A stretch of DNA of 64,000 nt from an uncultured Gemmatimonadales bacterium. Its GTDB lineage: Bacteria; Gemmatimonadota; Gemmatimonadetes; Gemmatimonadales; GWC2-71-9. The notes under the pieces are model-generated. The model was not told where the DNA came from. It saw nothing but the letters and a program-made list of their open reading frames with translations, and did not search any database. Shown in pieces: positions 1-64,000 of this stretch (the first letter of the stretch is position 1; each line of letters begins with the position of its first letter). The translations under genes were made by a program, and so were the position numbers. The stretch covers positions 576,001 to 640,000 of the forward strand of contig CAVOGR010000001.1 of the NCBI GenBank assembly GCA_963695555.1, read 5' to 3'.

Positions 1-1467
1 GCGCTCGACCAGGGAACCACCGGCAGTACGGCCCTGGTGATCCATCAGGACGGCCGGGTACTGGCTCGCGGCTACCGCGAGTTCACCCAGCATTTTCCGC
101 AGCCCGGCTGGGTCGAGCACGACCCCGATGAAATCTTCAGGGTTACGATCGAAGCCGCGCGCGAGGCGGTAGCCGGAGCCGGAGAAATGCCGGTGGGCAT
201 CGGCATCACCAACCAGCGCGAAACCGTGGTGGTATGGGATCGGGCCACACTCGAGCCGCTGGCCCGAGCCATCGTGTGGCAGGATCGCCGGACCGCCGAG
301 CTCTGCCACACCCTGCGCGCCACCGGCGTGGAGCCCATGGTCCGCGAGCGGACTGGTCTCCTGCTCGATCCGTATTTCTCGGCTACCAAGCTCGCGTGGT
401 TGCTGGAGCGCGATCCGGCACTCCGGGTTCGGGCCGGTCGGGGCGAGGTGGCCGCCGGCACCATCGATAGCTGGCTCATCGCCCGGCTCACCGGGGGCGC
501 GCGCCATGCCACCGATCACACCAACGCCTCCCGCACGCTCCTCTACAATGTGCAGACCCATGCGTGGGATCCGGAACTGCTCGCGCTGTTCGGCATCCCC
601 CACGACATGTTGCCCGATGTCGTGCCATCGAGCGGTGTCGTCGGAGAGTGTGGGCCGGACACGTTCGGAGCCGCGCTTCCCATCGCCGGGGTCGCGGGCG
701 ATCAGCAGGCCGCGCTGTTTGGGCAGGGATGCGTAACGCCGGGCCTGGCGAAGAACACCTACGGGACCGGTGCCTTCCTCCTCGTGAACACCGGACAGGA
801 CCGCCCGGTCTCTTCGCACGGGCTGCTTACCACCATCGCCTGTGATGCGGCCGGCCGGCCCGCGTACGCGCTGGAGGGAAGCGTGTTCATTGCGGGCGCG
901 GCCCTTCAGTGGCTGCGGGACGGCCTGGGTCTGCTTGCCGATGCCGGCGAGTCGGAGCATCTGGCGAGGAGCGTTGCGGATACCGGCGGGGTGCACTTCG
1001 TCCCGGCCTTCGTCGGCCTGGGGTCGCCTCACTGGGAGCCGGCCGCCCGCGGCACCATTACCGGGCTCACCCGCGGAACCACCACGGCCCACCTGGTGCG
1101 CGCGGCACTCGAAGCCATGGCGTTCAGCAGCCGGGATCTGCTCCAGGCCATGACCGGCGATGCCCACGTCACCATCCCCGCGCTTCGCGTGGACGGTGGC
1201 GCGGTCGCCAATTCCTGGCTCATGCAGTTCCAGGCGGACGTGCTTGGGGTTCCGGTCGAGCGGCCGGACATGATCGAAACGACGGCGGCCGGGGCGGCCG
1301 CTCTGGCCGGGCTGGCGCTCGGCGTGTGGCCCGGTATCGATGCGTTCCTCGAGGGACGTCACTTCACCCGCTTCGAGCCATCGATCGATGCGGAAACCCG
1401 AAACCGCCTCTCCTCCGAGTGGGATCGGGCCGTCCAGGCAGCCCTCTCCTGGGCCCGGGCCGACTGA
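1..1467 (+). CDS. glpK: Glycerol kinase (5' end truncated by window edge)
   Basis: Frame 1 from base 1 reads ALDQGTTGS; motifs GITNQRET, GDQQAALFG, KNTYGTG, YALEGS, RVDGG. Confidence 0.95.
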   Translation, partial: ALDQGTTGSTALVIHQDGRVLARGYREFTQHFPQPGWVEHDPDEIFRVTIEAAREAVAGAGEMPVGIGITNQRETVVVWDRATLEPLARAIVWQDRRTAELCHTLRATGVEPMVRERTGLLLDPYFSATKLAWLLERDPALRVRAGRGEVAAGTIDSWLIARLTGGARHATDHTNASRTLLYNVQTHAWDPELLALFGIPHDMLPDVVPSSGVVGECGPDTFGAALPIAGVAGDQQAALFGQGCVTPGLAKNTYGTGAFLLVNTGQDRPVSSHGLLTTIACDAAGRPAYALEGSVFIAGAALQWLRDGLGLLADAGESEHLARSVADTGGVHFVPAFVGLGSPHWEPAARGTITGLTRGTTTAHLVRAALEAMAFSSRDLLQAMTGDAHVTIPALRVDGGAVANSWLMQFQADVLGVPVERPDMIETTAAGAAALAGLALGVWPGIDAFLEGRHFTRFEPSIDAETRNRLSSEWDRAVQAALSWARAD

Positions 1468-1491
1468 GCGCCAGGGCCTTCACCACCTCTC

Positions 1492-2946
1492 CTAGTCCAA
1501 AATCGACTGCCGGTGGCAGGCCAGGCACATCACCGGGCTCTTCGATTTCATCGTCTCGGCATCGAACCCGGGCCCGTGCGGGTTGATGCGCCGTCCGCCC
1601 AAGGCAGAGTGACACTGGAGGCAGTCACGCTGGGAATGGCAGGTGGCGCAGGTCTCCAAGCCCTGCCGTGCCGCCTGGCCGTGCCCGAAAATCCAGGTGG
1701 ACTTCCGGTTATGGAACCCGGTGTCGATCCGTCCGCTCGTGGCCAATCCTTGGCCCGTGTGACAGTCGCGGCAGAACGCCTCCGGGTTGTGACAGGTGGC
1801 GCACTCCACATCCTGACCGAAAGCCGGGGCCGAGTGCTGCAGGACGAAATTCTCCGGGTGGTACCGCCCGACCGGCTCTCCCGGGGTGCTCAGGGCTTCG
1901 GATCCCAAGTGGCAGGTGATGCACTGGTCCTGCGTGTGGCACGTGGTGCACGTGGTGGTCGCCGAGGCGGCAAGCGCCTTATGGTTTTCTGCGAACCCGG
2001 CCGTGTGGGTCGACGGGCGGCTGCCGCACGAGGACAACGCCCTGTGCCTGGTGGACGCTCGAGGCCTTTGCCCGGCCCGGAGCCAATTCCGGAATCGGAT
2101 CGGGCAGGGGAGACACGTGGCACGTGCGGCAACTCTGTTGGGTGTGACAGGTCGCGCAGGTCGCTATGTTGGCACGTGCCGACTCGCTATGGCTTGCCTG
2201 CCAGTCGCTGGCACCATGCGATGCCGGGATCGGATAGGTGACCGGGCGTTTCGACACGATCTCCGCCACCCGGGGATCGGACTCCAGCGACTGGATTGCC
2301 GGAACCGAGGCGGCGTTCACATGGCAGGTGCTGCACAGATCGCGCGAGTGGCACACGGCGCACCGCGCCGCGTTGTCGCTGGCCAACGGGCCATGCTCCA
2401 GCACGAAGTTGTCGCCATGGTCGGCCAGGCTTCGGGAACGCGAGGATCTCCTCCCCGGTGTAGTCACTGCGCCTCCCACGACGGCACGTGGCAGGTGGCG
2501 CACGGCGCATCGACCTCGTGCGTCTTTCCGGCCGCATGACACCCGAGACAGCCCCCCACCGAAACGCGCTGGATGTCCATCGCCTCACCGCCGGACTTCT
2601 GGTGGCAGGTGGCGCATTTGAAGTCCATGCCGAGGGCCGCCTTCTTCTTCGCGATGACCGTGGCATGGTCGAAGTTGAGGTTGCTCGGCGTGCGACTGCG
2701 GCCCTCCCAATCGACCCGCGGCTGGGTCTGTCCGTTGTGGCAGGCGCCGCAGAACGAGGCCGCTGGAATGGTGACCGCTCCCGCCTCCACTTTGTGGCAG
2801 CTTTCGCAGGTCGGGAAGAGATGTTGGTGCTTGAGATGCGGAAACGCGCTCTCCGCGATGGGCGCGCTGGTCCCGCTGCCTCCGCTGCTCCACGCCACCA
2901 GGCCCAGCATGACGGTGGCGGCTGCGGTTCCCAAACGGATGATCAT
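1492..2946 (-). CDS. Periplasmic multiheme cytochrome c, ~16 CxxCH (reconstructed across ~3 frameshifts)
   Basis: ATG at 2946 overlaps the porin stop (ATGA); signal peptide MIIRLGTAAATVMLGLVAWS; 5 CxxCH in ORF 2464-3012, 4 in ORF 1979-2542, 7 in ORF 1492-2037; fragments join via DYTGEEILAFPKP and RQPP/STHTAGF. Confidence 0.85.
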
Positions 2947-4436
2947 GGCCGCCTCCCTGGCTCCGAGCCGATGTAGAACGCGAGGCCGAACGATGCCCTG
3001 AGCTGGTTCCAATCGGGCAAGCCGGATTCAGGGTCCCGGCGATCGTGGCGGTAGCGGTCCACCGCGCCCCACACCGTTCCGATCGGTGAATCGTATTTGA
3101 CGTTGCCGCCCACGCTCCAGACCCGGCCCTCGCCGACGCGGAACTCTCCCAGCTGCTGAAAGGCCGAGAATCGGGCACCGAGGCTGAGTTGGTCGAGCGG
3201 GCGGACATTCACCCGCGCCTCACCCGCGCTCAAGGCAGAGCCGAAGGTAAAGTCGAGATAATAGGACCCCTGCACGTCAACCTGCCTGGTGGCGCGCCAG
3301 TTAGCCGACGCTCCCGCTTTCCAGGTGCGGTCGGTCGTGACGATGAACGGGACCTCCGCCTCGGTGTCGGCATAGTCGCGTCGCTCGCCCTCCAGACGGA
3401 TCGAGAGATCGGACCGTGGTTGAATTCCCACTGCCAAGCCGTATCCGGTGTAGGGCACCGGACTGAAGGCGGCCCAGATGGTTTGCAGGTCGAATACCGG
3501 CCGGTAGCGGAACAGCCGCCCCTCGACGTACAGCTTGGAGATGGGCGACCATCCTACTGTCGCACCCGCCTTACCCCACCATCCCGTGCCCAGGTCGTAG
3601 TCTGCGTGGCCCTCGATCGATAGGTCACGGATGGGCCGGTAGGAGGCATCGACAGCGACCCGCTCCGACGCGATGGTGGAGCGGTTGGTTTGGATCTCCT
3701 TTTGGTAGATGGCCTCGATGGACCCGTTCGGGATCGGCCGCGCCGAGGCGCGGACACCGAACAGGTAGTTCCGGCGCCGCGGCTGGAATTCCTCGAGCGA
3801 GGCGAGGGCATCCGACGTGACCGGTTCTGCCAGGCCCCGCGCCAGGCCCCAGCCGCCGTAGGCCTCGAGCTCGATGCGGGCGGGCCGGAACCGCACCTCG
3901 GCCGACGCGCCGTCGTAGCCGTAGTACCCGAGGCCGCTCATCTGGAAGTCGCGTCCCAGGCGGAAGCGGTAGCGGTCTCGCTTGAGTTCCACGTAGCCCT
4001 GGATCAGGTCGAAATGGTCGTCCGAGCGGGGCCAGAACTCTTCGTCGCCCAGGGACGCACGAAGCCGGGTGCTCAGGTAGACCCTGAGGCCCTGGACGCC
4101 GAATCCCCATACCGAAAGGTCGAGGTCCTGCACCAGCGGGGCGGTCGAGACCACCTCGTCTGAGTCGTAGAAGAAGCAGTAGGCGGCCGCGGGCGCGCAG
4201 GTCACGAGCCGCCCGTTGAACGTGCTCCGCCCGCCCACCAGGGCCGTGTTGGCGATGGGCACGCTGTCGAGCCGGTACGGCCTGAGCTCGACGTACTGCG
4301 CCCGGGTGGAGGCGCGTCCGCGCCATTCCTGTGCGCGTGCGGGTGCGGGTGAGGAGGCCAGGATGGCGCCGAGAGATGCCAGGGCAACCAGAGCGGTGGT
4401 GGTCTTGTGGGTCCGAGTGACGACGGTCATTCGCAC
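2943..4436 (-). CDS. Putative outer-membrane beta-barrel (porin of a porin-cytochrome complex)
   Basis: Signal peptide ending ARA-Q; amphipathic aromatic/Gly-rich beta-strand pattern throughout; C-terminal strand ASFGLAFYIG; lies between two MHC genes. Start is GTG 4436 or ATG 4430 after GGGAGGA. Confidence 0.75.
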   Translation of the reverse strand: MRMTVVTRTHKTTTALVALASLGAILASSPAPARAQEWRGRASTRAQYVELRPYRLDSVPIANTALVGGRSTFNGRLVTCAPAAAYCFFYDSDEVVSTAPLVQDLDLSVWGFGVQGLRVYLSTRLRASLGDEEFWPRSDDHFDLIQGYVELKRDRYRFRLGRDFQMSGLGYYGYDGASAEVRFRPARIELEAYGGWGLARGLAEPVTSDALASLEEFQPRRRNYLFGVRASARPIPNGSIEAIYQKEIQTNRSTIASERVAVDASYRPIRDLSIEGHADYDLGTGWWGKAGATVGWSPISKLYVEGRLFRYRPVFDLQTIWAAFSPVPYTGYGLAVGIQPRSDLSIRLEGERRDYADTEAEVPFIVTTDRTWKAGASANWRATRQVDVQGSYYLDFTFGSALSAGEARVNVRPLDQLSLGARFSAFQQLGEFRVGEGRVWSVGGNVKYDSPIGTVWGAVDRYRHDRRDPESGLPDWNQLRASFGLAFYIGSEPGRRP

Positions 4437-4494
4437 GGGATCCTCCCGGAGACCGGGGCGCCGAAATTGAACTCGTCTCGACTATGATGATACA

Positions 4495-4529
4495 CACGAG
4501 CGGGCGGGAGTGAATCCCGCCCGCTCGTG
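4495..4529. terminator. Perfect 15-bp stem hairpin (terminator or mRNA-stabilising structure)
   Basis: CACGAGCGGGCGGGA-gtgaa-TCCCGCCCGCTCGTG between the lipoprotein MHC stop and the porin start. Confidence 0.6.
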
Positions 4530-4594
4530 CACTGCTTCAACTAGGCGACCCTAGCGGTTCCCCCTTGACCCGTGTCGTGTCGCCCTTCCCCCAG

Positions 4595-6219
4595 TCAGCG
4601 GATCCGCCGCACACCAGGCGGCATCGGACCCGCGACGTCGACGGTGAATCGGTACGCCGGGCAACATATAGGTCGACCTCACCTCGTTGATCGAGGCGAT
4701 GAGCAGGGCCTTCAGCAGGAACGGGTTGTGCACCCCTTCACCGCTGGCCTTGTGGGTGCCGATATGCTGGCCGAACACGTCGAAGCTTTCCCAGTTGTCC
4801 CTGGTATGGGTATAGGCCAGGAACGCGTTCCAGATCGCACCCTTCGCCACGGTCATCGGCGCCGATCCCGATGGATCGAATTGGGTCGAGTCGCCTTGGG
4901 CAACTACCTGCGGCAGGAGCCCCGCGTCGGTGGCGTCCATGACGTGGTTGGCATCAGTGTCAACCCACAGCTGGTCGAGCAGGAACTCCAGCTCTCTCGC
5001 GGAGCGTGCCGAACCGGGCTGCCATCTGGGCGTTGGTGGCGCCTACGTGGCACCCGGCACCGGTGCAGGCCACATACTGGCGCTGATTGTCGGCGCAGGT
5101 TCCGGTGGTCGGCAGGCCCTGTGCGTCGAGGCAGGGAATCGCCTCGAAGGTGTGGCCCACCGAGGTGAGCAGGAAGTCGCCCGTGGCCGCATCGGTCACG
5201 TCGAAGAAGTTGACGTGGCACGTGGCGCAGAGCTTGGTGTTGGCCGTGCTGCCGTGAGTCGAGGCGATCGAGTTGGTGTCATACACGAACCCGGTCGGGA
5301 TGTACCCCACGTTCTGGCCCAGCACCAGGAGACCCTGGGCGGCATGTGGCCCGTGCGAGGACCACGGTGTGCCTCTTCGCGAGTGGCAGGTGACGCAGAG
5401 GTGCTGGGTCGAGGCGACATTGATCGGCGCGCGCAGATTGGCATCATTGGGCGAGCCGTGCGGGTCGTGGCACACGATGCACACGATGTGCTCGGGCTGC
5501 CCGTTGTTCTTCTCGATATAGTTATCGGTCTCGAGGAACTTGACCGCCATCGCCGTCTTGCCCTCGTGGCACTCCATGCACGACGGCGTGGTGCTTGTGC
5601 CCGAGCTAACGGCCCAGGCGGGCGTCAGTGCGTGGGCCGACTCTTCCCACTGCTCCACGAACGGATGGTGCGCCCCTTCGTGGCATTCGCCGCATCCGGT
5701 GGTGAGGCCGGTGCTTACCGACATCGGCGCCAACGGCTGGGTGGCGTCCGGATCCTGAACGTGGTCATAGCCCGAGCCATGGCAGCTCTCGCACTGGACG
5801 TCCTCGTAGGCCTCGTCGGCTACCAGGTTGTAGCCGGCCGGCTGATCCAGGGCGTTGCCGAGCTCGCTGATGGTGTGGCAGCCCTCGCAGAATACCTGCG
5901 CGCCACCGCTCGACTGTAGGCCGGCCCACGCGTCCGCGTGGCCGGTCCGCTCCCACCCGGCCTGCTGCCCGACGTGGCAGTTGCCGCATGCGGTCAGCTT
6001 GGCGTCCTTGTCGAAGTAGCCCAGGAAGTTGAAGGTGGCATCAGGCGGCGGGTTGAAGATTTCCCGGTCGCGGAACACGACTTCCGTGTCGGTACAGGCG
6101 GCCAACACGGTCATCGCGCCCACGAAAGCCAGCGCGAGCCATACACCACGCGTCCGGCGCGGGGCATGTGTGATACGAACGAGTCTTGCTTTCACATCCA
6201 CCTCCATTGCCATGGCCAT
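4595..6219 (-). CDS. Multiheme cytochrome c lipoprotein, 8 CxxCH + 1 CX4CH (frameshifted near 4995; exact start and end uncertain)
   Basis: Lipobox TVLAA-C; hemes CGNCH, CEGCH, CESCH, CGECH, CMECH, CIVCH, CVTCH, CATCH plus CTGAGCH; removing one base in GAGAGAG joins it to the C-terminal part ELEFLLDQLWVD...GVHNPFLLKALL (ORF 4551-4940). Confidence 0.85.
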
Positions 6220-6522
6220 TCAGGATTCCACCCGAATCGGGGGGAGACCCATTGAGGTGACCCTCATTGCACTTCGAAATCGGAGAACCGTACTCTGATA
6301 TGGGACTCAATCTGCAGCGGTCACCATGAAGAAGCCGTGAAACGCTGCGTAAAACTACGGACCTCTTCGACAGACGAAAAGGGAGATTAGAGTCCCTTAC
6401 GACAGTCTTCATGTTTTCTTCATGGTGTCGCAACGGTGCCAGCCGGATGTCCAGAAATGGCCGCGGGGCGTCCTGTACACAGGACGCCCCGCGGGTCGCT
6501 CAAATACGGTCCCGCTACAGGA

Positions 6523-6918
6523 TCAGGCGGGCTTGTGGCACACCGTACAGTCGGTATCGACGCGCCCCTTGTGATCGGCCGGCATGGCCTTCACATCGGG
6601 CACGGCCCCGGAGTGGCACATGGAGCACTTGTCGCGGCCCTCGAGAGCGTGAGGGATGGCCGTTGGGGCCTTGGTCAGCATGGCGGCGTCCGGCGCGTGG
6701 CACCACAGGCAGGTCTTGACCTCCAGGCCCTTGTGGCTTGCGGCCGGTGCGGCCGGGATGTCGGGCATGGCGCCCGAATGACACATGGAGCATTGATCCC
6801 GCCCCGCCAGGTCGTGATTCACGGCCGGCGGCTTGGCCGCCTGTGCCAAAGCGGGCACCACGCCCACGGTGAGCAAGAGGATCGCCCCGATTGGGACCAG
6901 ACGGAACAGGTTCTTCAT
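6523..6918 (-). CDS. Small periplasmic tetraheme cytochrome c (tandem diheme repeat)
   Basis: MKNLFRLVPIG...ALA-Q signal peptide; CSMCH, CLWCH, CSMCH, CTVCH; the two halves are clearly duplicated. Confidence 0.9.
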   Translation of the reverse strand: MKNLFRLVPIGAILLLTVGVVPALAQAAKPPAVNHDLAGRDQCSMCHSGAMPDIPAAPAASHKGLEVKTCLWCHAPDAAMLTKAPTAIPHALEGRDKCSMCHSGAVPDVKAMPADHKGRVDTDCTVCHKPA

Positions 6919-7009
6919 CGTGTCAGCCTCACTATCGAGAATCGGACGTCTACACGGCCACCGGAGCGAATCCGGCGCAGGCTCAAAGGTGTGAGCACGA
7001 AGTCTACTT

Positions 7010-7026
7010 TGCAAGGACCTTGCCAG
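7010..7026 (-). promoter_or_regulatory. Putative sigma-54 (-24/-12) promoter
   Basis: Minus strand CTGGCAAGGTCCTTGCA = GG-N10-GC with TTGCA, ~90 bp upstream of the tetraheme cytochrome ATG. Confidence 0.6.
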
Positions 7027-7060
7027 CCAGGCGGGCTTGTGCAATCCGCCGAGACTACCC

Positions 7061-7095
7061 ACCTACCTACCTACCTACCTACCTACCGACCGACC
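7061..7095. repeat. Tetranucleotide simple repeat (ACCT)x6 followed by ACCG units
   Basis: acctacctacctacctacctacctaccgaccgacc just after the CbcL-like gene stop. Confidence 0.9.
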
Positions 7096-7102
7096 CCCCG
7101 AC

Positions 7103-9244
7103 TCACTGCAGGACCGACCAGATCACCAGCACGATGAGGCTGATCCCGAGCGCCAACGCCATGAAGCCCAGGATGATCGACCACCCGTAGAAGACGGTCG
7201 ACGGGGGCTCGACTTCCAAACTCGCGAGCCGGCCCTCGGCCTTCAGCCGCTCGTATTCCAGCGGATGCTCCTCCTCCATGTACTGTTCGGTCGCGCTCCC
7301 GGTGAAGATGACGACGTCGATGGGAAATTTCTCCGGCCGGAGGTGCACGTTGAAGAAGTGGATAGTAAAGATGAAGCCGAGCGCCAAAAGGGCCTCGTCG
7401 CCATGCACGATGGTGGCGACGTTGAAGATCCACCCGGGGAAGAGCAGCGAGAAGAACTCGGGGAACCAGAGCAGGAGCCCCGAGCCCCCGATAATGGCAA
7501 CGCCCCAAAACACCGCCCAATAGTCGAACTTCTCCATATAGCTGAACCGATCGAATTTCGGCCGCGGACCGAGGCCCAAGAACCACCGGAACTGCTGCAC
7601 GATATCGAGGATGTCTTTCGGTTGCGGGACCATGGAGTTCGGTCCCCAGAGCAGGTCCTGCTTGTTCGTGCTCCGAAAGGCCCGGACCGTGAGGGTCGCG
7701 ATGTGGGTAAGGAAGTACCCGAACGTCAGAATGGCACAGAAGCGGTGGATGAACCCGGCGGTCTGGAAGCCCCCGATGGCCTTGACGAAGGTGCCCGCCC
7801 ACGGCGAGGACGAGAAGTGAAGTGGGATGCCGGTGATGACCAGCCCGAAGAACGACACGATGACGAACGCGTGGAGCGTGCGGTCGAGCACCGTGAACCG
7901 CTGGAGGTAGGGCCCGGGCCCCCGATGGGAGGCGCTGATGGCGCGCGTCACCCAGCGCCACGCCCAGGGCATGAGCGAGCGGCCCGATGATCGCATCCCG
8001 TCGATAGCCAGGCGCGTGAGCCAGAGCAGGGTGTGAAGCCCGAAGAAGCTGAACACCCCGACCAGGAGCGACGTCATCCCGAGCCAGGTCCAATACATCA
8101 AGGGATATCGGTTCCGCTGATGCTCGTCGGCGTGGGCGTGGTACCTGACGAAGTTCTGGTTGGCCTTCGGATGGCACCCGGAGCAGGTGGCCACCAGCTT
8201 GGTGGGGAACACCGACGATGCGGTGTCCGTGGCGGGCAGCATGTCGTGGGGTGTGTGGCAGTCGCTGCACTTGGCCGTCAGTCCGCCGCCCAACCGGGTC
8301 ACCTTGCCGTGGTAGGTCCCCAGGTAGGTCTCGAGCAATTCACCGTGGCACGACCCGCACTTGTCCGCCATGCCCAGGAACCAATCGGGCTGGTCCGCGC
8401 GTACCACCTCGTGTGAACTGTGGCACTCCACGCACACCGGAGCTTCTCGTCCCTCCGCGGTGCGGACGCCGGTCTCGTAGGCGGTGCCATGCGCCGACTG
8501 CATGTACACGTCGAGAATGCCGAGATGGCAGGCGCCGCAAGTCTCCGCGACGTTGGCGCGATTGACCGATGATTCAGCCGAGTCGGCCGGCAACACCTTG
8601 TGTGCCCGGTGGCAGTCGTTGCAGGTGGCTGAGACCAAGAGACCGGCGCGAGTGAGTGCGACCCCATGGACCGTGGTGTGGTATTGCGCCACGGCTTCGC
8701 GCGCCTGTGCTCCTTCCGGGCCCGAGAAATACGTCCCGATGATGTGCTCGTCGGCGTGACAGCTGCCGCAGAGCTCCGCCACATTCAGCGCGTGGGTCGG
8801 CGAGCGCCGGTCGTCGGCGCCGTACACGGTATGGGCGGCGTGACACGACACGCAGGTCGGGGTGTCGCCATTGGTGTCCACCGCATGGATGGACTCCGCC
8901 CAGTCGGCGCCCTGTGTTTCGTGACAGCCCGCGCACGGCACCGCCTTGGCAGGTGCCGCATGGGGAAACCCGGCGTCGAAGCCCGGATGGCAATCGGTAC
9001 AGGTCTGGCCGGCGTGCTTAGTGTCTCGGAGAATCGAGTCTGTGACGTAGAGAGTAGCCCGCTGGCCTAACTGCGGGACCTTCCCCATCAAGAACTGCCG
9101 GTCGCCATGGCACTTCTGGCAGTCGACCGACGAGGCCGGCCGGGCGCGGGCTTGGGCCCGAGGGGTCTGCGCTTCTATTCCATGGGACGTCACCACCAAG
9201 GCGCCGGCCAGGACGAGTAGCCGGGCGCCGTAGTGGCTGATCAT
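7103..9244 (-). CDS. CbcL-like fusion: 11-heme periplasmic cytochrome c + C-terminal cytochrome b (FdnI/HyaC-type) membrane domain
   Basis: Signal peptide from MISHYGARLL; 11 CxxCH; TM helices with His ligands (TLHAF, IHRF, IVHGDEALLA, IHFFNVH) and FSYMEKFDYWAVFWG. Confidence 0.85.
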   Translation of the reverse strand: MISHYGARLLVLAGALVVTSHGIEAQTPRAQARARPASSVDCQKCHGDRQFLMGKVPQLGQRATLYVTDSILRDTKHAGQTCTDCHPGFDAGFPHAAPAKAVPCAGCHETQGADWAESIHAVDTNGDTPTCVSCHAAHTVYGADDRRSPTHALNVAELCGSCHADEHIIGTYFSGPEGAQAREAVAQYHTTVHGVALTRAGLLVSATCNDCHRAHKVLPADSAESSVNRANVAETCGACHLGILDVYMQSAHGTAYETGVRTAEGREAPVCVECHSSHEVVRADQPDWFLGMADKCGSCHGELLETYLGTYHGKVTRLGGGLTAKCSDCHTPHDMLPATDTASSVFPTKLVATCSGCHPKANQNFVRYHAHADEHQRNRYPLMYWTWLGMTSLLVGVFSFFGLHTLLWLTRLAIDGMRSSGRSLMPWAWRWVTRAISASHRGPGPYLQRFTVLDRTLHAFVIVSFFGLVITGIPLHFSSSPWAGTFVKAIGGFQTAGFIHRFCAILTFGYFLTHIATLTVRAFRSTNKQDLLWGPNSMVPQPKDILDIVQQFRWFLGLGPRPKFDRFSYMEKFDYWAVFWGVAIIGGSGLLLWFPEFFSLLFPGWIFNVATIVHGDEALLALGFIFTIHFFNVHLRPEKFPIDVVIFTGSATEQYMEEEHPLEYERLKAEGRLASLEVEPPSTVFYGWSIILGFMALALGISLIVLVIWSVLQ

Positions 9245-9257
9245 GCTGTGGAGCTGC

Positions 9258-11327
9258 TTACTGCCCAGTCGCACGGGTCGAGTCGGCAGCGGGCGCTGCC
9301 TGCGGCGCCATCCGGTGGCATCCATCGCACGGCAAGGGTGCGTTGTGGTCGACGCGATCGACGTGGCAGGTGGTGCAGACCTGCCGGCTCCATCCGGTCA
9401 GGTTCTTCACGGCCTCGCCGTGACATTGGACGCACGCCACGGTATGCGCGATCGCCTTCGTGTGTTTGGCCTTGACGCCGTCTTCCGGCCGGTGACAGTT
9501 GAGGCAGGTGGCCTTGGGTTGGTGATGCGAGTCGTGGCACGATTCGCAGTTGAGGTCCGTGGCCTTCATGCTCGGCGCCTTGTGGCAGGTAGCGCAGCTG
9601 AGGTCCGCGGTGAGATGGGTCTGATGCGGGAAGAGATCGCCGCCGGCCGTGGCGATCGTGCCCTCGGGCGCGCCGGAACCCCCCTGGTGGCACCGGGCGC
9701 AGTCCAGCGGTTGCGCCGCCGCGCGGTGATGACAGGACTGACAGTCGGCCGCCGACCCGAGCCGGGTCTTGCCGTGGTCCTCGATGGGTGTGTGGCAGGC
9801 CGTGCAGGCCAGACCGCCGCGCAGCACGTGCCGTTCGTGGCTGAACGATGTGCCCTTGAAGTCGACCGTCTTCCGTTCCGTGCCCAGGTGGCATTGCAGG
9901 CAGACGTTGGCGGTCACCGACGGTCCGAGGTCCACCGTGGGCACTGTGTAGGGCAGCCGGCCGGCAGTGACTGCCTGGCGCACAAACTGAAGCGTCTGGC
10001 GCAACAGTTCGTCCGCGAAGGCGATGTTGTGTGCCCCTTTGCCGTCCTGCACCAGCGCGACGTTGTCGTCCGCCAATTGGAAGAGCGAGTCGACCGCGGC
10101 CCGGGTCCGGACCGACGCGGCACCGCGCGTGCCCTTGGCACTTCGCACGACGCTGGCCACCCGGTCCACCTTCCGGTTCATCTCCTTCTGCCAGGCGGGC
10201 AGGATGTTGGCGTAGCGGGTCCCGTGGCATGACAAGCACGCCGCTTCCCCAGCCATCGAGACCTGCTCGTGTCCCTTCACCTGGGTCGTCAGCTCGTGGC
10301 ACCCCTTGCACGACACGTTGGCCAAGTACATCGAGCTCGGCATGGCCTCGGTGCCGTGACCACCGATTCCGGCATAGAGCTTCCGCTGCTGATCGTGCGT
10401 TTGTTTGTGGCACGAGCGGCAGTCGAGGTCGAAGGTCTCGCTGTGAGACAAGACCCGGTGTTCGATCGGGAGGTGGCACTGGGCGCACTCGACGTTGTGC
10501 TCCGCGATATGGATCTGGTGCATCACCGTCGTATTGCCGAACTGCTCGATCCGCTCGGGTTCGTTGTGGCAAATGAAGCAGCGCGACTGCTCGGCCGTGC
10601 CCAAGCCATCCGTGACGTTGTCGTGGCAGGACACACACGAAACCAGGTCGCGGACGTAATCCTCGTGATCGACGGTGAAACCGGCCGGCGACACCACCCG
10701 CGGCGGTGTCGGATGGCACCCGACGCAACCGCCGATGGGGTCGCCGGCCGGGCGGCCCTTGAAGTGGCAGAGGAAGCAGGTGGAGGCCGTCACGGTGAGG
10801 TGTTGGCCCTGCACGATCTGCGAGTGGCAGCTGGTGCAGCGGAGGTCCTTCCCCCGCCTGAGCTCGCCGAGATGAGACGAGTGGTCGAAGCGGACGCCCT
10901 CGAAGCTGACCTCCCCTTCCAACTGACGGGTCACATGGCAGCCTGAGCGGAGACACGCGGCGTCTTCGATCTCGGCCCACGGCCTGAGGCCGTAGGTGCC
11001 CGTCACGTATTTCACGACTTGATTTGCCGCCTGGAGTTTGCCCATGGCCTCCGCTTTGATGCCGGGCGCGTAATGGCACTGGATGCATGGCACGAAGTTG
11101 TGGGAGGACGTCTTCCAGGACTCGTAGTACGGGACCATGTTGTGGCAGTTGTTGCAGAAGCCCGGCTGCGCGCTGTACTCCACGAAGCCGACCGTTCCCA
11201 CGCCTGCAAGGATGACCAGCAGAATGCCAAACTGAATGGCCAGGCGCAGCGGGCGGGCGCGGAATATGGCCGACAGCCCGCGAGCGCTGGAACTCACCTT
11301 CTCCTGGGGTTCGTCAGGCGTGGTCAT
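9258..11327 (-). CDS. NapC/NirT/NrfH-type membrane-anchored cytochrome extended to 21 CxxCH + 1 CX4CH
   Basis: N-terminal TM helix followed by FCNNCHNMVPYYESWKTSSH...PCIQCH (NrfH/NapC signature CxxCHxM); 21 canonical motifs plus CLRSGCH. Confidence 0.85.
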   Translation of the reverse strand: MTTPDEPQEKVSSSARGLSAIFRARPLRLAIQFGILLVILAGVGTVGFVEYSAQPGFCNNCHNMVPYYESWKTSSHNFVPCIQCHYAPGIKAEAMGKLQAANQVVKYVTGTYGLRPWAEIEDAACLRSGCHVTRQLEGEVSFEGVRFDHSSHLGELRRGKDLRCTSCHSQIVQGQHLTVTASTCFLCHFKGRPAGDPIGGCVGCHPTPPRVVSPAGFTVDHEDYVRDLVSCVSCHDNVTDGLGTAEQSRCFICHNEPERIEQFGNTTVMHQIHIAEHNVECAQCHLPIEHRVLSHSETFDLDCRSCHKQTHDQQRKLYAGIGGHGTEAMPSSMYLANVSCKGCHELTTQVKGHEQVSMAGEAACLSCHGTRYANILPAWQKEMNRKVDRVASVVRSAKGTRGAASVRTRAAVDSLFQLADDNVALVQDGKGAHNIAFADELLRQTLQFVRQAVTAGRLPYTVPTVDLGPSVTANVCLQCHLGTERKTVDFKGTSFSHERHVLRGGLACTACHTPIEDHGKTRLGSAADCQSCHHRAAAQPLDCARCHQGGSGAPEGTIATAGGDLFPHQTHLTADLSCATCHKAPSMKATDLNCESCHDSHHQPKATCLNCHRPEDGVKAKHTKAIAHTVACVQCHGEAVKNLTGWSRQVCTTCHVDRVDHNAPLPCDGCHRMAPQAAPAADSTRATGQ

Positions 11328-12564
11328 TGCTGTCCGTGCCCTTCTGCCGCGGTCGCCCCAGCCGGAACCCGGCCAGCACGATGGCGGCCAACGCAAGGAA
11401 CCACACCGGCACCAACATCAGTCGGTGCTCCCAGCGCCGTTCCCGGCTCACTTCCGCGGTCTCCCGCACCTCCTTCGAGATCGACGCCACCCGTCGCCCC
11501 AAGTCGGATAGCAGTTCCAGGTCGAGGCTGTGTTGGACCTTGGCGATCTCCCGATAATCGGTGAGCGCCGTCTCATACCGGAACTTGGCATCGCTAACTC
11601 GGCGGCCCTGGCGGGTCAATTCGGCGATCGCATGCTCGGCCAGCACGAGCTCCTCGCGTGCCCGCACCACCTGGGTTTGAATCTCGACTCCGACCAACGC
11701 TGCCCGGCTGTCGCCCGTATGGCATCGGGTGCAGAGTGCTGCGATTTCCTCCGGCGGCACCGGCTCGGTGCCGTGGTTGCTGTGACAGGCCAGGCACCCG
11801 GGGATCTTGCCGGCGCTCGCGGCCTTCCCATGCGGCCCGTTGTGGAACTCCGCACCGAGCAGGACGTGGCACCGGTCGCACACGGTGGAAATCTCCGTGA
11901 TGGCCGGTGGCAGTGCTGCATGGGAACCATGGCACCCGATACAGGTGGGTGCGGCAAAGTTGCCCTGTTCGAACACCGCCACGCCATGGGCGCCGGCGCG
12001 GTACTTGGCGAACTGGTCGGTCGGGAGGCCGTACTTCTGCATCATCCCCGCATCGGAATGACACGCGGCGCAGGTGCTCGGAATGTTGGTCGGATAGACG
12101 TTGCTCCGGGCATCGGTGGGCCGCAGGATGGTGTGTGCGTCGTGGCAATCGGTGCAGGTCGGCGCATCGGCGTTCCCTTGCAGCAACACCTGGCCGTGGC
12201 GACTGGTCCGGAACTCCGCGAGCTCCCCCGCCGGCAGGCCGTACTGGCGCATCTGGTTGGGGTCCGAGTGACACGACGAACACTCCTCGGCGATGGCGAT
12301 CTTGTTCCTCGGATTGAATTTCATGCCGCGGTGGGCGCCGGCCGTCTCGAGGGATTTCGTGTTGCCGCCGTGGCAATCGGCGCATCGGATGCCCCGTTCG
12401 GAATGGACCCCCGCCGCAAAACTCCGGCGCTTGTCGGCATGGCAGGTGAGGCAGCTGTAGATCGTGTCTTGGCCGGCCTGCACTCCCAGGGACGGCGCGG
12501 ACGGAGTGACCCAGCCAGCGCTCGCAACCACGGCCGTCGCAAGGGTCACCCCCAGCATGCTCAT
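11314..12564 (-). CDS. Nonaheme cytochrome c with C-terminal coiled coil and TM anchor
   Basis: Signal peptide; CLTCH, CADCH, CSSCH, CTDCH, CAACH, CIGCH, CDRCH, CLACH, CTRCH; C-terminal LMLVPVWFLALAAIVLAGF. Confidence 0.85.
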   Translation of the reverse strand: MSMLGVTLATAVVASAGWVTPSAPSLGVQAGQDTIYSCLTCHADKRRSFAAGVHSERGIRCADCHGGNTKSLETAGAHRGMKFNPRNKIAIAEECSSCHSDPNQMRQYGLPAGELAEFRTSRHGQVLLQGNADAPTCTDCHDAHTILRPTDARSNVYPTNIPSTCAACHSDAGMMQKYGLPTDQFAKYRAGAHGVAVFEQGNFAAPTCIGCHGSHAALPPAITEISTVCDRCHVLLGAEFHNGPHGKAASAGKIPGCLACHSNHGTEPVPPEEIAALCTRCHTGDSRAALVGVEIQTQVVRAREELVLAEHAIAELTRQGRRVSDAKFRYETALTDYREIAKVQHSLDLELLSDLGRRVASISKEVRETAEVSRERRWEHRLMLVPVWFLALAAIVLAGFRLGRPRQKGTDSNDHA

Positions 12565-13808
12565 GGCGCCTCCGGGGTCGTGTCGGTGGTATCTGCCGGC
12601 CGCGGCAAATCGGGAATTGGTGCCCCGACTTCGCCCGGTGTTTGGACCGCCGGTGCCACGGCGGGGCTGACGGAGCGAATCTGCCGACCCGCCACCCAGC
12701 CGACCAGGAGCGCAGCAAAGAAGACGATTCCAAGGGCGAGCGGCAACGGCTGCTTGCGCAAGTGACGCTCGGGGTCGCGGTCGAACAGCGGCAGAAACAC
12801 GAGCGCGAGCCCGAGGATGACGAATCCGACGACTCCCCAGGGGCCTAGATAGCGCACCACCGCCAGGCCGACGCTCACCGGGGGCCAGGTCGTCACTAAG
12901 TCGCTGGGCACCTGATACGGGTTCGCCGGATCGCCAACCGGTCGCGGAAAGAGGACGGCAAACGTGATGACCAGCGCCACCACGACCACAGCGGTGATGA
13001 AGCTCCGCGAAAGGTGATCGGGATAGAATGGCCTTCCCGGCGCCTCATCGACCGTGCCGTCCACCGGCGGTGCCACACCGTGGCGGCGGACCAACGCAAA
13101 ATGGAAGGCCAGCAGGGCGAACGCGATCCAGGGCAACACGATCACGTGGAGGGCGAAGTAACGGCTGAGCGTGGCTCCCGACACGATCACGTCGCCTGTC
13201 AAGAGCGCCGTGGCCAGGGAGCCGACCACGGGAATCTTTTCGTAGCTCGCCAGCACCTCCACCGCCGTCCAATAGCTCCATTGGTCCCACGGAAGCAGAT
13301 ACCCGGTTGCTCCGAAGGCCACGATCACAATGAGGAGCAGCATGCCGATGAACCAGTTGGTTTCTCGCGGTGGCTTGTAGGCCATCTCGAAGAACACCCG
13401 GGCCAAATGGGCCAGCACCACCAGGACGATCAGGCTGGCCGACCATACGTGGACGTCACGGATCAGCCACCCGAACGACACGTCCGAGACGATGTGCTGA
13501 ATGCTCGGATAGGCCTCCTGGGCTGACGGACGGTAGTAAAAGGACAACAGCACGCCCGTGATCACCAGAATGGCAAAGAGGAGGTAAGTGATGCTGCCGA
13601 GCGCGTGCTTCCACCGCACGTGCGCGGGCAGTCGATGGGTCATGGCCTTCCGGAAGGCCTGGTCGATCGGGAGGCGGCGATCGATCGGGCCGTACAACAG
13701 CCCGAGCCACCGGACCACGCTCAGCAGGCTCGAGTCGGTGCTCGTTTTCACATCGGCCCAGAGCTGACCCAGCCATTCGGACATGGAGCTGCGCAGTCGA
13801 TTGGGCAT
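12561..13808 (-). CDS. Cytochrome b of bc/b6f type (b6 + subunit IV fused), divergent Qo site
   Basis: ITGVLLSFYYRPS, GWLIRDVHVWSAS...AHLARVF, GYLLPWDQWSYW, TLSRYFALHVIVLP...FH; four heme-b His present; PEWY replaced by TTWP. Confidence 0.9.
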   Translation of the reverse strand: MPNRLRSSMSEWLGQLWADVKTSTDSSLLSVVRWLGLLYGPIDRRLPIDQAFRKAMTHRLPAHVRWKHALGSITYLLFAILVITGVLLSFYYRPSAQEAYPSIQHIVSDVSFGWLIRDVHVWSASLIVLVVLAHLARVFFEMAYKPPRETNWFIGMLLLIVIVAFGATGYLLPWDQWSYWTAVEVLASYEKIPVVGSLATALLTGDVIVSGATLSRYFALHVIVLPWIAFALLAFHFALVRRHGVAPPVDGTVDEAPGRPFYPDHLSRSFITAVVVVALVITFAVLFPRPVGDPANPYQVPSDLVTTWPPVSVGLAVVRYLGPWGVVGFVILGLALVFLPLFDRDPERHLRKQPLPLALGIVFFAALLVGWVAGRQIRSVSPAVAPAVQTPGEVGAPIPDLPRPADTTDTTPEAP

Positions 13809-13813
13809 GGCGA

Positions 13814-14257
13814 TCAGGTCGTCACGTAGATGACGCCGCCGCGGACGTACACCGGGTACGGCCTGAGCGGCGTCGTGGTGAGCCCCGCGACCACATTGCC
13901 GCGCACATCATAGACCACGTACGTGCACGGAGAGACGACACGGAGCGACGCGGCGTCCCACTCCAGAATGCAACCGTCCGTGGGCGAAGTGCCCTGGAGC
14001 CCGAAGTACTCCTGGTCGCCGCGGCGGACCACCAGGATGATCTTGTCCCCCCAGTTCACCACCCGGCTGGCGCCAACGGGGAAGTCGGCCTCGCGAGCCA
14101 CCTGCGTGAACGGCTGGAGTTCGGGGAGTTGCAGGTGGCCTCCAGGCAGGAGATAGAGGAACACCGCAATGCCTGCCGCCATGGCCATGGAGAGAATCAC
14201 CCCGGCGAGCAAGAGCCCGTTGAACGTCAGTCTCGACCCCGGCCCATTCGCATCCAT
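13814..14257 (-). CDS. Rieske-fold membrane protein lacking [2Fe-2S] ligands (pseudo-Rieske)
   Basis: TM anchor; DFPVGASRVV, YDVRGNVVAG..PLRPYPV..RGGVIYV Rieske-like layout; box1 SPTDGC, box2 SPCT; directly upstream of cytochrome b. Alternative start at 14296. Confidence 0.75.
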   Translation of the reverse strand: MDANGPGSRLTFNGLLLAGVILSMAMAAGIAVFLYLLPGGHLQLPELQPFTQVAREADFPVGASRVVNWGDKIILVVRRGDQEYFGLQGTSPTDGCILEWDAASLRVVSPCTYVVYDVRGNVVAGLTTTPLRPYPVYVRGGVIYVTT

Positions 14258-14324
14258 GATGCTCCGTGCGTTCCTTTCAGGGGGTGTGGGCTGCATTTCG
14301 ATCGATGTCGGTCGGCACGGGAGA

Positions 14325-14341
14325 GGCAACTATCGCGCCGA
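14325..14341 (-). promoter_or_regulatory. Possible sigma-54 promoter for the MHC/cytochrome b operon
   Basis: Minus strand TCGGCGCGATAGTTGCC (GG-N10-GC, TTGC). Confidence 0.45.
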
Positions 14342-14414
14342 CCAGGTGAAAAGTGGGGGAACAGGACGATCCCCGGTGAAAGCGACCTAATAGTAGGTGA
14401 CTCCCTTCGGGTTC

Positions 14415-14437
14415 CGCAACGGAATCCGTTGCGACAC
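14415..14437. promoter_or_regulatory. 9-1-9 palindrome, candidate transcription factor or enhancer site
   Basis: CGCAACGGA-A-TCCGTTGCG in the divergent intergenic region; the 12-mer GTGTCGCAACGG recurs at 6425-6436. Confidence 0.45.
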
Positions 14438-14771
14438 TGCACCTTGTCCAGCATGGGGCCTGGGCTCGTGGGGAACCCTCGAGCCTAGGTGTTCCAGCGC
14501 TGTCTTGGTCGATGCGGCCGTCGCACCGCGGAGTTTCGGCATCCGGCTTCTGCTCGAGGCGTCCTGTACTGGACATGAACGCGGTGGAGACCAAGCCTCT
14601 GAGCCGGAATACTTAACTCGGAATTAAGACTTCCTTCATAAAAACTTCCTCATGTTGAGCAACCAGCGCCGGAGGCTGTGACCTTCCTGTATCCATTCCG
14701 GTTGCTGCCTCGCGTCCGTCGGCACATCGCTCCAGCTGTGCTCCTACCGTCTTGGGCCGGAGGCATGGGTC

Positions 14772-15924
14772 ATGTATCTCCCCACATCCCATCCGTGGAC
14801 CGAGGGTGAAACCCTCGGCGAGCAACTCGAAAGCCGCGGCGTATCGCGCCGAGACTTTCTCACCTACTGCGGCGACTTGTGCGTCGTCCTCGGAGTCGGA
14901 CGACTGGCCGCGCCGACCATGGCGCACGCGCTCCAGGCGACGACACGGCCGACCGTCATCTGGCTCCAGCTGCAGGAGTGCACCGGCTGCGTCGAGAGCG
15001 TGCTCCGAACGTCGGAGCCCACCATCGGCGATCTGGTGCTGGACCTCGTGTCGCTCGACTACCAGCACACCCTCATGGCGGCGCCGGCCACGCGGTGGAA
15101 GCCGCGCTCAAGCAGTCGATGGAAACCAATGCCGGGAAGTACGTGCTGCTGGTCACCGGCTCGGTCCCGCTCAACGAAGGCGGCATCTATACCACGATCG
15201 GCGGGCGGACGGCTAAGGAGATCCTCGAGGAGGCTGCCGCCGGTGCGGCGGCGGTCATCGCCGTCGGCGCCTGCGCGCACTGGGGCAACATCCAGGCGGC
15301 CCGGCCAAACCCGACCGGCGCGGTCGGGGTATCGGCGCTCGTCACCGACAAGCCGGTCGTCAACATCGCCGGCTGTCCGCCGATCGCCGACGTGGTGACG
15401 GCCACGGTGGTGCATTATCTCACGTTCGGAAGCCTGCCCAAGACCGACACGTCGGCCGTCCGCTGTTCGCCTACGGCGCGCGGATCCACGACCAGTGCCC
15501 GCGGCGGGCGCACTTCGATGCCGGGCAGTACGTCGAGGAGTTCGATGACGAGGCGGCCCGAAAGGGCTGGTGCCTCTACAAGATGGGCTGCAAGGGACCG
15601 GCGACGTTCTCGCCGTGCCCGATCTTCCAGTGGAACACCCGCACCAACTGGCCCATCGGGGCCGGGCATCCGTGCATCGGGTGCACCGAGCGGGGCTTCT
15701 GGGACACGATGACCCCGTTCTACGATCGCCTGCCGGGTATCGCGGGCTTCGGCGTCGAGCGGAACGTCGACCTCCTCGGTGCGGCACTGGCCGTCGGCGC
15801 CACCGCCGGCGTGGTGGCCCATGCGGCGGCGACCGGGGTGCAACAGGTCCGCGCAGGCAAGAAGCAGCGAGAGCTTCCGGTCATCGACACGCCGTCGGGC
15901 GACGAGGGAGGGCAGAATGGCTAG
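14772..15924 (+). CDS. hyaA: Group 1 [NiFe] hydrogenase small subunit (HyaA/HupS-like; frameshifted)
   Basis: Tat signal [48 protein letters not shown]-terminal TM helix; spread over ORFs 14772, 14879 and 15583. Confidence 0.92.
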
Positions 15925-17646
15925 AACCAAGGTCGTCGTCGACCCGATCACCCGGATCGAAGGTCACCTGCGGATCGAGGTGCAGGAGGAGAACGGCCGG
16001 ATCGCCGATGCGTGGGCGTCATCGACCCAGTTCCGCGGCATCGAGATCATCATGGAAGGCCGCGATCCGCGCGACGCCTGGGCCTTCACGCAGCGGATCT
16101 GCGGCGTCTGCACGGTGGTGCACGCGGTCGCGTCCTGCCGCGCCGTGGAGGACGCCCTCGACATCCGCATCCCGCCCAACGCGAACCTGATCCGCAACCT
16201 GGTCCACGGGATGCAGTTCGTGCAGGACCACGTGATCCACTTCTACCACCTGCACGCCCTGGATTGGGTGGACGTGGTGAGCGCGCTTGAGTGCCGATCC
16301 GGCGGCGACGCGCGCGGATCGCGCGCCAGATCTCGCCGTGGCCCAACAACTCGGCGACCTACTTCGCCGGAGGTGCAGGACCGGCTCAAGAAGTTCGTGG
16401 CCGGCGGCCAGCTGGGCATCTTCACCAACGGGTACTGGGGCCACCCGGCCTACAAGCTGCCGCCCGAGGTGAACCTGCTGGCGGTGGCGCACTATCTCGA
16501 GGCGCTCGACTGGCAGCGCGACGTGATCCGGCTGCACACGATCTTCGGCGGCAAGAACCCGCACCCGAACTTCCTGGTCGGCGGCATGGCGTCGGCCATC
16601 AACCTCGACGACACGGCCACGATCAACGCCGAGCGGCTGACCGACATCCAGGACATGATCAAGCGGGCCCAGCGCTTCGTCGAGGAGGTGTACTGGCCCG
16701 ACCTGCTGGCGATCGCCGGCTTCTACAAGGAGTGGGCCGCCATCGGCGGCGGCATCGGCAACTATCCTGGCCTGCGGTGAGTTCCCGGAGGGCGACATCC
16801 GCGACACCGACTCGCTACTACTTCCCGCGCGGAGTCATCCTCGGACAAGAACCTGAGCGAGGTGCTGCCCTACGACCAGCAGAAGGTCAAGGAGTACATC
16901 ACGCAGCTCGTGGTACGAGTATCGAGGCGGCGACGACGTGGGGCTGCACCCGTACGACGGCGAGACCAAGGCCGAAGTACACCGGCCCGCCGACGCCGTG
17001 GACGTACCTCCAGGACGACGACAAGTACACCTGGATGAAGTCGCCGCGGTACGACGAGACTGCCGATGGAGGTCGGGCCGCTGGCCCGGCATGCTGGTGG
17101 CGTACGCCTCCGGACACGAGGACGTACAGGGCGATGGTGACGGAGGTGCTCGGCCGGCTGGACGTCGGCCCGGCGGCCCTGTTCTCGACCCTGGGCCGGA
17201 CGGCGGCGCGCGGCATCGAGACGGTGCTGCTCGCGCGCCGGATGAAGGCCTGGTACGACCACCTGGTTGGCCGGATCAAGGGCGGCGACACCGCAGACCT
17301 TCAACGGCGACACGTGGGATCCCGACCACCTGGCCGGCCACGGCCCAGGGCTACGGCTACCTGGACGCGCCGCGCGGCGCGCTGGGCCACTGGGTCCAGA
17401 TCGAGGACGGCAAGATCTCGCGCTACCAGTGCGTGGTGCCCAGCACGTGGAACTGCTCGCCGCGGGACGCGCAAGGGCAGATCGGGCCCTACGAGGCGGC
17501 GCTGATGGACAACCATCCGCTGGTCGATCCGGAGCAGCCGATCGAGATCCTGCGGACCATCCACTCGTTCGATCCGTGCATGGCGTGCGGCGTCCACGTG
17601 CTCGATGCCACAGGGGAAGCTCGTGACGGAGGTGAAGGTCCAATGA
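15917..17646 (+). CDS. hyaB: Group 1 [NiFe] hydrogenase large subunit (frameshifted)
   Basis: [12 protein letters not shown]1 [38 protein letters not shown]2 [11 protein letters not shown] plus cleavable C-terminal tail. Confidence 0.93.
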
Positions 17647-18424
17647 CCAACGCACGACAACGACCGTGGCCCGGGGGCGAGGCGCCCTGGCCGCTCCGCC
17701 AAGACAAGGTCCGGCCGTCGCTGGGTGTACCTCTGGCACTGGCCGCTCCGGGCGATGCACTGGATCTCCGCCGTGCTGCGTCACCGTCCTGGTCGTCACC
17801 GGCCTCTACATCGGCAGGCCGTACTTCTGACCAGCTCGGGCGACGCGCCGCGACCATTCCTGATGGGCTGGATCCGCTTCATCCACTTCACGGCGGCCGG
17901 CGATCTTCGTCGCTACCGCCATCGTCCGGGTCTACTGGCTGTTCATCGGGAACCAGTTCGAGCGGTGGCAGCGCGCTCTTTCCGTGTGCGGACCACGCAG
18001 CTGGAAGAACATGTGCGAGGTGTTCGAAGAAGTACCTCCTGATCGAACCGGAACGGGCTCCGCACTACCTGGGGCACAACCCGCTCCAGCAGGTCACCTA
18101 CTCGCTACTGTATCTGATCGCCATCGTGCAGGTCGTGACCGGCTTCGCGATGTACGGACTGTCGAACCCGGGCGGGTTCTTCTACACGCTGTTCGCCTGG
18201 GTCGGCCCGCTCTTCGGCGGGACCCAGATCGTCCGGCTTCGCTCCACCACGTGCTGACCTGGTTCTTCGTGATCTTCCTGCCCGTCCACATCTACTTCAC
18301 CGTCCGGGCCGACGCGTTGCACCGCGAAGGGCGGATCTCCTCGATGGTCAGCGGCGGACGCTTCGTGCGCGACGACCTCCAGTACGTGGATGAGCACAAA
18401 CTCGAGCAGCCGTATGAGGAGTGA
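17643..18424 (+). CDS. hyaC: Ni/Fe-hydrogenase b-type cytochrome subunit (frameshifted)
   Basis: YLWHWPLRAMHW, MGWIRFIHF, GHNPLQQVTY, LHHVLTW...VHIY, ISSMVSG. Confidence 0.88.
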
Positions 18425-18925
18425 CGTGGCCGCCGCGACGACCGTCATCGGGCTCGGCAGCCCCCTGATGGCCGACGACGGGCTCGGCCTCGTCGTGCTC
18501 GAGATCCTCAGGGAGCGGTGGTCCTTCGATCCCCCCGTCGAGCTGGTGGACGGCGGGACCTGGGGCATGAACCTGCTGCCCCTCATCGAATCGGCCGGCC
18601 GGCTCCTCCTGGTGGACGCCATCAACACCGGCGCCGAGCCGGGAACCTGTATCGTACTCGAACGGGACCAGTTACCGATGTTCCTGTCGGCCAAACTCTC
18701 CCCGCACCAGATCGACCTCCGGGAGGTCTTGGCCCTGGCCGAATTCCGCGGTACCCTCCCACGAGACACGGTGGCCATCGGGCTGCAGCCGGCGCTGGTC
18801 GAAATGGGCATCGGCCTGAGCCCGCTCATCCAGAGCAGATGGACGTCGTCCTCGCCCGGGTCGTCGAGCGTCTCGAGGCGTGGGGGCACGCAGCCCGGGA
18901 ACACGCCGCCTCGTTGCATGCATGA
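18414..18925 (+). CDS. hyaD: Hydrogenase maturation endopeptidase (HyaD/HybD family; frameshift near 3' end)
   Basis: VIGLGSPLMADDGLG, LVDGGT, LLLVDA, SPHQ, IGLQP. Confidence 0.88.
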
Positions 18926-19178
18926 GATGAGCCTCGCTCACGAGGTGTGCCGCATCACCGAGGCACACGTCGGGGCGGATCACCTATCCCAGGTCGTCGA
19001 GGTCGGGGTCGAGGTCGGAGACCAGGCCGGCGTCGAGGTCGACAACCTGGAATTCTGTCTCGAGGCTCTGCTGTCCAGTCCGCCGTTCGGTCACGGCCGG
19101 CCGGCGATCACGCGCCTGGATGGCACCGACTTGCGGGTCAGCTATGTGGAGGTCGACGATGGCAGTCCGGACGATTGA
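18918..19178 (+). CDS. hypA: HypA nickel chaperone, short form without Zn finger (86 aa)
   Basis: N-terminal MHEMSLA, VEVGDQAGVEVDNLEFC, C-terminal GTDLRVSYVEVD; no CxxC pairs. Confidence 0.82.
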   Translation: MHEMSLAHEVCRITEAHVGADHLSQVVEVGVEVGDQAGVEVDNLEFCLEALLSSPPFGHGRPAITRLDGTDLRVSYVEVDDGSPDD

Positions 19179-19834
19179 AGTGCGCGAGCGGGTCATGGCG
19201 AAGAACGACGAGCTGGCCGCAGCGGTTCGCGAGCGGCTCCGCGCGCGCGGGTGTCACGTCGTTCAACCTGGTGTCGTCTCCGGGCTCGGGAAAGACACTC
19301 CTGCTGGAGCGGACGCTCGACGGCGCTGGGCGAAGAGTTGCGCATTGCGGTCGTCACCGGCGACGTGCAGACCCAGAACGACGCGGACCGGCTGGCCCGC
19401 CATACGGACCGGCCTGGTGCAGGCCGTCGTGACCGGCGGCGCGTGCCACCTCGACGCCCGGCAGGTCGCCACGGCGCTCGATGCGCTCGACCTCGACCAC
19501 ACGCGGCTCCTCTTCATCGAGAACGTCGGCAACCTGGTGTGCCCCGCGAGCTGGGACCTGGGCGAAGATGCCAAGATCGTGGTGTTCTCCGTCACCGAAG
19601 GCGAGGACAAGCCGCTCAAGTATCCCAAGATGTTCCGGGAATCACGCTACGCCGTCCTGAACAAGATCGACCTGCTGCCGTACGTCCCGTTCGACGTCGA
19701 CCGAGCCCTGGCATACGCCCGGGAGGTGAACCCGGAGCTCCAGTTCTTCCTCACCTCGGCGCTCACCGGCGAAGGACTCGATCAGTGGTTCGCGTTCCTC
19801 CGAAGCCGGACGCCTCACGGGCAACCCGGCATGA
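19159..19834 (+). CDS. hypB: HypB Ni-insertion GTPase (frameshifted)
   Basis: NLVSSPGSGKT, TGGACHLDA, IENVGNLVCPA, GEDKPLKYP, LNKIDL. Confidence 0.92.
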
Positions 19835-22151
19835 GTAGCGCCGCCCCCGCTCCACCCGTCAAGCGGGTGCGGCTGCATGTGACGGGCGTGGTGCAGGGTG
19901 TGGGCTTCCGTCCCTTCGTCCACCGCCTGGCGCTCCTGCATGGGCTGGGCGGGTGGGTCCGGAATGCGTCGGGCGACGTGGAAATCGAAGTCGAAGGCCC
20001 GAGCACCGCGCTGGAGCAATTCCTCGAGAGCCTGGAAACCGACGCCCCTCCACTCGCCAGGATCGAACGGGTGAACGACGGAGCCGCAGCCGCCCGAAGG
20101 GGAGACGGAGTTCCAGGTTCGTCACGAGCCGGGCCGAGGCCAACCGCCGCCAGCCGGTCTCTCCCGACGTGGCCATCTGTCCGGCGTGCGAAGCCGAACT
20201 GTTCGATCCGACCAACCGGCGGTATCGCTATCCCTTCATCACGTGCACCGACTGCGGGCCGCGCTACACGGTGATCGGTACCATGCCGTACGATCGGGAG
20301 CGCACCAGCATGGGTGCGTTCACCCAGTGCAACGCGTGTCTCCTCGAGTACCAAACGACCAGCCGACCGCCGGTACCACTCGGAGACCAACAGCTGCGCC
20401 GAATGCGGCCCCCAGGTCTGGTTCAGCGCCATCGAGACTCCCAGCCAGTACGTCGCACGGCCTCGATGCCATCGAGCACGCGGCCCGTCTACTCGACCAG
20501 CGGACGGATCGTGGCGGTCCGCGGGCTCGGCGGCTTCCACTCGGCGGTCGATGCCACCGACGCCAAGGCGGTCGTGCGGCTCCGACAGCGCAAGCGGCGC
20601 GAAGCCAAGCCCCTGGCCGTGATGGTGCGAACCCTGGCGGATGCCCGTGAGTTGGCCGTCATCGAGCCGGAGGAGGCCAGGCTCCTGTCGTCGTCGGCGC
20701 GCCCGATCGTGCTCGTGGCTCCCACGACCAATACCCCGCTCACCGGGGAGGTATTCCCGCGGCTCGACCGTGTCGGGATCATGCTCGCCTACACGCCGCT
20801 GCATCACCTCCTGCTCGACGCCGTCGCCCGCCCGCTGGTCATGACCAGCGGCAACGTCAGCGATGAGCCCATCGCTACCGGGAACGCCGAAGCGTTGGTG
20901 CGGCTCCGTACCCTCGCTGACGGCTTCCTGCTGCACGACCGGGAAATCATCTCACGCTACGATGACTCGGTGGTTCGGCTGGTGGACGGACATCCGATAT
21001 TCCTGCGCCGGGCTCGTGGCTATGCGCCGCTCCCGCTCGACCTCCCGGTCGCGAGTCCGGTCCCGCTCGTTGCGGTCGGTCCGCACCTCAAGAACACGCT
21101 CACCCTGGTGCACGGACAGCGGGCGTACGTGAGCCAGCATATCGGAGATCTGGAAAACCTGGAGACGCTCGAACACTTCCAGGCGACGCTCCATCGCCTG
21201 CGCCGCCTGTTCGACATCGACCCGCAGGTCGTCGTTCGCGACCATCACCCCGGGTATCTCTCGACCCGCGTAGCCGACGAATTGGACTGTGCCCGTGTCC
21301 TGGCCATTCAGCATCATCACGCCCATGTCGCGGCCGTCATGGCCGAGTATGGAAGAACCGCGCCGGTGATCGGGGTGGCCTATGACGGAACGGGCTATGG
21401 TGACGACGGGAAGGTGTGGGGGGCGGAAATCTTCGAGGCCGACCTGCTCGGGTACCGTCGGCTGGCGCATCTCACGTATGCGCCGCTTCCCGGTGGTGAG
21501 CGGGCGGTCCGGGCTCCGTGGCGGACGGCGTTGGGGTATCGCTCGCTCGATCATGGGGCAGCGGCAGCTTTTGCCCTTGCCTTCCGCGGCGTGGACCCGG
21601 CGGAGCTCGAACTCGCCGGCCGACAAATCGATCGGGGCATCAATAGCCCGATGGCCTCTTCCATGGGCCGGCTGTTCGATGCGGCCTCCGCCGTATTGGG
21701 CTTGCGCCACCGCGTGCGGTACGAAGGACAGGCGGCGATGGAACTCGAATCCGTGGCGGGCCGGAGGAACGGAAACGAACTCCCCTACCGGCTCGAGGAC
21801 GATGGAGCGGGCGGCTGGGTGTTGGATCCGCTCCCGCTGCTCGTCACCATCGGTGAGCGCCGCCAGCGTGGCGCAGAGGTGGAGGACCTCGCCGCGGATT
21901 TCCATGCAACGGTTGCAGCGGCTACCGTTCGACTCGTGCTTCGAGCCGGCGATGCGACTGGACGGCGCACGGTGGTGTTGAGCGGTGGAGTCTTTCAGAA
22001 CGCCCTGCTTCTCAGGTTGGTGAGCACCGATCTTGCGGCCCGCGGACTGGAGGTGCTCGTACCGCGCCTCCTGAGCCCGAACGATGGCGCGATCAGCTAT
22101 GGCCAGGCGGCAGCGGCAGCCGCCATGCTGCGCCGCGAGTCCGCCGCCTAG
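19831..22151 (+). CDS. hypF: HypF carbamoyltransferase (frameshifted in 5' part)
   Basis: Acylphosphatase GVVQGVGFRPFV; CPAC, CTDCGPRY, QHHHAH, DGTGYG, SSMGRLFD, SGGVFQN, PNDGAISYGQ. Confidence 0.93.
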
Positions 22152-22164
22152 GAGGGAATCCCCA

Positions 22165-22461
22165 ATGTGTCTCGGCATACCCGGTCGCATCATCGACATT
22201 CGCGATGACGGCGGACTTCCCATGGGCACGGTGGATTTTGCCGGGGTGCGCCGAGAGGTGTGTCTGGCCTACGTCCGAGATGAAGTGAAGCCCGGCGATT
22301 ACGCCATCGTTCACGTGGGCTTCGCTATCAGCAAAGTCGATGAGGAGGAAGCACGCCGGACCTACGAGCTGCTCAAGGAAATGAGCCAGCTCGACGAGCT
22401 CGAATGGATGGAAGAGGTGGCAGAGCAAGGGCTCGGGACGCTCGACGAGACGCCGTCATGA
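22165..22461 (+). CDS. hypC: HypC chaperone
   Basis: MCLGIPG, VHVGFAI. Confidence 0.95.
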
Positions 22462-23576
22462 AGTTCCTCACCGAGTATCGCGATCCCGCCTTGGCCCGGA
22501 GACTCATCGATCGGATCTTGAGCACGGCCACGCGGCGATGGGTCCTGATGGAAGTGTGCGGCGGTCAAACGCACACCATTGTGAAGCAGGGCATCGACGA
22601 GTTATTGGAATCCGCGATCGAGATGATTCACGGGCCCGGCTGCCCGGTCTGCGTGACACCGCTCGAGCAGATCGACAAGGCGCTCCACCTCGCGTCCCGC
22701 CCCGACGTCATTTTCACCTCGTTCGGCGACATGTTACGGGTGCCTGGCAGCACCTGTGACCTCCAACAGGTCCGCTCCCGCGGCGGGCAGGTGCGCGTGG
22801 TGTACTCGCCGCTCGATGCATTGGAACTGGCCCGAAGCAACCCCGATCGCCAAGTGGTGTTCTTCGCCGTGGGATTCGAGACGACGGCGCCGGCCAACGC
22901 CATGGCGGTCTGGCGCGCCCGCGAGCTCAATGTTTCGAATTTCAGCGTCCTGGTGTCGCACGTGACCGTACCGCCGGCCATGACGGCCATTCTCGAGTCG
23001 CCGGACAACCGGGTCGAGGGATTCCTGGCCGCGGGCCATGTGTGCACGGTGATGGGATGGACCGAATACGAGCCGATCGCCGAGCGTTACCGGGTGCCGA
23101 TCGTCGTCACCGGGTTCGAGCCGCTGGATCTCTTGGAGGGCATGTACCTGGCGATCCGGCAGCTGGAGGAGGGGCGCTACGAGGTCGAGAACCAGTATGT
23201 GCGGTCGGTGCGGCGCGCGGGCACGGTACCGGCGCGCGAGCTCGTGGCCAAGGTCTTCGAGCCGGTGGATCGGCAATGGCGTGGCATCGGCACCATTCCG
23301 CGGAGTGGATTGGGTCTCAGGCCCGAATTCTCCGATTTCGACGCGGAACTGCGATTTCGGCTGGGGGAGCTGCACGTCACCGAGCCCGAAGCATGCCGCG
23401 CCGGGGACGTACTACGCGGCCGGATCAAGCCATTCGAATGCGAAGCCTTCGGCACGCTGTGCACTCCGGAACGGCCCCTCGGCGCGCCGATGGTGTCGAC
23501 CGAGGGGGCCTGCGCGGCGTACTACAACTACGGACGTTTCCGGGCGGATCAGCATCAGGCAGCGCGCCGTGAGTGA
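22458..23576 (+). CDS. hypD: HypD hydrogenase formation protein
   Basis: [44 protein letters not shown]. Confidence 0.95.
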
Positions 23577-24633
23577 AGACGTGTCGGTGGCATCAGGCTT
23601 GAATTGTCCGATTCCCTTCGAGGCGACCGACCGGGTTCAACTGGGTCACGGGTCGGGTGGCAAACTGAGTGCTGCCCTCCTGCGCGAACGCTTCCTGCCT
23701 CATTTCGGGAACCCCGCACTCGATCAACTCGCTGACGCCGCGGTGGTCACGTTGGGTGGAGTGGATATTGCGGTGTCCACCGACAGCTTCGTCGTGAGCC
23801 CACTCGAATTTCCCGGCGGAAACATCGGTTCCTTGGCCGTGCACGGGACCGTGAACGACCTGGCGATGATGGGGGCGCGGCCCATGTTCCTGTCCGCGGG
23901 CTTCGTCTTGGAAGAGGGGCTTCCGTTCGACGTGTTGGACCGGGTGATCCACGCCATGGCTGAAAGTGCCCGCGCGGCGGACGTGTTGGTGGTGGCGGGC
24001 GACACCAAGGTTGTCGAGCGGGGCAAGGCCGACGGATTGTTCATTAATACGGCAGGTATCGGACGGCTGGGCCCCTCGTTCCGCCCGGCTCCCGGCAATG
24101 CCCGCCCCGGCGACGTGATCCTCGTCAGCGGAGCCATCGCCCGCCACGGCATGGCCATCATGGCGGTACGCGAGGGGATCGCCTTCGACGCGCCCATCGA
24201 AAGCGATTCGGCCTCCCTCTATCCGCTGGTCCGGCTGCTCGAGCAAGCCGTGGGCACCGACGTGCACGTGCTGCGCGATCCGACGCGCGGCGGGGTCGCG
24301 AGCGCGCTCAACGAAATCGCGGCCGCCTCGAAGGTCGGGATGGCGCTCGAGGAGGGTGCGATTCCCGTTCCGGGACCGGTGGCGGGGGCCTGCGAGATGC
24401 TCGGGCTCGATCCGCTGTATGTGGCCAACGAAGGTGTCCTCATCGCCTTCGTGCCCGAACACCGGGAAGCTGAGGCACTCGAGGTGTTGCGGGCGCACCC
24501 GCTGGGGCGGGATGCCACCCGGATCGGCCAGGTGGTCGACGAGCATACCGGCTTCGTCGTGCTCCACACCGGCCTGGGCGGGCGCCGGATCGTCGACCTC
24601 CTTCCCGGTGATCAACTTCCTCGTATTTGCTGA
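23569..24633 (+). CDS. hypE: HypE carbamoyl dehydratase
   Basis: [33 protein letters not shown]-terminal LPRIC. Confidence 0.95.
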
Positions 24634-24705
24634 CTGCCACGCCGAGGCATTTCCGAGTAGAATTCCCCCCTCACGAATCGTGCATTTCATTGAGGAGAGC
24701 GTGGC

Positions 24706-25482
24706 ATGACGACGTCCAGTACGTGCCCGGCGTGCGGAGCCTCCGCAGCAGGGAAGTTCTGCAGCCGGTGTGGGGCGAGTCTTGGCGGAGGCTCGTGCAG
24801 CGGATGTGGCGCGGCGTTGCCGAAGGGCGTCAAGTTCTGCCCTGGCTGCGGCGCCCCGGCATCGGGTGCCGCCGTCGCCCACGTCGGCCGGACCGACCGC
24901 ACTCCCTGGATCATCGCGGCGGTTGCGACGGTGGGCCTGCTCGCCGCGCTCCTCATCATGGTCTCGCGGAGCTCCTCGGGCCGGACCCCGGACCCTCTCG
25001 GGGCGCCTGCCGCTGGTGCGGCTGTGGGAGCGGGTGGCCTGCCCGATTTGAATGCGATGGGTCCGCGTGAGCGCTTCGATCGGCTTTACAATCGAGTCAT
25101 GCGGGCGGCAGAGGGCGGAGACCCGAACACGGTGTCCAACTTCGGGCCGATGGCTCTGCAGGCGTACGACATGCTTCCGGAAGCCGACCGCGATGCCGAT
25201 GCGCGGTACCACGCGGCGATGATCCACCTCCATTCCGGCGGTGCGGCACAGGCGGTGGCCCTGGCCGACACGATTTCGGCCCAGGTCCCCGCCCATCTGT
25301 TCGGCTTCGTGATTCGTGGCACAGCGGCGAAGCTGGCGACTGACAAGGCGGCGCTGGCCAAGGAGTATGCGGGGTATCTGAAGAACTACGATGCAGAAAT
25401 GAACGTCGGCCGGCGGGAGTATGGCGAGCATCCGGCCATTCTGGAGTCGTTCCGTCAGGAGGCGCAGGCGGCCGGTGGATGA
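24706..25482 (+). CDS. Double zinc-ribbon + TM + helical (TPR-like) protein
   Basis: CPAC..FCSRC..CSGC..FCPGC, TM helix WIIAAVATVGLLAALLIMV, helical C-terminal domain; directly upstream of ccmE. Confidence 0.75.
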   Translation: MTTSSTCPACGASAAGKFCSRCGASLGGGSCSGCGAALPKGVKFCPGCGAPASGAAVAHVGRTDRTPWIIAAVATVGLLAALLIMVSRSSSGRTPDPLGAPAAGAAVGAGGLPDLNAMGPRERFDRLYNRVMRAAEGGDPNTVSNFGPMALQAYDMLPEADRDADARYHAAMIHLHSGGAAQAVALADTISAQVPAHLFGFVIRGTAAKLATDKAALAKEYAGYLKNYDAEMNVGRREYGEHPAILESFRQEAQAAGG

Positions 25483-25548
25483 GCCCCGACCATTTTATAT
25501 TGCAGGGCGAACGAGTCGGAATTGATCGAGCCCGCGAGCGGAGGATAC

Positions 25549-25974
25549 ATGAAGGCCGGAACCAAGTTCTTTCTCGGAGCTGTGTTGATCGTCGGCAGCG
25601 TCGGGTTCTTGATTTTTGAAGGCGTGCGGCAGACCGGGGTCTACTTCCTGACCCCAACCGAGTTGGCGCAGAAGACTGCCCAGGATCCCACGTTCCATAG
25701 TGTCGGGCTCAAGATGGGGGCCCGGGTCGTGCCCGGCACCATCGAGCGCGATGCGGCGACCCAGACCGTCGAGTTCAGCGTGACGGATGGCACCACGTCC
25801 TACCCGGTCATCTACCAGGGCCTGGCGCCCGACACCTTCAACGACGAGCAGGAAATCGAGGTGGTGGTCGAGGGCCGATTGGGCACGGACGGGGTCTTTC
25901 ACGCCACGACCCTCCTGGCCAAGTGCGGATCTCGCTATGAAGCGGAATACGACACGGCCGAGCCTGAGGCCTGA
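25549..25974 (+). CDS. ccmE: Heme chaperone CcmE, Cys-type (CxxxY)
   Basis: YFLTPTE, PDTF, VVEG, LLAKCGSRY; RBS GGAGG. Confidence 0.9.
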   Translation: MKAGTKFFLGAVLIVGSVGFLIFEGVRQTGVYFLTPTELAQKTAQDPTFHSVGLKMGARVVPGTIERDAATQTVEFSVTDGTTSYPVIYQGLAPDTFNDEQEIEVVVEGRLGTDGVFHATTLLAKCGSRYEAEYDTAEPEA

Positions 25975-25977
25975 TCC

Positions 25978-27999
<2,022 letters not shown>

Positions 28000-28000
28000 C

Positions 28001-28606
28001 ATGACACGACGTCTCTCGGCGCATCACATTCTCCGGCGCGGCCTCCTGCCGCTATTCATGCTCGCGCTGGCCGGCGCGCTGGGCGCCCAAGAGGCCGCCC
28101 CGTCTTCGCAGGAGGAAGCGGGCCGGCTCTACAATCCTGGCGCGGTGCAAGAGCGCACCCCAACGGTCGACCTGGACAACGACGAGTACATCAAGGAGCT
28201 CGAGAAAGGCCTTCGCTGTACCTGCGGGTGTAACCTCGACATCTACACCTGCCGCACGACTGACTTCTCGTGCGCCACGTCGCCGGCGCTCCACCGAGAG
28301 ATCCTGGCGCTCCACAACGACGGGAAGACCGCCCAGGAAATCATGGACGACTTCGTCGCCCGGTACGGTGACGAGGTGCTGATGTCGCCGAAGCCCGAGG
28401 GGTTCAATCTGGCTGGCTATCTCGTGCCCGGCATCGTCATGGTCATAGCCGGGCTGCTGCTGACGGCGCATCTCCTGAAGAGGCGTAGGGAACAGGTGGT
28501 GGTTCCGGTGGCGGACGCGAGCGCCCCATCGATGCCGCCAGGGATCAATGGCAGTCCGGATGAGCTCGAGCGCCTGCGCCAGGAATTGCTCAGGGAGGAC
28601 GGCTGA
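28001..28606 (+). CDS. ccmH: CcmH/NrfF-like cytochrome c biogenesis protein (variant Cys motif)
   Basis: Signal peptide; LRCTCGC; GKTAQEIMDDFVARYGDEVLMSP; C-terminal TM helix. Confidence 0.8.
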   Translation: MTRRLSAHHILRRGLLPLFMLALAGALGAQEAAPSSQEEAGRLYNPGAVQERTPTVDLDNDEYIKELEKGLRCTCGCNLDIYTCRTTDFSCATSPALHREILALHNDGKTAQEIMDDFVARYGDEVLMSPKPEGFNLAGYLVPGIVMVIAGLLLTAHLLKRRREQVVVPVADASAPSMPPGINGSPDELERLRQELLREDG

Positions 28607-29124
28607 TGGTGTTGGAAGCGCTGGCCGCCGGCATGGTAGGTTTGCTCGCGCTCTGGTTCGTGCTCGACCCCGTGATACGTCCCGCGCCGCCGGCACCACC
28701 CATCTATGAGCCGCCCGACCCCCAGGAGACCGCGAAGGGGCAGGCGCTGGCCGCGCTCCGCGAGATCGAGTTCGATCGGGAGACCGGCAAGCTGTCGGAC
28801 GCGGACTACGATGAGCTGCGGAAGACCTACACGGCGGAAGCGCTGGTCGCGATGCGGGCCGAGGAAGGCGGGGCCGGGGCCGGCGCCGGCCCCGATGAAA
28901 TCGAGCAGATGGTTGCGGCGCGCGTCCGAGCGCTCCGCGGCGGAGCCGGCGTGGCGGACGGCGTCGTCTGCCCGACCTGCGGCCCGCGCCCCGAAGACGA
29001 GGCAGCGTTCTGTTCGTCGTGCGGACGGTCGCTGAACGGGGCCGGCGCATGCACCGGGTGCGGCGCGCCGCTCACGCCAGGCGCCCGGTTCTGCGGCAAC
29101 TGCGGAACCAAGGTTGCGGCCTGA
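28606..29124 (+). CDS. TM + CcmI-like N-terminal region + C-terminal double zinc ribbon
   Basis: ALREIEFDRETGKLSDADYDELR (resembles the CcmI cytoplasmic loop); CPTC..FCSSC..CTGC..FCGNC. Confidence 0.7.
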   Translation: MVLEALAAGMVGLLALWFVLDPVIRPAPPAPPIYEPPDPQETAKGQALAALREIEFDRETGKLSDADYDELRKTYTAEALVAMRAEEGGAGAGAGPDEIEQMVAARVRALRGGAGVADGVVCPTCGPRPEDEAAFCSSCGRSLNGAGACTGCGAPLTPGARFCGNCGTKVAA

Positions 29125-29193
29125 CGCTCCAATCAGCCTGACGACTCCTGCTTCTTTCATCGCTCGCCGGACCACTGAGTCTGGCGAGCGATC

Positions 29194-29805
29194 TCAGTTC
29201 CACGAGTACTTGATCCCCACGGTCACCACTCCCCTGAGCGTCCGCCGCCTGGTGAACTCGGGCGGCAGCTCACCCTCGTCGAACATCGAGCCGGTCACGG
29301 CGCCCTCCGCTCGGACTACTCCGCTCACGCCGTCTGCAACCAGGCTCTCGAGGGTGAGTGCTGCCCTGCCGCCAATCCGGCTGCGGCTCTTGGATTCGGT
29401 GACTCGCCAGAGGTCGATGACCGGCCCGGCGGCCAGGGTGATCCTTGCGTAGCGGCTCACTCGAAGGAGTCTGAACCCAAGTTCGGGAGCCACCTCGTAT
29501 CGCCTAAAGCCAAGGTCGTTGGTGATGATGGTGACTTGGGAGTCGGCAATGGTGAGGTCGCTCTGCTGGGTCCGGAGCACGAGCCCCAGGTGAAACGCGC
29601 CACTCCGGCGCGCGATGGCCAGCCCGAGCACGAGGTCGTTGGCAGGGCGGAATGCCGCCCCCGTCTGGAGGTCGCGCGATGCGCCGGATATTCCGGCCCA
29701 ACCGACCTCCGCCGAGAGACTCCACGCCCCCTGTTGTGCGGCCGCGGGAACGGGGAGTGCATAGAGAATCCCCAGCGCGAGCGCGCACAGTGACCGTCTG
29801 ATCAT
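29194..29805 (-). CDS. Secreted small outer-membrane beta-barrel-like protein
   Basis: Signal peptide AAA-Q; alternating beta strands; ends VTVGIKYSWN. Confidence 0.6.
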   Translation of the reverse strand: MIRRSLCALALGILYALPVPAAAQQGAWSLSAEVGWAGISGASRDLQTGAAFRPANDLVLGLAIARRSGAFHLGLVLRTQQSDLTIADSQVTIITNDLGFRRYEVAPELGFRLLRVSRYARITLAAGPVIDLWRVTESKSRSRIGGRAALTLESLVADGVSGVVRAEGAVTGSMFDEGELPPEFTRRRTLRGVVTVGIKYSWN

Positions 29806-29841
29806 GGAGCCTCCCGATTGGTGGTTGCCGGTAACCCGTTG

Positions 29842-31089
29842 CTAACGCATTTCGAGCTTGACCCAGCCGTTTTGCTTGCTCTCGTCGAGCACCGCCCAGT
29901 TGGCGACGGGGTGGGACAGGCCGGTGACTCCGTTCTCCACTGCAAAGCCGACGATGTCGTCATTCGAGTTCAAGAAGCTGTGGAGCGCCGACAGGAAATC
30001 GGCGGCGGACTTGGCCGCGGTGAGAATGCGAGTCGCCCCGGTGGGCGTGAGCACTCTTTGGTCCTTGGCTGCTTTGTAGTCCTTGTAGACTTGTCCCAAG
30101 GCCTTCAAGACCGCGCCCGACCGGTCTTCGTCGGTTCGGATTTCGCAGGCTGCATCGTCGTCCTCCAGGACGAACACCAGGAATGCCGTGCCAGGGTTGG
30201 CCTGCTCGAAGGCGTCCATCTGGGCCGCCGTGTAGAGCCGTGCCGCGCCGGTCCACGTCAGGCTGTTCATGTCCCAGGTGTATCCCGGCGGGGCGTGCTC
30301 GCCGATGCACTGGTAGCTCTTGAGCTTGGTCGTGTCGCCTCGGGCCGCCGGGCCCATGATATGGATCTCAAACTCGGGCTTCCCCTTCAACCAACCCTCA
30401 AAATCCTTGTTGAATTGGGCATACGTGAGGGTCAGGTCGCGGATGAGCAGATTGCCGCTGCCCCCCCCGCCCCCGCCCCCGCCCCCGCCCCCGCCGGGGG
30501 GTGGGGGATCGCAGTCCAGGCACTGGGCCCCGGCGGTGCGGGTGAAGGAGGTCTCCACCGGCACCAGCGCCAGCACCGGCGTCGCTGGAGGCCGGTCCGG
30601 ATCCAGCACGGTGCGCTTGCCCCGGGTGTCGAAGGCAACGGGTGCATCGCCATCGTCGAGCGCGGTGGCCACCAGGATGTTCGCATCCCCGGTCCACCGG
30701 GCGCGGTGCTCGGCCACCGGCAGATAGATCTCGACCGGCACGGCCGCGTCCACGTCGGTTTGGAGTTGGACCTCGTTCATGCGGTTGGCGGCCGCGACCC
30801 GGCGCAGCGCGGCCTGACCGCGTCCCTGGAGAAAGGTGCGGAAGTGGAGCTTGTGCTCGACGATGGGCGAGGCATCGAGCTGAGCCTTGAGGTCCAGCCG
30901 AAACGCGTCGTCCGCGAGCGCGACGGCGAAACGCCGCGCCAGGATTTCGAGCTTGGCCTGGTCGGGCCCCTTGGCGAGCGCCGCCGTCGGTTCGTCGGCC
31001 GGGATGGTGGGCCCCGAGGCCTGGTTCTCGGAGCACGCAATTGCGGCCAACAGCACCAACCCCGCTGCCGGCCAAAGCCTCCGTGACAT
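29842..31089 (-). CDS. Lipoprotein of unknown function with poly-Pro/Gly linker (possibly DUF3103-like)
   Basis: Lipobox LAAIA-C; CLDCDPPPPGGGGGGGGGGGSG linker; RBS AAGGAGG. Confidence 0.7.
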   Translation of the reverse strand: MSRRLWPAAGLVLLAAIACSENQASGPTIPADEPTAALAKGPDQAKLEILARRFAVALADDAFRLDLKAQLDASPIVEHKLHFRTFLQGRGQAALRRVAAANRMNEVQLQTDVDAAVPVEIYLPVAEHRARWTGDANILVATALDDGDAPVAFDTRGKRTVLDPDRPPATPVLALVPVETSFTRTAGAQCLDCDPPPPGGGGGGGGGGGGSGNLLIRDLTLTYAQFNKDFEGWLKGKPEFEIHIMGPAARGDTTKLKSYQCIGEHAPPGYTWDMNSLTWTGAARLYTAAQMDAFEQANPGTAFLVFVLEDDDAACEIRTDEDRSGAVLKALGQVYKDYKAAKDQRVLTPTGATRILTAAKSAADFLSALHSFLNSNDDIVGFAVENGVTGLSHPVANWAVLDESKQNGWVKLEMR

Positions 31090-31222
31090 GGTTCCTCCTT
31101 GGGTTTCGAGAAGCCCGTCACGCGCGTGGTGCGGTGACGGGCGCCCAAGGTAGGGGTTGGGGCGCGAAGCGTTGGTACCGGAAGGTTGCGGAAGGCGGCG
31201 CGAAAGCGGGGAGGATGTAACA

Positions 31223-31290
31223 GGGAGCAGGGAGTAGGAAGTGGGGAGTAGGCGATTTTCCTCGGTCCCACTCCCTACTCCCTACTCCCC
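31223..31290. repeat. Inverted arrays of the heptamer GGGAGTA/TACTCCC (hairpin-capable)
   Basis: gggagcagggagtaggaagtggggagtagg ... cccactccctactccctactcccc immediately after the permease stop. Confidence 0.7.
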
Positions 31291-31291
31291 T

Positions 31292-33013
31292 TTAGAATTC
31301 CATCTCACTCATGCGCTTGAGCCCGATTTTGAGGGGCACGAGGGTCGCGATGGCGCACACCGCCACTACCACGACCATCGTGAGCACGAGCTCCGGGGTC
31401 AGGCCGGGGGCCATGCCGGCTTGGCGGGCCCGAAGGTAGCCGGTGACCGGGATGGCCTCGACCACGATGACGAGCCCGAGGAGCGAGATGGTGGTCATCA
31501 TGAACACCAACCCACCGAAGCTGGTCGGGATCTGTGCCGCGTTTTCGGTCTCGAATTGGGGATAGAGGGCACCGAACCCCAGCGCAAGCGCGCTCACGGC
31601 CAGGGTGAACAGGATGATGGTGCCAATGCTCATGAACATCATGAACCCGGACGCCTGCAGCAGCGCGTTGGTGGTGATCGTCAGGATCAAGGCCAACACC
31701 AGGAGCGGGATGGTGCCGATCCAGTACTTGCTCCACATGAGGGCGCGGAGATCGAGCGGGCTCGACCGCAGCAGCCACATCTGACGGCCTTCGAGCGAGA
31801 TCGACGGGAAGATGAAGCGTGCGGCGATGGCCGCGAGCACGAAGCCCGCCAATCCCTGATTCAAAAACACGACGAGAGTCACCAGGAAGAACGGGACCTT
31901 CTCCCCGGAGAAGAGTTGGAGCGCCTGAATATTGAAGAGGTACACCACCAGCAGCACGGCGAGCAGGATGAGTTGGCTCCACTGCGTCGAGTCGCGGAAG
32001 AAGAGCCGCAGGTCCTTGAGGATGAACTCGCGCTTCGATGTCGGCAGCGCGCCGAGGATGCGGTCGGCCAGGCCTTGCCAGGCACGGCCCCGGACGAACC
32101 GGTCGGCGCCCTCCTGTGCTTTCGAGAACCCGGGCAGGTAGTACTCGTGGTGTATCAGTGCGCCAAAGACCACGGCCGCGCCCGCCGTGGTCCAGAGTAA
32201 GAGGATCGGCAGCGGGTCGGCCAGCCGGAGCAGCCAGTTCATCACCATCTGCGCCGTCCACTCGCTGGGGAAGAAGGGGTTGGTTGGGGCACGAAGCAGG
32301 GTGATGAAGTCGAGCAGGTTCCGGAACCCTTCCGGCCGGGCGATCTGCTCGGGCCGGATGACCCGGAGCAGGAGGACCACGCCGCCGGCTGCCCCGATCG
32401 CAATGAGACTCAACAGGTCACGAGTGCGGCGAGCGGGGAAGATGTTGACGAGGAACAGTGTTAGCGCAGACCCCAAGACCGCGGGGACCACGAGGAAGGG
32501 CACGACGGCCGCCATGGCCACGAACGGAAACAAGAGGCCGCCGTCGAACACGAAGCCGTAGGCCGTGAAGATGGGAATCGCAACCAGGAGTACCATCCAC
32601 GACGAATGCACCAGCGTTTCGCTCAGCTTGCTCAAGTAGAACCGGAACCCTTCCACCGGCGCGCCGACCATGAGATCGAGGTCTTTGGCCAGGAAGAACG
32701 TCGAGAGCGCCGTGATCAGGTTCGAGAGCAGGAGAATGGCCAGGAAGGCGAGCAGGATGATGCCCAGGATCTTTGCCGCGACCAGGTTGCCGATATCGGC
32801 GACGCCGCGAAAGTAGCGCAGCACCCGGAATGCAATGCCGAAGATGGCGGACCAGAAGCCGAGCCCCACCAGTGCCAGGAGGAGGATCCTGGTGCTGGTG
32901 CCCGAGTCCCGCCGCCGGATGCGCGCAAGCACGCTCCGCCATTTGGGGGTCAGGATGGTCGCGAGGCTCGGTTGCCGGGGCCGAACGTGCGTCGCCGCGA
33001 TGATGGCGCCCAC
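31292..33013 (-). CDS. Putative ABC-2 type transporter permease
   Basis: About 14 hydrophobic helices; KDLRLFFRD, SISLEGRQMWLLRSSP; adjacent to an ABC ATPase. Confidence 0.85.
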   Translation of the reverse strand: MGAIIAATHVRPRQPSLATILTPKWRSVLARIRRRDSGTSTRILLLALVGLGFWSAIFGIAFRVLRYFRGVADIGNLVAAKILGIILLAFLAILLLSNLITALSTFFLAKDLDLMVGAPVEGFRFYLSKLSETLVHSSWMVLLVAIPIFTAYGFVFDGGLLFPFVAMAAVVPFLVVPAVLGSALTLFLVNIFPARRTRDLLSLIAIGAAGGVVLLLRVIRPEQIARPEGFRNLLDFITLLRAPTNPFFPSEWTAQMVMNWLLRLADPLPILLLWTTAGAAVVFGALIHHEYYLPGFSKAQEGADRFVRGRAWQGLADRILGALPTSKREFILKDLRLFFRDSTQWSQLILLAVLLVVYLFNIQALQLFSGEKVPFFLVTLVVFLNQGLAGFVLAAIAARFIFPSISLEGRQMWLLRSSPLDLRALMWSKYWIGTIPLLVLALILTITTNALLQASGFMMFMSIGTIILFTLAVSALALGFGALYPQFETENAAQIPTSFGGLVFMMTTISLLGLVIVVEAIPVTGYLRARQAGMAPGLTPELVLTMVVVVAVCAIATLVPLKIGLKRMSEMEF

Positions 33014-33014
33014 A

Positions 33015-33773
33015 CTAATCTCCGAGGATCATGTCGAGTTCCCGCGCTGCCGCCCCGCCCGTCAGCCGGAGGAACAGGTCCTCGAGGCTGAGGTTACCCG
33101 AGGCGGTCTGAGTGCGCAGCTCGTCCATGGTGCCGGAGGCGATGATGCGTCCGGTCTGGATGATGGCGATCCGGTCGCAGACGGCCTCGGCTACCTCGAG
33201 TGTGTGAGTGCTGACCAGCACCGTGCCGCCGCGCTTCACGAACTGACGGAACAGGTCTTTGAGCAGCCGTGCGCTGCGAGGATCGAGTCCCACCATCGGC
33301 TCGTCCACCACGATGACCTCCGGGCGGTGAACCAGGGCGCTCGAGATGATCAGCTTCTGGCGCATGCCGTGACTGTACGACTCGGTCAGCTCATCCTTCC
33401 ACGGTGCCAGCTCGAACAGTTCGAGCAACTCGTCGATGCGGCGTTCGACCGCGTCCCCGTCTTGGCCGTAGAGTGCCGCGACAAACCGCAAGAACTCGCC
33501 GCCCGTCAGCTTGTCGTAGACGAACGGACGATCCGGGATGAATCCCAGCTTGGCCTTGGCCACCAGCGGCTCTTGGTGAATGTCGTGGCCCCCGATCGTG
33601 ACCGTGCCGTTGGTCGGCCGGAGGATGCCCGCGATCATGCGAAGCGTGGTCGTCTTCCCGGCGCCGTTCGGACCCACGAATCCGAAGAGGCTCCCGGCCG
33701 GCACGTGCAGGTCGATGTGATCGACCGCGGTGAAGTCGCCATACCGTTTGGTCAGGTCGTGCAGCTCAATCAT
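33015..33773 (-). CDS. ABC transporter ATP-binding protein
   Basis: GPNGAGKTT, YSHGMRQK, VVDEP, STH. Confidence 0.95.
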   Translation of the reverse strand: MIELHDLTKRYGDFTAVDHIDLHVPAGSLFGFVGPNGAGKTTTLRMIAGILRPTNGTVTIGGHDIHQEPLVAKAKLGFIPDRPFVYDKLTGGEFLRFVAALYGQDGDAVERRIDELLELFELAPWKDELTESYSHGMRQKLIISSALVHRPEVIVVDEPMVGLDPRSARLLKDLFRQFVKRGGTVLVSTHTLEVAEAVCDRIAIIQTGRIIASGTMDELRTQTASGNLSLEDLFLRLTGGAAARELDMILGD

Positions 33774-35305
33774 GAATCATCGCCCTTGGTCGCCGGTTCA
33801 GGCCGTATGCGGGCCACGAGAGGTACCAGTTCGAGCGGCCGGCTCAAACCGTCCACCACGATACGCACGTGACGCCCATCCACGGGAACCTGCCCGTAGA
33901 CCGGATCGACCGGTAGCCAGCGGTCGAGATAGACTTCGGCCCATGCATGATAATGGAAGCTCTGCCCCGCCTGGAGAAATCCCGCCACGGGACGTGCGGA
34001 AAGACCCGACGCACGCGCCAGCGCCACAAACGCGAGGACGATGTCACTCGTGCTGCCACGACGTCGATCCAGCGTCCGCCCCGCGCTCTGAGGAACTCCG
34101 TCCAGTGCCACGCGCAGATTTCCGGATACCCACGAGACCAGCGCCTCCACGATCGCGCGCGGCTCCCTGGTGCGGCGGACGATTTGGCGCGCCCGGGCTT
34201 CGACCCGCGGATCGGCGAGCGCGAGCATGGGCGCGGCCAGCCCCATCCACTGGGTCTCGTCGGCCGAGACCTCCGGCACGGTGGCGTCTACCGGATGCAG
34301 CAGAATGGTGTCGCCGCGGCGGGTCTGTGCCGCGCCATCGAGGCCCAGGCGCTTCCAGTCCGGCCCCGCCGTGTCGGCGCCGGCCAGACGCACCGCACGA
34401 TGGGTCGGCGGGCTCGGGTCCAGTGCACTTTGGGGCAGCGGCGTGCCGCGCGGAGCCATCGCGTCGGTCGCGATGGCCGCTCGCCCGCGGCCGCGGTAGT
34501 TACCCCGCACGATTTCAAACGCCGACCGTTCGACACGTACGCCCAGCGGACTCCTGGACGCGATGACGTATCCACGCTGGTCCACCCAGGCGTGCACCGG
34601 GATGCCTCGGTCCCACGTGTCCAAGCGCCAGGCGTTGAGGGTGTCCAAGTGAGCCGGCACCCATAAGCCGCTGACTGGGTCGACTTCGGCGCTATCCGGC
34701 ACGACCAGGATCGACTCCGCCGCGACGGTCAGGTGCTGGCGGTAGAGCGCCAAACGCACGGGATCGAACACGGCGACGTCCGCCTCGCGGCCCACCTCGA
34801 GCCGTCCTTGGCGCGCGATGGAGAGCGAGACGGCCTCGGGAAGCAGGATGGGACCGGGCAGGTTCAGTTGATGCTGTTCAGGTTGCGAATCCGCGGAACT
34901 CGTAAACGAGAGGAGCAGCAGGGAATCACCTTCCACCGTGCCCTCGAGTAGGTAGCCGCCCGCCTCGCCCGAAAGCCGGCTCGAGAACGACTGGAGGCGG
35001 AGATCCTCGGAGTAGTGGCCGTTGCTCGAGAAGATGGCTCGGCGAGGTCCCTCGCCGAGCGGGAGATCGAGATCTTGGCGAGCGACGATCCGGATTCCGT
35101 CCTCGACCGTGTCGGCCGTTGCCGAGGCGATGCCGATCTGCCGGTCGCGGCTCCACATGGCGTAAAAGGTGGCGCCTGGTGGCAGGGTCGCGACAAAGGT
35201 CTGCGCGGCTGACCCGGTGTTTGGGAAATACTCCCGCTGGACGAGCCAGCCGAGGGACCCCAGCCAGGCGAGGACGATGGCGGCGGCGACGATGCGGCGC
35301 TTCAG
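33770..35305 (-). CDS. Transglutaminase-like membrane/secreted protein, catalytic Cys absent; probable CTG start
   Basis: Frame is open upstream of ATG 35158 through LKRRIVAAAIVLAWLGSLGWLV; core FVALARASGLSAR, YHAWAEVY, WLPVDP; GSTSD at the usual GxC site. Confidence 0.75.
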   Translation of the reverse strand: MKRRIVAAAIVLAWLGSLGWLVQREYFPNTGSAAQTFVATLPPGATFYAMWSRDRQIGIASATADTVEDGIRIVARQDLDLPLGEGPRRAIFSSNGHYSEDLRLQSFSSRLSGEAGGYLLEGTVEGDSLLLLSFTSSADSQPEQHQLNLPGPILLPEAVSLSIARQGRLEVGREADVAVFDPVRLALYRQHLTVAAESILVVPDSAEVDPVSGLWVPAHLDTLNAWRLDTWDRGIPVHAWVDQRGYVIASRSPLGVRVERSAFEIVRGNYRGRGRAAIATDAMAPRGTPLPQSALDPSPPTHRAVRLAGADTAGPDWKRLGLDGAAQTRRGDTILLHPVDATVPEVSADETQWMGLAAPMLALADPRVEARARQIVRRTREPRAIVEALVSWVSGNLRVALDGVPQSAGRTLDRRRGSTSDIVLAFVALARASGLSARPVAGFLQAGQSFHYHAWAEVYLDRWLPVDPVYGQVPVDGRHVRIVVDGLSRPLELVPLVARIRPEPATKGDDS

Positions 35306-35799
35306 GGGACGGTCCTCAGTCCTGCTTCGATGCGGGCGCGTTCCGCTTCATCCTCGACTACGATGGTGAGCGTGGGTGGATCGGACAGGCCCGTGTACCG
35401 TGCGGTGAACGATTCAATCAGGAGCGTGCTCGCGTCCGCGGGTTCGAGCCCCGCCCCGATGCCCGGCGGACCGGCGGCCAGGGTGCGGAGCCCCCAGTCG
35501 GTGGCCCGCTGCCAGGCCGACACCAACGCGCGTTCGATCGTGGATCGGCTCGTACGATGGAGGTCGGTATGGACCACCGCATGGATGACGAACTGCGCCG
35601 CGAGATCTCCGGCCCCCGTCACAATCGCCGCGCCGATGTCGAGTGGCTCCCGCGTGGTTCGATGTCTGACGAAGTCCGGCCCGGCGGCCGCATCGAGACG
35701 ATTGGTCACCGGACCCACCGGCGCGAGTGCATCAGTGGAGAGTCTGAGTACGGCATCGACTCGGATTTGCGCGAGGTCGCCCACCACGACCTCGATCAT
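35302..35799 (-). CDS. Macro domain protein (degenerate)
   Basis: MIEVVVGDLAQ..DAV, GAAIVTGAGDLAAQFVIHAV, TLAAGPPGIG; ATGA overlap with the TPR gene. Confidence 0.8.
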   Translation of the reverse strand: MIEVVVGDLAQIRVDAVLRLSTDALAPVGPVTNRLDAAAGPDFVRHRTTREPLDIGAAIVTGAGDLAAQFVIHAVVHTDLHRTSRSTIERALVSAWQRATDWGLRTLAAGPPGIGAGLEPADASTLLIESFTARYTGLSDPPTLTIVVEDEAERARIEAGLRTVP

Positions 35800-36491
35800 T
35801 GTGACGGAGGCTCCAGCGACCGCTGATAATACGCGGACGCTTCCTCCGAGTGCCCGAACCGGTCCGCCAATCCTCCCAACAGCCGGTACGTCTCGCTGCA
35901 GGCTGGATCCATTTCCGCCGACCGCTCCAGGGCTGATTGGGCGCCGCCCAAGTCTCCGGCCTGGATCAATGATTTGCCGAGGAACAGATAGCCGCGCCCC
36001 GTCGGACGGGCAGCCGTGAGTCGCCGGAAGCAGTCGGCGGCTTCGGCCGGCCGGCCCCGCCGCCAATAGAGAAGGCCCAACTCGTCCCAGGCGTTCCAGG
36101 CATCGGGCGCGAGCCGGACGGCCCGTCGGAGGTCGGCGAGGGCCGGCTCCCATTCCTGGCGGCTCGCGAAGAGCGCGCCGCGGGCCACCAGCAACCCCAC
36201 GTCGTCGGGCCGCTCGCCCAGCGCTCGGGTCAGCTCGGCTAGGGCCGGCGACTGCTCGACCACCCGATCGTCTGCCGACAACAACTCCTGTGGGGCCGGG
36301 TCCTCACGAACGGCCGCATCGGCCACTCCGGCGGGAGCGGAGGCCCCAGGCACGCCTTGGCCGGGGGGAGCCTCTCTGCCGTCGTCGGGCGGGACGTCAC
36401 TGGGTTCAGCCGGTCCGGACCAGCGTTGGCCGGTTGAATCGTAGCTGACCTTGGCGTGTCGAGCGCGTCTGGCGCGACGGGATCGTCGCAT
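35796..36491 (-). CDS. Tetratricopeptide repeat protein (start uncertain)
   Basis: TPR-like helices ALADLRRAVRLAP, AWDELGLLY, GYLFLGKSL, TYRLLGGL. Confidence 0.75.
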   Translation of the reverse strand: MRRSRRARRARHAKVSYDSTGQRWSGPAEPSDVPPDDGREAPPGQGVPGASAPAGVADAAVREDPAPQELLSADDRVVEQSPALAELTRALGERPDDVGLLVARGALFASRQEWEPALADLRRAVRLAPDAWNAWDELGLLYWRRGRPAEAADCFRRLTAARPTGRGYLFLGKSLIQAGDLGGAQSALERSAEMDPACSETYRLLGGLADRFGHSEEASAYYQRSLEPPSQ

Positions 36492-36666
36492 TTTGCCTCC
36501 CCCACCTGCAAGCCGGTAGACCGGGATCCGTCCCGCCGGCCCGGTGCCGCGGAAAAGGCCCTGATCTTCTGTTCCCCCAACGGGATAGCCCTCGTTGCTA
36601 GACCCGGGCGTGCAAATTCCCAGCCAGAGTTGTTTCCGGGTCTGACCCCTCCTACGTTACCAGGCT

Positions 36667-39552
36667 ATGCCTCAAGAATATCTCCGGGTTCGCGGAGCGC
36701 GCGAACACAATCTCAAGAATATCTCCGTAGCCATTCCCCGGAACAGCTTGACGGTCATCACGGGCCTTTCCGGGTCGGGTAAGTCGTCCCTCGCCTTTGA
36801 TACGATCTATGCCGAGGGTCAGCGCCGGTATGTGGAATCGCTGTCGGCCTATGCCAGGCAGTTTCTCGGCCTCATGGAAAAGCCAGATGTGGATGCCATC
36901 GAAGGACTCTCGCCGGCCATCTCCATCGAGCAGAAGACGACCGGGCACAACCCGCGCTCTACGGTCGGCACTGTTACCGAGATTTACGACTATTTGCGCC
37001 TCCTGTGGGCGCGCGTCGGCATTCCGCACTGTCCCAATGACGGGAGCCCGGTCGAGCGGCAGAATGCCGCTCAGATTGCGGAGACGGTCCTCCGTTGGCC
37101 CGAGGGGACTCGGCTCGAGGTTCTGGCGCCACTGGTGCGGGGCCGCAAGGGTGAGTTCCGGGAGCTGTTCGACGATATCAGGAAGCGTGGCTTCGTGCGC
37201 GTCCAGATCGACGGGGCCACGCATGACCTTGATGCGATTCCCAAGCTCAATCGACGGCGGAACCACACCATCTCTGTTGTGGTCGACCGGGTCGTGGCCC
37301 GACCCCAGGACCGTTCGCGGATCCATGATTCGATCGAGACCGCGCTGAGCGTTGCCGGAGGGATCGTCGAGATCGTGCGGACCGGCCCGAGCGGCGGGTC
37401 AGGCAAAGCAGACGCGGAATCCATGCTGTTTTCCGAACAGTTTGCCTGTCCCGCGTGTGGCCATTCCTTGGCTGAGCTCGAGCCGCGGCTGTTCTCGTTC
37501 AATTCGCCCTACGGGGTGTGTCCGTCCTGTCACGGCCTGGGCACTCGCAAGACATTGGCGGCCGGTCTGGTGCTCGGCGATAGCAGCCTTTCCATTCTCG
37601 AGGGCGTGATTCTCCCGTGGGGGGAGCCCAGCGGCTATCTCCGCAAGGTGGTGTTGCCCACCCTGGCCCGCGCGTTTCGGTTCGATCTGGCCGCCCCATG
37701 GGCCGAGCATTCGGACGCCGCCACCGAGGCCATTCTCCATGGCGTGCCCGGACGAAAGCTCCGGTTTGCTGTCGCGAAGGGGAAGGAACGCGAGAACTAC
37801 GAAAGCGAGTGGGAGGGCGTGCTCAGCAACATCGAGCGGCGGTACCGGGAGACGACCAGCGATTCGATTCGCGCCTCGCTCGATGAGTACATGGTCGAGC
37901 AACCGTGTGCCGAGTGCGCCGGCAAGCGTCTCAAGCCCGAGAGCCTGGCCGTGTTGGTGCATGGCGTGAGCATCGGGGACGTCGTCGATCTGTCGATCGA
38001 CCGGGCGTTGGCGTTCTTCCAATCCATTCCGTTGCGGGAGAACGGACGCCCCGGGCTCGACCCTGATGTGGCAGGCCCGATCCTCAAGGAAGTGCGCGAT
38101 CGGCTGCGATTTCTGCGGAATGTGGGGCTCGATTACCTCACCCTCGGGCGGTCTGCCAGCTCCCTGTCCGGTGGTGAGGCGCAGCGCATCCGGTTGGCTA
38201 CGCAAATCGGATCCCGGCTCGTGGGCGTGCTCTACATCCTGGATGAGCCAAGCATCGGACTGCACCATCGTGACAACGCCCGGTTGCTCGAGACGCTGCG
38301 CGAGCTCCGCGATTTAGGGAACACCGTACTTGTGGTGGAACACGATGCGGAGACGATTCAGGCCGCGGACCATCTCATCGATTTGGGCCCGCGCGCCGGT
38401 CGCCACGGGGGTGAAGTGATTGCGGAGGGTGATGTCGCCCAGGTGCTGTCGCATCCTTCGTCCCTGACGGCCCGGTATCTCCGCGACGAGCTCCGGATTC
38501 CGGTGCCCCTCGAGCGGCGCCGACCCTCGTCGAGTCGGCTCCTGCGTGTGATGGGAGCGAAAGAGAACAACCTCGCCAATCTCACGGTCGACTTTCCCTT
38601 GGGCCTGTTTGTCGCGGTGACGGGCGTGTCGGGGTCGGGCAAATCGAGCCTGGTCACCGACATCCTCTATCGAGCGCTGGCACGTCACTTCTACCGGGCC
38701 AAGGTCGTGCCGGGCGACCATACGCGAATCGAGGGTCTCGAAGAACTCGACAAGGTCATCGACATCGACCAGAGCCCGATCGGCCGGACGCCGCGGTCGA
38801 ACCCCGCGACCTATACCGGTCTGTTTACCCCGATCCGCGAACTGTTCAGCTCGCTGCCGGAGGCCAAGATGCGGGGCTATGGCCCCGGCCGGTTCTCCTT
38901 CAATGTGAAGGGCGGGCGTTGCGAGGCGTGTCAGGGCGACGGCTTGGTCAAGATCGCCATGCACTTCCTGCCCGACGTGTACGTCTCGTGCGAGGTGTGC
39001 AAGGCCCGCCGCTACAATCGGGAAACATTGGAAGTGCGGTACAAAGGCCGGAGCATCGCCGATGTGCTCGATCTGACCGTGGCCGAGGCGCTGGAGTTCT
39101 TCGTCAACCAGCGGCGCATCGCCGACCGGTTGGAGGTGTTGAATGATGTCGGCTTGGGCTACATCCATCTGGGGCAGTCGGCGACGACACTTTCCGGCGG
39201 CGAGGCACAGCGAGTCAAGCTCGCCAGCGAACTGGCCAAGCGTGACACCGGGCGGACCCTGTACATCCTCGATGAACCAACCACTGGCCTGCATTTCGAA
39301 GACGTCCGGCTGTTGCTCGAGGTGCTCCACCGGTTGGTCGACAAGGGAAACAGCGTCATCGTCATCGAGCACAACATGGATGTGATCAAAACAGCCGACT
39401 GGATCATCGATTTGGGTCCCGAAGGAGGCGATGCCGGAGGTCGCGTCGTCGCGGAGGGATCGCCGGAGGCCGTGGCAGCCATCGCTCAGTCCCACACCGG
39501 GCGTTATGTGGCGCGCGCCCTGGGCTTGGAATTGCAGACCGCGGGCGCGTAG
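36667..39552 (+). CDS. uvrA: Excinuclease ABC subunit A
   Basis: [29 protein letters not shown], two LSGGEAQR motifs, Zn fingers. Confidence 0.98.
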
Positions 39553-39615
39553 CCGATCACTCCATCTCTCTCTATGTTCCGACCATCTTCCTTACCCCAT
39601 CGTTGGCAGGTGCTC

Positions 39616-41889
39616 GTGAAAGCCCGTGTTCTCGTTCTCGCGTCGCTGGTTCTCGCCGTCTCCGCCCCTCCGGCCACCGCACAGGCGGCCGACAGCGCAT
39701 TCCTCTCGGTCGACCGCATTTTCGGCTCCCGGGAGTTTGCGCCCGAGCGCTTCGGGCCCGCGCGATGGATCATGGACGGCTCGGCGTATACCACCCTGGA
39801 GCAGCCGGCGTCGGGCGGACCGGGAAAGGACATCGTCCAGTACGACACTCGCACGGGGACCAAAACCGTGCTCGTGTCCACCGCCGGCCTCACCCCGGCA
39901 GGCGATTCGGTCCCGCTCGCGATCGACGACTATCAGTGGTCCGATGATCGCGAGCAGCTGTTGGTCTTTACCAACTCGGAGCGGGTGTGGCGTACCAATA
40001 CCCGAGGCGATTACTGGGTGCTCGAGCGGGCCAGCGGCCAACTGCGGAAGATCGGCGGCCCTGCAGCGCCATCCACGCTCATGTTCGCCAAGTTCTCTCC
40101 GGATGCCCGGCATGTGGGGTATGTGCGGGAGAACAATCTGTACGTCGAGGACCTCCGAACCGGCACTATTGCCCAGCTCACCGCGGACGGGTCGCGGACC
40201 GTGATCAATGGCACGTTCGATTGGGTGTACGAGGAGGAGTTGGGCCTTCGGGATGGCTGGCGCTGGAGCCCCGACGGGCAGTGGATCGCATACTGGCAAC
40301 TCGATGCCGAAGGAGTGCGGGACTTCAGTCTGATTAATACGACCGATTCCTTGTACGCGCAGGTCATCCCGATCCAATACCCCAAAGCGGGCGAGGTCAA
40401 CTCGGCTGGCCGGATCGGGGTCGTGCCCGCCGCGGGCGGCGAGACCCGATGGTTCGACGTGCCGGGAGATCCTCGCAACAACTACCTCGCCCGGATGGAC
40501 TGGGCCGCCAATTCCACCGAAGTGGTGATGCAGCGGCTTAACCGGCTCCAGAACACCAATGAATTGCTCTTGGGAGACGCTGCGACCGGACGCGTGTCGA
40601 CCATTCTGGCGGACCGCGACAGCTCCTGGGTCGAGACCGTCGACGACTTCCGCTGGTTGGATGACGGAAAGCGGTTCCTGTGGGTGAGCGAGCGTGATGG
40701 GTGGACTCACGTCTACGCGATCTCGCGGGATGGCTCGGGGGCCACGCTCCTGACACCGGGCGCCTTCGACGTGCTCAATGTCATCGGCGTCGATCCGGAC
40801 GAGCGGTGGCTGTATTACATCGCTTCACCCGATCATCCAGCTCAGCGATACCTCTTCAGAACCCAACTCGCCGGTTCGGGAAAGGCGGAGCGGCTATCCC
40901 CGGCCAACCAGGCAGGCAGCCACTCGTACAATGTGTCGCCGAATCGACGCTGGGCATTTCACACCTATTCCACGTTCGATACCCCACCCGTGATCTCCCT
41001 CGTGCGGTTGCCGGATCATCAAACGATGCGGCCACTCGCCGCGAGCGAAGCGCTCGCGGGCCGGGTCGCTGCGCTCGAGCGGGGTCCGCACGAGTTCTTT
41101 ACCGTCGACGTTCAAGACGGCGTGGGTCTCAATGGCTGGATCATGAAACCGCCGCGGTTCGATGCCACGCATGCCTATCCCGTCCTTTTCTATGTCTATG
41201 GCGGGCCCGGATCCCAGACCGTCCGGGATTCCTGGGGAGGCTCCCGATATCTGTGGCACCTCATGCTGACGCAGCAGGGCATCGCGGTCGCAAGCATCGA
41301 CAACCGTGGCACGGGAGCTCGGGGGCGGGACTGGCGCAAGATCGTGTATGGCCAGCTCGGTGTGGTCGAGACCCAGGACCAGGCCGCCGCCGCCCGGATC
41401 GTCGGCCGCTGGCCTTACGTCGACAGCACTCGCATGGCGATGTGGGGGTGGAGCTACGGCGGGTTCATGAGCCTCAATGCGTTGTTCCAGCATCCGGACG
41501 TGTACCACGCGGCCGTGGCGGTGGCGCCGGTGACCCACTGGAAGTTCTACGATACCATTTACACCGAGCGATACAACGGCTTGCCCCAAGACAACGCGGA
41601 CGGGTACGATCGCGGCTCGCCGCTCTCGTACGTGGACAAACTCCGCGGCAACCTCTTGCTCGTGCATGGGACGGGTGACGACAACGTCCACTTTCAGAAC
41701 TCCGAGGCGCTCATCAACGAGTTGATCGCGGCCGACAAGCAATTCTCCCTCATGATCTATCCCAACCGGACCCATGGGATCTTTGGCGGGAACAGCCAGC
41801 GGCATCTCTTTCGAGAAATCACCAGCTACCTCGAGGCGCAGTTGCGCCCCACAGGGCCGAACGGGGATGGCGCCGTCTCGCGGCGGTAA
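39616..41889 (+). CDS. S9B dipeptidyl peptidase IV family
   Basis: Signal peptide; DWVYEEE, GWSYGG, HGTGDDNVH, catalytic His in RTHG. Confidence 0.93.
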   Translation: MKARVLVLASLVLAVSAPPATAQAADSAFLSVDRIFGSREFAPERFGPARWIMDGSAYTTLEQPASGGPGKDIVQYDTRTGTKTVLVSTAGLTPAGDSVPLAIDDYQWSDDREQLLVFTNSERVWRTNTRGDYWVLERASGQLRKIGGPAAPSTLMFAKFSPDARHVGYVRENNLYVEDLRTGTIAQLTADGSRTVINGTFDWVYEEELGLRDGWRWSPDGQWIAYWQLDAEGVRDFSLINTTDSLYAQVIPIQYPKAGEVNSAGRIGVVPAAGGETRWFDVPGDPRNNYLARMDWAANSTEVVMQRLNRLQNTNELLLGDAATGRVSTILADRDSSWVETVDDFRWLDDGKRFLWVSERDGWTHVYAISRDGSGATLLTPGAFDVLNVIGVDPDERWLYYIASPDHPAQRYLFRTQLAGSGKAERLSPANQAGSHSYNVSPNRRWAFHTYSTFDTPPVISLVRLPDHQTMRPLAASEALAGRVAALERGPHEFFTVDVQDGVGLNGWIMKPPRFDATHAYPVLFYVYGGPGSQTVRDSWGGSRYLWHLMLTQQGIAVASIDNRGTGARGRDWRKIVYGQLGVVETQDQAAAARIVGRWPYVDSTRMAMWGWSYGGFMSLNALFQHPDVYHAAVAVAPVTHWKFYDTIYTERYNGLPQDNADGYDRGSPLSYVDKLRGNLLLVHGTGDDNVHFQNSEALINELIAADKQFSLMIYPNRTHGIFGGNSQRHLFREITSYLEAQLRPTGPNGDGAVSRR

Positions 41890-41989
41890 CCCTCCACCGC
41901 GACGAGGTCCGGCGGGTCCCGGGCCGGGGTCGCGCCCTCCCTCCGTGAACCGTAGATTGTGCATCGGCGCCAGTCTCGGGAGGTGACCC

Positions 41990-42205
41990 ATGACGTACCA
42001 GGAGATCGTCGCCCTCCTGGGGTATGCCGGGGGCAATGACCGGCCAGTCCGGATCATCACCACCGACCGAACCGAGATCACGGGCGTGCCGACCAGCCTC
42101 GACACCCACGTCGCGGCTCATGAGGTGTACCTGAGACCCGCGGGAATGGAGGAGACGGAGATCGCCCTGTCGCTCGGCGCGATCGCCGAGGTCGAACTGG
42201 TGTAG
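41990..42205 (+). CDS. Small hypothetical protein (71 aa)
   Basis: RBS GGAGG, plausible ORF with typical codon usage. Confidence 0.6.
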   Translation: MTYQEIVALLGYAGGNDRPVRIITTDRTEITGVPTSLDTHVAAHEVYLRPAGMEETEIALSLGAIAEVELV

Positions 42206-42337
42206 CAGACCCGCGGGGCGGTGACCAGCCTCGGCCGACGGGCGCATTTTCGGAGTGTTCCGAGTTGAAACAAATCAGGTAGGGCCTCCGTACTGGCTCT
42301 GCAGCCGGATCGAGACTTCTCGAAGAGAGGCCCAGAT

Positions 42338-42586
42338 ATGGAAGGCGTTGTCGCCATCATCTTCATCTTCGGCGGCTTGACCTTGTTTGGGTTGTCGATG
42401 AGCCCGGTCGGGCGAGCCTTGGCGGAGCGGATCCGGGGTGGGCCGATCGCCCAGCACGATCCCGAGATCCTGGCCGAGCTGGATGACATCCGGGCCGATG
42501 TGGCGGAGCTGCACGAACGGGTCGACTTTACCGAGCGCATGCTGGCACGGCAGAACGAGCCAGAGCAGCTTCCGGGAGGAGCGTGA
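42338..42586 (+). CDS. Small TM + coiled-coil protein (PspB-like architecture)
   Basis: N-terminal TM helix; ELHERVDFTERMLAR. Confidence 0.7.
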   Translation: MEGVVAIIFIFGGLTLFGLSMSPVGRALAERIRGGPIAQHDPEILAELDDIRADVAELHERVDFTERMLARQNEPEQLPGGA

Positions 42587-42593
42587 GGCTGCC

Positions 42594-42911
42594 GTGACGA
42601 TCTGCTTGTGGCAGGTGCAAGTTCAGGTGCCCGAGATTCCGCCGATTTTCGTGTCGACGGGAGGGCCGCCGATCGAGGCCATTCTCCTGGCGATCCTCGC
42701 GTTCACCGTGATTCTCTGGCCGATTGCGCGCGCCATTGGACGGCGACTGGAACACAAGGGCGTCGCTGATGCAGCCCACATCGAGGAGCTCGAGGCTCGT
42801 GTGGCGGAACTGGAAGACCGCCAGCTGCGTATGGGGGAACTGGAAGAACGGATGGAGTTTGCCGAACGGCTGCTGGCTCAGCAGCGAGAACAATCGAAAC
42901 TCGGGCCGTGA
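42594..42911 (+). CDS. Small TM + coiled-coil protein, paralog of the preceding gene (start uncertain)
   Basis: TM AILLAILAFTVILWPIARAIG; ELEERMEFAERLLAQ. Confidence 0.65.
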   Translation: MTICLWQVQVQVPEIPPIFVSTGGPPIEAILLAILAFTVILWPIARAIGRRLEHKGVADAAHIEELEARVAELEDRQLRMGELEERMEFAERLLAQQREQSKLGP

Positions 42912-43040
42912 GGTGTCGTCATGAGGGTCCACGGCGGCGGCCCAGACGGGTGACTTCGCAACGATGGCGATCGCGCTTACATTATGCATTCGCCGCACCA
43001 GGCGCGGCATGACGATGCGTCAGGCGGAGGGGTTGAACGG

Positions 43041-43436
43041 ATGATAACTCGCGAAGAGGTTCAGTCCTACATCGACCGGCTCGAGGGCGGCGCCCTGTCG
43101 CCGAACGAGGTCAAGCCCGGGTTGTGGGTGGTGCAGACACCGGAAGAGACGGAGTTGGTGGTGCACTACGCGCCCCCTGTGGTGATCCTCCGGGTACGGG
43201 TCATGGAGCTTCCGGCCGAGGAGCCCCGACGAACCGAACTCTATCGGCAACTCCTCGAGTTCAATGCGAACGAGTTGGTCCATGGCTCCTACGGTCTGGA
43301 AGGGGACCACATCGTGCTCACCGATACGCTCGAGCTCGAGAACCTCGACTACGTCGAGTTCGAGTCCAGTTTTGATTCGATGACGCTGGCGCTAGCCTCG
43401 CACATGGGCGCGCTGGCAACGTTCCGCGAAAGGTAG
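43041..43436 (+). CDS. CesT/YbjN-like chaperone-fold protein
   Basis: LYRQLLEFNANELVHGSYGL, LTDTLELENLD; directly upstream of pspA. Confidence 0.7.
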   Translation: MITREEVQSYIDRLEGGALSPNEVKPGLWVVQTPEETELVVHYAPPVVILRVRVMELPAEEPRRTELYRQLLEFNANELVHGSYGLEGDHIVLTDTLELENLDYVEFESSFDSMTLALASHMGALATFRER

Positions 43437-43443
43437 CGAGCCC

Positions 43444-44211
43444 ATGGGGTTCTTTGACCGTATGTCCCAGTTGCTCCGGTCGAACATCAACGATCTCATC
43501 TCCCGGGCTGAGAATCCCGAGAAGATGCTGAATCAGATGATCGTGGACATGAAGGGCCAGCTGGCGAAGGCGAAGCAGCAGGTGGCCTCAGCGATCGCCG
43601 ACGAAAAGAAATTGCGGGCCGATGCCGAGAGCACGCGGAAGCAGGCGGAAGACTGGGAGCGCCGCGCCATGTTGGCCGTCCAAGAAGGTCGCGACGACCT
43701 GGCCAAGCAGGCCCTGATGCGGTACAACGAGCACCTGCAGGGGGCCCAGCAATTGCATGAGACCTGGCAGCGTCACAAGGTCGAAACCGAGGCGCTCAAG
43801 GTGTCCCTCCGGCAGTTGAACGACAAGATCGAAGAGGCAAAGCGCAAGAAGAACATCCTCATCGCGCGGTCGAAGCGAGCGGAGGCGCAGCAACGCATCC
43901 AGGAAACCATGTCCGGGCTGTCGGACAAGAGCGCCTTCGAATCCTTCGAGCGCATGGCCGAGAAGATCGAAGCGACCGAACGAAAGGCACTGGCGGCGGC
44001 GGAGCTGAACGCCGAGTTCGAGGACCACACGCTCGAGGACCAGTTCCGCGCCCTGGAATACCACGGCAACGAGGAGCAGCAGCTGCTCGAGTTGAAGCAG
44101 AAGATGGGGCTGTTGGCGCCGGGAGCCGACGAGGCCGCGAGACAACTCGGGGCCGGCGATGGGGACGTGGAGGACGCCGAAGTGGTCGAGGACGACGACG
44201 CCCCAGCCTGA
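43444..44211 (+). CDS. pspA: PspA/IM30 family protein
   Basis: MGFFDRMSQLLRSNIN..AENPEKML, GRDDLAKQAL, FERMAEKI; long coiled coil. Confidence 0.93.
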   Translation: MGFFDRMSQLLRSNINDLISRAENPEKMLNQMIVDMKGQLAKAKQQVASAIADEKKLRADAESTRKQAEDWERRAMLAVQEGRDDLAKQALMRYNEHLQGAQQLHETWQRHKVETEALKVSLRQLNDKIEEAKRKKNILIARSKRAEAQQRIQETMSGLSDKSAFESFERMAEKIEATERKALAAAELNAEFEDHTLEDQFRALEYHGNEEQQLLELKQKMGLLAPGADEAARQLGAGDGDVEDAEVVEDDDAPA

Positions 44212-44308
44212 GAACGACGGACCCATGGATTCGCAGCAGGCCGTCCGTTTTCGGGCGGCCTCTGCATTTTTCGGTCGTCGCCCCGTTTCCTCGAGGTAGA
44301 AGAGCACT

Positions 44309-45400
44309 ATGCCGGCACCCAAGCACCTGATCCTGGCCGACGGCGCCTTCGGCCCGATGACGTCTAAGACGGCCAACTGCATCATCCGCTATCAGCCGGA
44401 TCAGGTCGTCGGCGTGGTCGACCGGGAGACCGCTGGTCGCACGGCGGCGGCGGTGCTGGGATTCGGCGGGGCCATTCCGGTGGTGGCGAGCATGACCGAG
44501 GGGCTCGCGCTCGGGCCGGACACGATCCTGATCGGGATTGCCCCCGTCGGGGGCCGTCTGCCGGCGGAATGGCGTCGCTGGTTGCTCGAGGCGATCGATG
44601 CGGGCTGCGATATCTGGAGCGGGCTCCACACCTTCCTAGCCGACGATCCGGCCCTGGCCGAACGAGCCCGGAGCGCCGGGACCGCGATTCACGATGTGCG
44701 CCGCCCGCCGCCCGACTTGGAGGTTGCATCCGGGCGCGCGCGTGATCTCGAGCCCTTTGTCATCCAGACCGTTGGGACCGATTGCAACGTCGGCAAGATG
44801 ACCAGTCAGTTGCAGCTGACCCGCGTTCTCAACAAGCGGGGCGTCCGCACCCGGTTCGTGCCGACCGGGCAAACGGGGATCTTCCTTGAAGGGTGGGGCA
44901 TCGCGGTCGATGCCGTAGTGGCCGACTTCATTGCGGGGGCGGCGGAGCGGATTACCCTCGAGGGCAGCGTGGATGCGGACATCGTCATGGTGGAAGGGCA
45001 GGGGAGCATCAACCATCCGGGGTACTCCGGGGTGACGCTGGGGCTGCTTCACGGCTCGTGCCCGGACGCGCTCATTCTCTGCCACGAGGCCGGTCGCCGC
45101 TTCATTGGCGAGTTCCGGAAGGATCTCAGGTTCCCGATCCCGCCCCTGGCCGACTACATCCGCTGGTATGAATCGCTCGCGACGCCGGTCGCTCCCACGC
45201 GAGTGATCGCGATTGCGATGAACACCCAGGGTCTGGATGAAGAGGCCGCTCGGCGCGCCTGTGAGCAGGCCGAGGCGGGAACCGGCCTCCCGGCGACCGA
45301 TCCCATTCGCTTCCCGAGCGAGCCTCTCATCGAGGCAATCCTCGCCGCGCGCGAACGGTACCTCGAATCGCGGCGCACAGAATCGGTTGGCACCAGATAA
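44309..45400 (+). CDS. DUF1611 family P-loop protein (DgcN-like)
   Basis: KTA, IGIAPVGGRLP, SGLH, VGTDCNVGKMT, TGQTG, VEGQGS, GLLHG. Confidence 0.85.
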   Translation: MPAPKHLILADGAFGPMTSKTANCIIRYQPDQVVGVVDRETAGRTAAAVLGFGGAIPVVASMTEGLALGPDTILIGIAPVGGRLPAEWRRWLLEAIDAGCDIWSGLHTFLADDPALAERARSAGTAIHDVRRPPPDLEVASGRARDLEPFVIQTVGTDCNVGKMTSQLQLTRVLNKRGVRTRFVPTGQTGIFLEGWGIAVDAVVADFIAGAAERITLEGSVDADIVMVEGQGSINHPGYSGVTLGLLHGSCPDALILCHEAGRRFIGEFRKDLRFPIPPLADYIRWYESLATPVAPTRVIAIAMNTQGLDEEAARRACEQAEAGTGLPATDPIRFPSEPLIEAILAARERYLESRRTESVGTR

Positions 45401-45403
45401 CAG

Positions 45404-45427
45404 CGCGCCCGGCCGGGGCCGGGCGCG
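45404..45427. terminator. GC hairpin between convergent genes
   Basis: CGCGCCCGGC-cggg-GCCGGGCGCG right after the DUF1611 stop. Confidence 0.5.
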
Positions 45428-45458
45428 TCATGTCAGGGGCTGGCGCGTTGGGCGCAAA

Positions 45459-46091
45459 TTACGGGCTCGGCGCCTTTGTTTTCTTCGGGCTTTTCTCCAC
45501 GGGATAGCCCCGTTCGAGCCAGTCGACCATTCCGCCGAAGACGAGGGCCGCGTCCATCTTGGCGCGTTGCATGACCGATGCCACATAGGCGCTCCTCACC
45601 TGGTCTCCACATACCAAGGCGAGCGGTTTGTCACTCTCGATCGCTTCCATCGCGGCCCACGGCTCGGTCCATTCCAGGCAGGTCGAGCCCGGGATGTGCC
45701 CGAACCGGAATTCGAAGCTTTCCCGCGTGTCCACGACGTGGTAGCGGTCGAGCGCATTCTTCAGCTCATCCACCGTCAAGAGAGGCAGGACCTCGGTGGG
45801 AAGCCCGTCGGCCTTCCACTGCTTGAGGCCGCCCTCGAGATAGCCCTCGACCGCAAAGCCGGCCTTGCTCAGGATTCCCATCGCGACCTTGGCGATCGGG
45901 TCGGGTTCGGCATGAATGAGGTACGTCAGGTCGTGTGGAAGGGACATCTCCGCGCGTTCGGCCAGATCGGCCCGATTGAACTGGAAGTTGACCGCGCCGG
46001 GCACGTGCTCCTTCGCGAACGGCTTGGGTGGTCGCATATCCAGGACGACGGCACCATTGGCGACCGCGTCTTGGACCTCGCCGGGCTTCAT
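45459..46091 (-). CDS. Tandem rhodanese-domain sulfurtransferase
   Basis: LDMR..HVPGA..LEGGLKQW; VDTR..GHIPGS..LVCGDQVRS..GGMVDW (active-site Cys only in domain 2). Confidence 0.88.
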   Translation of the reverse strand: MKPGEVQDAVANGAVVLDMRPPKPFAKEHVPGAVNFQFNRADLAERAEMSLPHDLTYLIHAEPDPIAKVAMGILSKAGFAVEGYLEGGLKQWKADGLPTEVLPLLTVDELKNALDRYHVVDTRESFEFRFGHIPGSTCLEWTEPWAAMEAIESDKPLALVCGDQVRSAYVASVMQRAKMDAALVFGGMVDWLERGYPVEKSPKKTKAPSP

Positions 46092-46888
46092 ACCGCTGCC
46101 TCCGTGATCTGGTCTTTGGAGATGAGGCCGAGGTTGTAGGACTTGATGCGCGCGTAATCGTCGGGGAACGGCTTGGCGGTCTCTTTGACAAACGCGGCGA
46201 ATTCGGCCGGCGTCTCTTTCCGCATGGCTAGGTTGAACCGCTTTTCGAAGGCAATGGTCGAGGCCGCTTTACCGCTCATGTTGACGCCACCGCAGGTAGA
46301 ACCGCCGTAATGGCAGGGGTAGACCTCAACGTGGTCGGGCAGGGCAAACAACTTGTCCTTCACGCTCCGATACAGCGTCTCCGCCCGGGTTGCTTCGTCC
46401 ATGACGTCCAGTGCCTGATCGCCCAGCAGGAGATCAGGCCGGCCGACGTCGCCCACGAACAAGGCATCACCGGTCAGGACGCACCAGGGTTCGTTCGAAC
46501 GGGCGGTGTCCGTGATCACAAACGACGTGTGCTCGGGGGTATGACCGGGCGTGTGGATCGTCGTGATCCGGACACCGCCGATCTCGAAGACCTGACCGTC
46601 CGTAAACGATGTGAAGCCGTACTTCACCAAATCGGCCGCCGACTCGTGCAGGTAATGCGGCACGTCGTTCATCTCGGCAAGCTCGCGGGCGCAGGAGATG
46701 TAGTCGGCGTGGATGTGGGTCTCGAAGACGCCGGTGATGGTGAGCCCGAGGTCGGCGGCTTCGAGCACGTACGACTCCGCGCCCATGTCGTCGATCGGAT
46801 CGATGATGACGGCCTCCTTGGCCCGCGGGCACCCGATCAGATACGATGCCTGCGCCAGGGGCTCGAACCGGAACTGCTTCATGATCAT
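46088..46888 (-). CDS. MBL-fold persulfide dioxygenase-like protein (Blh/CstB-type)
   Basis: LAQASYLIGC, ETHIHADY, TPGHTPEH, TGDALFVGDVGRPDL, YPCHYGGSTCG. Confidence 0.85.
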   Translation of the reverse strand: MIMKQFRFEPLAQASYLIGCPRAKEAVIIDPIDDMGAESYVLEAADLGLTITGVFETHIHADYISCARELAEMNDVPHYLHESAADLVKYGFTSFTDGQVFEIGGVRITTIHTPGHTPEHTSFVITDTARSNEPWCVLTGDALFVGDVGRPDLLLGDQALDVMDEATRAETLYRSVKDKLFALPDHVEVYPCHYGGSTCGGVNMSGKAASTIAFEKRFNLAMRKETPAEFAAFVKETAKPFPDDYARIKSYNLGLISKDQITEAAV

Positions 46889-46890
46889 GG

Positions 46891-47139
46891 TCAGTCCTCC
46901 TCTTCCACCTTACGCACGAAGAAGACAAACACGCCATCCTCCTCGTGCCATTCCAAGAGCTCGTTTCCGGTGTCCTCGGCCCAGGCCGGGAAGTCGGCGA
47001 TCGACCCGCGATCGGTGGCGAGAATCTTGAGGATCTGGCCGTCCGTGAGCGAGCGGATCTGCTTGCCGGCTTTGACCACCGGCATCGGGCACAAGAGGTT
47101 TCGCGCGTCGAGTACGACGTCTTCCTTGATATCAGCCAT
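46891..47139 (-). CDS. tusA: TusA family sulfur carrier
   Basis: LDARNLLCPMPV, ATDRGS..DFPAWA. Confidence 0.92.
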   Translation of the reverse strand: MADIKEDVVLDARNLLCPMPVVKAGKQIRSLTDGQILKILATDRGSIADFPAWAEDTGNELLEWHEEDGVFVFFVRKVEEED

Positions 47140-47166
47140 GACAGCCGCTCCTCCGAAGGGTCTGGT

Positions 47167-47727
47167 TCAAATGAACAGCGTCAGGTGCGACTTGCGCGCT
47201 TGCGACAAGAATGCAGCCGCGCCGCCGAATTCGACACCTTCGATAAAGTCGTCCTGGGAGTACCCGAATACATCCATGGTCATCTGACACGCGATGAGCT
47301 TCACGTCGGATTCGCGGGCCACGTCCAGGAGTTCTTGAATTGACGCCACGTGTTTCTTGGCGAACTTCGACTTCATCATGCTTGTCGCCATCGCGGTCAT
47401 GCCGGGGAGCGAGCTCACGATGTCCGGCATGGGGACCGGCATCGGCATGCCCGGATTGCCGACCGGCGAGACCTTGAGCTTCCGCTCAAAGTCCTTGTGA
47501 ATCACGTTCAGGCCGTAGAAGGTAAAGAAGATCGACACGTCCATGCCCGTCGCGGCCGCGGCCGTGGCCAGGATGAGCGGGGGATAGGCCCAGTCGAGCG
47601 TTCCCTTCGAGGAAATGAGACAGGCCTGCTTCTTGGCGGGGTCCTTCTTGAAGGCTCGCTGGATCTCTTCCCGGATGAGCTCGCGGATCGATTCTTCGGT
47701 CAACTTGTTGTCGTGCGTTTCCAGCAT
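47167..47727 (-). CDS. DsrE/DrsE-2 family sulfur relay protein
   Basis: KGTLDWAYPPLILA, IFFTFYGL, LIACQMTMD, GAAAFL, LFI. Confidence 0.88.
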   Translation of the reverse strand: MLETHDNKLTEESIRELIREEIQRAFKKDPAKKQACLISSKGTLDWAYPPLILATAAAATGMDVSIFFTFYGLNVIHKDFERKLKVSPVGNPGMPMPVPMPDIVSSLPGMTAMATSMMKSKFAKKHVASIQELLDVARESDVKLIACQMTMDVFGYSQDDFIEGVEFGGAAAFLSQARKSHLTLFI

Positions 47728-47918
47728 GGTCCCACCTGGTGAGAGTGGAGGAGTGGAGGATCAGGGCGGGGCAGCTGTGTGGCATGCCCAAATGGTCGTG
47801 GCGGATGCCGCGAAGGATAACAAGAGTATGTCACCATCAAGATATATTTCCCCGCCTCTCCTCAGAAGGAGCGCCTGAACTGCAGGCTGCCACGTCCGCT
47901 CAACCAGCCCGATTCAGC

Positions 47919-49409
47919 ATGGCCGACGTTATCGCCGGCGTGAGCGTTGCCATGGTGCTGATTCCCCAGTCCTTGGCCTTCGCCGAGCTGGCCGGGCTCC
48001 CGGCGTACTACGGGCTTTACGCCGCCATGCTCCCGCCGCTCGCGGCAGCGCTCTTCGCATCCTCTCCTTATCTGCAGACCGGCCCCACGGCCATGACCAG
48101 CCTGTTGACCCTGGGAGCGCTGGCGGTGCTCACCCAGCCATACGGTGCGGAGTACGTGAAGCTCGCCGCCTTGCTCGCGCTGGTGGTAGGGGTAGTCCGC
48201 ACCATCTTCGGACTCTTCCGAATCGGCTGGGTCGCCTATCTGATGTCGCGCCCAGTCCTCACCGGCTTTACCAATGCGGCGGCGATCCTGATCGTCGCCT
48301 CCCAGCTGCCCACCGCGCTCGGCGTCCAGGCCGAGGGAACCGGGATCCTGGGCAAGGCCTGGTGGGCCTTGTATCAGGTGCATCTGTGGGAACCGGCCGC
48401 ACTCCTCTTCAGCCTCGTGACGGTTGGCGTGGTCCTCGTCGGGCGCAGGCTCCATCCCCTCTTTCCCGGTGTCCTGGTCGCCGCCGCGATCGGGGTTGGC
48501 GTGAGCCTTCTGGCGGGCTATGCCGGACCAGTGGTGGGGTTGGTACCGTCGGGCTTGCCCCCGTTCTCGCTGGATCTTCCGTGGTCGTCGCTGCCGTCCC
48601 TGATTCTGCCCGGGGTCGTGATCGCCTTGGTAGGCTTCGCCGAGCCCGCAGCCATCGCGCGCATCTATGCGGCGCAGGACCGGCAGCGGTGGAGTCCGAA
48701 CCGGGAGTTCTTGAGTCAGGGTGTCGCGAACCTCGCATCGGGCTTCTCGGCCGCATTTCCGGTGGGCGGCTCGTTCTCGCGGAGTTCGGTCAACCGCATG
48801 GCGGGGGGAAAGACACGCTGGAGCGGTGCGGTGACGGGCCTGGTCGTGCTCGCGTTCCTGCCGGTAGCCGGCATGTTGGCGCCGCTTCCTCGCGCTGTGC
48901 TCGGCGGGATCATCATCGCCGCGGTGCTCAACCTGATCACGTTGCGCCAACTCGCCAAGCTGACGCGCTATTCGTTTCCCCAAGCCCTGGTCGCCTGGGT
49001 CACCTTCGCCGCTACGCTCATCCTCGCCCCGCGAATCGAACGGGCGGTGCTTCTGGGCGTTGGACTCGCGATCCTGATCCACCTCTGGAGAGAACTCTCG
49101 GTCCATATCGGGACGCATTACGAGGATGAGACACTCCGCCTGACGCCTCATGGGGTGCTGTTCTTCGCCTCGGCTCCGGGCCTCGAGGAGGCGCTGATCA
49201 CCCAGCTCGCAGCACATCCCGCGGCCACGCGGCTGGTCGTCGATCTCGCCCAGGTCGGCCGGATCGATTACTCGGGTGCGATTGCGCTGAAGAACGTCAT
49301 CGAGGAGGCGGAGCAAGCGGGCTTGGCCATTGAGATGGCCGGCATCCCACCCCAGGCTCGGCGCATCCTCACCAACGTCTTCGGCGCCGACTCACCTCTG
49401 TTCATCTGA
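47919..49409 (+). CDS. SulP family anion transporter with STAS domain (start may be further upstream)
   Basis: DVIAGVSVAMVLIPQSLAFA, GLYAA, GSFSRS; STAS LFFASA..IDYSG. Confidence 0.92.
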   Translation: MADVIAGVSVAMVLIPQSLAFAELAGLPAYYGLYAAMLPPLAAALFASSPYLQTGPTAMTSLLTLGALAVLTQPYGAEYVKLAALLALVVGVVRTIFGLFRIGWVAYLMSRPVLTGFTNAAAILIVASQLPTALGVQAEGTGILGKAWWALYQVHLWEPAALLFSLVTVGVVLVGRRLHPLFPGVLVAAAIGVGVSLLAGYAGPVVGLVPSGLPPFSLDLPWSSLPSLILPGVVIALVGFAEPAAIARIYAAQDRQRWSPNREFLSQGVANLASGFSAAFPVGGSFSRSSVNRMAGGKTRWSGAVTGLVVLAFLPVAGMLAPLPRAVLGGIIIAAVLNLITLRQLAKLTRYSFPQALVAWVTFAATLILAPRIERAVLLGVGLAILIHLWRELSVHIGTHYEDETLRLTPHGVLFFASAPGLEEALITQLAAHPAATRLVVDLAQVGRIDYSGAIALKNVIEEAEQAGLAIEMAGIPPQARRILTNVFGADSPLFI

Positions 49410-49629
49410 TCGGGTTTGGGTCTCGTCCTCTGATCCGGCTGGTCGCTGTGTCATGCTGCACGGATCCCGAGTCCTCAGCTGATCGGCGAGGTCGAACTCG
49501 GTCGAGCAACAGGTGTACCCACGGTTCACTCTTCTTGTGCCAGGCGCGGGCCGCGTTCATGTTTGGGCATCCCAAGCGGAATTGCCCTCGAACCAATCCC
49601 GGACAGCCGGGTCTCTCGGGAGCTTTGTG

Positions 49630-51168
49630 ATGCCGGAAGCAGCTGTTGCGGCACAGCGAGGTAATCCGACTCAGTGGGGCAAAGTCATCGATCACACCCG
49701 CTGCATCGGTTGTCACGCATGCAGCACCGCTTGCAAGTCTGAAAACGAAGTTCCCCTCTCCGTCAACCGAACCTACGTCAAGTACGTCGACGTCGGCACG
49801 TTTCCCGAGGCGCGTCGCGCCTTCCAGGTGACGCGGTGCAACCAGTGCGACGATCCTCCGTGTGTCACGGCCTGCCCCACGCGGGCGATGCATCAGCGCT
49901 CGGATGGGATCGTGGACTTCGACAAGTCGATCTGTATCGGCTGCAAGGCCTGCATCGCCGCCTGTCCCTACGACGCCATCTTCATCAATCCTGAGGATCA
50001 TTCCGCCGAAAAGTGCAATTTCTGCGCGCATCGCCTGGACGTGGGGCTCGAACCGGCCTGCGTGGTGGTGTGTCCGACGGAGGCGATCTTGATCGGCGAC
50101 CTGAACAGTCCGGGGTCGCGCGTGGCCGAGTTGGCGATGCGCGGGCCTGTGGCAGTACGGCGGCCCGAGAAAGCGACCCGCCCCAAGCTGTTCTACAATG
50201 GCGCGCACCAAGCGACGCTCGATCCCATCGCGGCCCGCCGGCCCGCCGGCGGGCTCTTCATGTGGAGCGAGCAGGCCGCCGGTTCCCACTCGGTGGTCTC
50301 CGGCCACCCCGCCGAGCCGAACAACTCGGCGGCCGCGCTCCTCGCCTACGATATTCCGCACACGATGCCGTGGGATTGGCGCGTCAGCCTGTACACGTGG
50401 ACCAAGGGCATCGCGGCGGGCGCCTATCTGGTGCCGTTCCTGCTCGTGGCGTTCAACATCATCCCCGCGTCGAGTGCACTGTGGCAGTGGGTGGCCCCTA
50501 TTATGGGAGGCGGCTTCCTCGCACTCACGGGGCTGCTCCTGATCTGGGACCTCGAGCACCCCGAGCGGTTCTACTATCTCTTCACTCACGCCCAGCCGAA
50601 GAGCTGGCTGGTGCGCGGCGGGATCGTCATCTCTGGCTACGCAGCCGTTCTCGCGGCCCACTTCGTTGGCAGCGTGATCTCGTTGCCACAGCTCCAATGG
50701 TTCCTGATGCTGGCCGGCGTGCCGCTCGCCCTCCTCACCGCGGTGTACACGGCTTACCTCTTTGCTCAGGCAAAGGCCAGGGATCTCTGGCAGAGCCCGC
50801 TTCTCGTGCCGCACCTGGCGGTCCAAGCCGTGCTGGCCGGTTCGGCCGCCGTGCTGCTGCTCGCACCGAGCCAGGCGCCTCGCGCCTTCATTCCGTTGCT
50901 CGCCGTGCTCGCCATCAGTAGCCTGATTCACCTCCTGTTTGTGCTGGGGGAAGGCACCATGACCCATCCCACGGCCCACGCCAAGCTGGCCGCGTGGGAG
51001 ATGATCCGCGGCCGCTACGCCCGGCTCTTCTGGGTTGGGGTGGCGCTCGTGGCCGGCGGGGTCCTGGCGCCGTGGATCGGGATGGCGGCCGCACCGCTGG
51101 CCCTGGCCGGACTGCTGGCCCACGAGCACGCCTACGTGCAGGCCGGGCAATCCGTCCCGCTCGCGTGA
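49630..51168 (+). CDS. Fusion of a 4x[4Fe-4S] subunit (NrfC/PsrB-like) and an NrfD/PsrC membrane anchor
   Basis: CIGCHACSTAC, CNQCDDPPC, CIGCKACIAAC, CNFC..CVVVC; then WDWRVSLY, DLEHPERF, SWLVRG, YTAYLF, and TM helices. Confidence 0.88.
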   Translation: MPEAAVAAQRGNPTQWGKVIDHTRCIGCHACSTACKSENEVPLSVNRTYVKYVDVGTFPEARRAFQVTRCNQCDDPPCVTACPTRAMHQRSDGIVDFDKSICIGCKACIAACPYDAIFINPEDHSAEKCNFCAHRLDVGLEPACVVVCPTEAILIGDLNSPGSRVAELAMRGPVAVRRPEKATRPKLFYNGAHQATLDPIAARRPAGGLFMWSEQAAGSHSVVSGHPAEPNNSAAALLAYDIPHTMPWDWRVSLYTWTKGIAAGAYLVPFLLVAFNIIPASSALWQWVAPIMGGGFLALTGLLLIWDLEHPERFYYLFTHAQPKSWLVRGGIVISGYAAVLAAHFVGSVISLPQLQWFLMLAGVPLALLTAVYTAYLFAQAKARDLWQSPLLVPHLAVQAVLAGSAAVLLLAPSQAPRAFIPLLAVLAISSLIHLLFVLGEGTMTHPTAHAKLAAWEMIRGRYARLFWVGVALVAGGVLAPWIGMAAAPLALAGLLAHEHAYVQAGQSVPLA

Positions 51169-51178
51169 GGATGTGACG

Positions 51179-54109
51179 ATGACGCCGAGAGAGCTAAGCG
51201 ACCGAGTCCGCGCGGCCAAGGAAGATGTCGAACGGCGCGGTGAGACCTTCTACCCCGGGCCAAGCCGGATTCACCTGGCGTCCTTCCCGCCGAAAGAGCG
51301 GTGGGACGATTGGGTGGAATTAGATTCGCGGGCCTGGCCCGAGCGGGTGGAACGCCGCTACAGCCTGGTCCCCACCACCTGCTTCAATTGTGAATCGGCC
51401 TGCGGACTGCTGGCCTACGTGGACAAGGAGACGCTTCAGGTACGGAAGTTCGAGGGCAATCCGGAGCATCCCGGCTCCCGGGGGCGGAACTGCGCCAAGG
51501 GTCCGGCCACCATTACCCAAGTGACCGACCCGGACCGCATCCTCGTGCCCCTCAAGCGCGCCGGCGCGCGGGGCGAGGGGAAGTGGGTGCAGGTCGGTTG
51601 GGATGAGGCGCTGGACGACATCGCCGGGCGGATTCGCCGGGCGATCCAGGAAGATCGCCACAACGAGGTGATGTACCACGTGGGTCGTCCCGGCGAGGAT
51701 GGGTTCACCGAACGGATCCTCGCCGCGTGGGGTGTGGACGGGCACAACTCCCACACCAATGTCTGTTCCTCCAACGGTCGGGCCGGATACCAGTTCTGGA
51801 TGGGCTACGACCGGCCGAGCCCGGATTTTGCCAATGCCAAGGTGATGGTGCTGGTGTCGGCGCACTTGGAGACCGGGCACTACTTCAACCCACACGCCCA
51901 GCGCGTCATCGAGGCCAAGAAGAACGGCGCTCGGCTGATCGTGTTCGACACCAGGCTGTCGAATACCGCGACCCACGCGGACCACTGGCTGGCTTCGTAT
52001 CCCGGCTCCGAGGCTGCGGTACTCTTGGCCGTGGCCAACTACCTCATTCAACACGATCTCTACAACCGAGAGTTTGTGCGGCAGTGGTGGAACTGGCACG
52101 AGTATCTGGCCTGCGAGCGCGACGATCTCGAGCCGTCATTCGACAACTTCGAGCGCGTGCTGAAGGAGCTGTATCGCGACTACACGTTCGAGTTTGCCGC
52201 TGCGGAATCCGGGCTCGATGCCTCGGTGATCGAAGACGTGGCGCAGGTGATCGCCACCGCCGGAACTCGGCTCGCCACGCACAACTGGCGTAGTGCCGCG
52301 GCCGGGAACGAAGGAGGGTGGCAGGTGTCCCGCACCCTGTTCTTGTTGAACGCCCTCATGGGCGCCGTGGCGAGCGAAGGCGGCACCTTCCCCAACGCCT
52401 GGAACAAGTTCGTCCCCAAGCCGATTCACACGCCGCCTCACCCGAAGACCTGGAACGAGCTGACGTGGCCGGTGGAATACCCGTTGGCGATGAACGAACT
52501 CTCCTTCCTCCTGCCCCATTTTCTGAAGGAGGGGAGAGGGCGAGTCGATGTGTACTTCACGCGGGTGTACAACCCGGTGTGGACCAATCCGGATGGATTT
52601 TCATGGATCGAAGTGCTCACCAACCCGGACCTGATCGGGCTGCACGTCGCTCTTACTCCCACGTGGAATGAAACGGCCTATTTCGCCGATTACGTGCTGC
52701 CGATGGGCCATAGCTCCGAGCGGCACGACACGCATTCGTACGAGACCCACGACGCGCAATGGATCGGATTCCGCCAGCCGGTATTGCGGACGCTGCGCGA
52801 ACGAATGGGCCAGCGGGTGGCCGATACGCGGGAGGTCAATCCGGGCGAAGTCTGGGAAGAGAACGAATTCTGGATCGACCTCACCTGGCGGATCGATCCC
52901 GATGGAGCGCTGGGTATCCGCCAGTTCGTTGCCTCTAAACAGCGCCCCGGCGAGAAGCTCTCGGTGGACGAGTACTACGCCTACGCCTTCGAGCACTCGG
53001 TTCCCGGACTGCCGGAGCGAGCCGCCGCCGAGGGCCTGAGCCCGCTCGACTACATGCGCCGCTACGGCGCGTTCGAGGTCGAGCGACGCGTCGGCCCCGT
53101 CTACACCTACGACGTTCCCCGCGATGACCTCCAGGACATCCGCGAGGACCAGTTCGGCCGGGTGTACACCAAGGCGCCCAAGCCGCCATCGCCCAATGTG
53201 GTGCCGCATCCGTCGCCCGAGTCTGACGCCGAAGGCCGCCGCCCCGTCGGGGTGACGGTAGACGGGAAGATTCTGCGCGGCTGGCCCACGCCAAGCGGTC
53301 GGCTCGAGTTCTACTCACGCACTCTGGCCGAATGGGGTTGGCCCGAAGCGGCCCTGCCCACCTATCTCAAAAGCCACATCCACCCGGACCACTTGGCCGC
53401 GGATCAGATGCCGCTGATCAGCACCTTCCGGCTCCCGGTCCACATCCACACCCGGAGCGCCAATGCCAAGTGGCTCGACGAGATTGCGCACACCAATCCA
53501 CTCTGGATCCATGCGTCCGATGCGAGCCGCCTCGGCCTCTCGACCGGCGACCTCGTTCGGGTGGAAACGGAGATCGGGCACTTCGTGGTCAAGGCCTGGG
53601 TGACCGAGGGGATCCGCCCCGGTGTGGTTGCCTGTAGTCACCACATGGGTCGGTGGAAACTCGGCGAGGCCGGGCAGCGGCAGCTCATGGCCACGGTGAA
53701 TTTGGATCACCGCGGTGCGAGCTGGGGTCTCACGCGCCGGCGCGGTGTCGAACCGTTCGCGTCGTCCGATCCGGATACCCTCAGAATCTGGTGGACCGAT
53801 GTCGGCGTACATCAAAACCTCACGTTCTCCGTGCATCCGGATCCCGTCTCCGGGCAGCACTGCTGGCATCAGGCCGTTCGCATCCGGAAGGCCGATCCCG
53901 GCGACGCCTATGGCGACATCGCCGTCGACACGGATCTGGCGCGTGACATGTACCGGCGCTGGTTGGAGAAGGCCCGTCCCGCTGATACCCATTCGCCGGA
54001 GGGTACCCGCCGGCCGTTCTGGTTGCTCCGGCCTCTGAAGCCCGCGAAGGAACACTTCCGCCTGCCGGAACCGACACACCGAGCGGGCGTCGGGCCAGGC
54101 TCCTCCTAG
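51179..54109 (+). CDS. Molybdopterin (DMSO reductase family) oxidoreductase catalytic subunit, no Tat signal
   Basis: TTCFNCESACG..NCAKG Fe-S motif, DPDRILVPLKR, NSHTNVCS, ETAYFADYVLP, HIHTRS, EGIRPGVV. Confidence 0.9.
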   Translation: MTPRELSDRVRAAKEDVERRGETFYPGPSRIHLASFPPKERWDDWVELDSRAWPERVERRYSLVPTTCFNCESACGLLAYVDKETLQVRKFEGNPEHPGSRGRNCAKGPATITQVTDPDRILVPLKRAGARGEGKWVQVGWDEALDDIAGRIRRAIQEDRHNEVMYHVGRPGEDGFTERILAAWGVDGHNSHTNVCSSNGRAGYQFWMGYDRPSPDFANAKVMVLVSAHLETGHYFNPHAQRVIEAKKNGARLIVFDTRLSNTATHADHWLASYPGSEAAVLLAVANYLIQHDLYNREFVRQWWNWHEYLACERDDLEPSFDNFERVLKELYRDYTFEFAAAESGLDASVIEDVAQVIATAGTRLATHNWRSAAAGNEGGWQVSRTLFLLNALMGAVASEGGTFPNAWNKFVPKPIHTPPHPKTWNELTWPVEYPLAMNELSFLLPHFLKEGRGRVDVYFTRVYNPVWTNPDGFSWIEVLTNPDLIGLHVALTPTWNETAYFADYVLPMGHSSERHDTHSYETHDAQWIGFRQPVLRTLRERMGQRVADTREVNPGEVWEENEFWIDLTWRIDPDGALGIRQFVASKQRPGEKLSVDEYYAYAFEHSVPGLPERAAAEGLSPLDYMRRYGAFEVERRVGPVYTYDVPRDDLQDIREDQFGRVYTKAPKPPSPNVVPHPSPESDAEGRRPVGVTVDGKILRGWPTPSGRLEFYSRTLAEWGWPEAALPTYLKSHIHPDHLAADQMPLISTFRLPVHIHTRSANAKWLDEIAHTNPLWIHASDASRLGLSTGDLVRVETEIGHFVVKAWVTEGIRPGVVACSHHMGRWKLGEAGQRQLMATVNLDHRGASWGLTRRRGVEPFASSDPDTLRIWWTDVGVHQNLTFSVHPDPVSGQHCWHQAVRIRKADPGDAYGDIAVDTDLARDMYRRWLEKARPADTHSPEGTRRPFWLLRPLKPAKEHFRLPEPTHRAGVGPGSS

Positions 54110-54112
54110 CGG

Positions 54113-54985
54113 ATGGAGTTACTTCGAGCGCTTGCCGTTCTTGCCGAGTCCCCCAGCGAAGAGTCCGCGGGACTTGCCCGGGTCCTGAGCCTCGATCGGC
54201 CGCCGAGCGCGGCCGAACACACCGACCTATTCGTCTTCCAGCTCGTCCCCTACGCCTCCGTGTACTTGGGCGCGGAGGGCATGCTGGGTGGTGAAGCCGA
54301 GGATCGGGTTCGGGGGTTCTGGCGGGCACTCGGCCATGCACCACCGACCGAACCCGATCATCTGACGGCCCTTCTCGGACTCTATGTACGTCTGGCTGAA
54401 CTCGAAGAGGCCGAGACCGATCTGACTCGCAAAGCGGCGCTGGGCAGGGCACGGGCCGCCCTCCTCTTCGAGCACCTCCTGAGTTGGCAGCCTGCGTTTC
54501 TCGAGAAGGTGATCGAAATTGGGCCGGGCCCTTTTCGAGACTGGGGGCGCCTGCTCAAGTCGGCACTGGTGGCGGAGGCCTCAGGCCTCGGAGTTCCCAC
54601 GGACCTGCCCCTCCATCTGCGCGAGGCCCCGGGACTTCCCGACGCGGAGCCTGCCAGCCTCGAGGAGCTGGTGTCGGCGTTCGTGGCTCCGGTCAGGTGC
54701 GGCATCATCCTCACGCGCACCGACCTCCAGCGGGCTGGGCGGGAAGTCGGACTCGGCGTGCGAGCCGGTGGGAGGCGCTTCGTGTTGGGGTCACTCCTGG
54801 AGCAGGATGCACCCGCTATGATGGAGTGGCTCGGGGCTGAGGCCGACCGCTGGGTCGGCTTGCATCTTGGCTATGCCGATTGCTTGGGCTCCATCGCTAC
54901 CTTCTGGGCCGAGCGGGCCCGCCGGACGGCCACGTTCGCCGAGCTGCTGCACCGGGTGGCAACGGAGAGTGTGAGTAACCCATGA
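54113..54985 (+). CDS. TorD/DmsD family molybdoenzyme chaperone
   Basis: PYASVYL, EPDHL, EHLLSW. Confidence 0.85.
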   Translation: MELLRALAVLAESPSEESAGLARVLSLDRPPSAAEHTDLFVFQLVPYASVYLGAEGMLGGEAEDRVRGFWRALGHAPPTEPDHLTALLGLYVRLAELEEAETDLTRKAALGRARAALLFEHLLSWQPAFLEKVIEIGPGPFRDWGRLLKSALVAEASGLGVPTDLPLHLREAPGLPDAEPASLEELVSAFVAPVRCGIILTRTDLQRAGREVGLGVRAGGRRFVLGSLLEQDAPAMMEWLGAEADRWVGLHLGYADCLGSIATFWAERARRTATFAELLHRVATESVSNP

Positions 54986-55013
54986 CTGGGTGTTCGAGTG
55001 AGGATCTGAATCA

Positions 55014-56096
55014 ATGAAGCAAGCAAGCATCATAGGCCTCGCGCTCGGCGTGCTCGTCGCTGGTCCCACGCCGCTTCCTGGACAAGCCGTCCCTCAGGTG
55101 GGTGGTGGCCCCGGGTGGGTGGTTCGTTCGGCAGCACACGTCGATCTCTGGTATCATGGCCTCGCGGTGGTGGGGTATGACGGGCTTGCGCCGCTCCCAC
55201 TCTACGCCCCCGACTACGCGGCGCACATCAAGAGCGCCAAGGAAGCCCAAGGACTGTATCCGACGACGCTCGATCGACTCCGATCCTACTTCCGGATCGC
55301 GTTCGCCACCGACAGCACGTTTGAGATTTTTCATTTCCTGCCGCTCTACTTCGGTTCGCCCGAACCCGAGCCTATGCTTGCTGCATTAGCTGCCGCCGCT
55401 CGCGGAGAGACGCGAGAAGAATTCGGAGCCAGGGTTCTGTCCGAGGTCCTGAAGAAGAAGAACCAGCGCGAGATCGCCGGCCAGTTCATCGCCGCCCTCG
55501 AAGAGGAGTGGCGGGTGTTTCTCCGGGCGCACCGTGAGGCGGAGTCACCGCGACGGGATGCCTATCTGGCGGCGGTCGAGCGGCAATGGCAGGAGCGCAT
55601 GGAGCCAGCCCTCGAAGGTTGGCTCATGGATCGTCGTCTCGACCGAGGCGTGGTGATCGCCTCGCCGGCAATAGGGCCGGAGGGCCGAATTTTCCTGGGC
55701 GAGCCGGATGATCCGGGCGACAATGTCGTTGCCGTCGGCATGCCGCTCGCACTGGATGACGTGGAGGTTGTGCTGTTTGCCGCGGTCCGCGAGCTCTGTT
55801 ATCCCATCGCCAGTCGCGAAGTGGCGCGGCAGGGCGTGCCTGGCAACGACCGCGTGACCGCCGAGCGCGTCAGCAGCCGGGCCGCGGTACGATGCGGGGC
55901 AATGCTGCTCGATGTCCGGGCGCCGGAGCTGGCCACCCGGTACCGGGACGCCTATGTTCGGGCGGCCAAGCTTGATCCGGCGCGGGTGACGTTCGAAAAC
56001 GCCTTCCCCGTGGATTCCCAGCTTCTCAAGGACGTGCGGCGGGAGTTGCGGCTGCCGAACATCAGGGAGGACGGAGGAGTAATGAGTAAGGAGTGA
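55014..56096 (+). CDS. Secreted hypothetical protein
   Basis: 360-aa ORF with a signal-peptide-like N terminus; no recognised motif. Confidence 0.65.
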   Translation: MKQASIIGLALGVLVAGPTPLPGQAVPQVGGGPGWVVRSAAHVDLWYHGLAVVGYDGLAPLPLYAPDYAAHIKSAKEAQGLYPTTLDRLRSYFRIAFATDSTFEIFHFLPLYFGSPEPEPMLAALAAAARGETREEFGARVLSEVLKKKNQREIAGQFIAALEEEWRVFLRAHREAESPRRDAYLAAVERQWQERMEPALEGWLMDRRLDRGVVIASPAIGPEGRIFLGEPDDPGDNVVAVGMPLALDDVEVVLFAAVRELCYPIASREVARQGVPGNDRVTAERVSSRAAVRCGAMLLDVRAPELATRYRDAYVRAAKLDPARVTFENAFPVDSQLLKDVRRELRLPNIREDGGVMSKE

Positions 56097-56156
56097 GCTC
56101 GCGGGACCACGAGTTCCCAGTTCCCGACTGTCCAACCGACGTATCTTTCGTTCCAC

Positions 56157-56188
56157 TCCCGACTTCCCGACTTCCCGACTTCCCGACT
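56157..56188. repeat. Octamer tandem repeat (TCCCGACT)x4 with flanking degenerate copies
   Basis: Directly visible upstream of cysS; further copies at ~56122 and ~56205. Confidence 0.9.
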
Positions 56189-56213
56189 ACCTGACTAACC
56201 GGCTTCCCGACTC

Positions 56214-57765
56214 ATGTCCCTCACCCTCTACAACACGCTCACTCGCAGGCTCGAGCCGTTCGAACCGCTCGAGCCCGGCCGAGTATCGCTCTACACCTGT
56301 GGCCCGACCGTCTGGAATTTTGCCCACATCGGGAACTTCAGGACATTCCTGTTCGAGGATCTGCTCCGGCGGTGGCTCGAGGCGAGCGGGTACGACGTCT
56401 ATCACATCATGAACGTGACCGACGTGGACGATCGTACCATCAACGCCGCTGCGGCTGCTGGAACATCGCTGCGTGAGCATGTCCAGCCGTTTATCGACGC
56501 CTTCTATGCCGACCGTGACTACTTGAGAATCCGTCCCGCCAACGAATACCCCCGCGCCACCGAGTTCATCGCGCCGATGATACGGTTAGTGCAGGGCCTC
56601 ATCGACAAGGGGCACGCGTACCGAGGGGACGACGGCTCGGTCTATTTCACGATCGCGAGCTTCCCGGCCTACGGCCGCCTGTCGCAGCTGGACCGCCAAC
56701 AGCTCCAGGCCGGCGCCGGTTCGGGCGGCAGCCGGACGGGGGTCGACACCGACGAGTACGCCAAGGAAGACGCCCGGGACTTCGCGCTCTGGAAGGCCGC
56801 CCGCCCCACGGACGAGCAGGTGGGAGCCGCCTGGGATGCGCCCTTCGGACGTGGTCGCCCAGGGTGGCATCTCGAGTGCTCGGCCATGGCGCTCGAACTG
56901 GTCGGGCAGCAGTACGGGGTGGATGTGCTCGATATCCATGCCGGCGGGGTGGACCTGATCTTTCCGCATCATGAGGACGAGATCGCCCAGGCCTGCGCCT
57001 ACACCGGGCAGGAAGACTTCGCCCGGTATTGGCTCCACGGCGAGTTCCTCAACGTGCGCGGCACCAAGATGTCCAAGCGCTTCGGCAACATTCTGACAAC
57101 GCGAGATCTCAGTGAGGAGGGAGTGGGCAGCGGGGCGGTGAGATTGTTGGTCTTCCAGACCCACTACCGCCAGCGGCTCGATTTGACCGACCAGGCGCTC
57201 GATGCGGCGCGGGAGGGCTCGCGGCGGCTCGGCGAGTTCGGCCGGAAGCTGGCTGAGGCCTCGGAGCGGAGCGGGAAAGGGCCACGAGCCGTTCGAGGAG
57301 GCTGCCGGCCGGTTCGGCGACGCATTCAAGTCCGCGCTGGATGAGGACCTCAACGCGCCGCGGGCGGTGGCCGCGCTATTCGACTTCGCCAGCGAGGGGA
57401 ATCGGCTGCTGGATGAGGGGGTCCGGCCCGGCCCAAGGGCACTGGGGGCGTGGGCGCTGGCCGACGCGGCGCCGGACTGCGCCCAGGCGGTGGAAAGGGT
57501 CAGCCTGGCTGGGTCCGACGCCGCAGGCGGCTGAGTCCGCCACGCGCTATCCAGCCCACCCGCCGAGCCGCCGACCGGAACGGCCGAGGCAGCCGACTGG
57601 GCCCGAAAATGGGCCCTGGTGCGGCTCGAGCGCAAAAAGGCCCGCGACTTCGCGGAGGCGGACCGGATCCGGGACCTGCTCCGTGAGCACGGATTCGAGG
57701 TCCGGGATACCAAGGACGGCGGGGTCGAGGTGGTTCGGGCGGGGCTGATTGCCCCCCGGCCCTGA
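56214..57765 (+). CDS. cysS: Cysteine--tRNA ligase (frameshifted in 3' part)
   Basis: YTCGPTV, HIGN, DFALWK, GRPGWHLECSAM, FPHHEDE, KMSKR, DEDLNAP, DFAEADRIRD. Confidence 0.95.
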
Positions 57766-57802
57766 GCGGGCCTATCCCACCATATTTCCGGCGCTTATCC
57801 AG

Positions 57803-57831
57803 TTGACTGGCGCTTACAGGCCCGGTATTAT
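57803..57831 (+). promoter_or_regulatory. Sigma-70 promoter of the tRNA-tuf operon
   Basis: TTGACT-17 bp-TATTAT, 23 bp upstream of tRNA-Thr. Confidence 0.75.
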
Positions 57832-57854
57832 ACGGGTCTGTCGATTTTTGGGCT

Positions 57855-57931
57855 GCTGACGTAGCTCAATGGCTAGAGCACCTGATTTGTAATCAGGCAG
57901 GTTGAGGGTTCGAGTCCCTTCGTCAGCTCCA
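57855..57931 (+). tRNA. tRNA-Thr(TGT), CCA encoded
   Basis: Acceptor GCTGACG/CGTCAGC, anticodon arm CCTGA-TTTGTAA-TCAGG, T loop GGTTCGAGTCC. Confidence 0.95.
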
Positions 57932-58010
57932 GCTGTGGCAGGACGGATGTCAGGGACGCGATGGACCCCGCCGGTGACGGGGTGCGTGTCGAGTAGCGTC
58001 GCAGGTGCAC

Positions 58011-58094
58011 GGTGGGGTGGCCGAGTGGCTAATGGCAGCAGACTGTAAATCTGCCGGGCTTCGCCCTACGTAGGTTCGAATCCTACCCCCACCA
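58011..58094 (+). tRNA. tRNA-Tyr(GTA)
   Basis: Acceptor GGTGGGG/CCCCACC, anticodon GCAGA-CTGTAAA-TCTGC, long variable arm, GGTTCGAATCC. Confidence 0.95.
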
Positions 58095-58108
58095 TGGCTG
58101 GCGGGCAC

Positions 58109-58181
58109 GCGGGTGTAGCTCAGTTGGTAGAGCATCAGCCTTCCAAGCTGAGGGTCGCGGGTTCGAGTCCCGTCGCCCGCT
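58109..58181 (+). tRNA. tRNA-Gly(TCC)
   Basis: Acceptor GCGGGTG/CGCCCGC, anticodon TCAGC-CTTCCAA-GCTGA. Confidence 0.95.
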
Positions 58182-58196
58182 TGGGACACCACGGTC

Positions 58197-58269
<73 letters not shown>

Positions 58270-58397
58270 TGGAGGAGGCGGATCGGTCGGCATGGCAGTT
58301 CGTGATGACCGCCGGACCGCCGGAGGCGGTCGCCGGGGATCGGCTGGGAACCGCCGGACCGCCGCAACTAGAAACCAGACGCAAGGGAGCACTGGTC

Positions 58398-59614
<1,217 letters not shown>

Positions 59615-59638
59615 GGAGTCGGGAGTAGAGGAGCCAAC

Positions 59639-59790
59639 ATGCCGCGCGACAAGATGATCCTGGAGTGCACCGACTGCAAGAGTCGGAACTACTTCACGAC
59701 AAGAACAAGCGGAAGCACCCGGAGCGGGTGGAGTGGAAGAAGTTCTGTCCCCGGTGCGGCACGCACCGCGCCCACAAGGAGTCGAAGTAG
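59639..59790 (+). CDS. rpmG: 50S ribosomal protein L33 (Zn-binding CxxC form; one frameshift)
   Basis: [18 protein letters not shown]...[25 protein letters not shown]. Confidence 0.9.
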
Positions 59791-59792
59791 CC

Positions 59793-60046
59793 ATGGCCAA
59801 AGGTGAAGGTCGCGCGCGGCGATGCCGCGGTTGCCCAGGGCAACGCCCTCATGCGCTCCGCGACTTCCTCGCGGCGGTGCGGGCCGAGATCGGCAAGGTC
59901 ACCTGGCCGACGCGGGACGAGCTGGTCGAGGCGACGCGGGTGATTCATCCTGCTTCGCCGTGCTCCTCGGCGTCGCTGATCGGACTGCTCGACTGGCTGC
60001 TCCAGAAGATCCTGATCGACGGGGTCGCGGCGATCTGCCGCGGTGA
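59793..60046 (+). CDS. secE: Preprotein translocase SecE (frameshifted)
   Basis: [24 protein letters not shown]; located between rpmG and nusG. Confidence 0.88.
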
Positions 60047-60051
60047 TCGCC

Positions 60052-60597
60052 ATGGAGTACCGCTGGTACGCGATCCAGACGACGGCGGGCCACGAGAACA
60101 AGGTCCGGGCGCTGCTCGAGCGCCGCATCGCGGACGACCCGCGGCCGGAGGAGGAGAAGCTGATCCGCCAGGCCTGGTCCCGACGCAGGAAGTCGTGGAG
60201 ATCAAGAACGGCAAGAAGGTCACGGTCGAGCGGAAGCTGTATCCGGGCTACGTGCTCGTCGAGATGGTGATGAGCCAGGAAGCGCTCAGCACGTGGTCAA
60301 CAGCATCCAGGGCGTGATCAAGTTCGTCGGGACCGGCTGGACGCCGCAGGCGCTCCGGCAGGAGGAGGTCAACCGGCTGCTCGGCATCGTCGAGGAGACG
60401 GCCGAGGACGAGCGCCGAAGGAGGAGATCCCGTTCCTGGTCGGCCAGGTCGTGGAGATCATCGAAGGTCCGTTCTCGGACTTCAGCGGCACGGTCGAGGA
60501 AGTGCTCCCCGACAAGGGGAAGGTGAAGGTGTCGGTCAGCCTGTTCGGGCGGCCGACGACGGTCGAGTTGGATTACCTGCAGTTGCGAGGCCATTGA
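60052..60597 (+). CDS. nusG: Transcription termination/antitermination factor NusG (frameshifted)
   Basis: WYAIQTTAGHENKV, LYPGYVLVEM, KOW GPFSDFSGTV, SLFGRPTTVEL. Confidence 0.95.
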
Positions 60598-60721
60598 GCC
60601 GACGCGCAGGGTGCGCGCCGGTGACGTATAGACGACGGTGGGCCGGGTGGCCCCCCGCGACCGCGCGGGTGAACGCGGGAGTCGACGGCGCACCAGATGC
60701 CCCGACGTTACGAGGAGTAAC

Positions 60722-61146
60722 ATGGCGAAGAAAGTCACGGCCGTCGTCAAGCTGCAGTGCCCGGCTGGCGCGGCGAACCCGGCGCCGCCCGTGGGCACGG
60801 CGCTCGGTCCGCACGGCGTCAACATCATGGATTTCTGCAAGCAGTTCAACGCGCAGACCCAGACCCAGGCGGGCATGGTGATTCCGGTCGTGATCACGAT
60901 CTATGCCGATCGCACGTTCACCTTCATCACCAAGACGCCGCCGGCGCCGAATCTGCTGCTCAAGGAAGCCGGAATCGAGAAGGGAAGCGGGCAGCCGAAT
61001 CGCGACAAGGTCGGCAAGGTGACGCGCGCCCAGCTCGGAAGATCGCCGAGATCAAGATGGACGACCTCAATGCGACCGACATCGATTGCGCCATGCGGAT
61101 GATCGCCGGGACGGCGCGGTCGATGGGCCTGGAGGTGAAGGACTGA
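60722..61146 (+). CDS. rplK: 50S ribosomal protein L11
   Basis: [42 protein letters not shown]. Confidence 0.96.
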
Positions 61147-61830
61147 TGGCCGCACGGGCAAGCAATTCACGGCGGCGCTGGCCGGGTGGATCGAGCCAAG
61201 GTCTACTCGCCGCCGAGGCCGTCGACCTGGTCAAGGCGGCGTCCTTCGCCAAGTTCGACGAGACCGTGGACGTTGCGGTCCGGCTCGGCGTCGATCCGCG
61301 GCACGCCGACCAGGTCGTCCGCGGCACCGTGGTGCTGCCGCACGGCACCGGCAAGACGGTCCGGGTGCTGGTCATCGCCCAGGGCGACAAGGCCAAGGAC
61401 GCGGAGGCGGCCGGCGCCGACTTCGTCGGTGTCGAGTACGTCCAGAAGATCAAGGACGGCTGGCTCGAGTGCGACGTGATCGTCGCGACGCCGGACGTGA
61501 TGGGCCAGGTCGGCCAGCTGGGCCGGATTCTCGGCCCCCGCGGGCTGATGCCGAATCCGAAGGCGGGCACGGTCACGATGGACGTGGCCAGGCGGTCAGC
61601 GAGATCAAGGCCGGCAAGATCGAGTTCCGGGTGGACAAGACCGGCAACCTGCACGCGCCGATCGGCAAGGTGTCGTTTGGGGCGCCCAGTTGGTGGAGAA
61701 CCTGTCGCCGTTCATGGACACGATCGTCCGGGCGAAGCCGGCGGCGGCCAAGGGCACCTACGTCCGGTCGGCCACGGTCTCGAGCACGATGGGGCCCGGC
61801 GTGCGACTGGATACGGCGGGGTACCGATGA
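61146..61830 (+). CDS. rplA: 50S ribosomal protein L1 (frameshifted)
   Basis: [40 protein letters not shown]. Confidence 0.96.
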
Positions 61831-62347
61831 GCAAGACCGAACGCCAGGCGATGGTCGAGACCCTCGCGGAGCGAGTTGGAGCGGTCGCCCAACCTCTATT
61901 TGACGGACTTCACCGGGCTGACGGTGCTGCGGATGACGGACTTCCGCCGGCGGCTCCGGGCGGCCGGCGTCGGTACGCGGTCGTGAAGAACACGCTGGCG
62001 CAGCGGGCCTTGGCGGACGCCAGGTATCCGGGCTCGAGAGCACTTGGCCGGGCCGACGGGCTCGTGCTGGCGGGCGACGACCCGGTCACTGCGGCCAAGG
62101 TGCTTGCCGATTTCATCAAGGAGCACGAGCGGCCGGCGCTGAAGAGCGGGCTGGTGGATGGCAAGACCATGACGCCGGCGGACATCAAGCGTCTCGCCTC
62201 CCTGCCGTCGCGTGACGAGCTGCTGGGGCAGTTCGCCGGGGCGCTGCAGGCGCCGCTGGCCAATTCGCCGGCATCATGAACGGACTGCTGTATCAGTTGG
62301 TTGGCGCCCTCGAGGCGCTCCGCGCGCAGCGAGGCGCGGCTTCTTAA
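61827..62347 (+). CDS. rplJ: 50S ribosomal protein L10 (frameshifted)
   Basis: [29 protein letters not shown] overlap with rplA. Confidence 0.92.
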
Positions 62348-62367
62348 TCGTACGGAGAGATACAGGC

Positions 62368-62760
62368 ATGGCGACGCAGCTGAGTAACGACGAAATCCTC
62401 GAAGCCATCGGCAACAAGACCGTGATCGAGCTGGCCGACCTGATCGAGGCGTTCAAGGACAAGTTCAACGTCACGATCGCTGCCCCGGTGGCCGCAGCTG
62501 CGGCGGCGCCTGGGGCGGGTGGTGCGGCCGAAGCCGCAATCGAGGAGCAGACCGAGTTCACGGTCATCCTGAAGGAAGTCGGCGCCAAGAAGATCCAGGT
62601 CATCAAGGTCGTCCGCGAGCTGACCACCCTCGGCCTGAAGGAGGCCAAGGACCTGGTCGACGGCGCACCGAATCCGGTCAAGGAGGGCGTCTCCAAGGCC
62701 GAGGCCGAGGAAATCAAGAAGAAGCTCGAGGAGCAGGGCGCGACCGTCGAGCTGAAGTAG
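62368..62760 (+). CDS. rplL: 50S ribosomal protein L7/L12
   Basis: [36 protein letters not shown]. Confidence 0.97.
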
Positions 62761-62937
62761 CGCCGTAGCGTGTCCGGTGAGCCAAGCGGGTTCACCGGCT
62801 ACTTCGAGGCGCACTTCAGTGAGACGGAATGGAACTCAGACTGCACCGCAGGACCTCGATCGATCATGAGCCCCGCGTGGACTCCGCCGGGGGTGGCGGA
62901 GCCAGCCGGGGCCCTTTGTGCTGGGTGAGGCATACTA

Positions 62938-64000
62938 ATGCCGAATAGTCGACCGGTCATCACGTTTTCCAAGCGCGAAAGCGGCATGGCGATGCCGCAC
63001 TTGCTGGACATTCAGACTCAGGCGTTCAGCAATCTCTTGATTCCTGAGGCAGAAGCGGACCGGCAGGACGTGTCGCTCGATCGCGTGTTCCGGGAGCTCT
63101 TCCCGATTACGGACGTGAACGGGAAGTACTCCCTGGAGTTCCTGTCCTACGCGCTTGGCGAGCCGAAGTACTCGGTGGAGGAGTGCATCGAGCGGGACAT
63201 GACCTACGCGGCCCCGCTCAAGGCCACGCTCCGTCTCGACGTGTTCGAGGAGGTCGACGGGCAACGCCGCCTCAAGAATACGATCGAGAAGGAAGTCTAT
63301 CTCGGCGAACTGCCGATCATGACGCCGCTCGGCACCTTCGTGATCAACGGGGCCGAGCGGGTGGTGGTGAGTCAGCTGCACCGGTCGCCGGGTGTGGTCT
63401 TCGAGGAGTCCATTCATCCCAATGGGCAGCGGCTCTTCTCGGCACGGATCATCCCGTTCCGCGGCTCGTGGGTCGAATTCACGATCGATATCCATGACGT
63501 GATCTACGTCCATATCGACAAGAAGAAGAAGTTCCCGGCGACGGCACTGCTCCGGGCGTTCGGCCATGGGGAGAATGCCGACATCCTCCGGCTGTTCTTC
63601 GCCACCAAGACCATCGACATCACCGGGAAGTTGGAAGCACGCCACGAGCGCCGAGAGGTGATCGGCGCGCTCTTGGCCGAGCCGATTCCGAATCCGGAGG
63701 AGCCGGACGGCGATCCGCTCGCCGGCGTCGGTGACGAGCTCACGCCCGAACGGCTCGACGCCGTGCGGCACGTAGGCGTGAAGCAGGTGGTCATCTTCGC
63801 GGGCTACGCCACGATCGATCTGCGCAGCATCGAACAGCCCACCACCACGCGAGAGCGGGAACGCCGGATTCTCTCGGCCCCGGTACCCGATCCGACGACG
63901 GGCGAGGTCCTGGCCGACGCCGGGACGGAGCTGTCAGAGTCGCTGCGGAAGACGCTGCTCAAGGCCGGCGTCCACAAGGTCGAAGTACTCCTGCCATCCG
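62938..64000 (+). CDS. rpoB: RNA polymerase beta subunit (runs off the window end)
   Basis: MPHLLDIQ, ELFPITD, TYAAPL, GTFVINGAERVVVSQLHRSPG, IPFRGSWVEF. Confidence 0.97.
   Translation, partial: MPNSRPVITFSKRESGMAMPHLLDIQTQAFSNLLIPEAEADRQDVSLDRVFRELFPITDVNGKYSLEFLSYALGEPKYSVEECIERDMTYAAPLKATLRLDVFEEVDGQRRLKNTIEKEVYLGELPIMTPLGTFVINGAERVVVSQLHRSPGVVFEESIHPNGQRLFSARIIPFRGSWVEFTIDIHDVIYVHIDKKKKFPATALLRAFGHGENADILRLFFATKTIDITGKLEARHERREVIGALLAEPIPNPEEPDGDPLAGVGDELTPERLDAVRHVGVKQVVIFAGYATIDLRSIEQPTTTRERERRILSAPVPDPTTGEVLADAGTELSESLRKTLLKAGVHKVEVLLPS

Follow-up and report, generated by a model that had tools for sequence, protein, structure and literature searches.

A putative trans-envelope cytochrome conduit linked to an uptake hydrogenase in an uncultured Gemmatimonadales bacterium

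Introduction

An uncultured Gemmatimonadales bacterium carries, within a stretch of 64,000 nucleotides (the window), a gene block at 1492-29124 in which multihaem cytochrome genes stand beside the genes of a [NiFe] hydrogenase. This raises the question of whether the organism connects the oxidation of H2 with electron transfer out of the cell. With a confidence slightly above even, the block is read here as a porin-cytochrome-type trans-envelope conduit, linked in the genome to a membrane-bound uptake hydrogenase, that would serve H2- or quinol-driven extracellular electron transfer.

Gene content and integrity of the block

Six multihaem cytochrome genes with 69 CxxCH motifs (16+8+4+11+21+9) and two CX4CH motifs, one each in the 8-haem and 21-haem proteins, were counted in the window and in the intact orthologues of a genome of the same genus (G002); the recount is identical to the tally in an earlier note on this DNA. 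The block holds 69 of the 104 CxxCH motifs of the genome, counted in open reading frame pieces with at least three motifs. It also encodes a 497-aa barrel protein with a signal peptide, four quinone-type membrane proteins (a bc-type cytochrome b, an 11-haem/cytochrome b561 fusion, a NapC/NirT-anchored 22-haem protein and HupC), hupSLC-hupD-hypABFCDE and ccmEFH.

Gene calling in the window was guided by GC3 and checked against the G002 orthologues. The earlier note had read through frame breaks: the genes for the 16-haem and 8+1-haem cytochromes, hupS, hupL, hupC, hupD and hypB, as well as hypF in its 5' part, all lie in several frames in the window. Its gene content, haem counts, lineage, outer-membrane barrel and linkage of the two blocks stand, whereas the divergent hydrogenase, the variant Ccm machinery and the self-containment that it described do not. 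A working Rieske/cytochrome b complex among the quinone interfaces is not supported either.

The chimeric assembly that the earlier note had named as an objection is excluded, since G002 is colinear with positions 1-47747 (47.7 kb, 92.9% identity) and contigs from independent runs span the intergenic joint at 14278-14604. Contigs from an RNA library span 30 of 30 bins of 2501-22500, with DNA carry-over possible. Among the best 80 related loci, 79 are titled as Gemmatimonadota and one as 'uncultured bacterium', in agreement with the lineage first proposed.

Barrel and flanking cytochromes

The barrel gene (2943-4436, minus strand) encodes a protein with a signal peptide ending ARA-QE and a predicted outer-membrane beta-barrel fold of 22-24 strands (pLDDT 89.5), as had been suspected from the sequence; the fold matches MtrB (6r2q) among other outer-membrane barrels. 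The protein has no match in Pfam or NCBIfam and belongs to a family that has no model in either.

The 16-haem cytochrome MHC16 (1492-3072, minus strand) has a Sec signal peptide and no lipobox. Its gene lies in three frames in the window (7+4+5 CxxCH), with five one-base indels relative to G002, where the orthologue has 525 aa and 16 CxxCH motifs. All 16 motifs are invariant in an alignment of 36 homologues, and the protein matches PF22113 (MtrC/MtrF domain II/IV) with 42.5 bits (cut-off 30). The lipoprotein cytochrome (4551-6219, minus strand) carries eight CxxCH motifs, one CX4CH motif, a haem-free C-terminal domain and the lipobox VLAAC. Three one-base indels relative to G002 accompany the splitting of its gene (4960-6219 and 4551-4940), and the G002 orthologue is unbroken at 539 aa. 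The eight CxxCH motifs, the CX4CH motif and the lipobox cysteine are all conserved in 40 homologues, with no variation in the haem motifs.

The three genes form a conserved module. Of the best 80 related loci, 71 have MHC16 and 66 have the lipoprotein cytochrome no further than 10 kb from the barrel, and the order lipoprotein-barrel-MHC16 is kept in 58 of the 60 Gemmatimonadota loci that have all three. Sixteen CxxCH motifs are present in 47 of 51 MHC16 reading frames, and the 8+1 haem motifs in 48 of 61 lipoprotein reading frames.

Known porin-cytochrome systems, namely the Geobacter Pcc system (OmaB-OmbB-OmcB) and Shewanella MtrCAB, likewise consist of a barrel and two multihaem cytochromes, one of which is exported by Sec while the other is a lipoprotein bearing an atypical motif, according to the available part of PMC4245776. 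The module differs from them in its haem numbers (16 and 9 versus 8/12 or 10/10), in its own gene order and in the lack of a detectable sequence relationship. Every NCBIfam match to the MtrB/PioB, OmbB, DmsE/MtrA and Ext families is far under cut-off (DmsE-family matches reach 42.6-46.5 bits, cut-off 192.2); we therefore infer the conduit solely from architecture and fold. Atypical haem motifs are confined to outer-membrane cytochromes in the Geobacter Pcc survey, as far as the available text of PMC4245776 extends, and the atypical CX4CH motif of the module sits in the lipoprotein cytochrome, which suggests that this is the protein that faces outward.

Periplasmic and inner-membrane cytochromes

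Upstream of the module, three minus-strand genes encode a periplasmic tetrahaem cytochrome (6523-6918), an 11-haem cytochrome fused to a membrane cytochrome b (7103-9325) and a membrane-anchored 22-haem cytochrome (9258-11327). The tetrahaem protein (131 aa, signal peptide, four CxxCH) has Pfam matches to cytochromes c7/c3. The fusion protein has a signal peptide, an 11-haem periplasmic domain and a C-terminal cytochrome b561/HydC-FdnI-like domain with four hydrophobic segments on a crude scale; it matches PF03264 (48.6 bits) and PF01292 (30.5 bits, cut-off 30.1), and formate dehydrogenase gamma under cut-off (38.2 bits). At 740 aa, it resembles in build CbcL, which joins an N-terminal periplasmic multihaem domain to a C-terminal HydC/FdnI-like cytochrome b in the description available from PMC6295460; it has 11 rather than nine haems, and four rather than six hydrophobic segments. 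The survey in that source, in its available part, lists one CbcL-type and two ImcH-type homologues from Gemmatimonadetes.

The 22-haem cytochrome (21 CxxCH and one CX4CH) has an N-terminal anchor and a NapC/NirT/NrfH-like head, and matches PF03264 with 30.8 bits (cut-off 24.1) and NrfH under cut-off (43.8 bits). It shares anchor and head with CymA, and its NapC/NirT head bears about 18 additional haems. An anchored equivalent of about 20 haems (17-18 CxxCH and 2-3 CX4CH) adjoins the barrel in 19 of the 21 other loci with a gap of 1.5-3 kb beside the barrel, and this protein is the constant inner-membrane partner of the barrel module.

Three further minus-strand genes encode a 9-haem cytochrome that is anchored in the membrane at its C terminus and stands in for cytochrome c1 (11314-12564), a bc-type cytochrome b of 415 aa in which b6 and subunit IV are fused (12561-13808; PF00033, 174.6 bits) and a membrane-anchored Rieske-fold protein (13814-14257). 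The earlier note had counted several proteins at the quinone interface, and the four quinone-type membrane proteins bear this out; a working Rieske/cytochrome b complex among them is not supported by the residues. None of the four [2Fe-2S] ligands is present in the Rieske-fold protein, and PF00355 is reached in none of six proteins of its clade (47.7-50.3 bits in three proteins of a sister clade). The cytochrome b retains both HX13H haem pairs and lacks the PEWY motif of the Qo site; P[ED]W[YF] was found in none of its 120 closest homologues. A Q cycle run by these three proteins is thus ruled out. They may instead act as a transmembrane wire, built on the two b haems, that leads to the periplasmic haems; this role is the least certain part of the scheme.

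Hydrogenase and haem maturation genes

The genes hupS, hupL and hupC lie on the plus strand and encode the small subunit, the large subunit and the b-type cytochrome of a [NiFe] hydrogenase, respectively. The hupS gene (14727-15924; Tat motif SRRDFL, C-terminal anchor) occupies three frames, with one-base gaps at 15080 and 15453 relative to G002, whose orthologue matches TIGR00391 with 442.9 bits. The hupL gene (15914-17646) is spread over at least three frames, and its Pfam match falls into pieces 1-244, 244-415 and 418-508; the G002 orthologue is an unbroken protein of 572 aa with RICGVC and DPCMACGVH motifs. The hupC gene (17700-18425, approximate ends) is heavily frameshifted, with PF01292 in the frame 16938-18257, and its G002 orthologue matches TIGR02125 with 183.2 bits (cut-off 121.5). 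The hupD protease gene, a short hypA (86 aa), hypB and hypF follow (18351-22151, plus strand), frameshifted to about 20495 and clean thereafter, and hypC, hypD and hypE (22084-24633, plus strand) are unbroken.

On its Tat signal, C-terminal anchor, cytochrome b and full maturation set, the enzyme is assigned to the membrane-bound group 1 [NiFe] hydrogenases, with whose uptake members it shares the Tat-exported anchored small subunit, the cytochrome b and the HupD protease. It had been called divergent; the G002 orthologue can be aligned over its full length with the enzymes of Allochromatium vinosum (3myr_B, 783.6 bits), Hyd-5 (4c3o, 681.4 bits), Hyd-1 (3uqy, 636.4 bits) and the R. eutropha MBH (3rgw, 599.1 bits). 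It differs in its HypA of only 86 aa and in its CTGC/WGN signature, which we take to mark the standard four-cysteine proximal cluster, as opposed to the six-cysteine oxygen-tolerant one, and which would suggest anoxic use.

The cytochrome and hydrogenase operons diverge from a spacer of about 470 bp (14258-14726), the stretch most diverged from G002 (14.6% mismatch, 13 gap columns). Of the shared divergent promoter region proposed earlier, the geometry holds; a consensus scan of the spacer gave no promoter-like site, and neither sigma-70-like nor terminator-like sites.

Beyond hypE lie a gene for a membrane protein with a zinc ribbon (24627-25482, plus strand; called in the window and in G002), and ccmE, ccmF and ccmH with a membrane/double-zinc-ribbon protein (25522-29124, plus strand; profile matches). 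The Ccm machinery had been taken for a variant set in a self-contained block. The CcmF of the window is the sole CcmF of the genome, so that ccmEFH represents its only haem lyase and not an extra copy, and ccmB and ccmC are located on another contig (C7).

Proposed pathway and direction of electron flow

Given the established gene content, folds, motifs, conservation and linkage, the block probably serves to carry H2 electrons to extracellular acceptors. H2 would be oxidised in the periplasm by HupSL, and HupC would reduce the quinone pool. Quinol would be re-oxidised by the NapC/NirT-like 22-haem protein, the CbcL-like 11-haem/cytochrome b fusion or both, and the tetrahaem protein and the long 22-haem chain would relay electrons across the periplasm to the 16-haem cytochrome. 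Seated inside the barrel, this cytochrome would pass electrons to the 9-haem (8+1) lipoprotein at the cell surface, from which Fe(III), Mn(IV), humics or a partner cell, for example, may accept them. The redox loop between hydrogenase and quinol oxidase would supply proton-motive force, and CcmEFH would mature the 71 haem sites. We infer the topology of the two barrel-flanking cytochromes, the direction of flow, the acceptor and the energy conservation. The genome also contains three haem-copper oxidase genes and molybdoenzymes; H2-derived quinol is therefore not bound to use the conduit.

These oxidases are also possible electron sinks for flow in the opposite direction. The conduit might feed the quinone pool from outside the cell, with Fe(II), Mn(II), reduced humics, minerals or a partner cell as donor and the hydrogenase as a second, co-regulated lithotrophic input. 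We consider this unlikely: the tight linkage is explained more simply by a donor-acceptor pair than by two parallel donors, and the hydrogenase signature, on the meaning presumed above, suggests anoxic use. The inner-membrane proteins do not discriminate, since CbcL/MtoC/MtrH- and CymA-type proteins occur in metal reducers and oxidisers alike without a distinguishing feature in the available part of PMC6295460. Clusters of porin, cytochrome and bc-type subunit are known from Fe(II) oxidisers and MAGs (PMC5566968 and PMC13264449, available parts). PCC3 and PCC4 of Fe(II) oxidisers share with the block a porin, very haem-rich cytochromes and a b-type inner-membrane protein (PMC5566968), and bc1-type subunits (petB/petC) are reported within PCC clusters from MAGs (PMC13264449). 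The available descriptions in these two sources include no hydrogenase neighbour, no Rieske protein without ligands and no cytochrome b without PEWY. In the reducer-type Pcc pattern, the surface cytochrome is a lipoprotein and bears an atypical haem motif (PMC4245776), whereas the oxidiser systems MtoAB, PioAB and PCC4 are described without an extracellular cytochrome (PMC4245776, PMC5566968), again as far as the available texts extend.

A third reading, by which the barrel module takes up or reduces a soluble oxyanion or organic acceptor at the outer membrane, as proposed for ExtI with selenite and tellurite, appears improbable. The likeness behind it is to the extHIJKLMNOPQS cluster of Geobacter sulfurreducens, which in the available part of PMC5877670 unites an outer-membrane porin of about 45 kDa with a b6-type cytochrome b, a Rieske-type protein and several multihaem cytochromes, a lipoprotein among them. 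ExtP is the second-best NCBIfam match of the cytochrome b (207.6 bits) and the 9-haem subunit faintly matches ExtM, the nearest named families; both scores are under the equivalog cut-offs (290 and 800 bits, respectively). The block differs from the ext cluster in its ligand-less Rieske fold and PEWY-less cytochrome b, in the position of the barrel between the 16-haem and 9-haem proteins and in its conserved hydrogenase neighbour. It contains no rhodanese (ExtH), no selenoprotein (ExtKL) and no catalytic non-haem reductase, and a wide plug-less barrel flanked by 25 haems fits electron transfer better than solute uptake.

Linkage of hydrogenase and cytochrome module

In a sample of 101 genomes from the same family, 42 have both hydrogenase and barrel, two the hydrogenase alone, 25 the barrel alone and 32 neither; these are counts from kin genomes, not independent samples. 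The barrel is thus present in 42 of 44 hydrogenase-positive genomes, and in 15 of the 17 genomes that have the two on a single contig they are at most 21 kb apart. The separation of the blocks in relatives, which the earlier note had set as its own test, is therefore not what is found. The hydrogenase is missing from 25 of the 67 genomes with a barrel, so that H2 can be no more than one among several donors.

As all compared genomes come from a single phylum and most from a single family, with synteny shared by descent, the proximity could simply be inherited gene order among close kin with no functional tie. We hold this to be very improbable: the barrels of linked loci are just 33-41% identical to that of the window, and the hydrogenase occurs in only two of 34 barrel-negative genomes. 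Relative to MHC16, the hup genes are co-directional and downstream in nine loci, co-directional and upstream in one, and divergent in one and in the window, and the two remain adjacent though the presence of an intervening cassette varies. The linkage outlasts rearrangement of the gene arrangement between lineages.

Frame breaks in the hydrogenase genes

The hydrogenase genes of the deposited assembly do not read through, most likely because of sequencing errors or assembly noise. That the operon is a decaying pseudogene cluster, by which the block would no longer tie H2 to anything, is hardly credible, even with 44 gaps against G002 in 14727-20500, 42 of them not multiples of three, and a mismatch raised to 11-14% at 16001-17500. 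Of 40 one-base gaps, 33 are extra letters in the window, only one of the 33 lying in a homopolymer, and at every site listed (12, with 25 more existing) at least one independent contig omits the extra letter, although at 20077, 20121, 20358 and 20449 part of the listed contig depth retains it. Two runs (X2 and X3) show no difference from the window across nine listed contigs of the cytochrome block, yet show gaps within the patch. The remainder of the block, 20501-29124, has a single gap against G002. A like signature recurs about 100 kb away, with 41 one-base extra letters in G000 versus six in G002 over 4 kb, and the essential gene tuf is likewise broken over three frames at 58.2-59.7 kb.

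Gene arrays of the window

The window corresponds to G000:C1:576001-640000, and its genome (G000; 3.57 Mb, 14 contigs, 65% G+C) is rated 87.1% complete. Genes of the window were called by third-position G+C and then scanned against Pfam. All protein work was carried out on the orthologues of G002, a comparison genome of the same genus, and the window sequence was left unrepaired. Two arrays were identified. The cytochrome array, on the minus strand from 14257 down to 1492, encodes a Rieske-like protein, a bc-type cytochrome b, a 9-haem protein with a C-terminal anchor, a 22-haem protein with a NapC/NirT-type anchor, an 11-haem/cytochrome b561 fusion, a tetrahaem cytochrome, an 8+1-haem lipoprotein cytochrome, a 497-aa protein without family and a 16-haem cytochrome, in that order. 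The hydrogenase array, on the plus strand from about 14727 to 29124, contains hupS, hupL, hupC, hupD, hypA, hypB, hypF, hypC, hypD and hypE, followed by genes for a zinc-ribbon membrane protein, ccmE, ccmF, ccmH and a second zinc-ribbon protein. The haem motifs were recounted as 69 CxxCH and 2 CX4CH, exactly the numbers of the earlier note, and 69 of the 104 CxxCH of the genome (ORF pieces with at least three CxxCH) fall in this block. A promoter and terminator consensus scan of 14000-15100, with a consensus that may not apply to this phylum, returned no sites.

Barrel-cytochrome module in Gemmatimonadota

The lipoprotein cytochrome, the 497-aa protein and the 16-haem cytochrome form a module, a real and conserved system of Gemmatimonadota that represents a variant porin-cytochrome type. 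It has a hydrogenase as conserved neighbour and an unusual, degenerate bc module, and its activity is putative. A scan of a genome collection with a 9-row alignment as query found 459 related stretches. Among the best 80 of these, 79 loci are titled Gemmatimonadota and one 'uncultured bacterium', and the 16-haem protein and the lipoprotein cytochrome lie within 10 kb of the barrel in 71 and 66 loci, respectively. The order lipoprotein-barrel-16-haem is kept in 58 of the 60 loci having all three genes. Exactly 16 CxxCH are present in 47 of 51 complete 16-haem ORFs, all of them invariant in the alignment, and this protein has a signal peptide without lipobox. The lipobox Cys of the lipoprotein cytochrome is kept in at least 90% of 40 sequences. 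Its ORFs contain 8 CxxCH and one CX4CH in 48 of 61 cases and 9 CxxCH without CX4CH in 11 (L019-L037). This exchange at the ninth site would support haem binding by CX4CH, provided that both motifs occupy the same column of the lipoprotein alignment.

As in porin-cytochrome complexes, an outer-membrane barrel gene stands beside multihaem cytochrome genes, one of the cytochromes being exported to the periplasm and the other a lipoprotein by predicted localisation. A gap of 1.5-3 kb adjoins the barrel in 21 loci; in 19 of them it encodes a membrane-anchored protein with 17-18 CxxCH and 2-3 CX4CH, a probable functional equivalent of the 22-haem protein of the window.

The barrel protein bears a signal peptide and has no sequence match in Pfam, NCBIfam or PDB; 325 related clusters were found in a library of 1.84 billion representatives. 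An AlphaFold2 model from a 74-sequence alignment (pLDDT 89.5, pTM 0.83) shows 24 long strands behind a signal helix. The top Foldseek matches of this model are outer-membrane barrels only (FimD usher, MOMP, chitoporin and AlgE), and MtrB ranks 17th (E 1.7e-8). Alternating hydrophobicity is enriched four-fold over shuffles. The earlier note had proposed the prediction of an outer-membrane barrel as a check on its reading, and the fold, the Foldseek matches and the hydrophobicity pattern all bear it out. The model predicts a wide barrel without plug domain. Members of the family match OMP_b-brl (11 of 74) and Porin_4 (6 of 74). An Atlas search returned only unnamed Gemmatimonadota clusters, the nearest named clusters, OMP_b-brl/Porin_4 (0.93) and BBP2_2 (0.92), serving as leads only. 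Of 151 genomes that sample the phylum, 73 have the barrel by profile search, and full-length matches are restricted to the class of the window. The three genes could serve as a survey marker that current family libraries leave unnamed.

Linkage with the uptake hydrogenase

Linkage was examined in 101 genomes of the window's family, with a hydrogenase threshold of E <= 1e-100. The barrel was detected in 67 genomes and the hydrogenase in 44: both occur in 42, the hydrogenase alone in 2, the barrel alone in 25 and neither in 32. Seventeen genomes carry the two on a single contig; their distance is 5-21 kb in 15 of these genomes and exceeds 200 kb in the other 2. The remaining 25 genomes with both are fragmented assemblies in which the two fall on separate contigs. 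In the best 80 loci, hupL and hypB lie within 10 kb of the barrel in at least 11 and at least 17, respectively, counts that are lower bounds because loci built like the window stop short of the hydrogenase. In nine loci, hupSLCD-hypB lie downstream of the 16-haem gene and share its strand (smallest gap 109 bp); the hup genes lie upstream of the module in one locus, and one locus and the window have the divergent arrangement. Mere inherited synteny, by which the genes would adjoin through common descent, remains a rival explanation, the genomes compared being kin. The linkage nevertheless argues for function, because it survives rearrangement between proteins only 33-41% identical. In the literature searched, a description of the module or of its hydrogenase link in Gemmatimonadota was not found; the supplementary tables of PMC13264449 and PMC6295460 may list such loci.

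The hydrogenase had been called divergent in the earlier note and proves to be an ordinary group 1 enzyme. HupL of G002 (572 aa) matches positions 1-508 of the PF00374 profile with 777.7 bits and carries the motifs RICGVC and DPCMACGVH; in the window the same gene lies in three or more frames. Compared with structures, it scores 783.6 bits against the membrane-bound enzyme of Allochromatium vinosum (3myr_B), 681.4 against Hyd-5 and 636.4 against Hyd-1. In the small subunit (TIGR00391, 442.9 bits; cut-off 179.5), the Tat motif SRRDFL is accompanied by a C-terminal anchor, and HupC is a b-type cytochrome (TIGR02125, 183.2 bits; cut-off 121.5). Large subunit, Tat small subunit and cytochrome b together point to a membrane-bound group 1 [NiFe] uptake hydrogenase. 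The 6-Cys proximal cluster of the oxygen-tolerant subgroup was not found, the alignment to R. eutropha MBH variants giving the standard signature, ECTGC and WGN; oxygen-tolerant group 1 enzymes presumably have two extra proximal-cluster cysteines at these positions (CTCC and WGC). HypA is just 86 aa long in the window (18918-19178) and in G002 (L010:11085-11345) and matches positions 1-54 of a 112-position profile, the zinc-finger half being absent. A second [NiFe]-hydrogenase-like large subunit, a 587-aa open frame at G000:C7:283151-284443 that matches the ends of PF00374 only, is also found in G001, G002 and G004.

The genes ccmE, ccmF and ccmH encode the CcmE, CcmF and CcmH domains characteristic of System I cytochrome c maturation (PF03100, 94.8 bits; PF16327, 187.6; PF01578, 136.5; PF03918, 66.4), and the TIGR00353 subfamily cut-off is missed (424.6 vs 569). 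The CcmF of the window is the only one in the genome, and CcmB and CcmC lie together on contig C7; ccmEFH is therefore regarded as a general haem lyase beside its main clients. Neither the variant Ccm machinery nor the self-contained block of the earlier note is upheld by this distribution.

Inner-membrane cytochromes and the bc-like cassette

The 11-haem fusion has 11 CxxCH, C-terminal hydrophobic segments and a PF01292 match of 30.5 bits (cut-off 30.1). It resembles CbcL, MtoC and MtrH in domain layout, with an N-terminal periplasmic multihaem domain and a HydC/FdnI-like cytochrome b. The 22-haem protein matches PF03264 at residues 53-136 (30.8 bits; cut-off 24.1) behind an anchor at 24-53. 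It has the arrangement of the NapC/NirT/NrfH family, an N-terminal anchor followed by the family haem head, and the NCBIfam equivalogs are not reached.

These two proteins belong to a five-gene cassette (Rieske-like protein, cytochrome b, 9-haem, 22-haem and 11-haem fusion) that recurs at 59-71% identity in loci L015, L017, L074 and L089 and occupies three different places relative to the module. An alignment places the Rieske-like protein with the canonical Rieske proteins (CTHLGC...C[AP]CH) of sister loci. In all six members of the window's clade, Ser has taken the place of both ligand Cys, the first ligand His is Thr and the second Thr/Ser, and the two disulfide cysteines are retained. None of these six proteins reaches PF00355, whereas three sister proteins score 47.7-50.3 bits. 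The cytochrome b retains both HX13H pairs, the four haem-ligand histidines, and has TTWPPVSV in place of the PEWYF of 22 other module-linked cytochromes b, followed by an 8-residue deletion. Among its 120 closest homologues in a collection of 5.8 billion proteins, the variant motif is present in 96 and P[ED]W[YF] in none. Assignment to the Rieske/cytochrome b (bc1/b6f-type) complexes was rejected on the missing [2Fe-2S] ligands and Qo-site PEWY. Judged by these residues, the cassette is not a Q-cycle complex; its putative role is that of a dihaem-b wire to periplasmic haems. The joint loss of Rieske ligands and PEWY in a widespread clade offers a natural experiment on the bc scaffold without a Q cycle.

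The nearest described system is extHIJKLMNOPQS of Geobacter, in which a porin and multihaem cytochromes are found together with a Rieske protein and a cytochrome b (PMC5877670). It is followed by the Pcc and Mtr complexes (PMC4245776), the CbcL- and CymA-type quinol oxidases (PMC6295460) and porin-cytochrome clusters with petB/petC in metagenome-assembled genomes (PMC13264449; PMC5566968). No cut-off of the MtrB/PioB, OmbB, DmsE/MtrA or Ext families is reached (DmsE 42.6-46.5 bits vs 192.2, ExtP 207.6 vs 290, ExtM 20.6 vs 800), and the barrel matches no Pfam and no NCBIfam family. By analogy, the system of the window may work like these systems without being a member of any, since no curated family cut-off is reached.

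Proposed electron pathway

The most economical reading is a chain from H2, or any other quinol source, to the surface lipoprotein cytochrome. Electrons from H2 or the other source would enter quinone, pass from the quinone pool to the anchored multihaem quinol oxidases, continue over periplasmic haems to the cytochrome housed in the barrel and leave it for the surface lipoprotein cytochrome. Inward electron uptake, in which the flow would be reversed, remains a rival, as does a role with a soluble acceptor. H2-derived quinol has other outlets, because the genome also encodes three haem-copper oxidases and several molybdoenzymes.

A wider joint reading, put forward tentatively and as possible rather than probable, is that the new barrel family, the 16-haem cytochrome, the 9-haem lipoprotein and an anchored 20-22-haem wire constitute a lineage-wide, unnamed porin-cytochrome system selected beside an uptake hydrogenase for dedicated respiration of H2 to extracellular acceptors. 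The window's clade would also have recruited a bc complex in which the Rieske cluster and the Qo site were lost together, so that a former Q-cycle enzyme would now serve multihaem cytochromes simply as a dihaem wire across the membrane. Soils and sediments are rich in Gemmatimonadota, a phylum whose physiology is almost unknown and which, to our knowledge, has no known metal reducer. If they do have a conserved outer-membrane conduit tied to the hydrogenase, they would take part in the anoxic turnover of H2 and in the cycling of iron, manganese and humics.

Frame breaks and assembly quality

Frame breaks in the window divide the genes of the 16-haem and 8+1-haem cytochromes, as well as every gene from hupS as far as the 5' part of hypF, among several frames. 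G002 (98% complete) is colinear with window 1-47747 at 92.9% identity, and all of the split genes are intact there. Of 40 relatives searched, 12 have an intact hupL that spans the complete Pfam profile, and one more has it intact for positions 27-508. Against G002, window 14727-20500 shows 44 gaps, 40 of them single-base, and 20501-29124 shows one. The window has the extra letter in 33 of the 40 single-base gaps, one of these in a homopolymer.

Four independent public runs were compared over 2501-22500. Contigs of X2 and X3 do not differ from the window in nine listed pieces of the cytochrome block and have gaps inside the hydrogenase patch. At each of the 12 indels listed (there are 25 further ones), one or more of the contigs covering the site lack the extra letter; at 20077, 20121, 20358 and 20449 it is retained in part of the listed depth. 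Contigs of X1, an RNA library, occur in all 30 bins of 2501-22500; they are not taken as a sign of expression, since contigs are no evidence of transcription and the library may contain DNA.

A frame-switch HMM gave 17 segments per 6 kb in the hydrogenase stretch (genome median 7, 99th percentile 17.5) and several similar stretches elsewhere in the genome. A high segment count is by itself no proof of noise; window 56-64 kb, with tRNAs, short ribosomal genes and real frame breaks, is also flagged. About 100 kb away, G000:C1:475400-479400 (L092:3410-7399) has 41 single-base extra letters within 4 kb, compared with 6 in G002, and the essential gene tuf (58200-59700) is split over three frames. 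The frameshifts are most likely consensus errors, that is, assembly noise, and are treated as such because the genes are intact in G002, the extra letters are missing from independent contigs and the same signature occurs elsewhere in the genome. On the same evidence, it is very improbable that the broken frames mark the hydrogenase operon as a pseudogene cluster. Patches of about 4 kb dense in single-base extra letters are present in the assembly and probably explain its completeness of 87.1% against 98% for G002. The case counsels caution, a tool-free reading having mistaken assembly noise for divergence.

For a noisy-looking patch at G000:C5:430-444 kb, the G002 counterpart is not close (66% over 1.5 kb). 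Divergence from G002 is greatest in bin 4501-5000 (6 gap columns and 19.8% mismatch), where the contig depth of each of the four runs is low. This bin, in which the C-terminal, haem-free domain of the lipoprotein cytochrome is encoded, represents either noise or a surface domain that evolves fast. Bins 9501-10000 and 11501-12000 differ from G002 by 0.0% and 0.8%, respectively, and their flanks by 3-12%, which reflects either recent recombination between two populations or consensus mixing in one assembly.

Other gene neighbourhoods

An Rfam scan of the window returned nothing besides four tRNA genes in a row at 57855-58269, upstream of tuf. A sulfur-flavoured stretch at 45459-54985 encodes a rhodanese, a metallo-beta-lactamase-fold protein, a DsrE-like protein and a SulP permease. 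A Psr/Ttr-like quinol-linked reductase comes next, consisting of a 551-aa 4Fe-4S/NrfD fusion, a molybdopterin oxidoreductase of 1024 aa and a NarJ-type chaperone. Other multihaem ORFs of the genome are located at C1:566444-568667 (4+3 CxxCH), C1:724708-729923 (3+3+8 CxxCH), C2:402046-403782 (9 CxxCH) and C4:10152-10781 (5 CxxCH). The ORF on C4 adjoins a 1018-aa molybdopterin-like gene, and this pair possibly represents an alternative complex III.

Follow-up and report, generated by a model that had tools for sequence, protein, structure and literature searches.

Two gene sets of a sulfur island lie back to back in the window, by which we mean the whole 64,000-nucleotide stretch of DNA that was analysed, from a soil or sediment bacterium. 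The set on the minus strand (45459-47727) encodes a DsrE2-type carrier, a TusA-family carrier, a CstB-type persulfide dioxygenase (PDO) and a tandem rhodanese, and the set on the plus strand (47919-54985) encodes a SulP permease, a fused 4Fe-4S/NrfD protein, a Mo-bisPGD subunit and a TorD-like chaperone. Both the divergent layout and the gene identities had been described in a sequence-only reading of this DNA, and both are established, with all eight ORFs matching the domains stated for them in Pfam and NCBIfam profile searches of the window. The features are as follows:

45404..45427, minus strand: terminator-like GC hairpin at the end of the minus-strand operon, located 32 nt beyond the stop of the rhodanese gene, with 10 G-C stem pairs (matched to a consensus only)
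45459..46091, minus strand: tandem rhodanese, 210 aa, with two Pfam stretches
46088..46888, minus strand: MBL-fold CstB-type (type III-like) persulfide dioxygenase domain, 266 aa, without fused rhodanese domains (Lactamase_B; HIHADY)
46891..47139, minus strand: TusA-family sulfur carrier, 82 aa, with Cys17 in CPMP (PF01206, 80.5 bits)
47167..47727, minus strand: DsrE2-type sulfur carrier, 186 aa (DrsE_2, 180.5 bits; NF047629, 211.1 bits)
47728..47918, no strand: divergent intergenic region, presumed from its position between the gene sets to hold promoters/operators
47919..49409, plus strand: SulP-family anion permease with STAS (Sulfate_transp, 273 bits; STAS, 42 bits)
49630..51168, plus strand: fused electron-transfer/anchor subunit (BC), Fer4_11 plus NrfD, 512 aa (Pfam, NCBIfam, TM prediction)
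51179..54109, plus strand: Mo/W-bisPGD catalytic subunit (A), 976 aa (Molybdop_Fe4S4, Molybdopterin, Molydop_binding)
54113..54985, plus strand: TorD/NarJ-family assembly chaperone, 290 aa (Nitrate_red_del, 48.4 bits)

The starts of the two gene sets are at most 191 bp apart (47727 and 47919), the start of SulP being uncertain: translation may begin at the ATG of position 47919 or at a codon further upstream in the same frame, which is open from 47739. The intergenic region 47728-47918 yielded no convincing palindromic operator and no sigma-70-like match. SulP scores 287 against a cut-off of 380 for TIGR00815, and in 8 of 80 related loci a homologue (52-71% identity) adjoins the Mo genes. A 360-aa ORF at 55014-56096 was not counted as a member of the system, having no Pfam family and no homologue in the 80 related loci. 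Contigs from RNA libraries give no cover over 45.7-49.6 kb, which holds the minus-strand genes and SulP; being contigs only, they are silent on expression or its absence.

The minus-strand genes resemble the persulfide-handling modules of the Staphylococcus aureus cst operon (CstR, CstA, CstB, SQR and TauE). The PDO has the MBL fold and an HxHxD metal motif (HIHADY), and its best solved relatives are the fused MBL-rhodanese proteins 3tp9_A (158.7 bits) and 3r2u_A (153.2 bits), the latter of which we take to be CstB, with ETHE1 (4chl) at 60.8 bits. It is CstB-type (type III) in these respects but lacks the C-terminally fused rhodanese domains, which are encoded here by a separate gene. Residues 1-252 of the PDO align to residues 4-257 of 3tp9_A and residues 9-199 of the tandem rhodanese to residues 282-473, so that the two proteins together make up, in split form, a protein known elsewhere as a fusion. 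In the tandem rhodanese the N-terminal domain has no active-site Cys, and C161, in the loop CGDQVRS, is found only in the C-terminal domain. TusA reaches 48.4 on the NCBIfam equivalog profile against a cut-off of 78, and it is therefore a member of the TusA family but not an orthologue of the E. coli type, while DsrE2 passes its equivalog barely (NF047629, cut-off 210). In both the island and the cst operon, the dioxygenase is found together with an anion exporter and with modules of the rhodanese, TusA and DsrE types, and CsoR- or ArsR-type regulators are present in relatives of the island; unlike the cst operon, the island has its carriers as separate small proteins, lacks SQR and has an added quinone-linked Mo enzyme.

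The catalytic subunit belongs to the Mo/W-bisPGD (DMSO reductase) superfamily, as it carries the FS0 cysteine motif (C68, C71, C75 and C105), Molybdopterin and Molydop_binding domains, and a predicted Mo ligand, Cys196, that aligns with the Cys of PsrA and ArrA. Sixteen of the 17 family rows of the alignment share an invariant set of residues, Arg170, His192, Thr193, Cys196 and Arg201, and these correspond to R165, H189, S190, C193 and K198 of ArrA, residues that presumably have a role in oxyanion binding. The N-terminal domain of the BC fusion lacks a signal peptide and has its cysteines in four groups, one for each of four [4Fe-4S] clusters; it is followed by a C-terminal NrfD/PsrC-type domain with eight predicted TM helices. 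No Tat or Sec leader is present on A or BC, whether in the window or in Thermomicrobium roseum, Rhodococcus jostii and two haloarchaea; clear RRxF[LV]K leaders are present in 14 of the 20 nearest representative proteins, in an Azoarcus relative and in PhsA. The loops on the FeS-domain side of BC are K/R-rich (2, 2-3 and 4 K/R, with 0, 0 and 1 on the opposite side), and this positive-inside count agrees with the lack of leaders. Thus, the sequence places A and the FeS parts on the cytoplasmic side, the orientation that had been assigned to the enzyme from the letters alone.

The Mo enzyme is a member of a very large Tat-less family with 69-81% identity across about ten phyla, matches to which were found in at least 665 species-level genomes. 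Carriers include Gemmatimonadota, Acidobacteriota, Actinomycetota, Chloroflexota, haloarchaea and others, among them the cultured T. roseum, R. jostii RHA1 and haloarchaea. The BC fusion lies upstream of A in 67 of the 80 related loci and also occurs in T. roseum, R. jostii and haloarchaea; a TorD-like gene follows A in 49 of the 80. A further homologue search that started from P0124 led to this family again. Family members have only a generic COG name in IMG/JGI, matches in the ESM Atlas are generic clusters only, and the names of the 20 nearest representatives are generic, one being 'thiosulfate/polysulfide reductase chain A' and none SoeA. Four tblastn matches on plasmids were rejected as SoeA candidates: a 758-aa protein that is another enzyme (Ralstonia), an unannotated stretch (Bradyrhizobium), a soluble enzyme (Rhizobium) and a nitrate-assimilation enzyme (Sinorhizobium). 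One SAR202 study and one Mycobacterium study do not mention the Mo enzyme.

How does this enzyme compare with those already known? SoeABC of Allochromatium vinosum and Aquifex aeolicus, the available text of a review on which describes it as a cytoplasm-facing CISM sulfite:quinone oxidoreductase (PMC8076601), is likewise a membrane-bound complex iron-sulfur molybdoenzyme with an NrfD-type anchor, its catalytic and FeS parts also have no export signal and face the cytoplasm (same text), and it too is found in a context of sulfur oxidation. However, SoeABC has three separate subunits with the gene order soeA, soeB, soeC, whereas here a single BC polypeptide is encoded in the order BC, A, TorD. 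SoeC is reported, in the part of that review available, only from Proteobacteria, three Clostridia and Aquificae (PMC8076601), in contrast to the phyla that carry the present family. The label of a SoeABC-type enzyme given in the sequence-only reading thus does not fit: with B and C fused, the order BC before A and only generic IMG/JGI names, the Mo enzyme is by architecture not a member of SoeABC.

A closer counterpart is PSRLC3, or psrBCA, of green sulfur bacteria, Marine Group A, Marine Group II, Haladaptatus and Caldilinea, which according to the accessible portion of its description also has a psrBC fusion, BC before A and an A subunit without a Tat signal (PMC3906813). The island Mo subunit probably belongs to the same clade, judging from this shared architecture and from the haloarchaeal and Chloroflexota members of the family, groups that the same description lists. 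The two differ in their partners, an O2-dependent persulfide dioxygenase module here instead of the Dsr system. As far as the available parts of two papers go, sulfite oxidation has already been suggested for the PSR of green sulfur bacteria, which is likewise fused and Tat-less (PMC3906813; PMC6338057), the function that we propose below. Hence the view that the Mo enzyme represents an uncharacterised clade stands in the sense that it is experimentally uncharacterised, but neither the layout nor the idea of sulfite oxidation is new, both having been published for marine groups and, as "PSRLC3", for green sulfur bacteria.

Among enzymes of solved structure the best relative is PsrABC of Thermus thermophilus (PDB 2VPW-2VPZ; 138 bits), in which C173 of PsrA aligns with C196. 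PsrABC and PhsABC resemble the island enzyme in having four clusters in the FeS subunit and eight TM helices in the NrfD anchor, but they are Tat-exported and face the periplasm (the leader of PhsA is seen), and their A subunit is about 760 aa long as against 976 aa here. On the PhsA profile NF012032 the Mo subunit scores 209.4 bits against a cut-off of 694. TtrABC has the gene order B-C-A in common with the island, but the scores fall far from its cut-offs (TtrA, 101 against 1750; TtrB, 181 against 416). Part of the phylogenetic comparison suggested in the sequence-only reading, namely that with PhsA and TtrA as named reference enzymes, was made using FastTree with SH-like support only, and the Mo subunit separates from both: PhsA occupies a different major branch and TtrA lies elsewhere on a long one.

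In 37 of the 80 related loci, at least one of PDO, rhodanese, TusA, DsrE2 and SulP is encoded no more than 8 kb from the Mo subunit, against about 3% linkage expected from the density of sulfur genes in the organism's own genome. Homologues of these five proteins occur at only about five places in that 3.57 Mb genome, and the clustering is therefore not a matter of chance. Of the 35 loci whose flanks extend 6 kb or more in both directions, 18 have a sulfur gene nearby and 17 have none. The arrangements vary: in the island the genes diverge, in 19 loci A is followed directly by a gene for a fused PDO-rhodanese, and the orders dsrE-tusA-BC-A and rhodanese-TauE/SafE-BC-A are those of R. jostii RHA1 and Halomicrococcus, respectively. 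The association of the Mo clade with sulfur genes anticipated from the sequence is therefore real, since linkage to pdo, rhodanese, tusA and dsrE2 recurs in different arrangements across several phyla, and the refuting condition set in the sequence-only reading, homologues without sulfur-gene neighbours, does not hold. In a sample of 151 genomes of the phylum, 30 of which have MoA, all six genomes with a close orthologue of the island PDO (74-100% identity) carry it on the contig that holds MoA, at a distance of 1.7-7.3 kb. Co-occurrence over whole genomes was neutral in this sample, for which, its genomes being related to one another, no statistics are claimed: a CstB-type PDO is present in 21 of 30 MoA-positive and 68 of 121 MoA-negative genomes, and PF03404 (SUOX-type) is not complementary to MoA (19 of 30 and 44 of 121, respectively). 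ArsR-family regulators are near the genes in 25 of the 80 loci, and a CsoR-type 'metal-sensitive' regulator lies upstream in T. roseum.

The genome of the island's host encodes two PDOs and, away from the island, a type II SQR (153 bits to human SQOR) adjoining a DsrE-like gene. SUOX/SorA was not found in this assembly (87% complete), in which the only PF00174 match is MsrPQ and PF03404 is absent. Transcription of the family is on record: in a supplement (file 2) to a study of T. roseum, the orthologues trd_A0628 and trd_A0629 show transcription in pure culture under aerobic conditions, with TMM values of about 3470 and 1165-1820, and the A gene is not induced (ratio 1.01) while the sHdr sulfur-oxidation cluster is up (PMC6776052), a rise given as 45-fold in the available part of the paper (PMC6776052).

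We consider it an even chance that the Mo enzyme is a cytoplasmic sulfite:quinone oxidoreductase working like SoeABC and that the island is a route for disposal of sulfane sulfur; a path from sulfane sulfur via sulfite to sulfate and export is the most economical reading. An outline of the putative process is as follows: persulfide from the type II SQR encoded elsewhere in the genome, or from cysteine breakdown, would be carried as sulfane sulfur on DsrE2, TusA and rhodanese. The CstB-type dioxygenase would then convert the carried sulfur with O2 to sulfite, possibly with some thiosulfate via rhodanese. Sulfite, the presumed substrate, would be oxidised to sulfate at the cytoplasmic Mo-bisPGD site of the two-gene Mo enzyme, from which electrons would flow through FS0 and the four [4Fe-4S] clusters and reach quinone in the NrfD part of the fusion, and SulP may export the anion. 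This reading is supported by the cytoplasmic orientation, the linkage to sulfur genes, the failure to find SUOX/SorA in the genome and the conserved active-site residues, as well as by the ArsR/CsoR regulators nearby, the aerobic expression in T. roseum and the precedents of SoeABC and the green-sulfur PSR. It is weakened by the neutral genome-wide PDO and SUOX tests and by the 17 of 35 well-flanked loci without sulfur genes. It is weakened further because CstB-type enzymes are reported to release thiosulfate rather than free sulfite, and because the A gene of T. roseum is not induced with sHdr.

A further weakness is that the nearest characterised relatives by score are of the Psr/Phs type (PhsA, 209 bits; PsrA, 138 bits), and these scores, together with a Mo ligand Cys as in PsrA, are what would be expected of an inward-turned Psr/Phs/Sre enzyme, a cytoplasmic reductase of persulfide, polysulfide or thiosulfate to which TusA, DsrE2 and rhodanese deliver sulfane sulfur for reduction by quinol to sulfide. 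Rhodanese-type carriers do feed Psr/Sre-type enzymes elsewhere, namely Sud in Wolinella and SbdP in Aquifex. Such a reductase, however, would undo the work of the O2-dependent dioxygenase encoded in the same cluster, and from redox potentials the reduction of sulfane sulfur by quinol is energetically uphill. The subunit also falls far below the PhsA and TtrA family cut-offs and stands apart from both in the tree, carriers include obligate or mostly aerobic organisms, and since the T. roseum orthologues are transcribed in aerobic culture, the role of an anaerobic respiratory reductase is a poor fit; we regard it as improbable. Could the same kind of enzyme run in reverse, as a sulfide- or persulfide-oxidising quinone reductase in the SQR slot of the cst operon, supplying DsrE2, TusA, rhodanese and then the dioxygenase? 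The composition of the cluster does parallel that of the staphylococcal operon, with cstA, cstB, sqr and tauE, if the Mo enzyme replaces SQR, and an SQR homologue is near the Mo genes in only 1 of the 80 loci. Yet the genome already has its type II SQR beside a DsrE-like gene elsewhere, the invariant Arg/His/Arg pocket appears suited to an oxyanion, and we know of no physiological precedent for a Psr-type enzyme of this kind, so that this idea seems very unlikely.

The substrate may also be another one altogether, such as thiosulfate, tetrathionate, arsenite, selenite or an organic S- or N-oxide, in which case the sulfur neighbours would reflect co-regulation or the supply of cofactor sulfur. 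The well-flanked loci without such neighbours and the neutral co-occurrence agree with this, as do the molybdate/sulfate-type ABC transporter genes that are neighbours in 5 loci and the Tat-bearing Azoarcus relative, whose neighbours are arsB and a gene for a PhnD-type binding protein, along with a sensor kinase and a sigma-54 regulator. Against it, the only neighbour theme that recurs across phyla is sulfur trafficking and oxidation, including TauE/SafE in a haloarchaeon, and we hold a different substrate to be rather unlikely, if worth keeping in mind.

Many heterotrophs have persulfide dioxygenases but no recognised sulfite oxidiser. In sediment metagenomes, according to the available part of one report, SoeABC was undetected and SUOX and SorA were scarce, yet biological sulfite oxidation was fast (PMC12345210). 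It is conceivable, at somewhat short of an even chance, that in haloarchaea and in aerobic heterotrophs of soil and sediment the role of main cytoplasmic sulfite:quinone oxidoreductase falls to the Tat-less, BC-fused family and not to SoeABC, SorAB or SUOX; the family would then provide the missing last step after PDO, sHdr or sulfonate cleavage and pass the electrons of sulfite to the quinone pool. Because culturable carriers exist in R. jostii RHA1 and T. roseum, the function is directly testable. Standard annotation, giving generic names only, overlooks this abundant family, and if it does oxidise sulfite, surveys of sulfur-cycle genes would be missing a major step of the cycle together with an extra input of electrons to respiration.

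The sulfur island is real and coherent. The eight genes that the sequence-only reading had claimed, with their positions and domains, were all recovered by Pfam and NCBIfam profile searches:

45459-46091, minus strand, tandem rhodanese
46088-46888, minus strand, MBL-fold dioxygenase (PDO)
46891-47139, minus strand, TusA
47167-47727, minus strand, DsrE2
about 47919-49409, plus strand, SulP-STAS
49630-51168, plus strand, Fer4_11 and NrfD fusion (BC)
51179-54109, plus strand, Mo subunit (A)
54113-54985, plus strand, TorD/NarJ-like protein

The minus-strand sulfur genes lie close together, with a GC-rich terminator-like hairpin after them, and the plus-strand set begins no more than 191 bp from dsrE2. 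The window has a G+C content of about 0.61-0.68 and comes from a genome of 3.57 Mb in 14 contigs (87% complete). The island is flanked by housekeeping or unrelated genes: uvrA, S9 peptidase, pspA and DUF1611 upstream, and cysS followed by the EF-Tu/secE/nusG/ribosomal-protein/rpoB region downstream. A CesT_Tir_1-family protein and, after it, PspA/IM30 are encoded at 42984-44211, immediately upstream of the island. On the other side, a 360-aa ORF (55014-56096, plus strand) separates the TorD-like gene from cysS and is spanned by an RNA-library contig; it matches no Pfam family and has no tblastn homologue in 80 related loci. At 58212-62279, where GC skew is unusually high, several housekeeping genes appear merged or split in a plain ORF list: EF-Tu is divided between a 203-aa ORF with a GTP_EFTU domain and, after it, a 222-aa ORF without a Pfam hit, SecE and NusG both match one 194-aa ORF, and ribosomal L1 and L10 both match one 397-aa ORF. 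Frameshifts or assembly indels may account for this, or longest-ORF calling may have produced it artefactually.

The fused MBL-rhodanese protein 3tp9_A matches both gene products: its residues 4-257 pair with dioxygenase residues 1-252 (158.7 bits), and its residues 282-473 with residues 9-199 of the rhodanese gene product. This alignment to consecutive parts of one protein indicates that the two genes are a split version of a CstB-type fusion. The dioxygenase scores 153.2 bits against 3r2u_A, which we take to be S. aureus CstB, and only 60.8 bits against ETHE1. The HIHADY motif of the dioxygenase and the CPMP motif of TusA are intact, CGDQVRS is found in the C-terminal rhodanese domain only, and DsrE2 barely exceeds the NCBIfam equivalog cut-off (211.1 versus 210).

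Elsewhere in the organism's own genome (G000) there is a second PDO, of the fused PDO-rhodanese type that is common across the phylum sample (G000:C2:340642-342057; 40-42% identity to the island PDO), and a type II SQR with 153 bits to human SQOR (G000:C7:183361-185715; L103, L112). The latter adjoins a DsrE-like gene, and this pair on contig 7 is a second sulfur module, distant from the island. Other bis-PGD proteins are formate dehydrogenase, ActB of alternative complex III and NuoG. The sole sulfite-oxidase-fold match is MsrP/MsrQ, and PF03404, the dimerisation domain of SUOX, gave no hit in the genome. With SQR and PDOs present and the SUOX type absent, only sulfite oxidation lacks a recognised enzyme in the route from sulfide through sulfane sulfur and sulfite to sulfate; at 87% completeness of the assembly, this absence is not certain. 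Family matches in two frames in an NDH-2-like gene (G000:C2:474396-475347; L097, L100) and in the MsrP part of the MsrPQ locus (G000:C3:41149-41629; L091, L092) suggest assembly frameshifts.

For the A subunit (976 aa), the likeliest start codon is the ATG at 51179, 11 nt past the stop codon of BC. No twin-arginine motif with a hydrophobic stretch was found in its first 65 residues, and no leader in the BC protein from the ATG at 49630. Because neither protein has an export signal, the FeS and Mo parts of the enzyme must lie on the cytoplasmic face. BC has four Cys groups in its FeS domain and eight hydrophobic helices in its NrfD domain, where the loops on the side of the N-terminal FeS domain are rich in Lys/Arg (2, 2-3 and 4 residues) and those on the opposite side carry 0, 0 and 1. 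In A, the FS0 cysteines are C68, C71, C75 and C105, and Cys196 falls at the position of Cys173, the Mo ligand of Thermus PsrA, and of Cys193 in ArrA, a correspondence whose residue numbers were confirmed on the alignments themselves. None of the curated NCBIfam families claims A, whose scores stay far below the cut-offs of the models for PhsA (209, cut-off 694), DmsA (173, 778), ArrA (117, 1600) and TtrA (101, 1750); among solved structures it is closest to PsrA (138 bits) and ArrA (124 bits). Of 17 family rows, 16 carry the motif DGHN[ST]HTN[IV]CS[SA]..R unchanged, and the ORF of the remaining one is truncated. Arg170, His192, Thr193 and Arg201 align with R165, H189, S190 and K198 of ArrA, presumably its oxyanion-binding residues, and this match hints at an oxyanion substrate.

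The family is large. In a word-indexed search with A, all 8000 scored candidates were significant; the best 120 of them (76-98% identity, 926-990 aa) are, where named, called 'molybdopterin-dependent oxidoreductase' or bear a COG name. A scan with one genome per species gave at least 674 stretches, at least 665 of them confirmed. The best 80 of these loci, at 69-81% identity to A, belong to Acidobacteriota (many Pyrinomonadaceae), Gemmatimonadota, Actinomycetota, Planctomycetota, Chloroflexota, Dormibacterota, Verrucomicrobiota and Bacillota, and the closest relatives among the matches listed (80-81%) are MAGs labelled Gemmatimonadota or Gemmatimonadales. Cultured carriers, which come from a plasmid collection, are Thermomicrobium roseum (megaplasmid, 62%), Rhodococcus jostii RHA1 (pRHL3, 56%), and Natrinema and Halomicrococcus (51-52%); in every one the BC fusion is present and leaders are absent. 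In a FastTree phylogeny of 42 rows, 18 Tat-less rows group in a clade with SH-like support 95 and a tight core of 13 rows from eight phyla (support 100). Clear Tat leaders occur on 14 of the 20 nearest representative proteins from an exhaustive search, on an Azoarcus relative and on PhsA; two Tat-bearing relatives, P0128 and P0192, have the same active-site motif as the Tat-less family. In the Azoarcus relative (33% identity; sp. KH32C plasmid pAZKH, L087 5245-10405), B and NrfD are not fused, but the B, NrfD, A and TorD genes keep the order of the window. Next to them are arsB and genes for a PhnD-type binding protein, a sensor kinase and a sigma-54 regulator. The locus may encode a periplasmic enzyme, so far uncharacterised, with a link to arsenic, and a similar set is found on a Sulfurovum mangrovi plasmid (L088).

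Association with sulfur genes, which the sequence-only reading had anticipated, is borne out. Searched by tblastn with the window's proteins, the 80 loci, many shortened by contig ends, matched BC in 67, TorD in 49, PDO in 26, rhodanese in 23, DsrE2 in 14, TusA in 11, SulP in eight and DUF1611 in none. With queries from cultured carriers added, at least one of PDO, rhodanese, TusA, DsrE2 and SulP lies within 8 kb in 37/80. Since the 3.57-Mb genome of the organism itself has homologues of these five proteins at about five places only, we estimate that about 3% would be expected per 19-kb span. The arrangement, divergent in the window, varies by lineage: a fused 474-aa PDO-rhodanese gene is immediately downstream of A in 19 loci; RHA1 has dsrE-tusA-BC-A-mrp opposite two MBL, two DUF202, ArsR and thioredoxin genes; T. 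roseum has a CsoR-type 'metal-sensitive' regulator, then BC and A; and Halomicrococcus has rhodanese, TauE/SafE, BC, A, mobA and an anion permease. ArsR-type regulators occur in 25/80 loci and an SQR homologue in one. In RHA1 (L086 11799-12968) and Natrinema (L118 10966-12126), an Mrp/NBP35-family ATPase follows A in place of the TorD-like chaperone; no homologue of it was detected in the 80 MAG loci. Pyrinomonadaceae loci including L016, L027 and L029 have BC-A gaps of 0.7-2.4 kb with small inserted genes, among them a PemK/MazF-type toxin with a small partner, DinB and DUF1905/OmdA.

Among 151 genomes of the phylum, the organism's own included, the A family (E <= 1e-100) is found in 30, patchily by family (f1 11/71, f7 14/16), PF03404 in 63, and CstB-type PDO (E <= 1e-30) in 89, or 87/149 without two unpublished-flagged, A-negative genomes (G057, G097). 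By hand-worked overlaps, PDO is present in 21/30 A-positive versus 68/121 A-negative genomes, and PF03404 in 19/30 versus 44/121 (2/12 versus 22/60 inside the organism's own family). Thus A is neither tightly tied to the PDO type nor complementary to SUOX, and these counts, which come from related genomes and carry no statistical claim, neither support nor refute sulfite oxidation. The island's split PDO has a close orthologue (74-100% identity) in six genomes, and in every one of them it shares a contig with A, 1.7-7.3 kb away.

A transcriptome table for T. roseum (PMC6776052, supplement file 2) lists regulator, 4Fe-4S protein, 'formate dehydrogenase', hypothetical protein and archease in an order that agrees with the annotated plasmid locus. 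TMM values in exponential and stationary phase are 3474 and 3500 for A (trd_A0628; ratio 1.01), 1165 and 1822 for BC (trd_A0629; 1.56) and 199 and 452 for the regulator (trd_A0630; 2.27); for the sHdr cluster, the main text of that paper gives a 45-fold rise in this experiment. The enzyme is thus made in an air-grown aerobe, without co-induction with sHdr. Contigs of four estuary RNA libraries (95-99% alike) span BC, A, TorD and onward (49666-57000), which is only consistent with transcription because RNA libraries can contain DNA. One RNA contig over BC and A (run X1, 96-99% alike) diverges from the window upstream of 49666, and may represent a close relative with a different left-hand neighbour of the Mo genes.

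The sequence-only reading had likened the enzyme to SoeABC. A review of NrfD proteins (PMC8076601) presents SoeABC as a sulfite:quinone oxidoreductase in which SoeAB face the N-side and SoeC is inverted; SoeC was found there only in Proteobacteria, three Clostridia and Aquificae. The window enzyme resembles it in orientation and context but falls outside its architectural definition. All three testable features of the psrBCA/PSRLC3 type are present: for green sulfur bacteria, as well as for Marine Group A, Marine Group II, Haladaptatus and Caldilinea, Wright et al. (PMC3906813) describe psrBC fusions, genes ordered psrBCA and a PsrA without a Tat signal, and they cite a proposal of sulfite oxidation by the cytoplasmic complex of the green sulfur bacteria. 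Literature on SoeABC/Acidobacteria and SoeA/Gemmatimonadota, represented mostly by listings, yielded no description of the Tat-less family there. In a sediment study (PMC12345210), pdo genes are reported as abundant, SoeABC as undetected and SUOX/SorA as scarce.

The most likely mechanism, for which confidence and doubt are evenly balanced, is that the split CstB-type dioxygenase would act first, the Mo enzyme would then carry out sulfite:quinone oxidoreduction, and SulP would export the anion. An inward-facing persulfide or thiosulfate reductase is unlikely; in the phylogenetic comparison proposed earlier, which was run against PhsA and TtrA, both fall in the other major branch from the Tat-less clade. 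A reverse Psr oxidising sulfide is a shade less probable still, and the genome has its own SQR. Action on some other substrate is a more serious competitor, if still improbable: of the 35 loci flanked by 6 kb or more on each side, 18 have a sulfur gene and 17 have none. Against it, clustering of all neighbour ORFs gave no other functional theme recurrent across phyla, the remaining recurrent neighbours being a molybdate/sulfate-type ABC transporter (five loci), a class-V aminotransferase (four loci) and small mobile-type genes. The enzyme type is already known and widespread, and sulfite oxidation by it is a proposal, for which the culturable carriers make a functional test straightforward.
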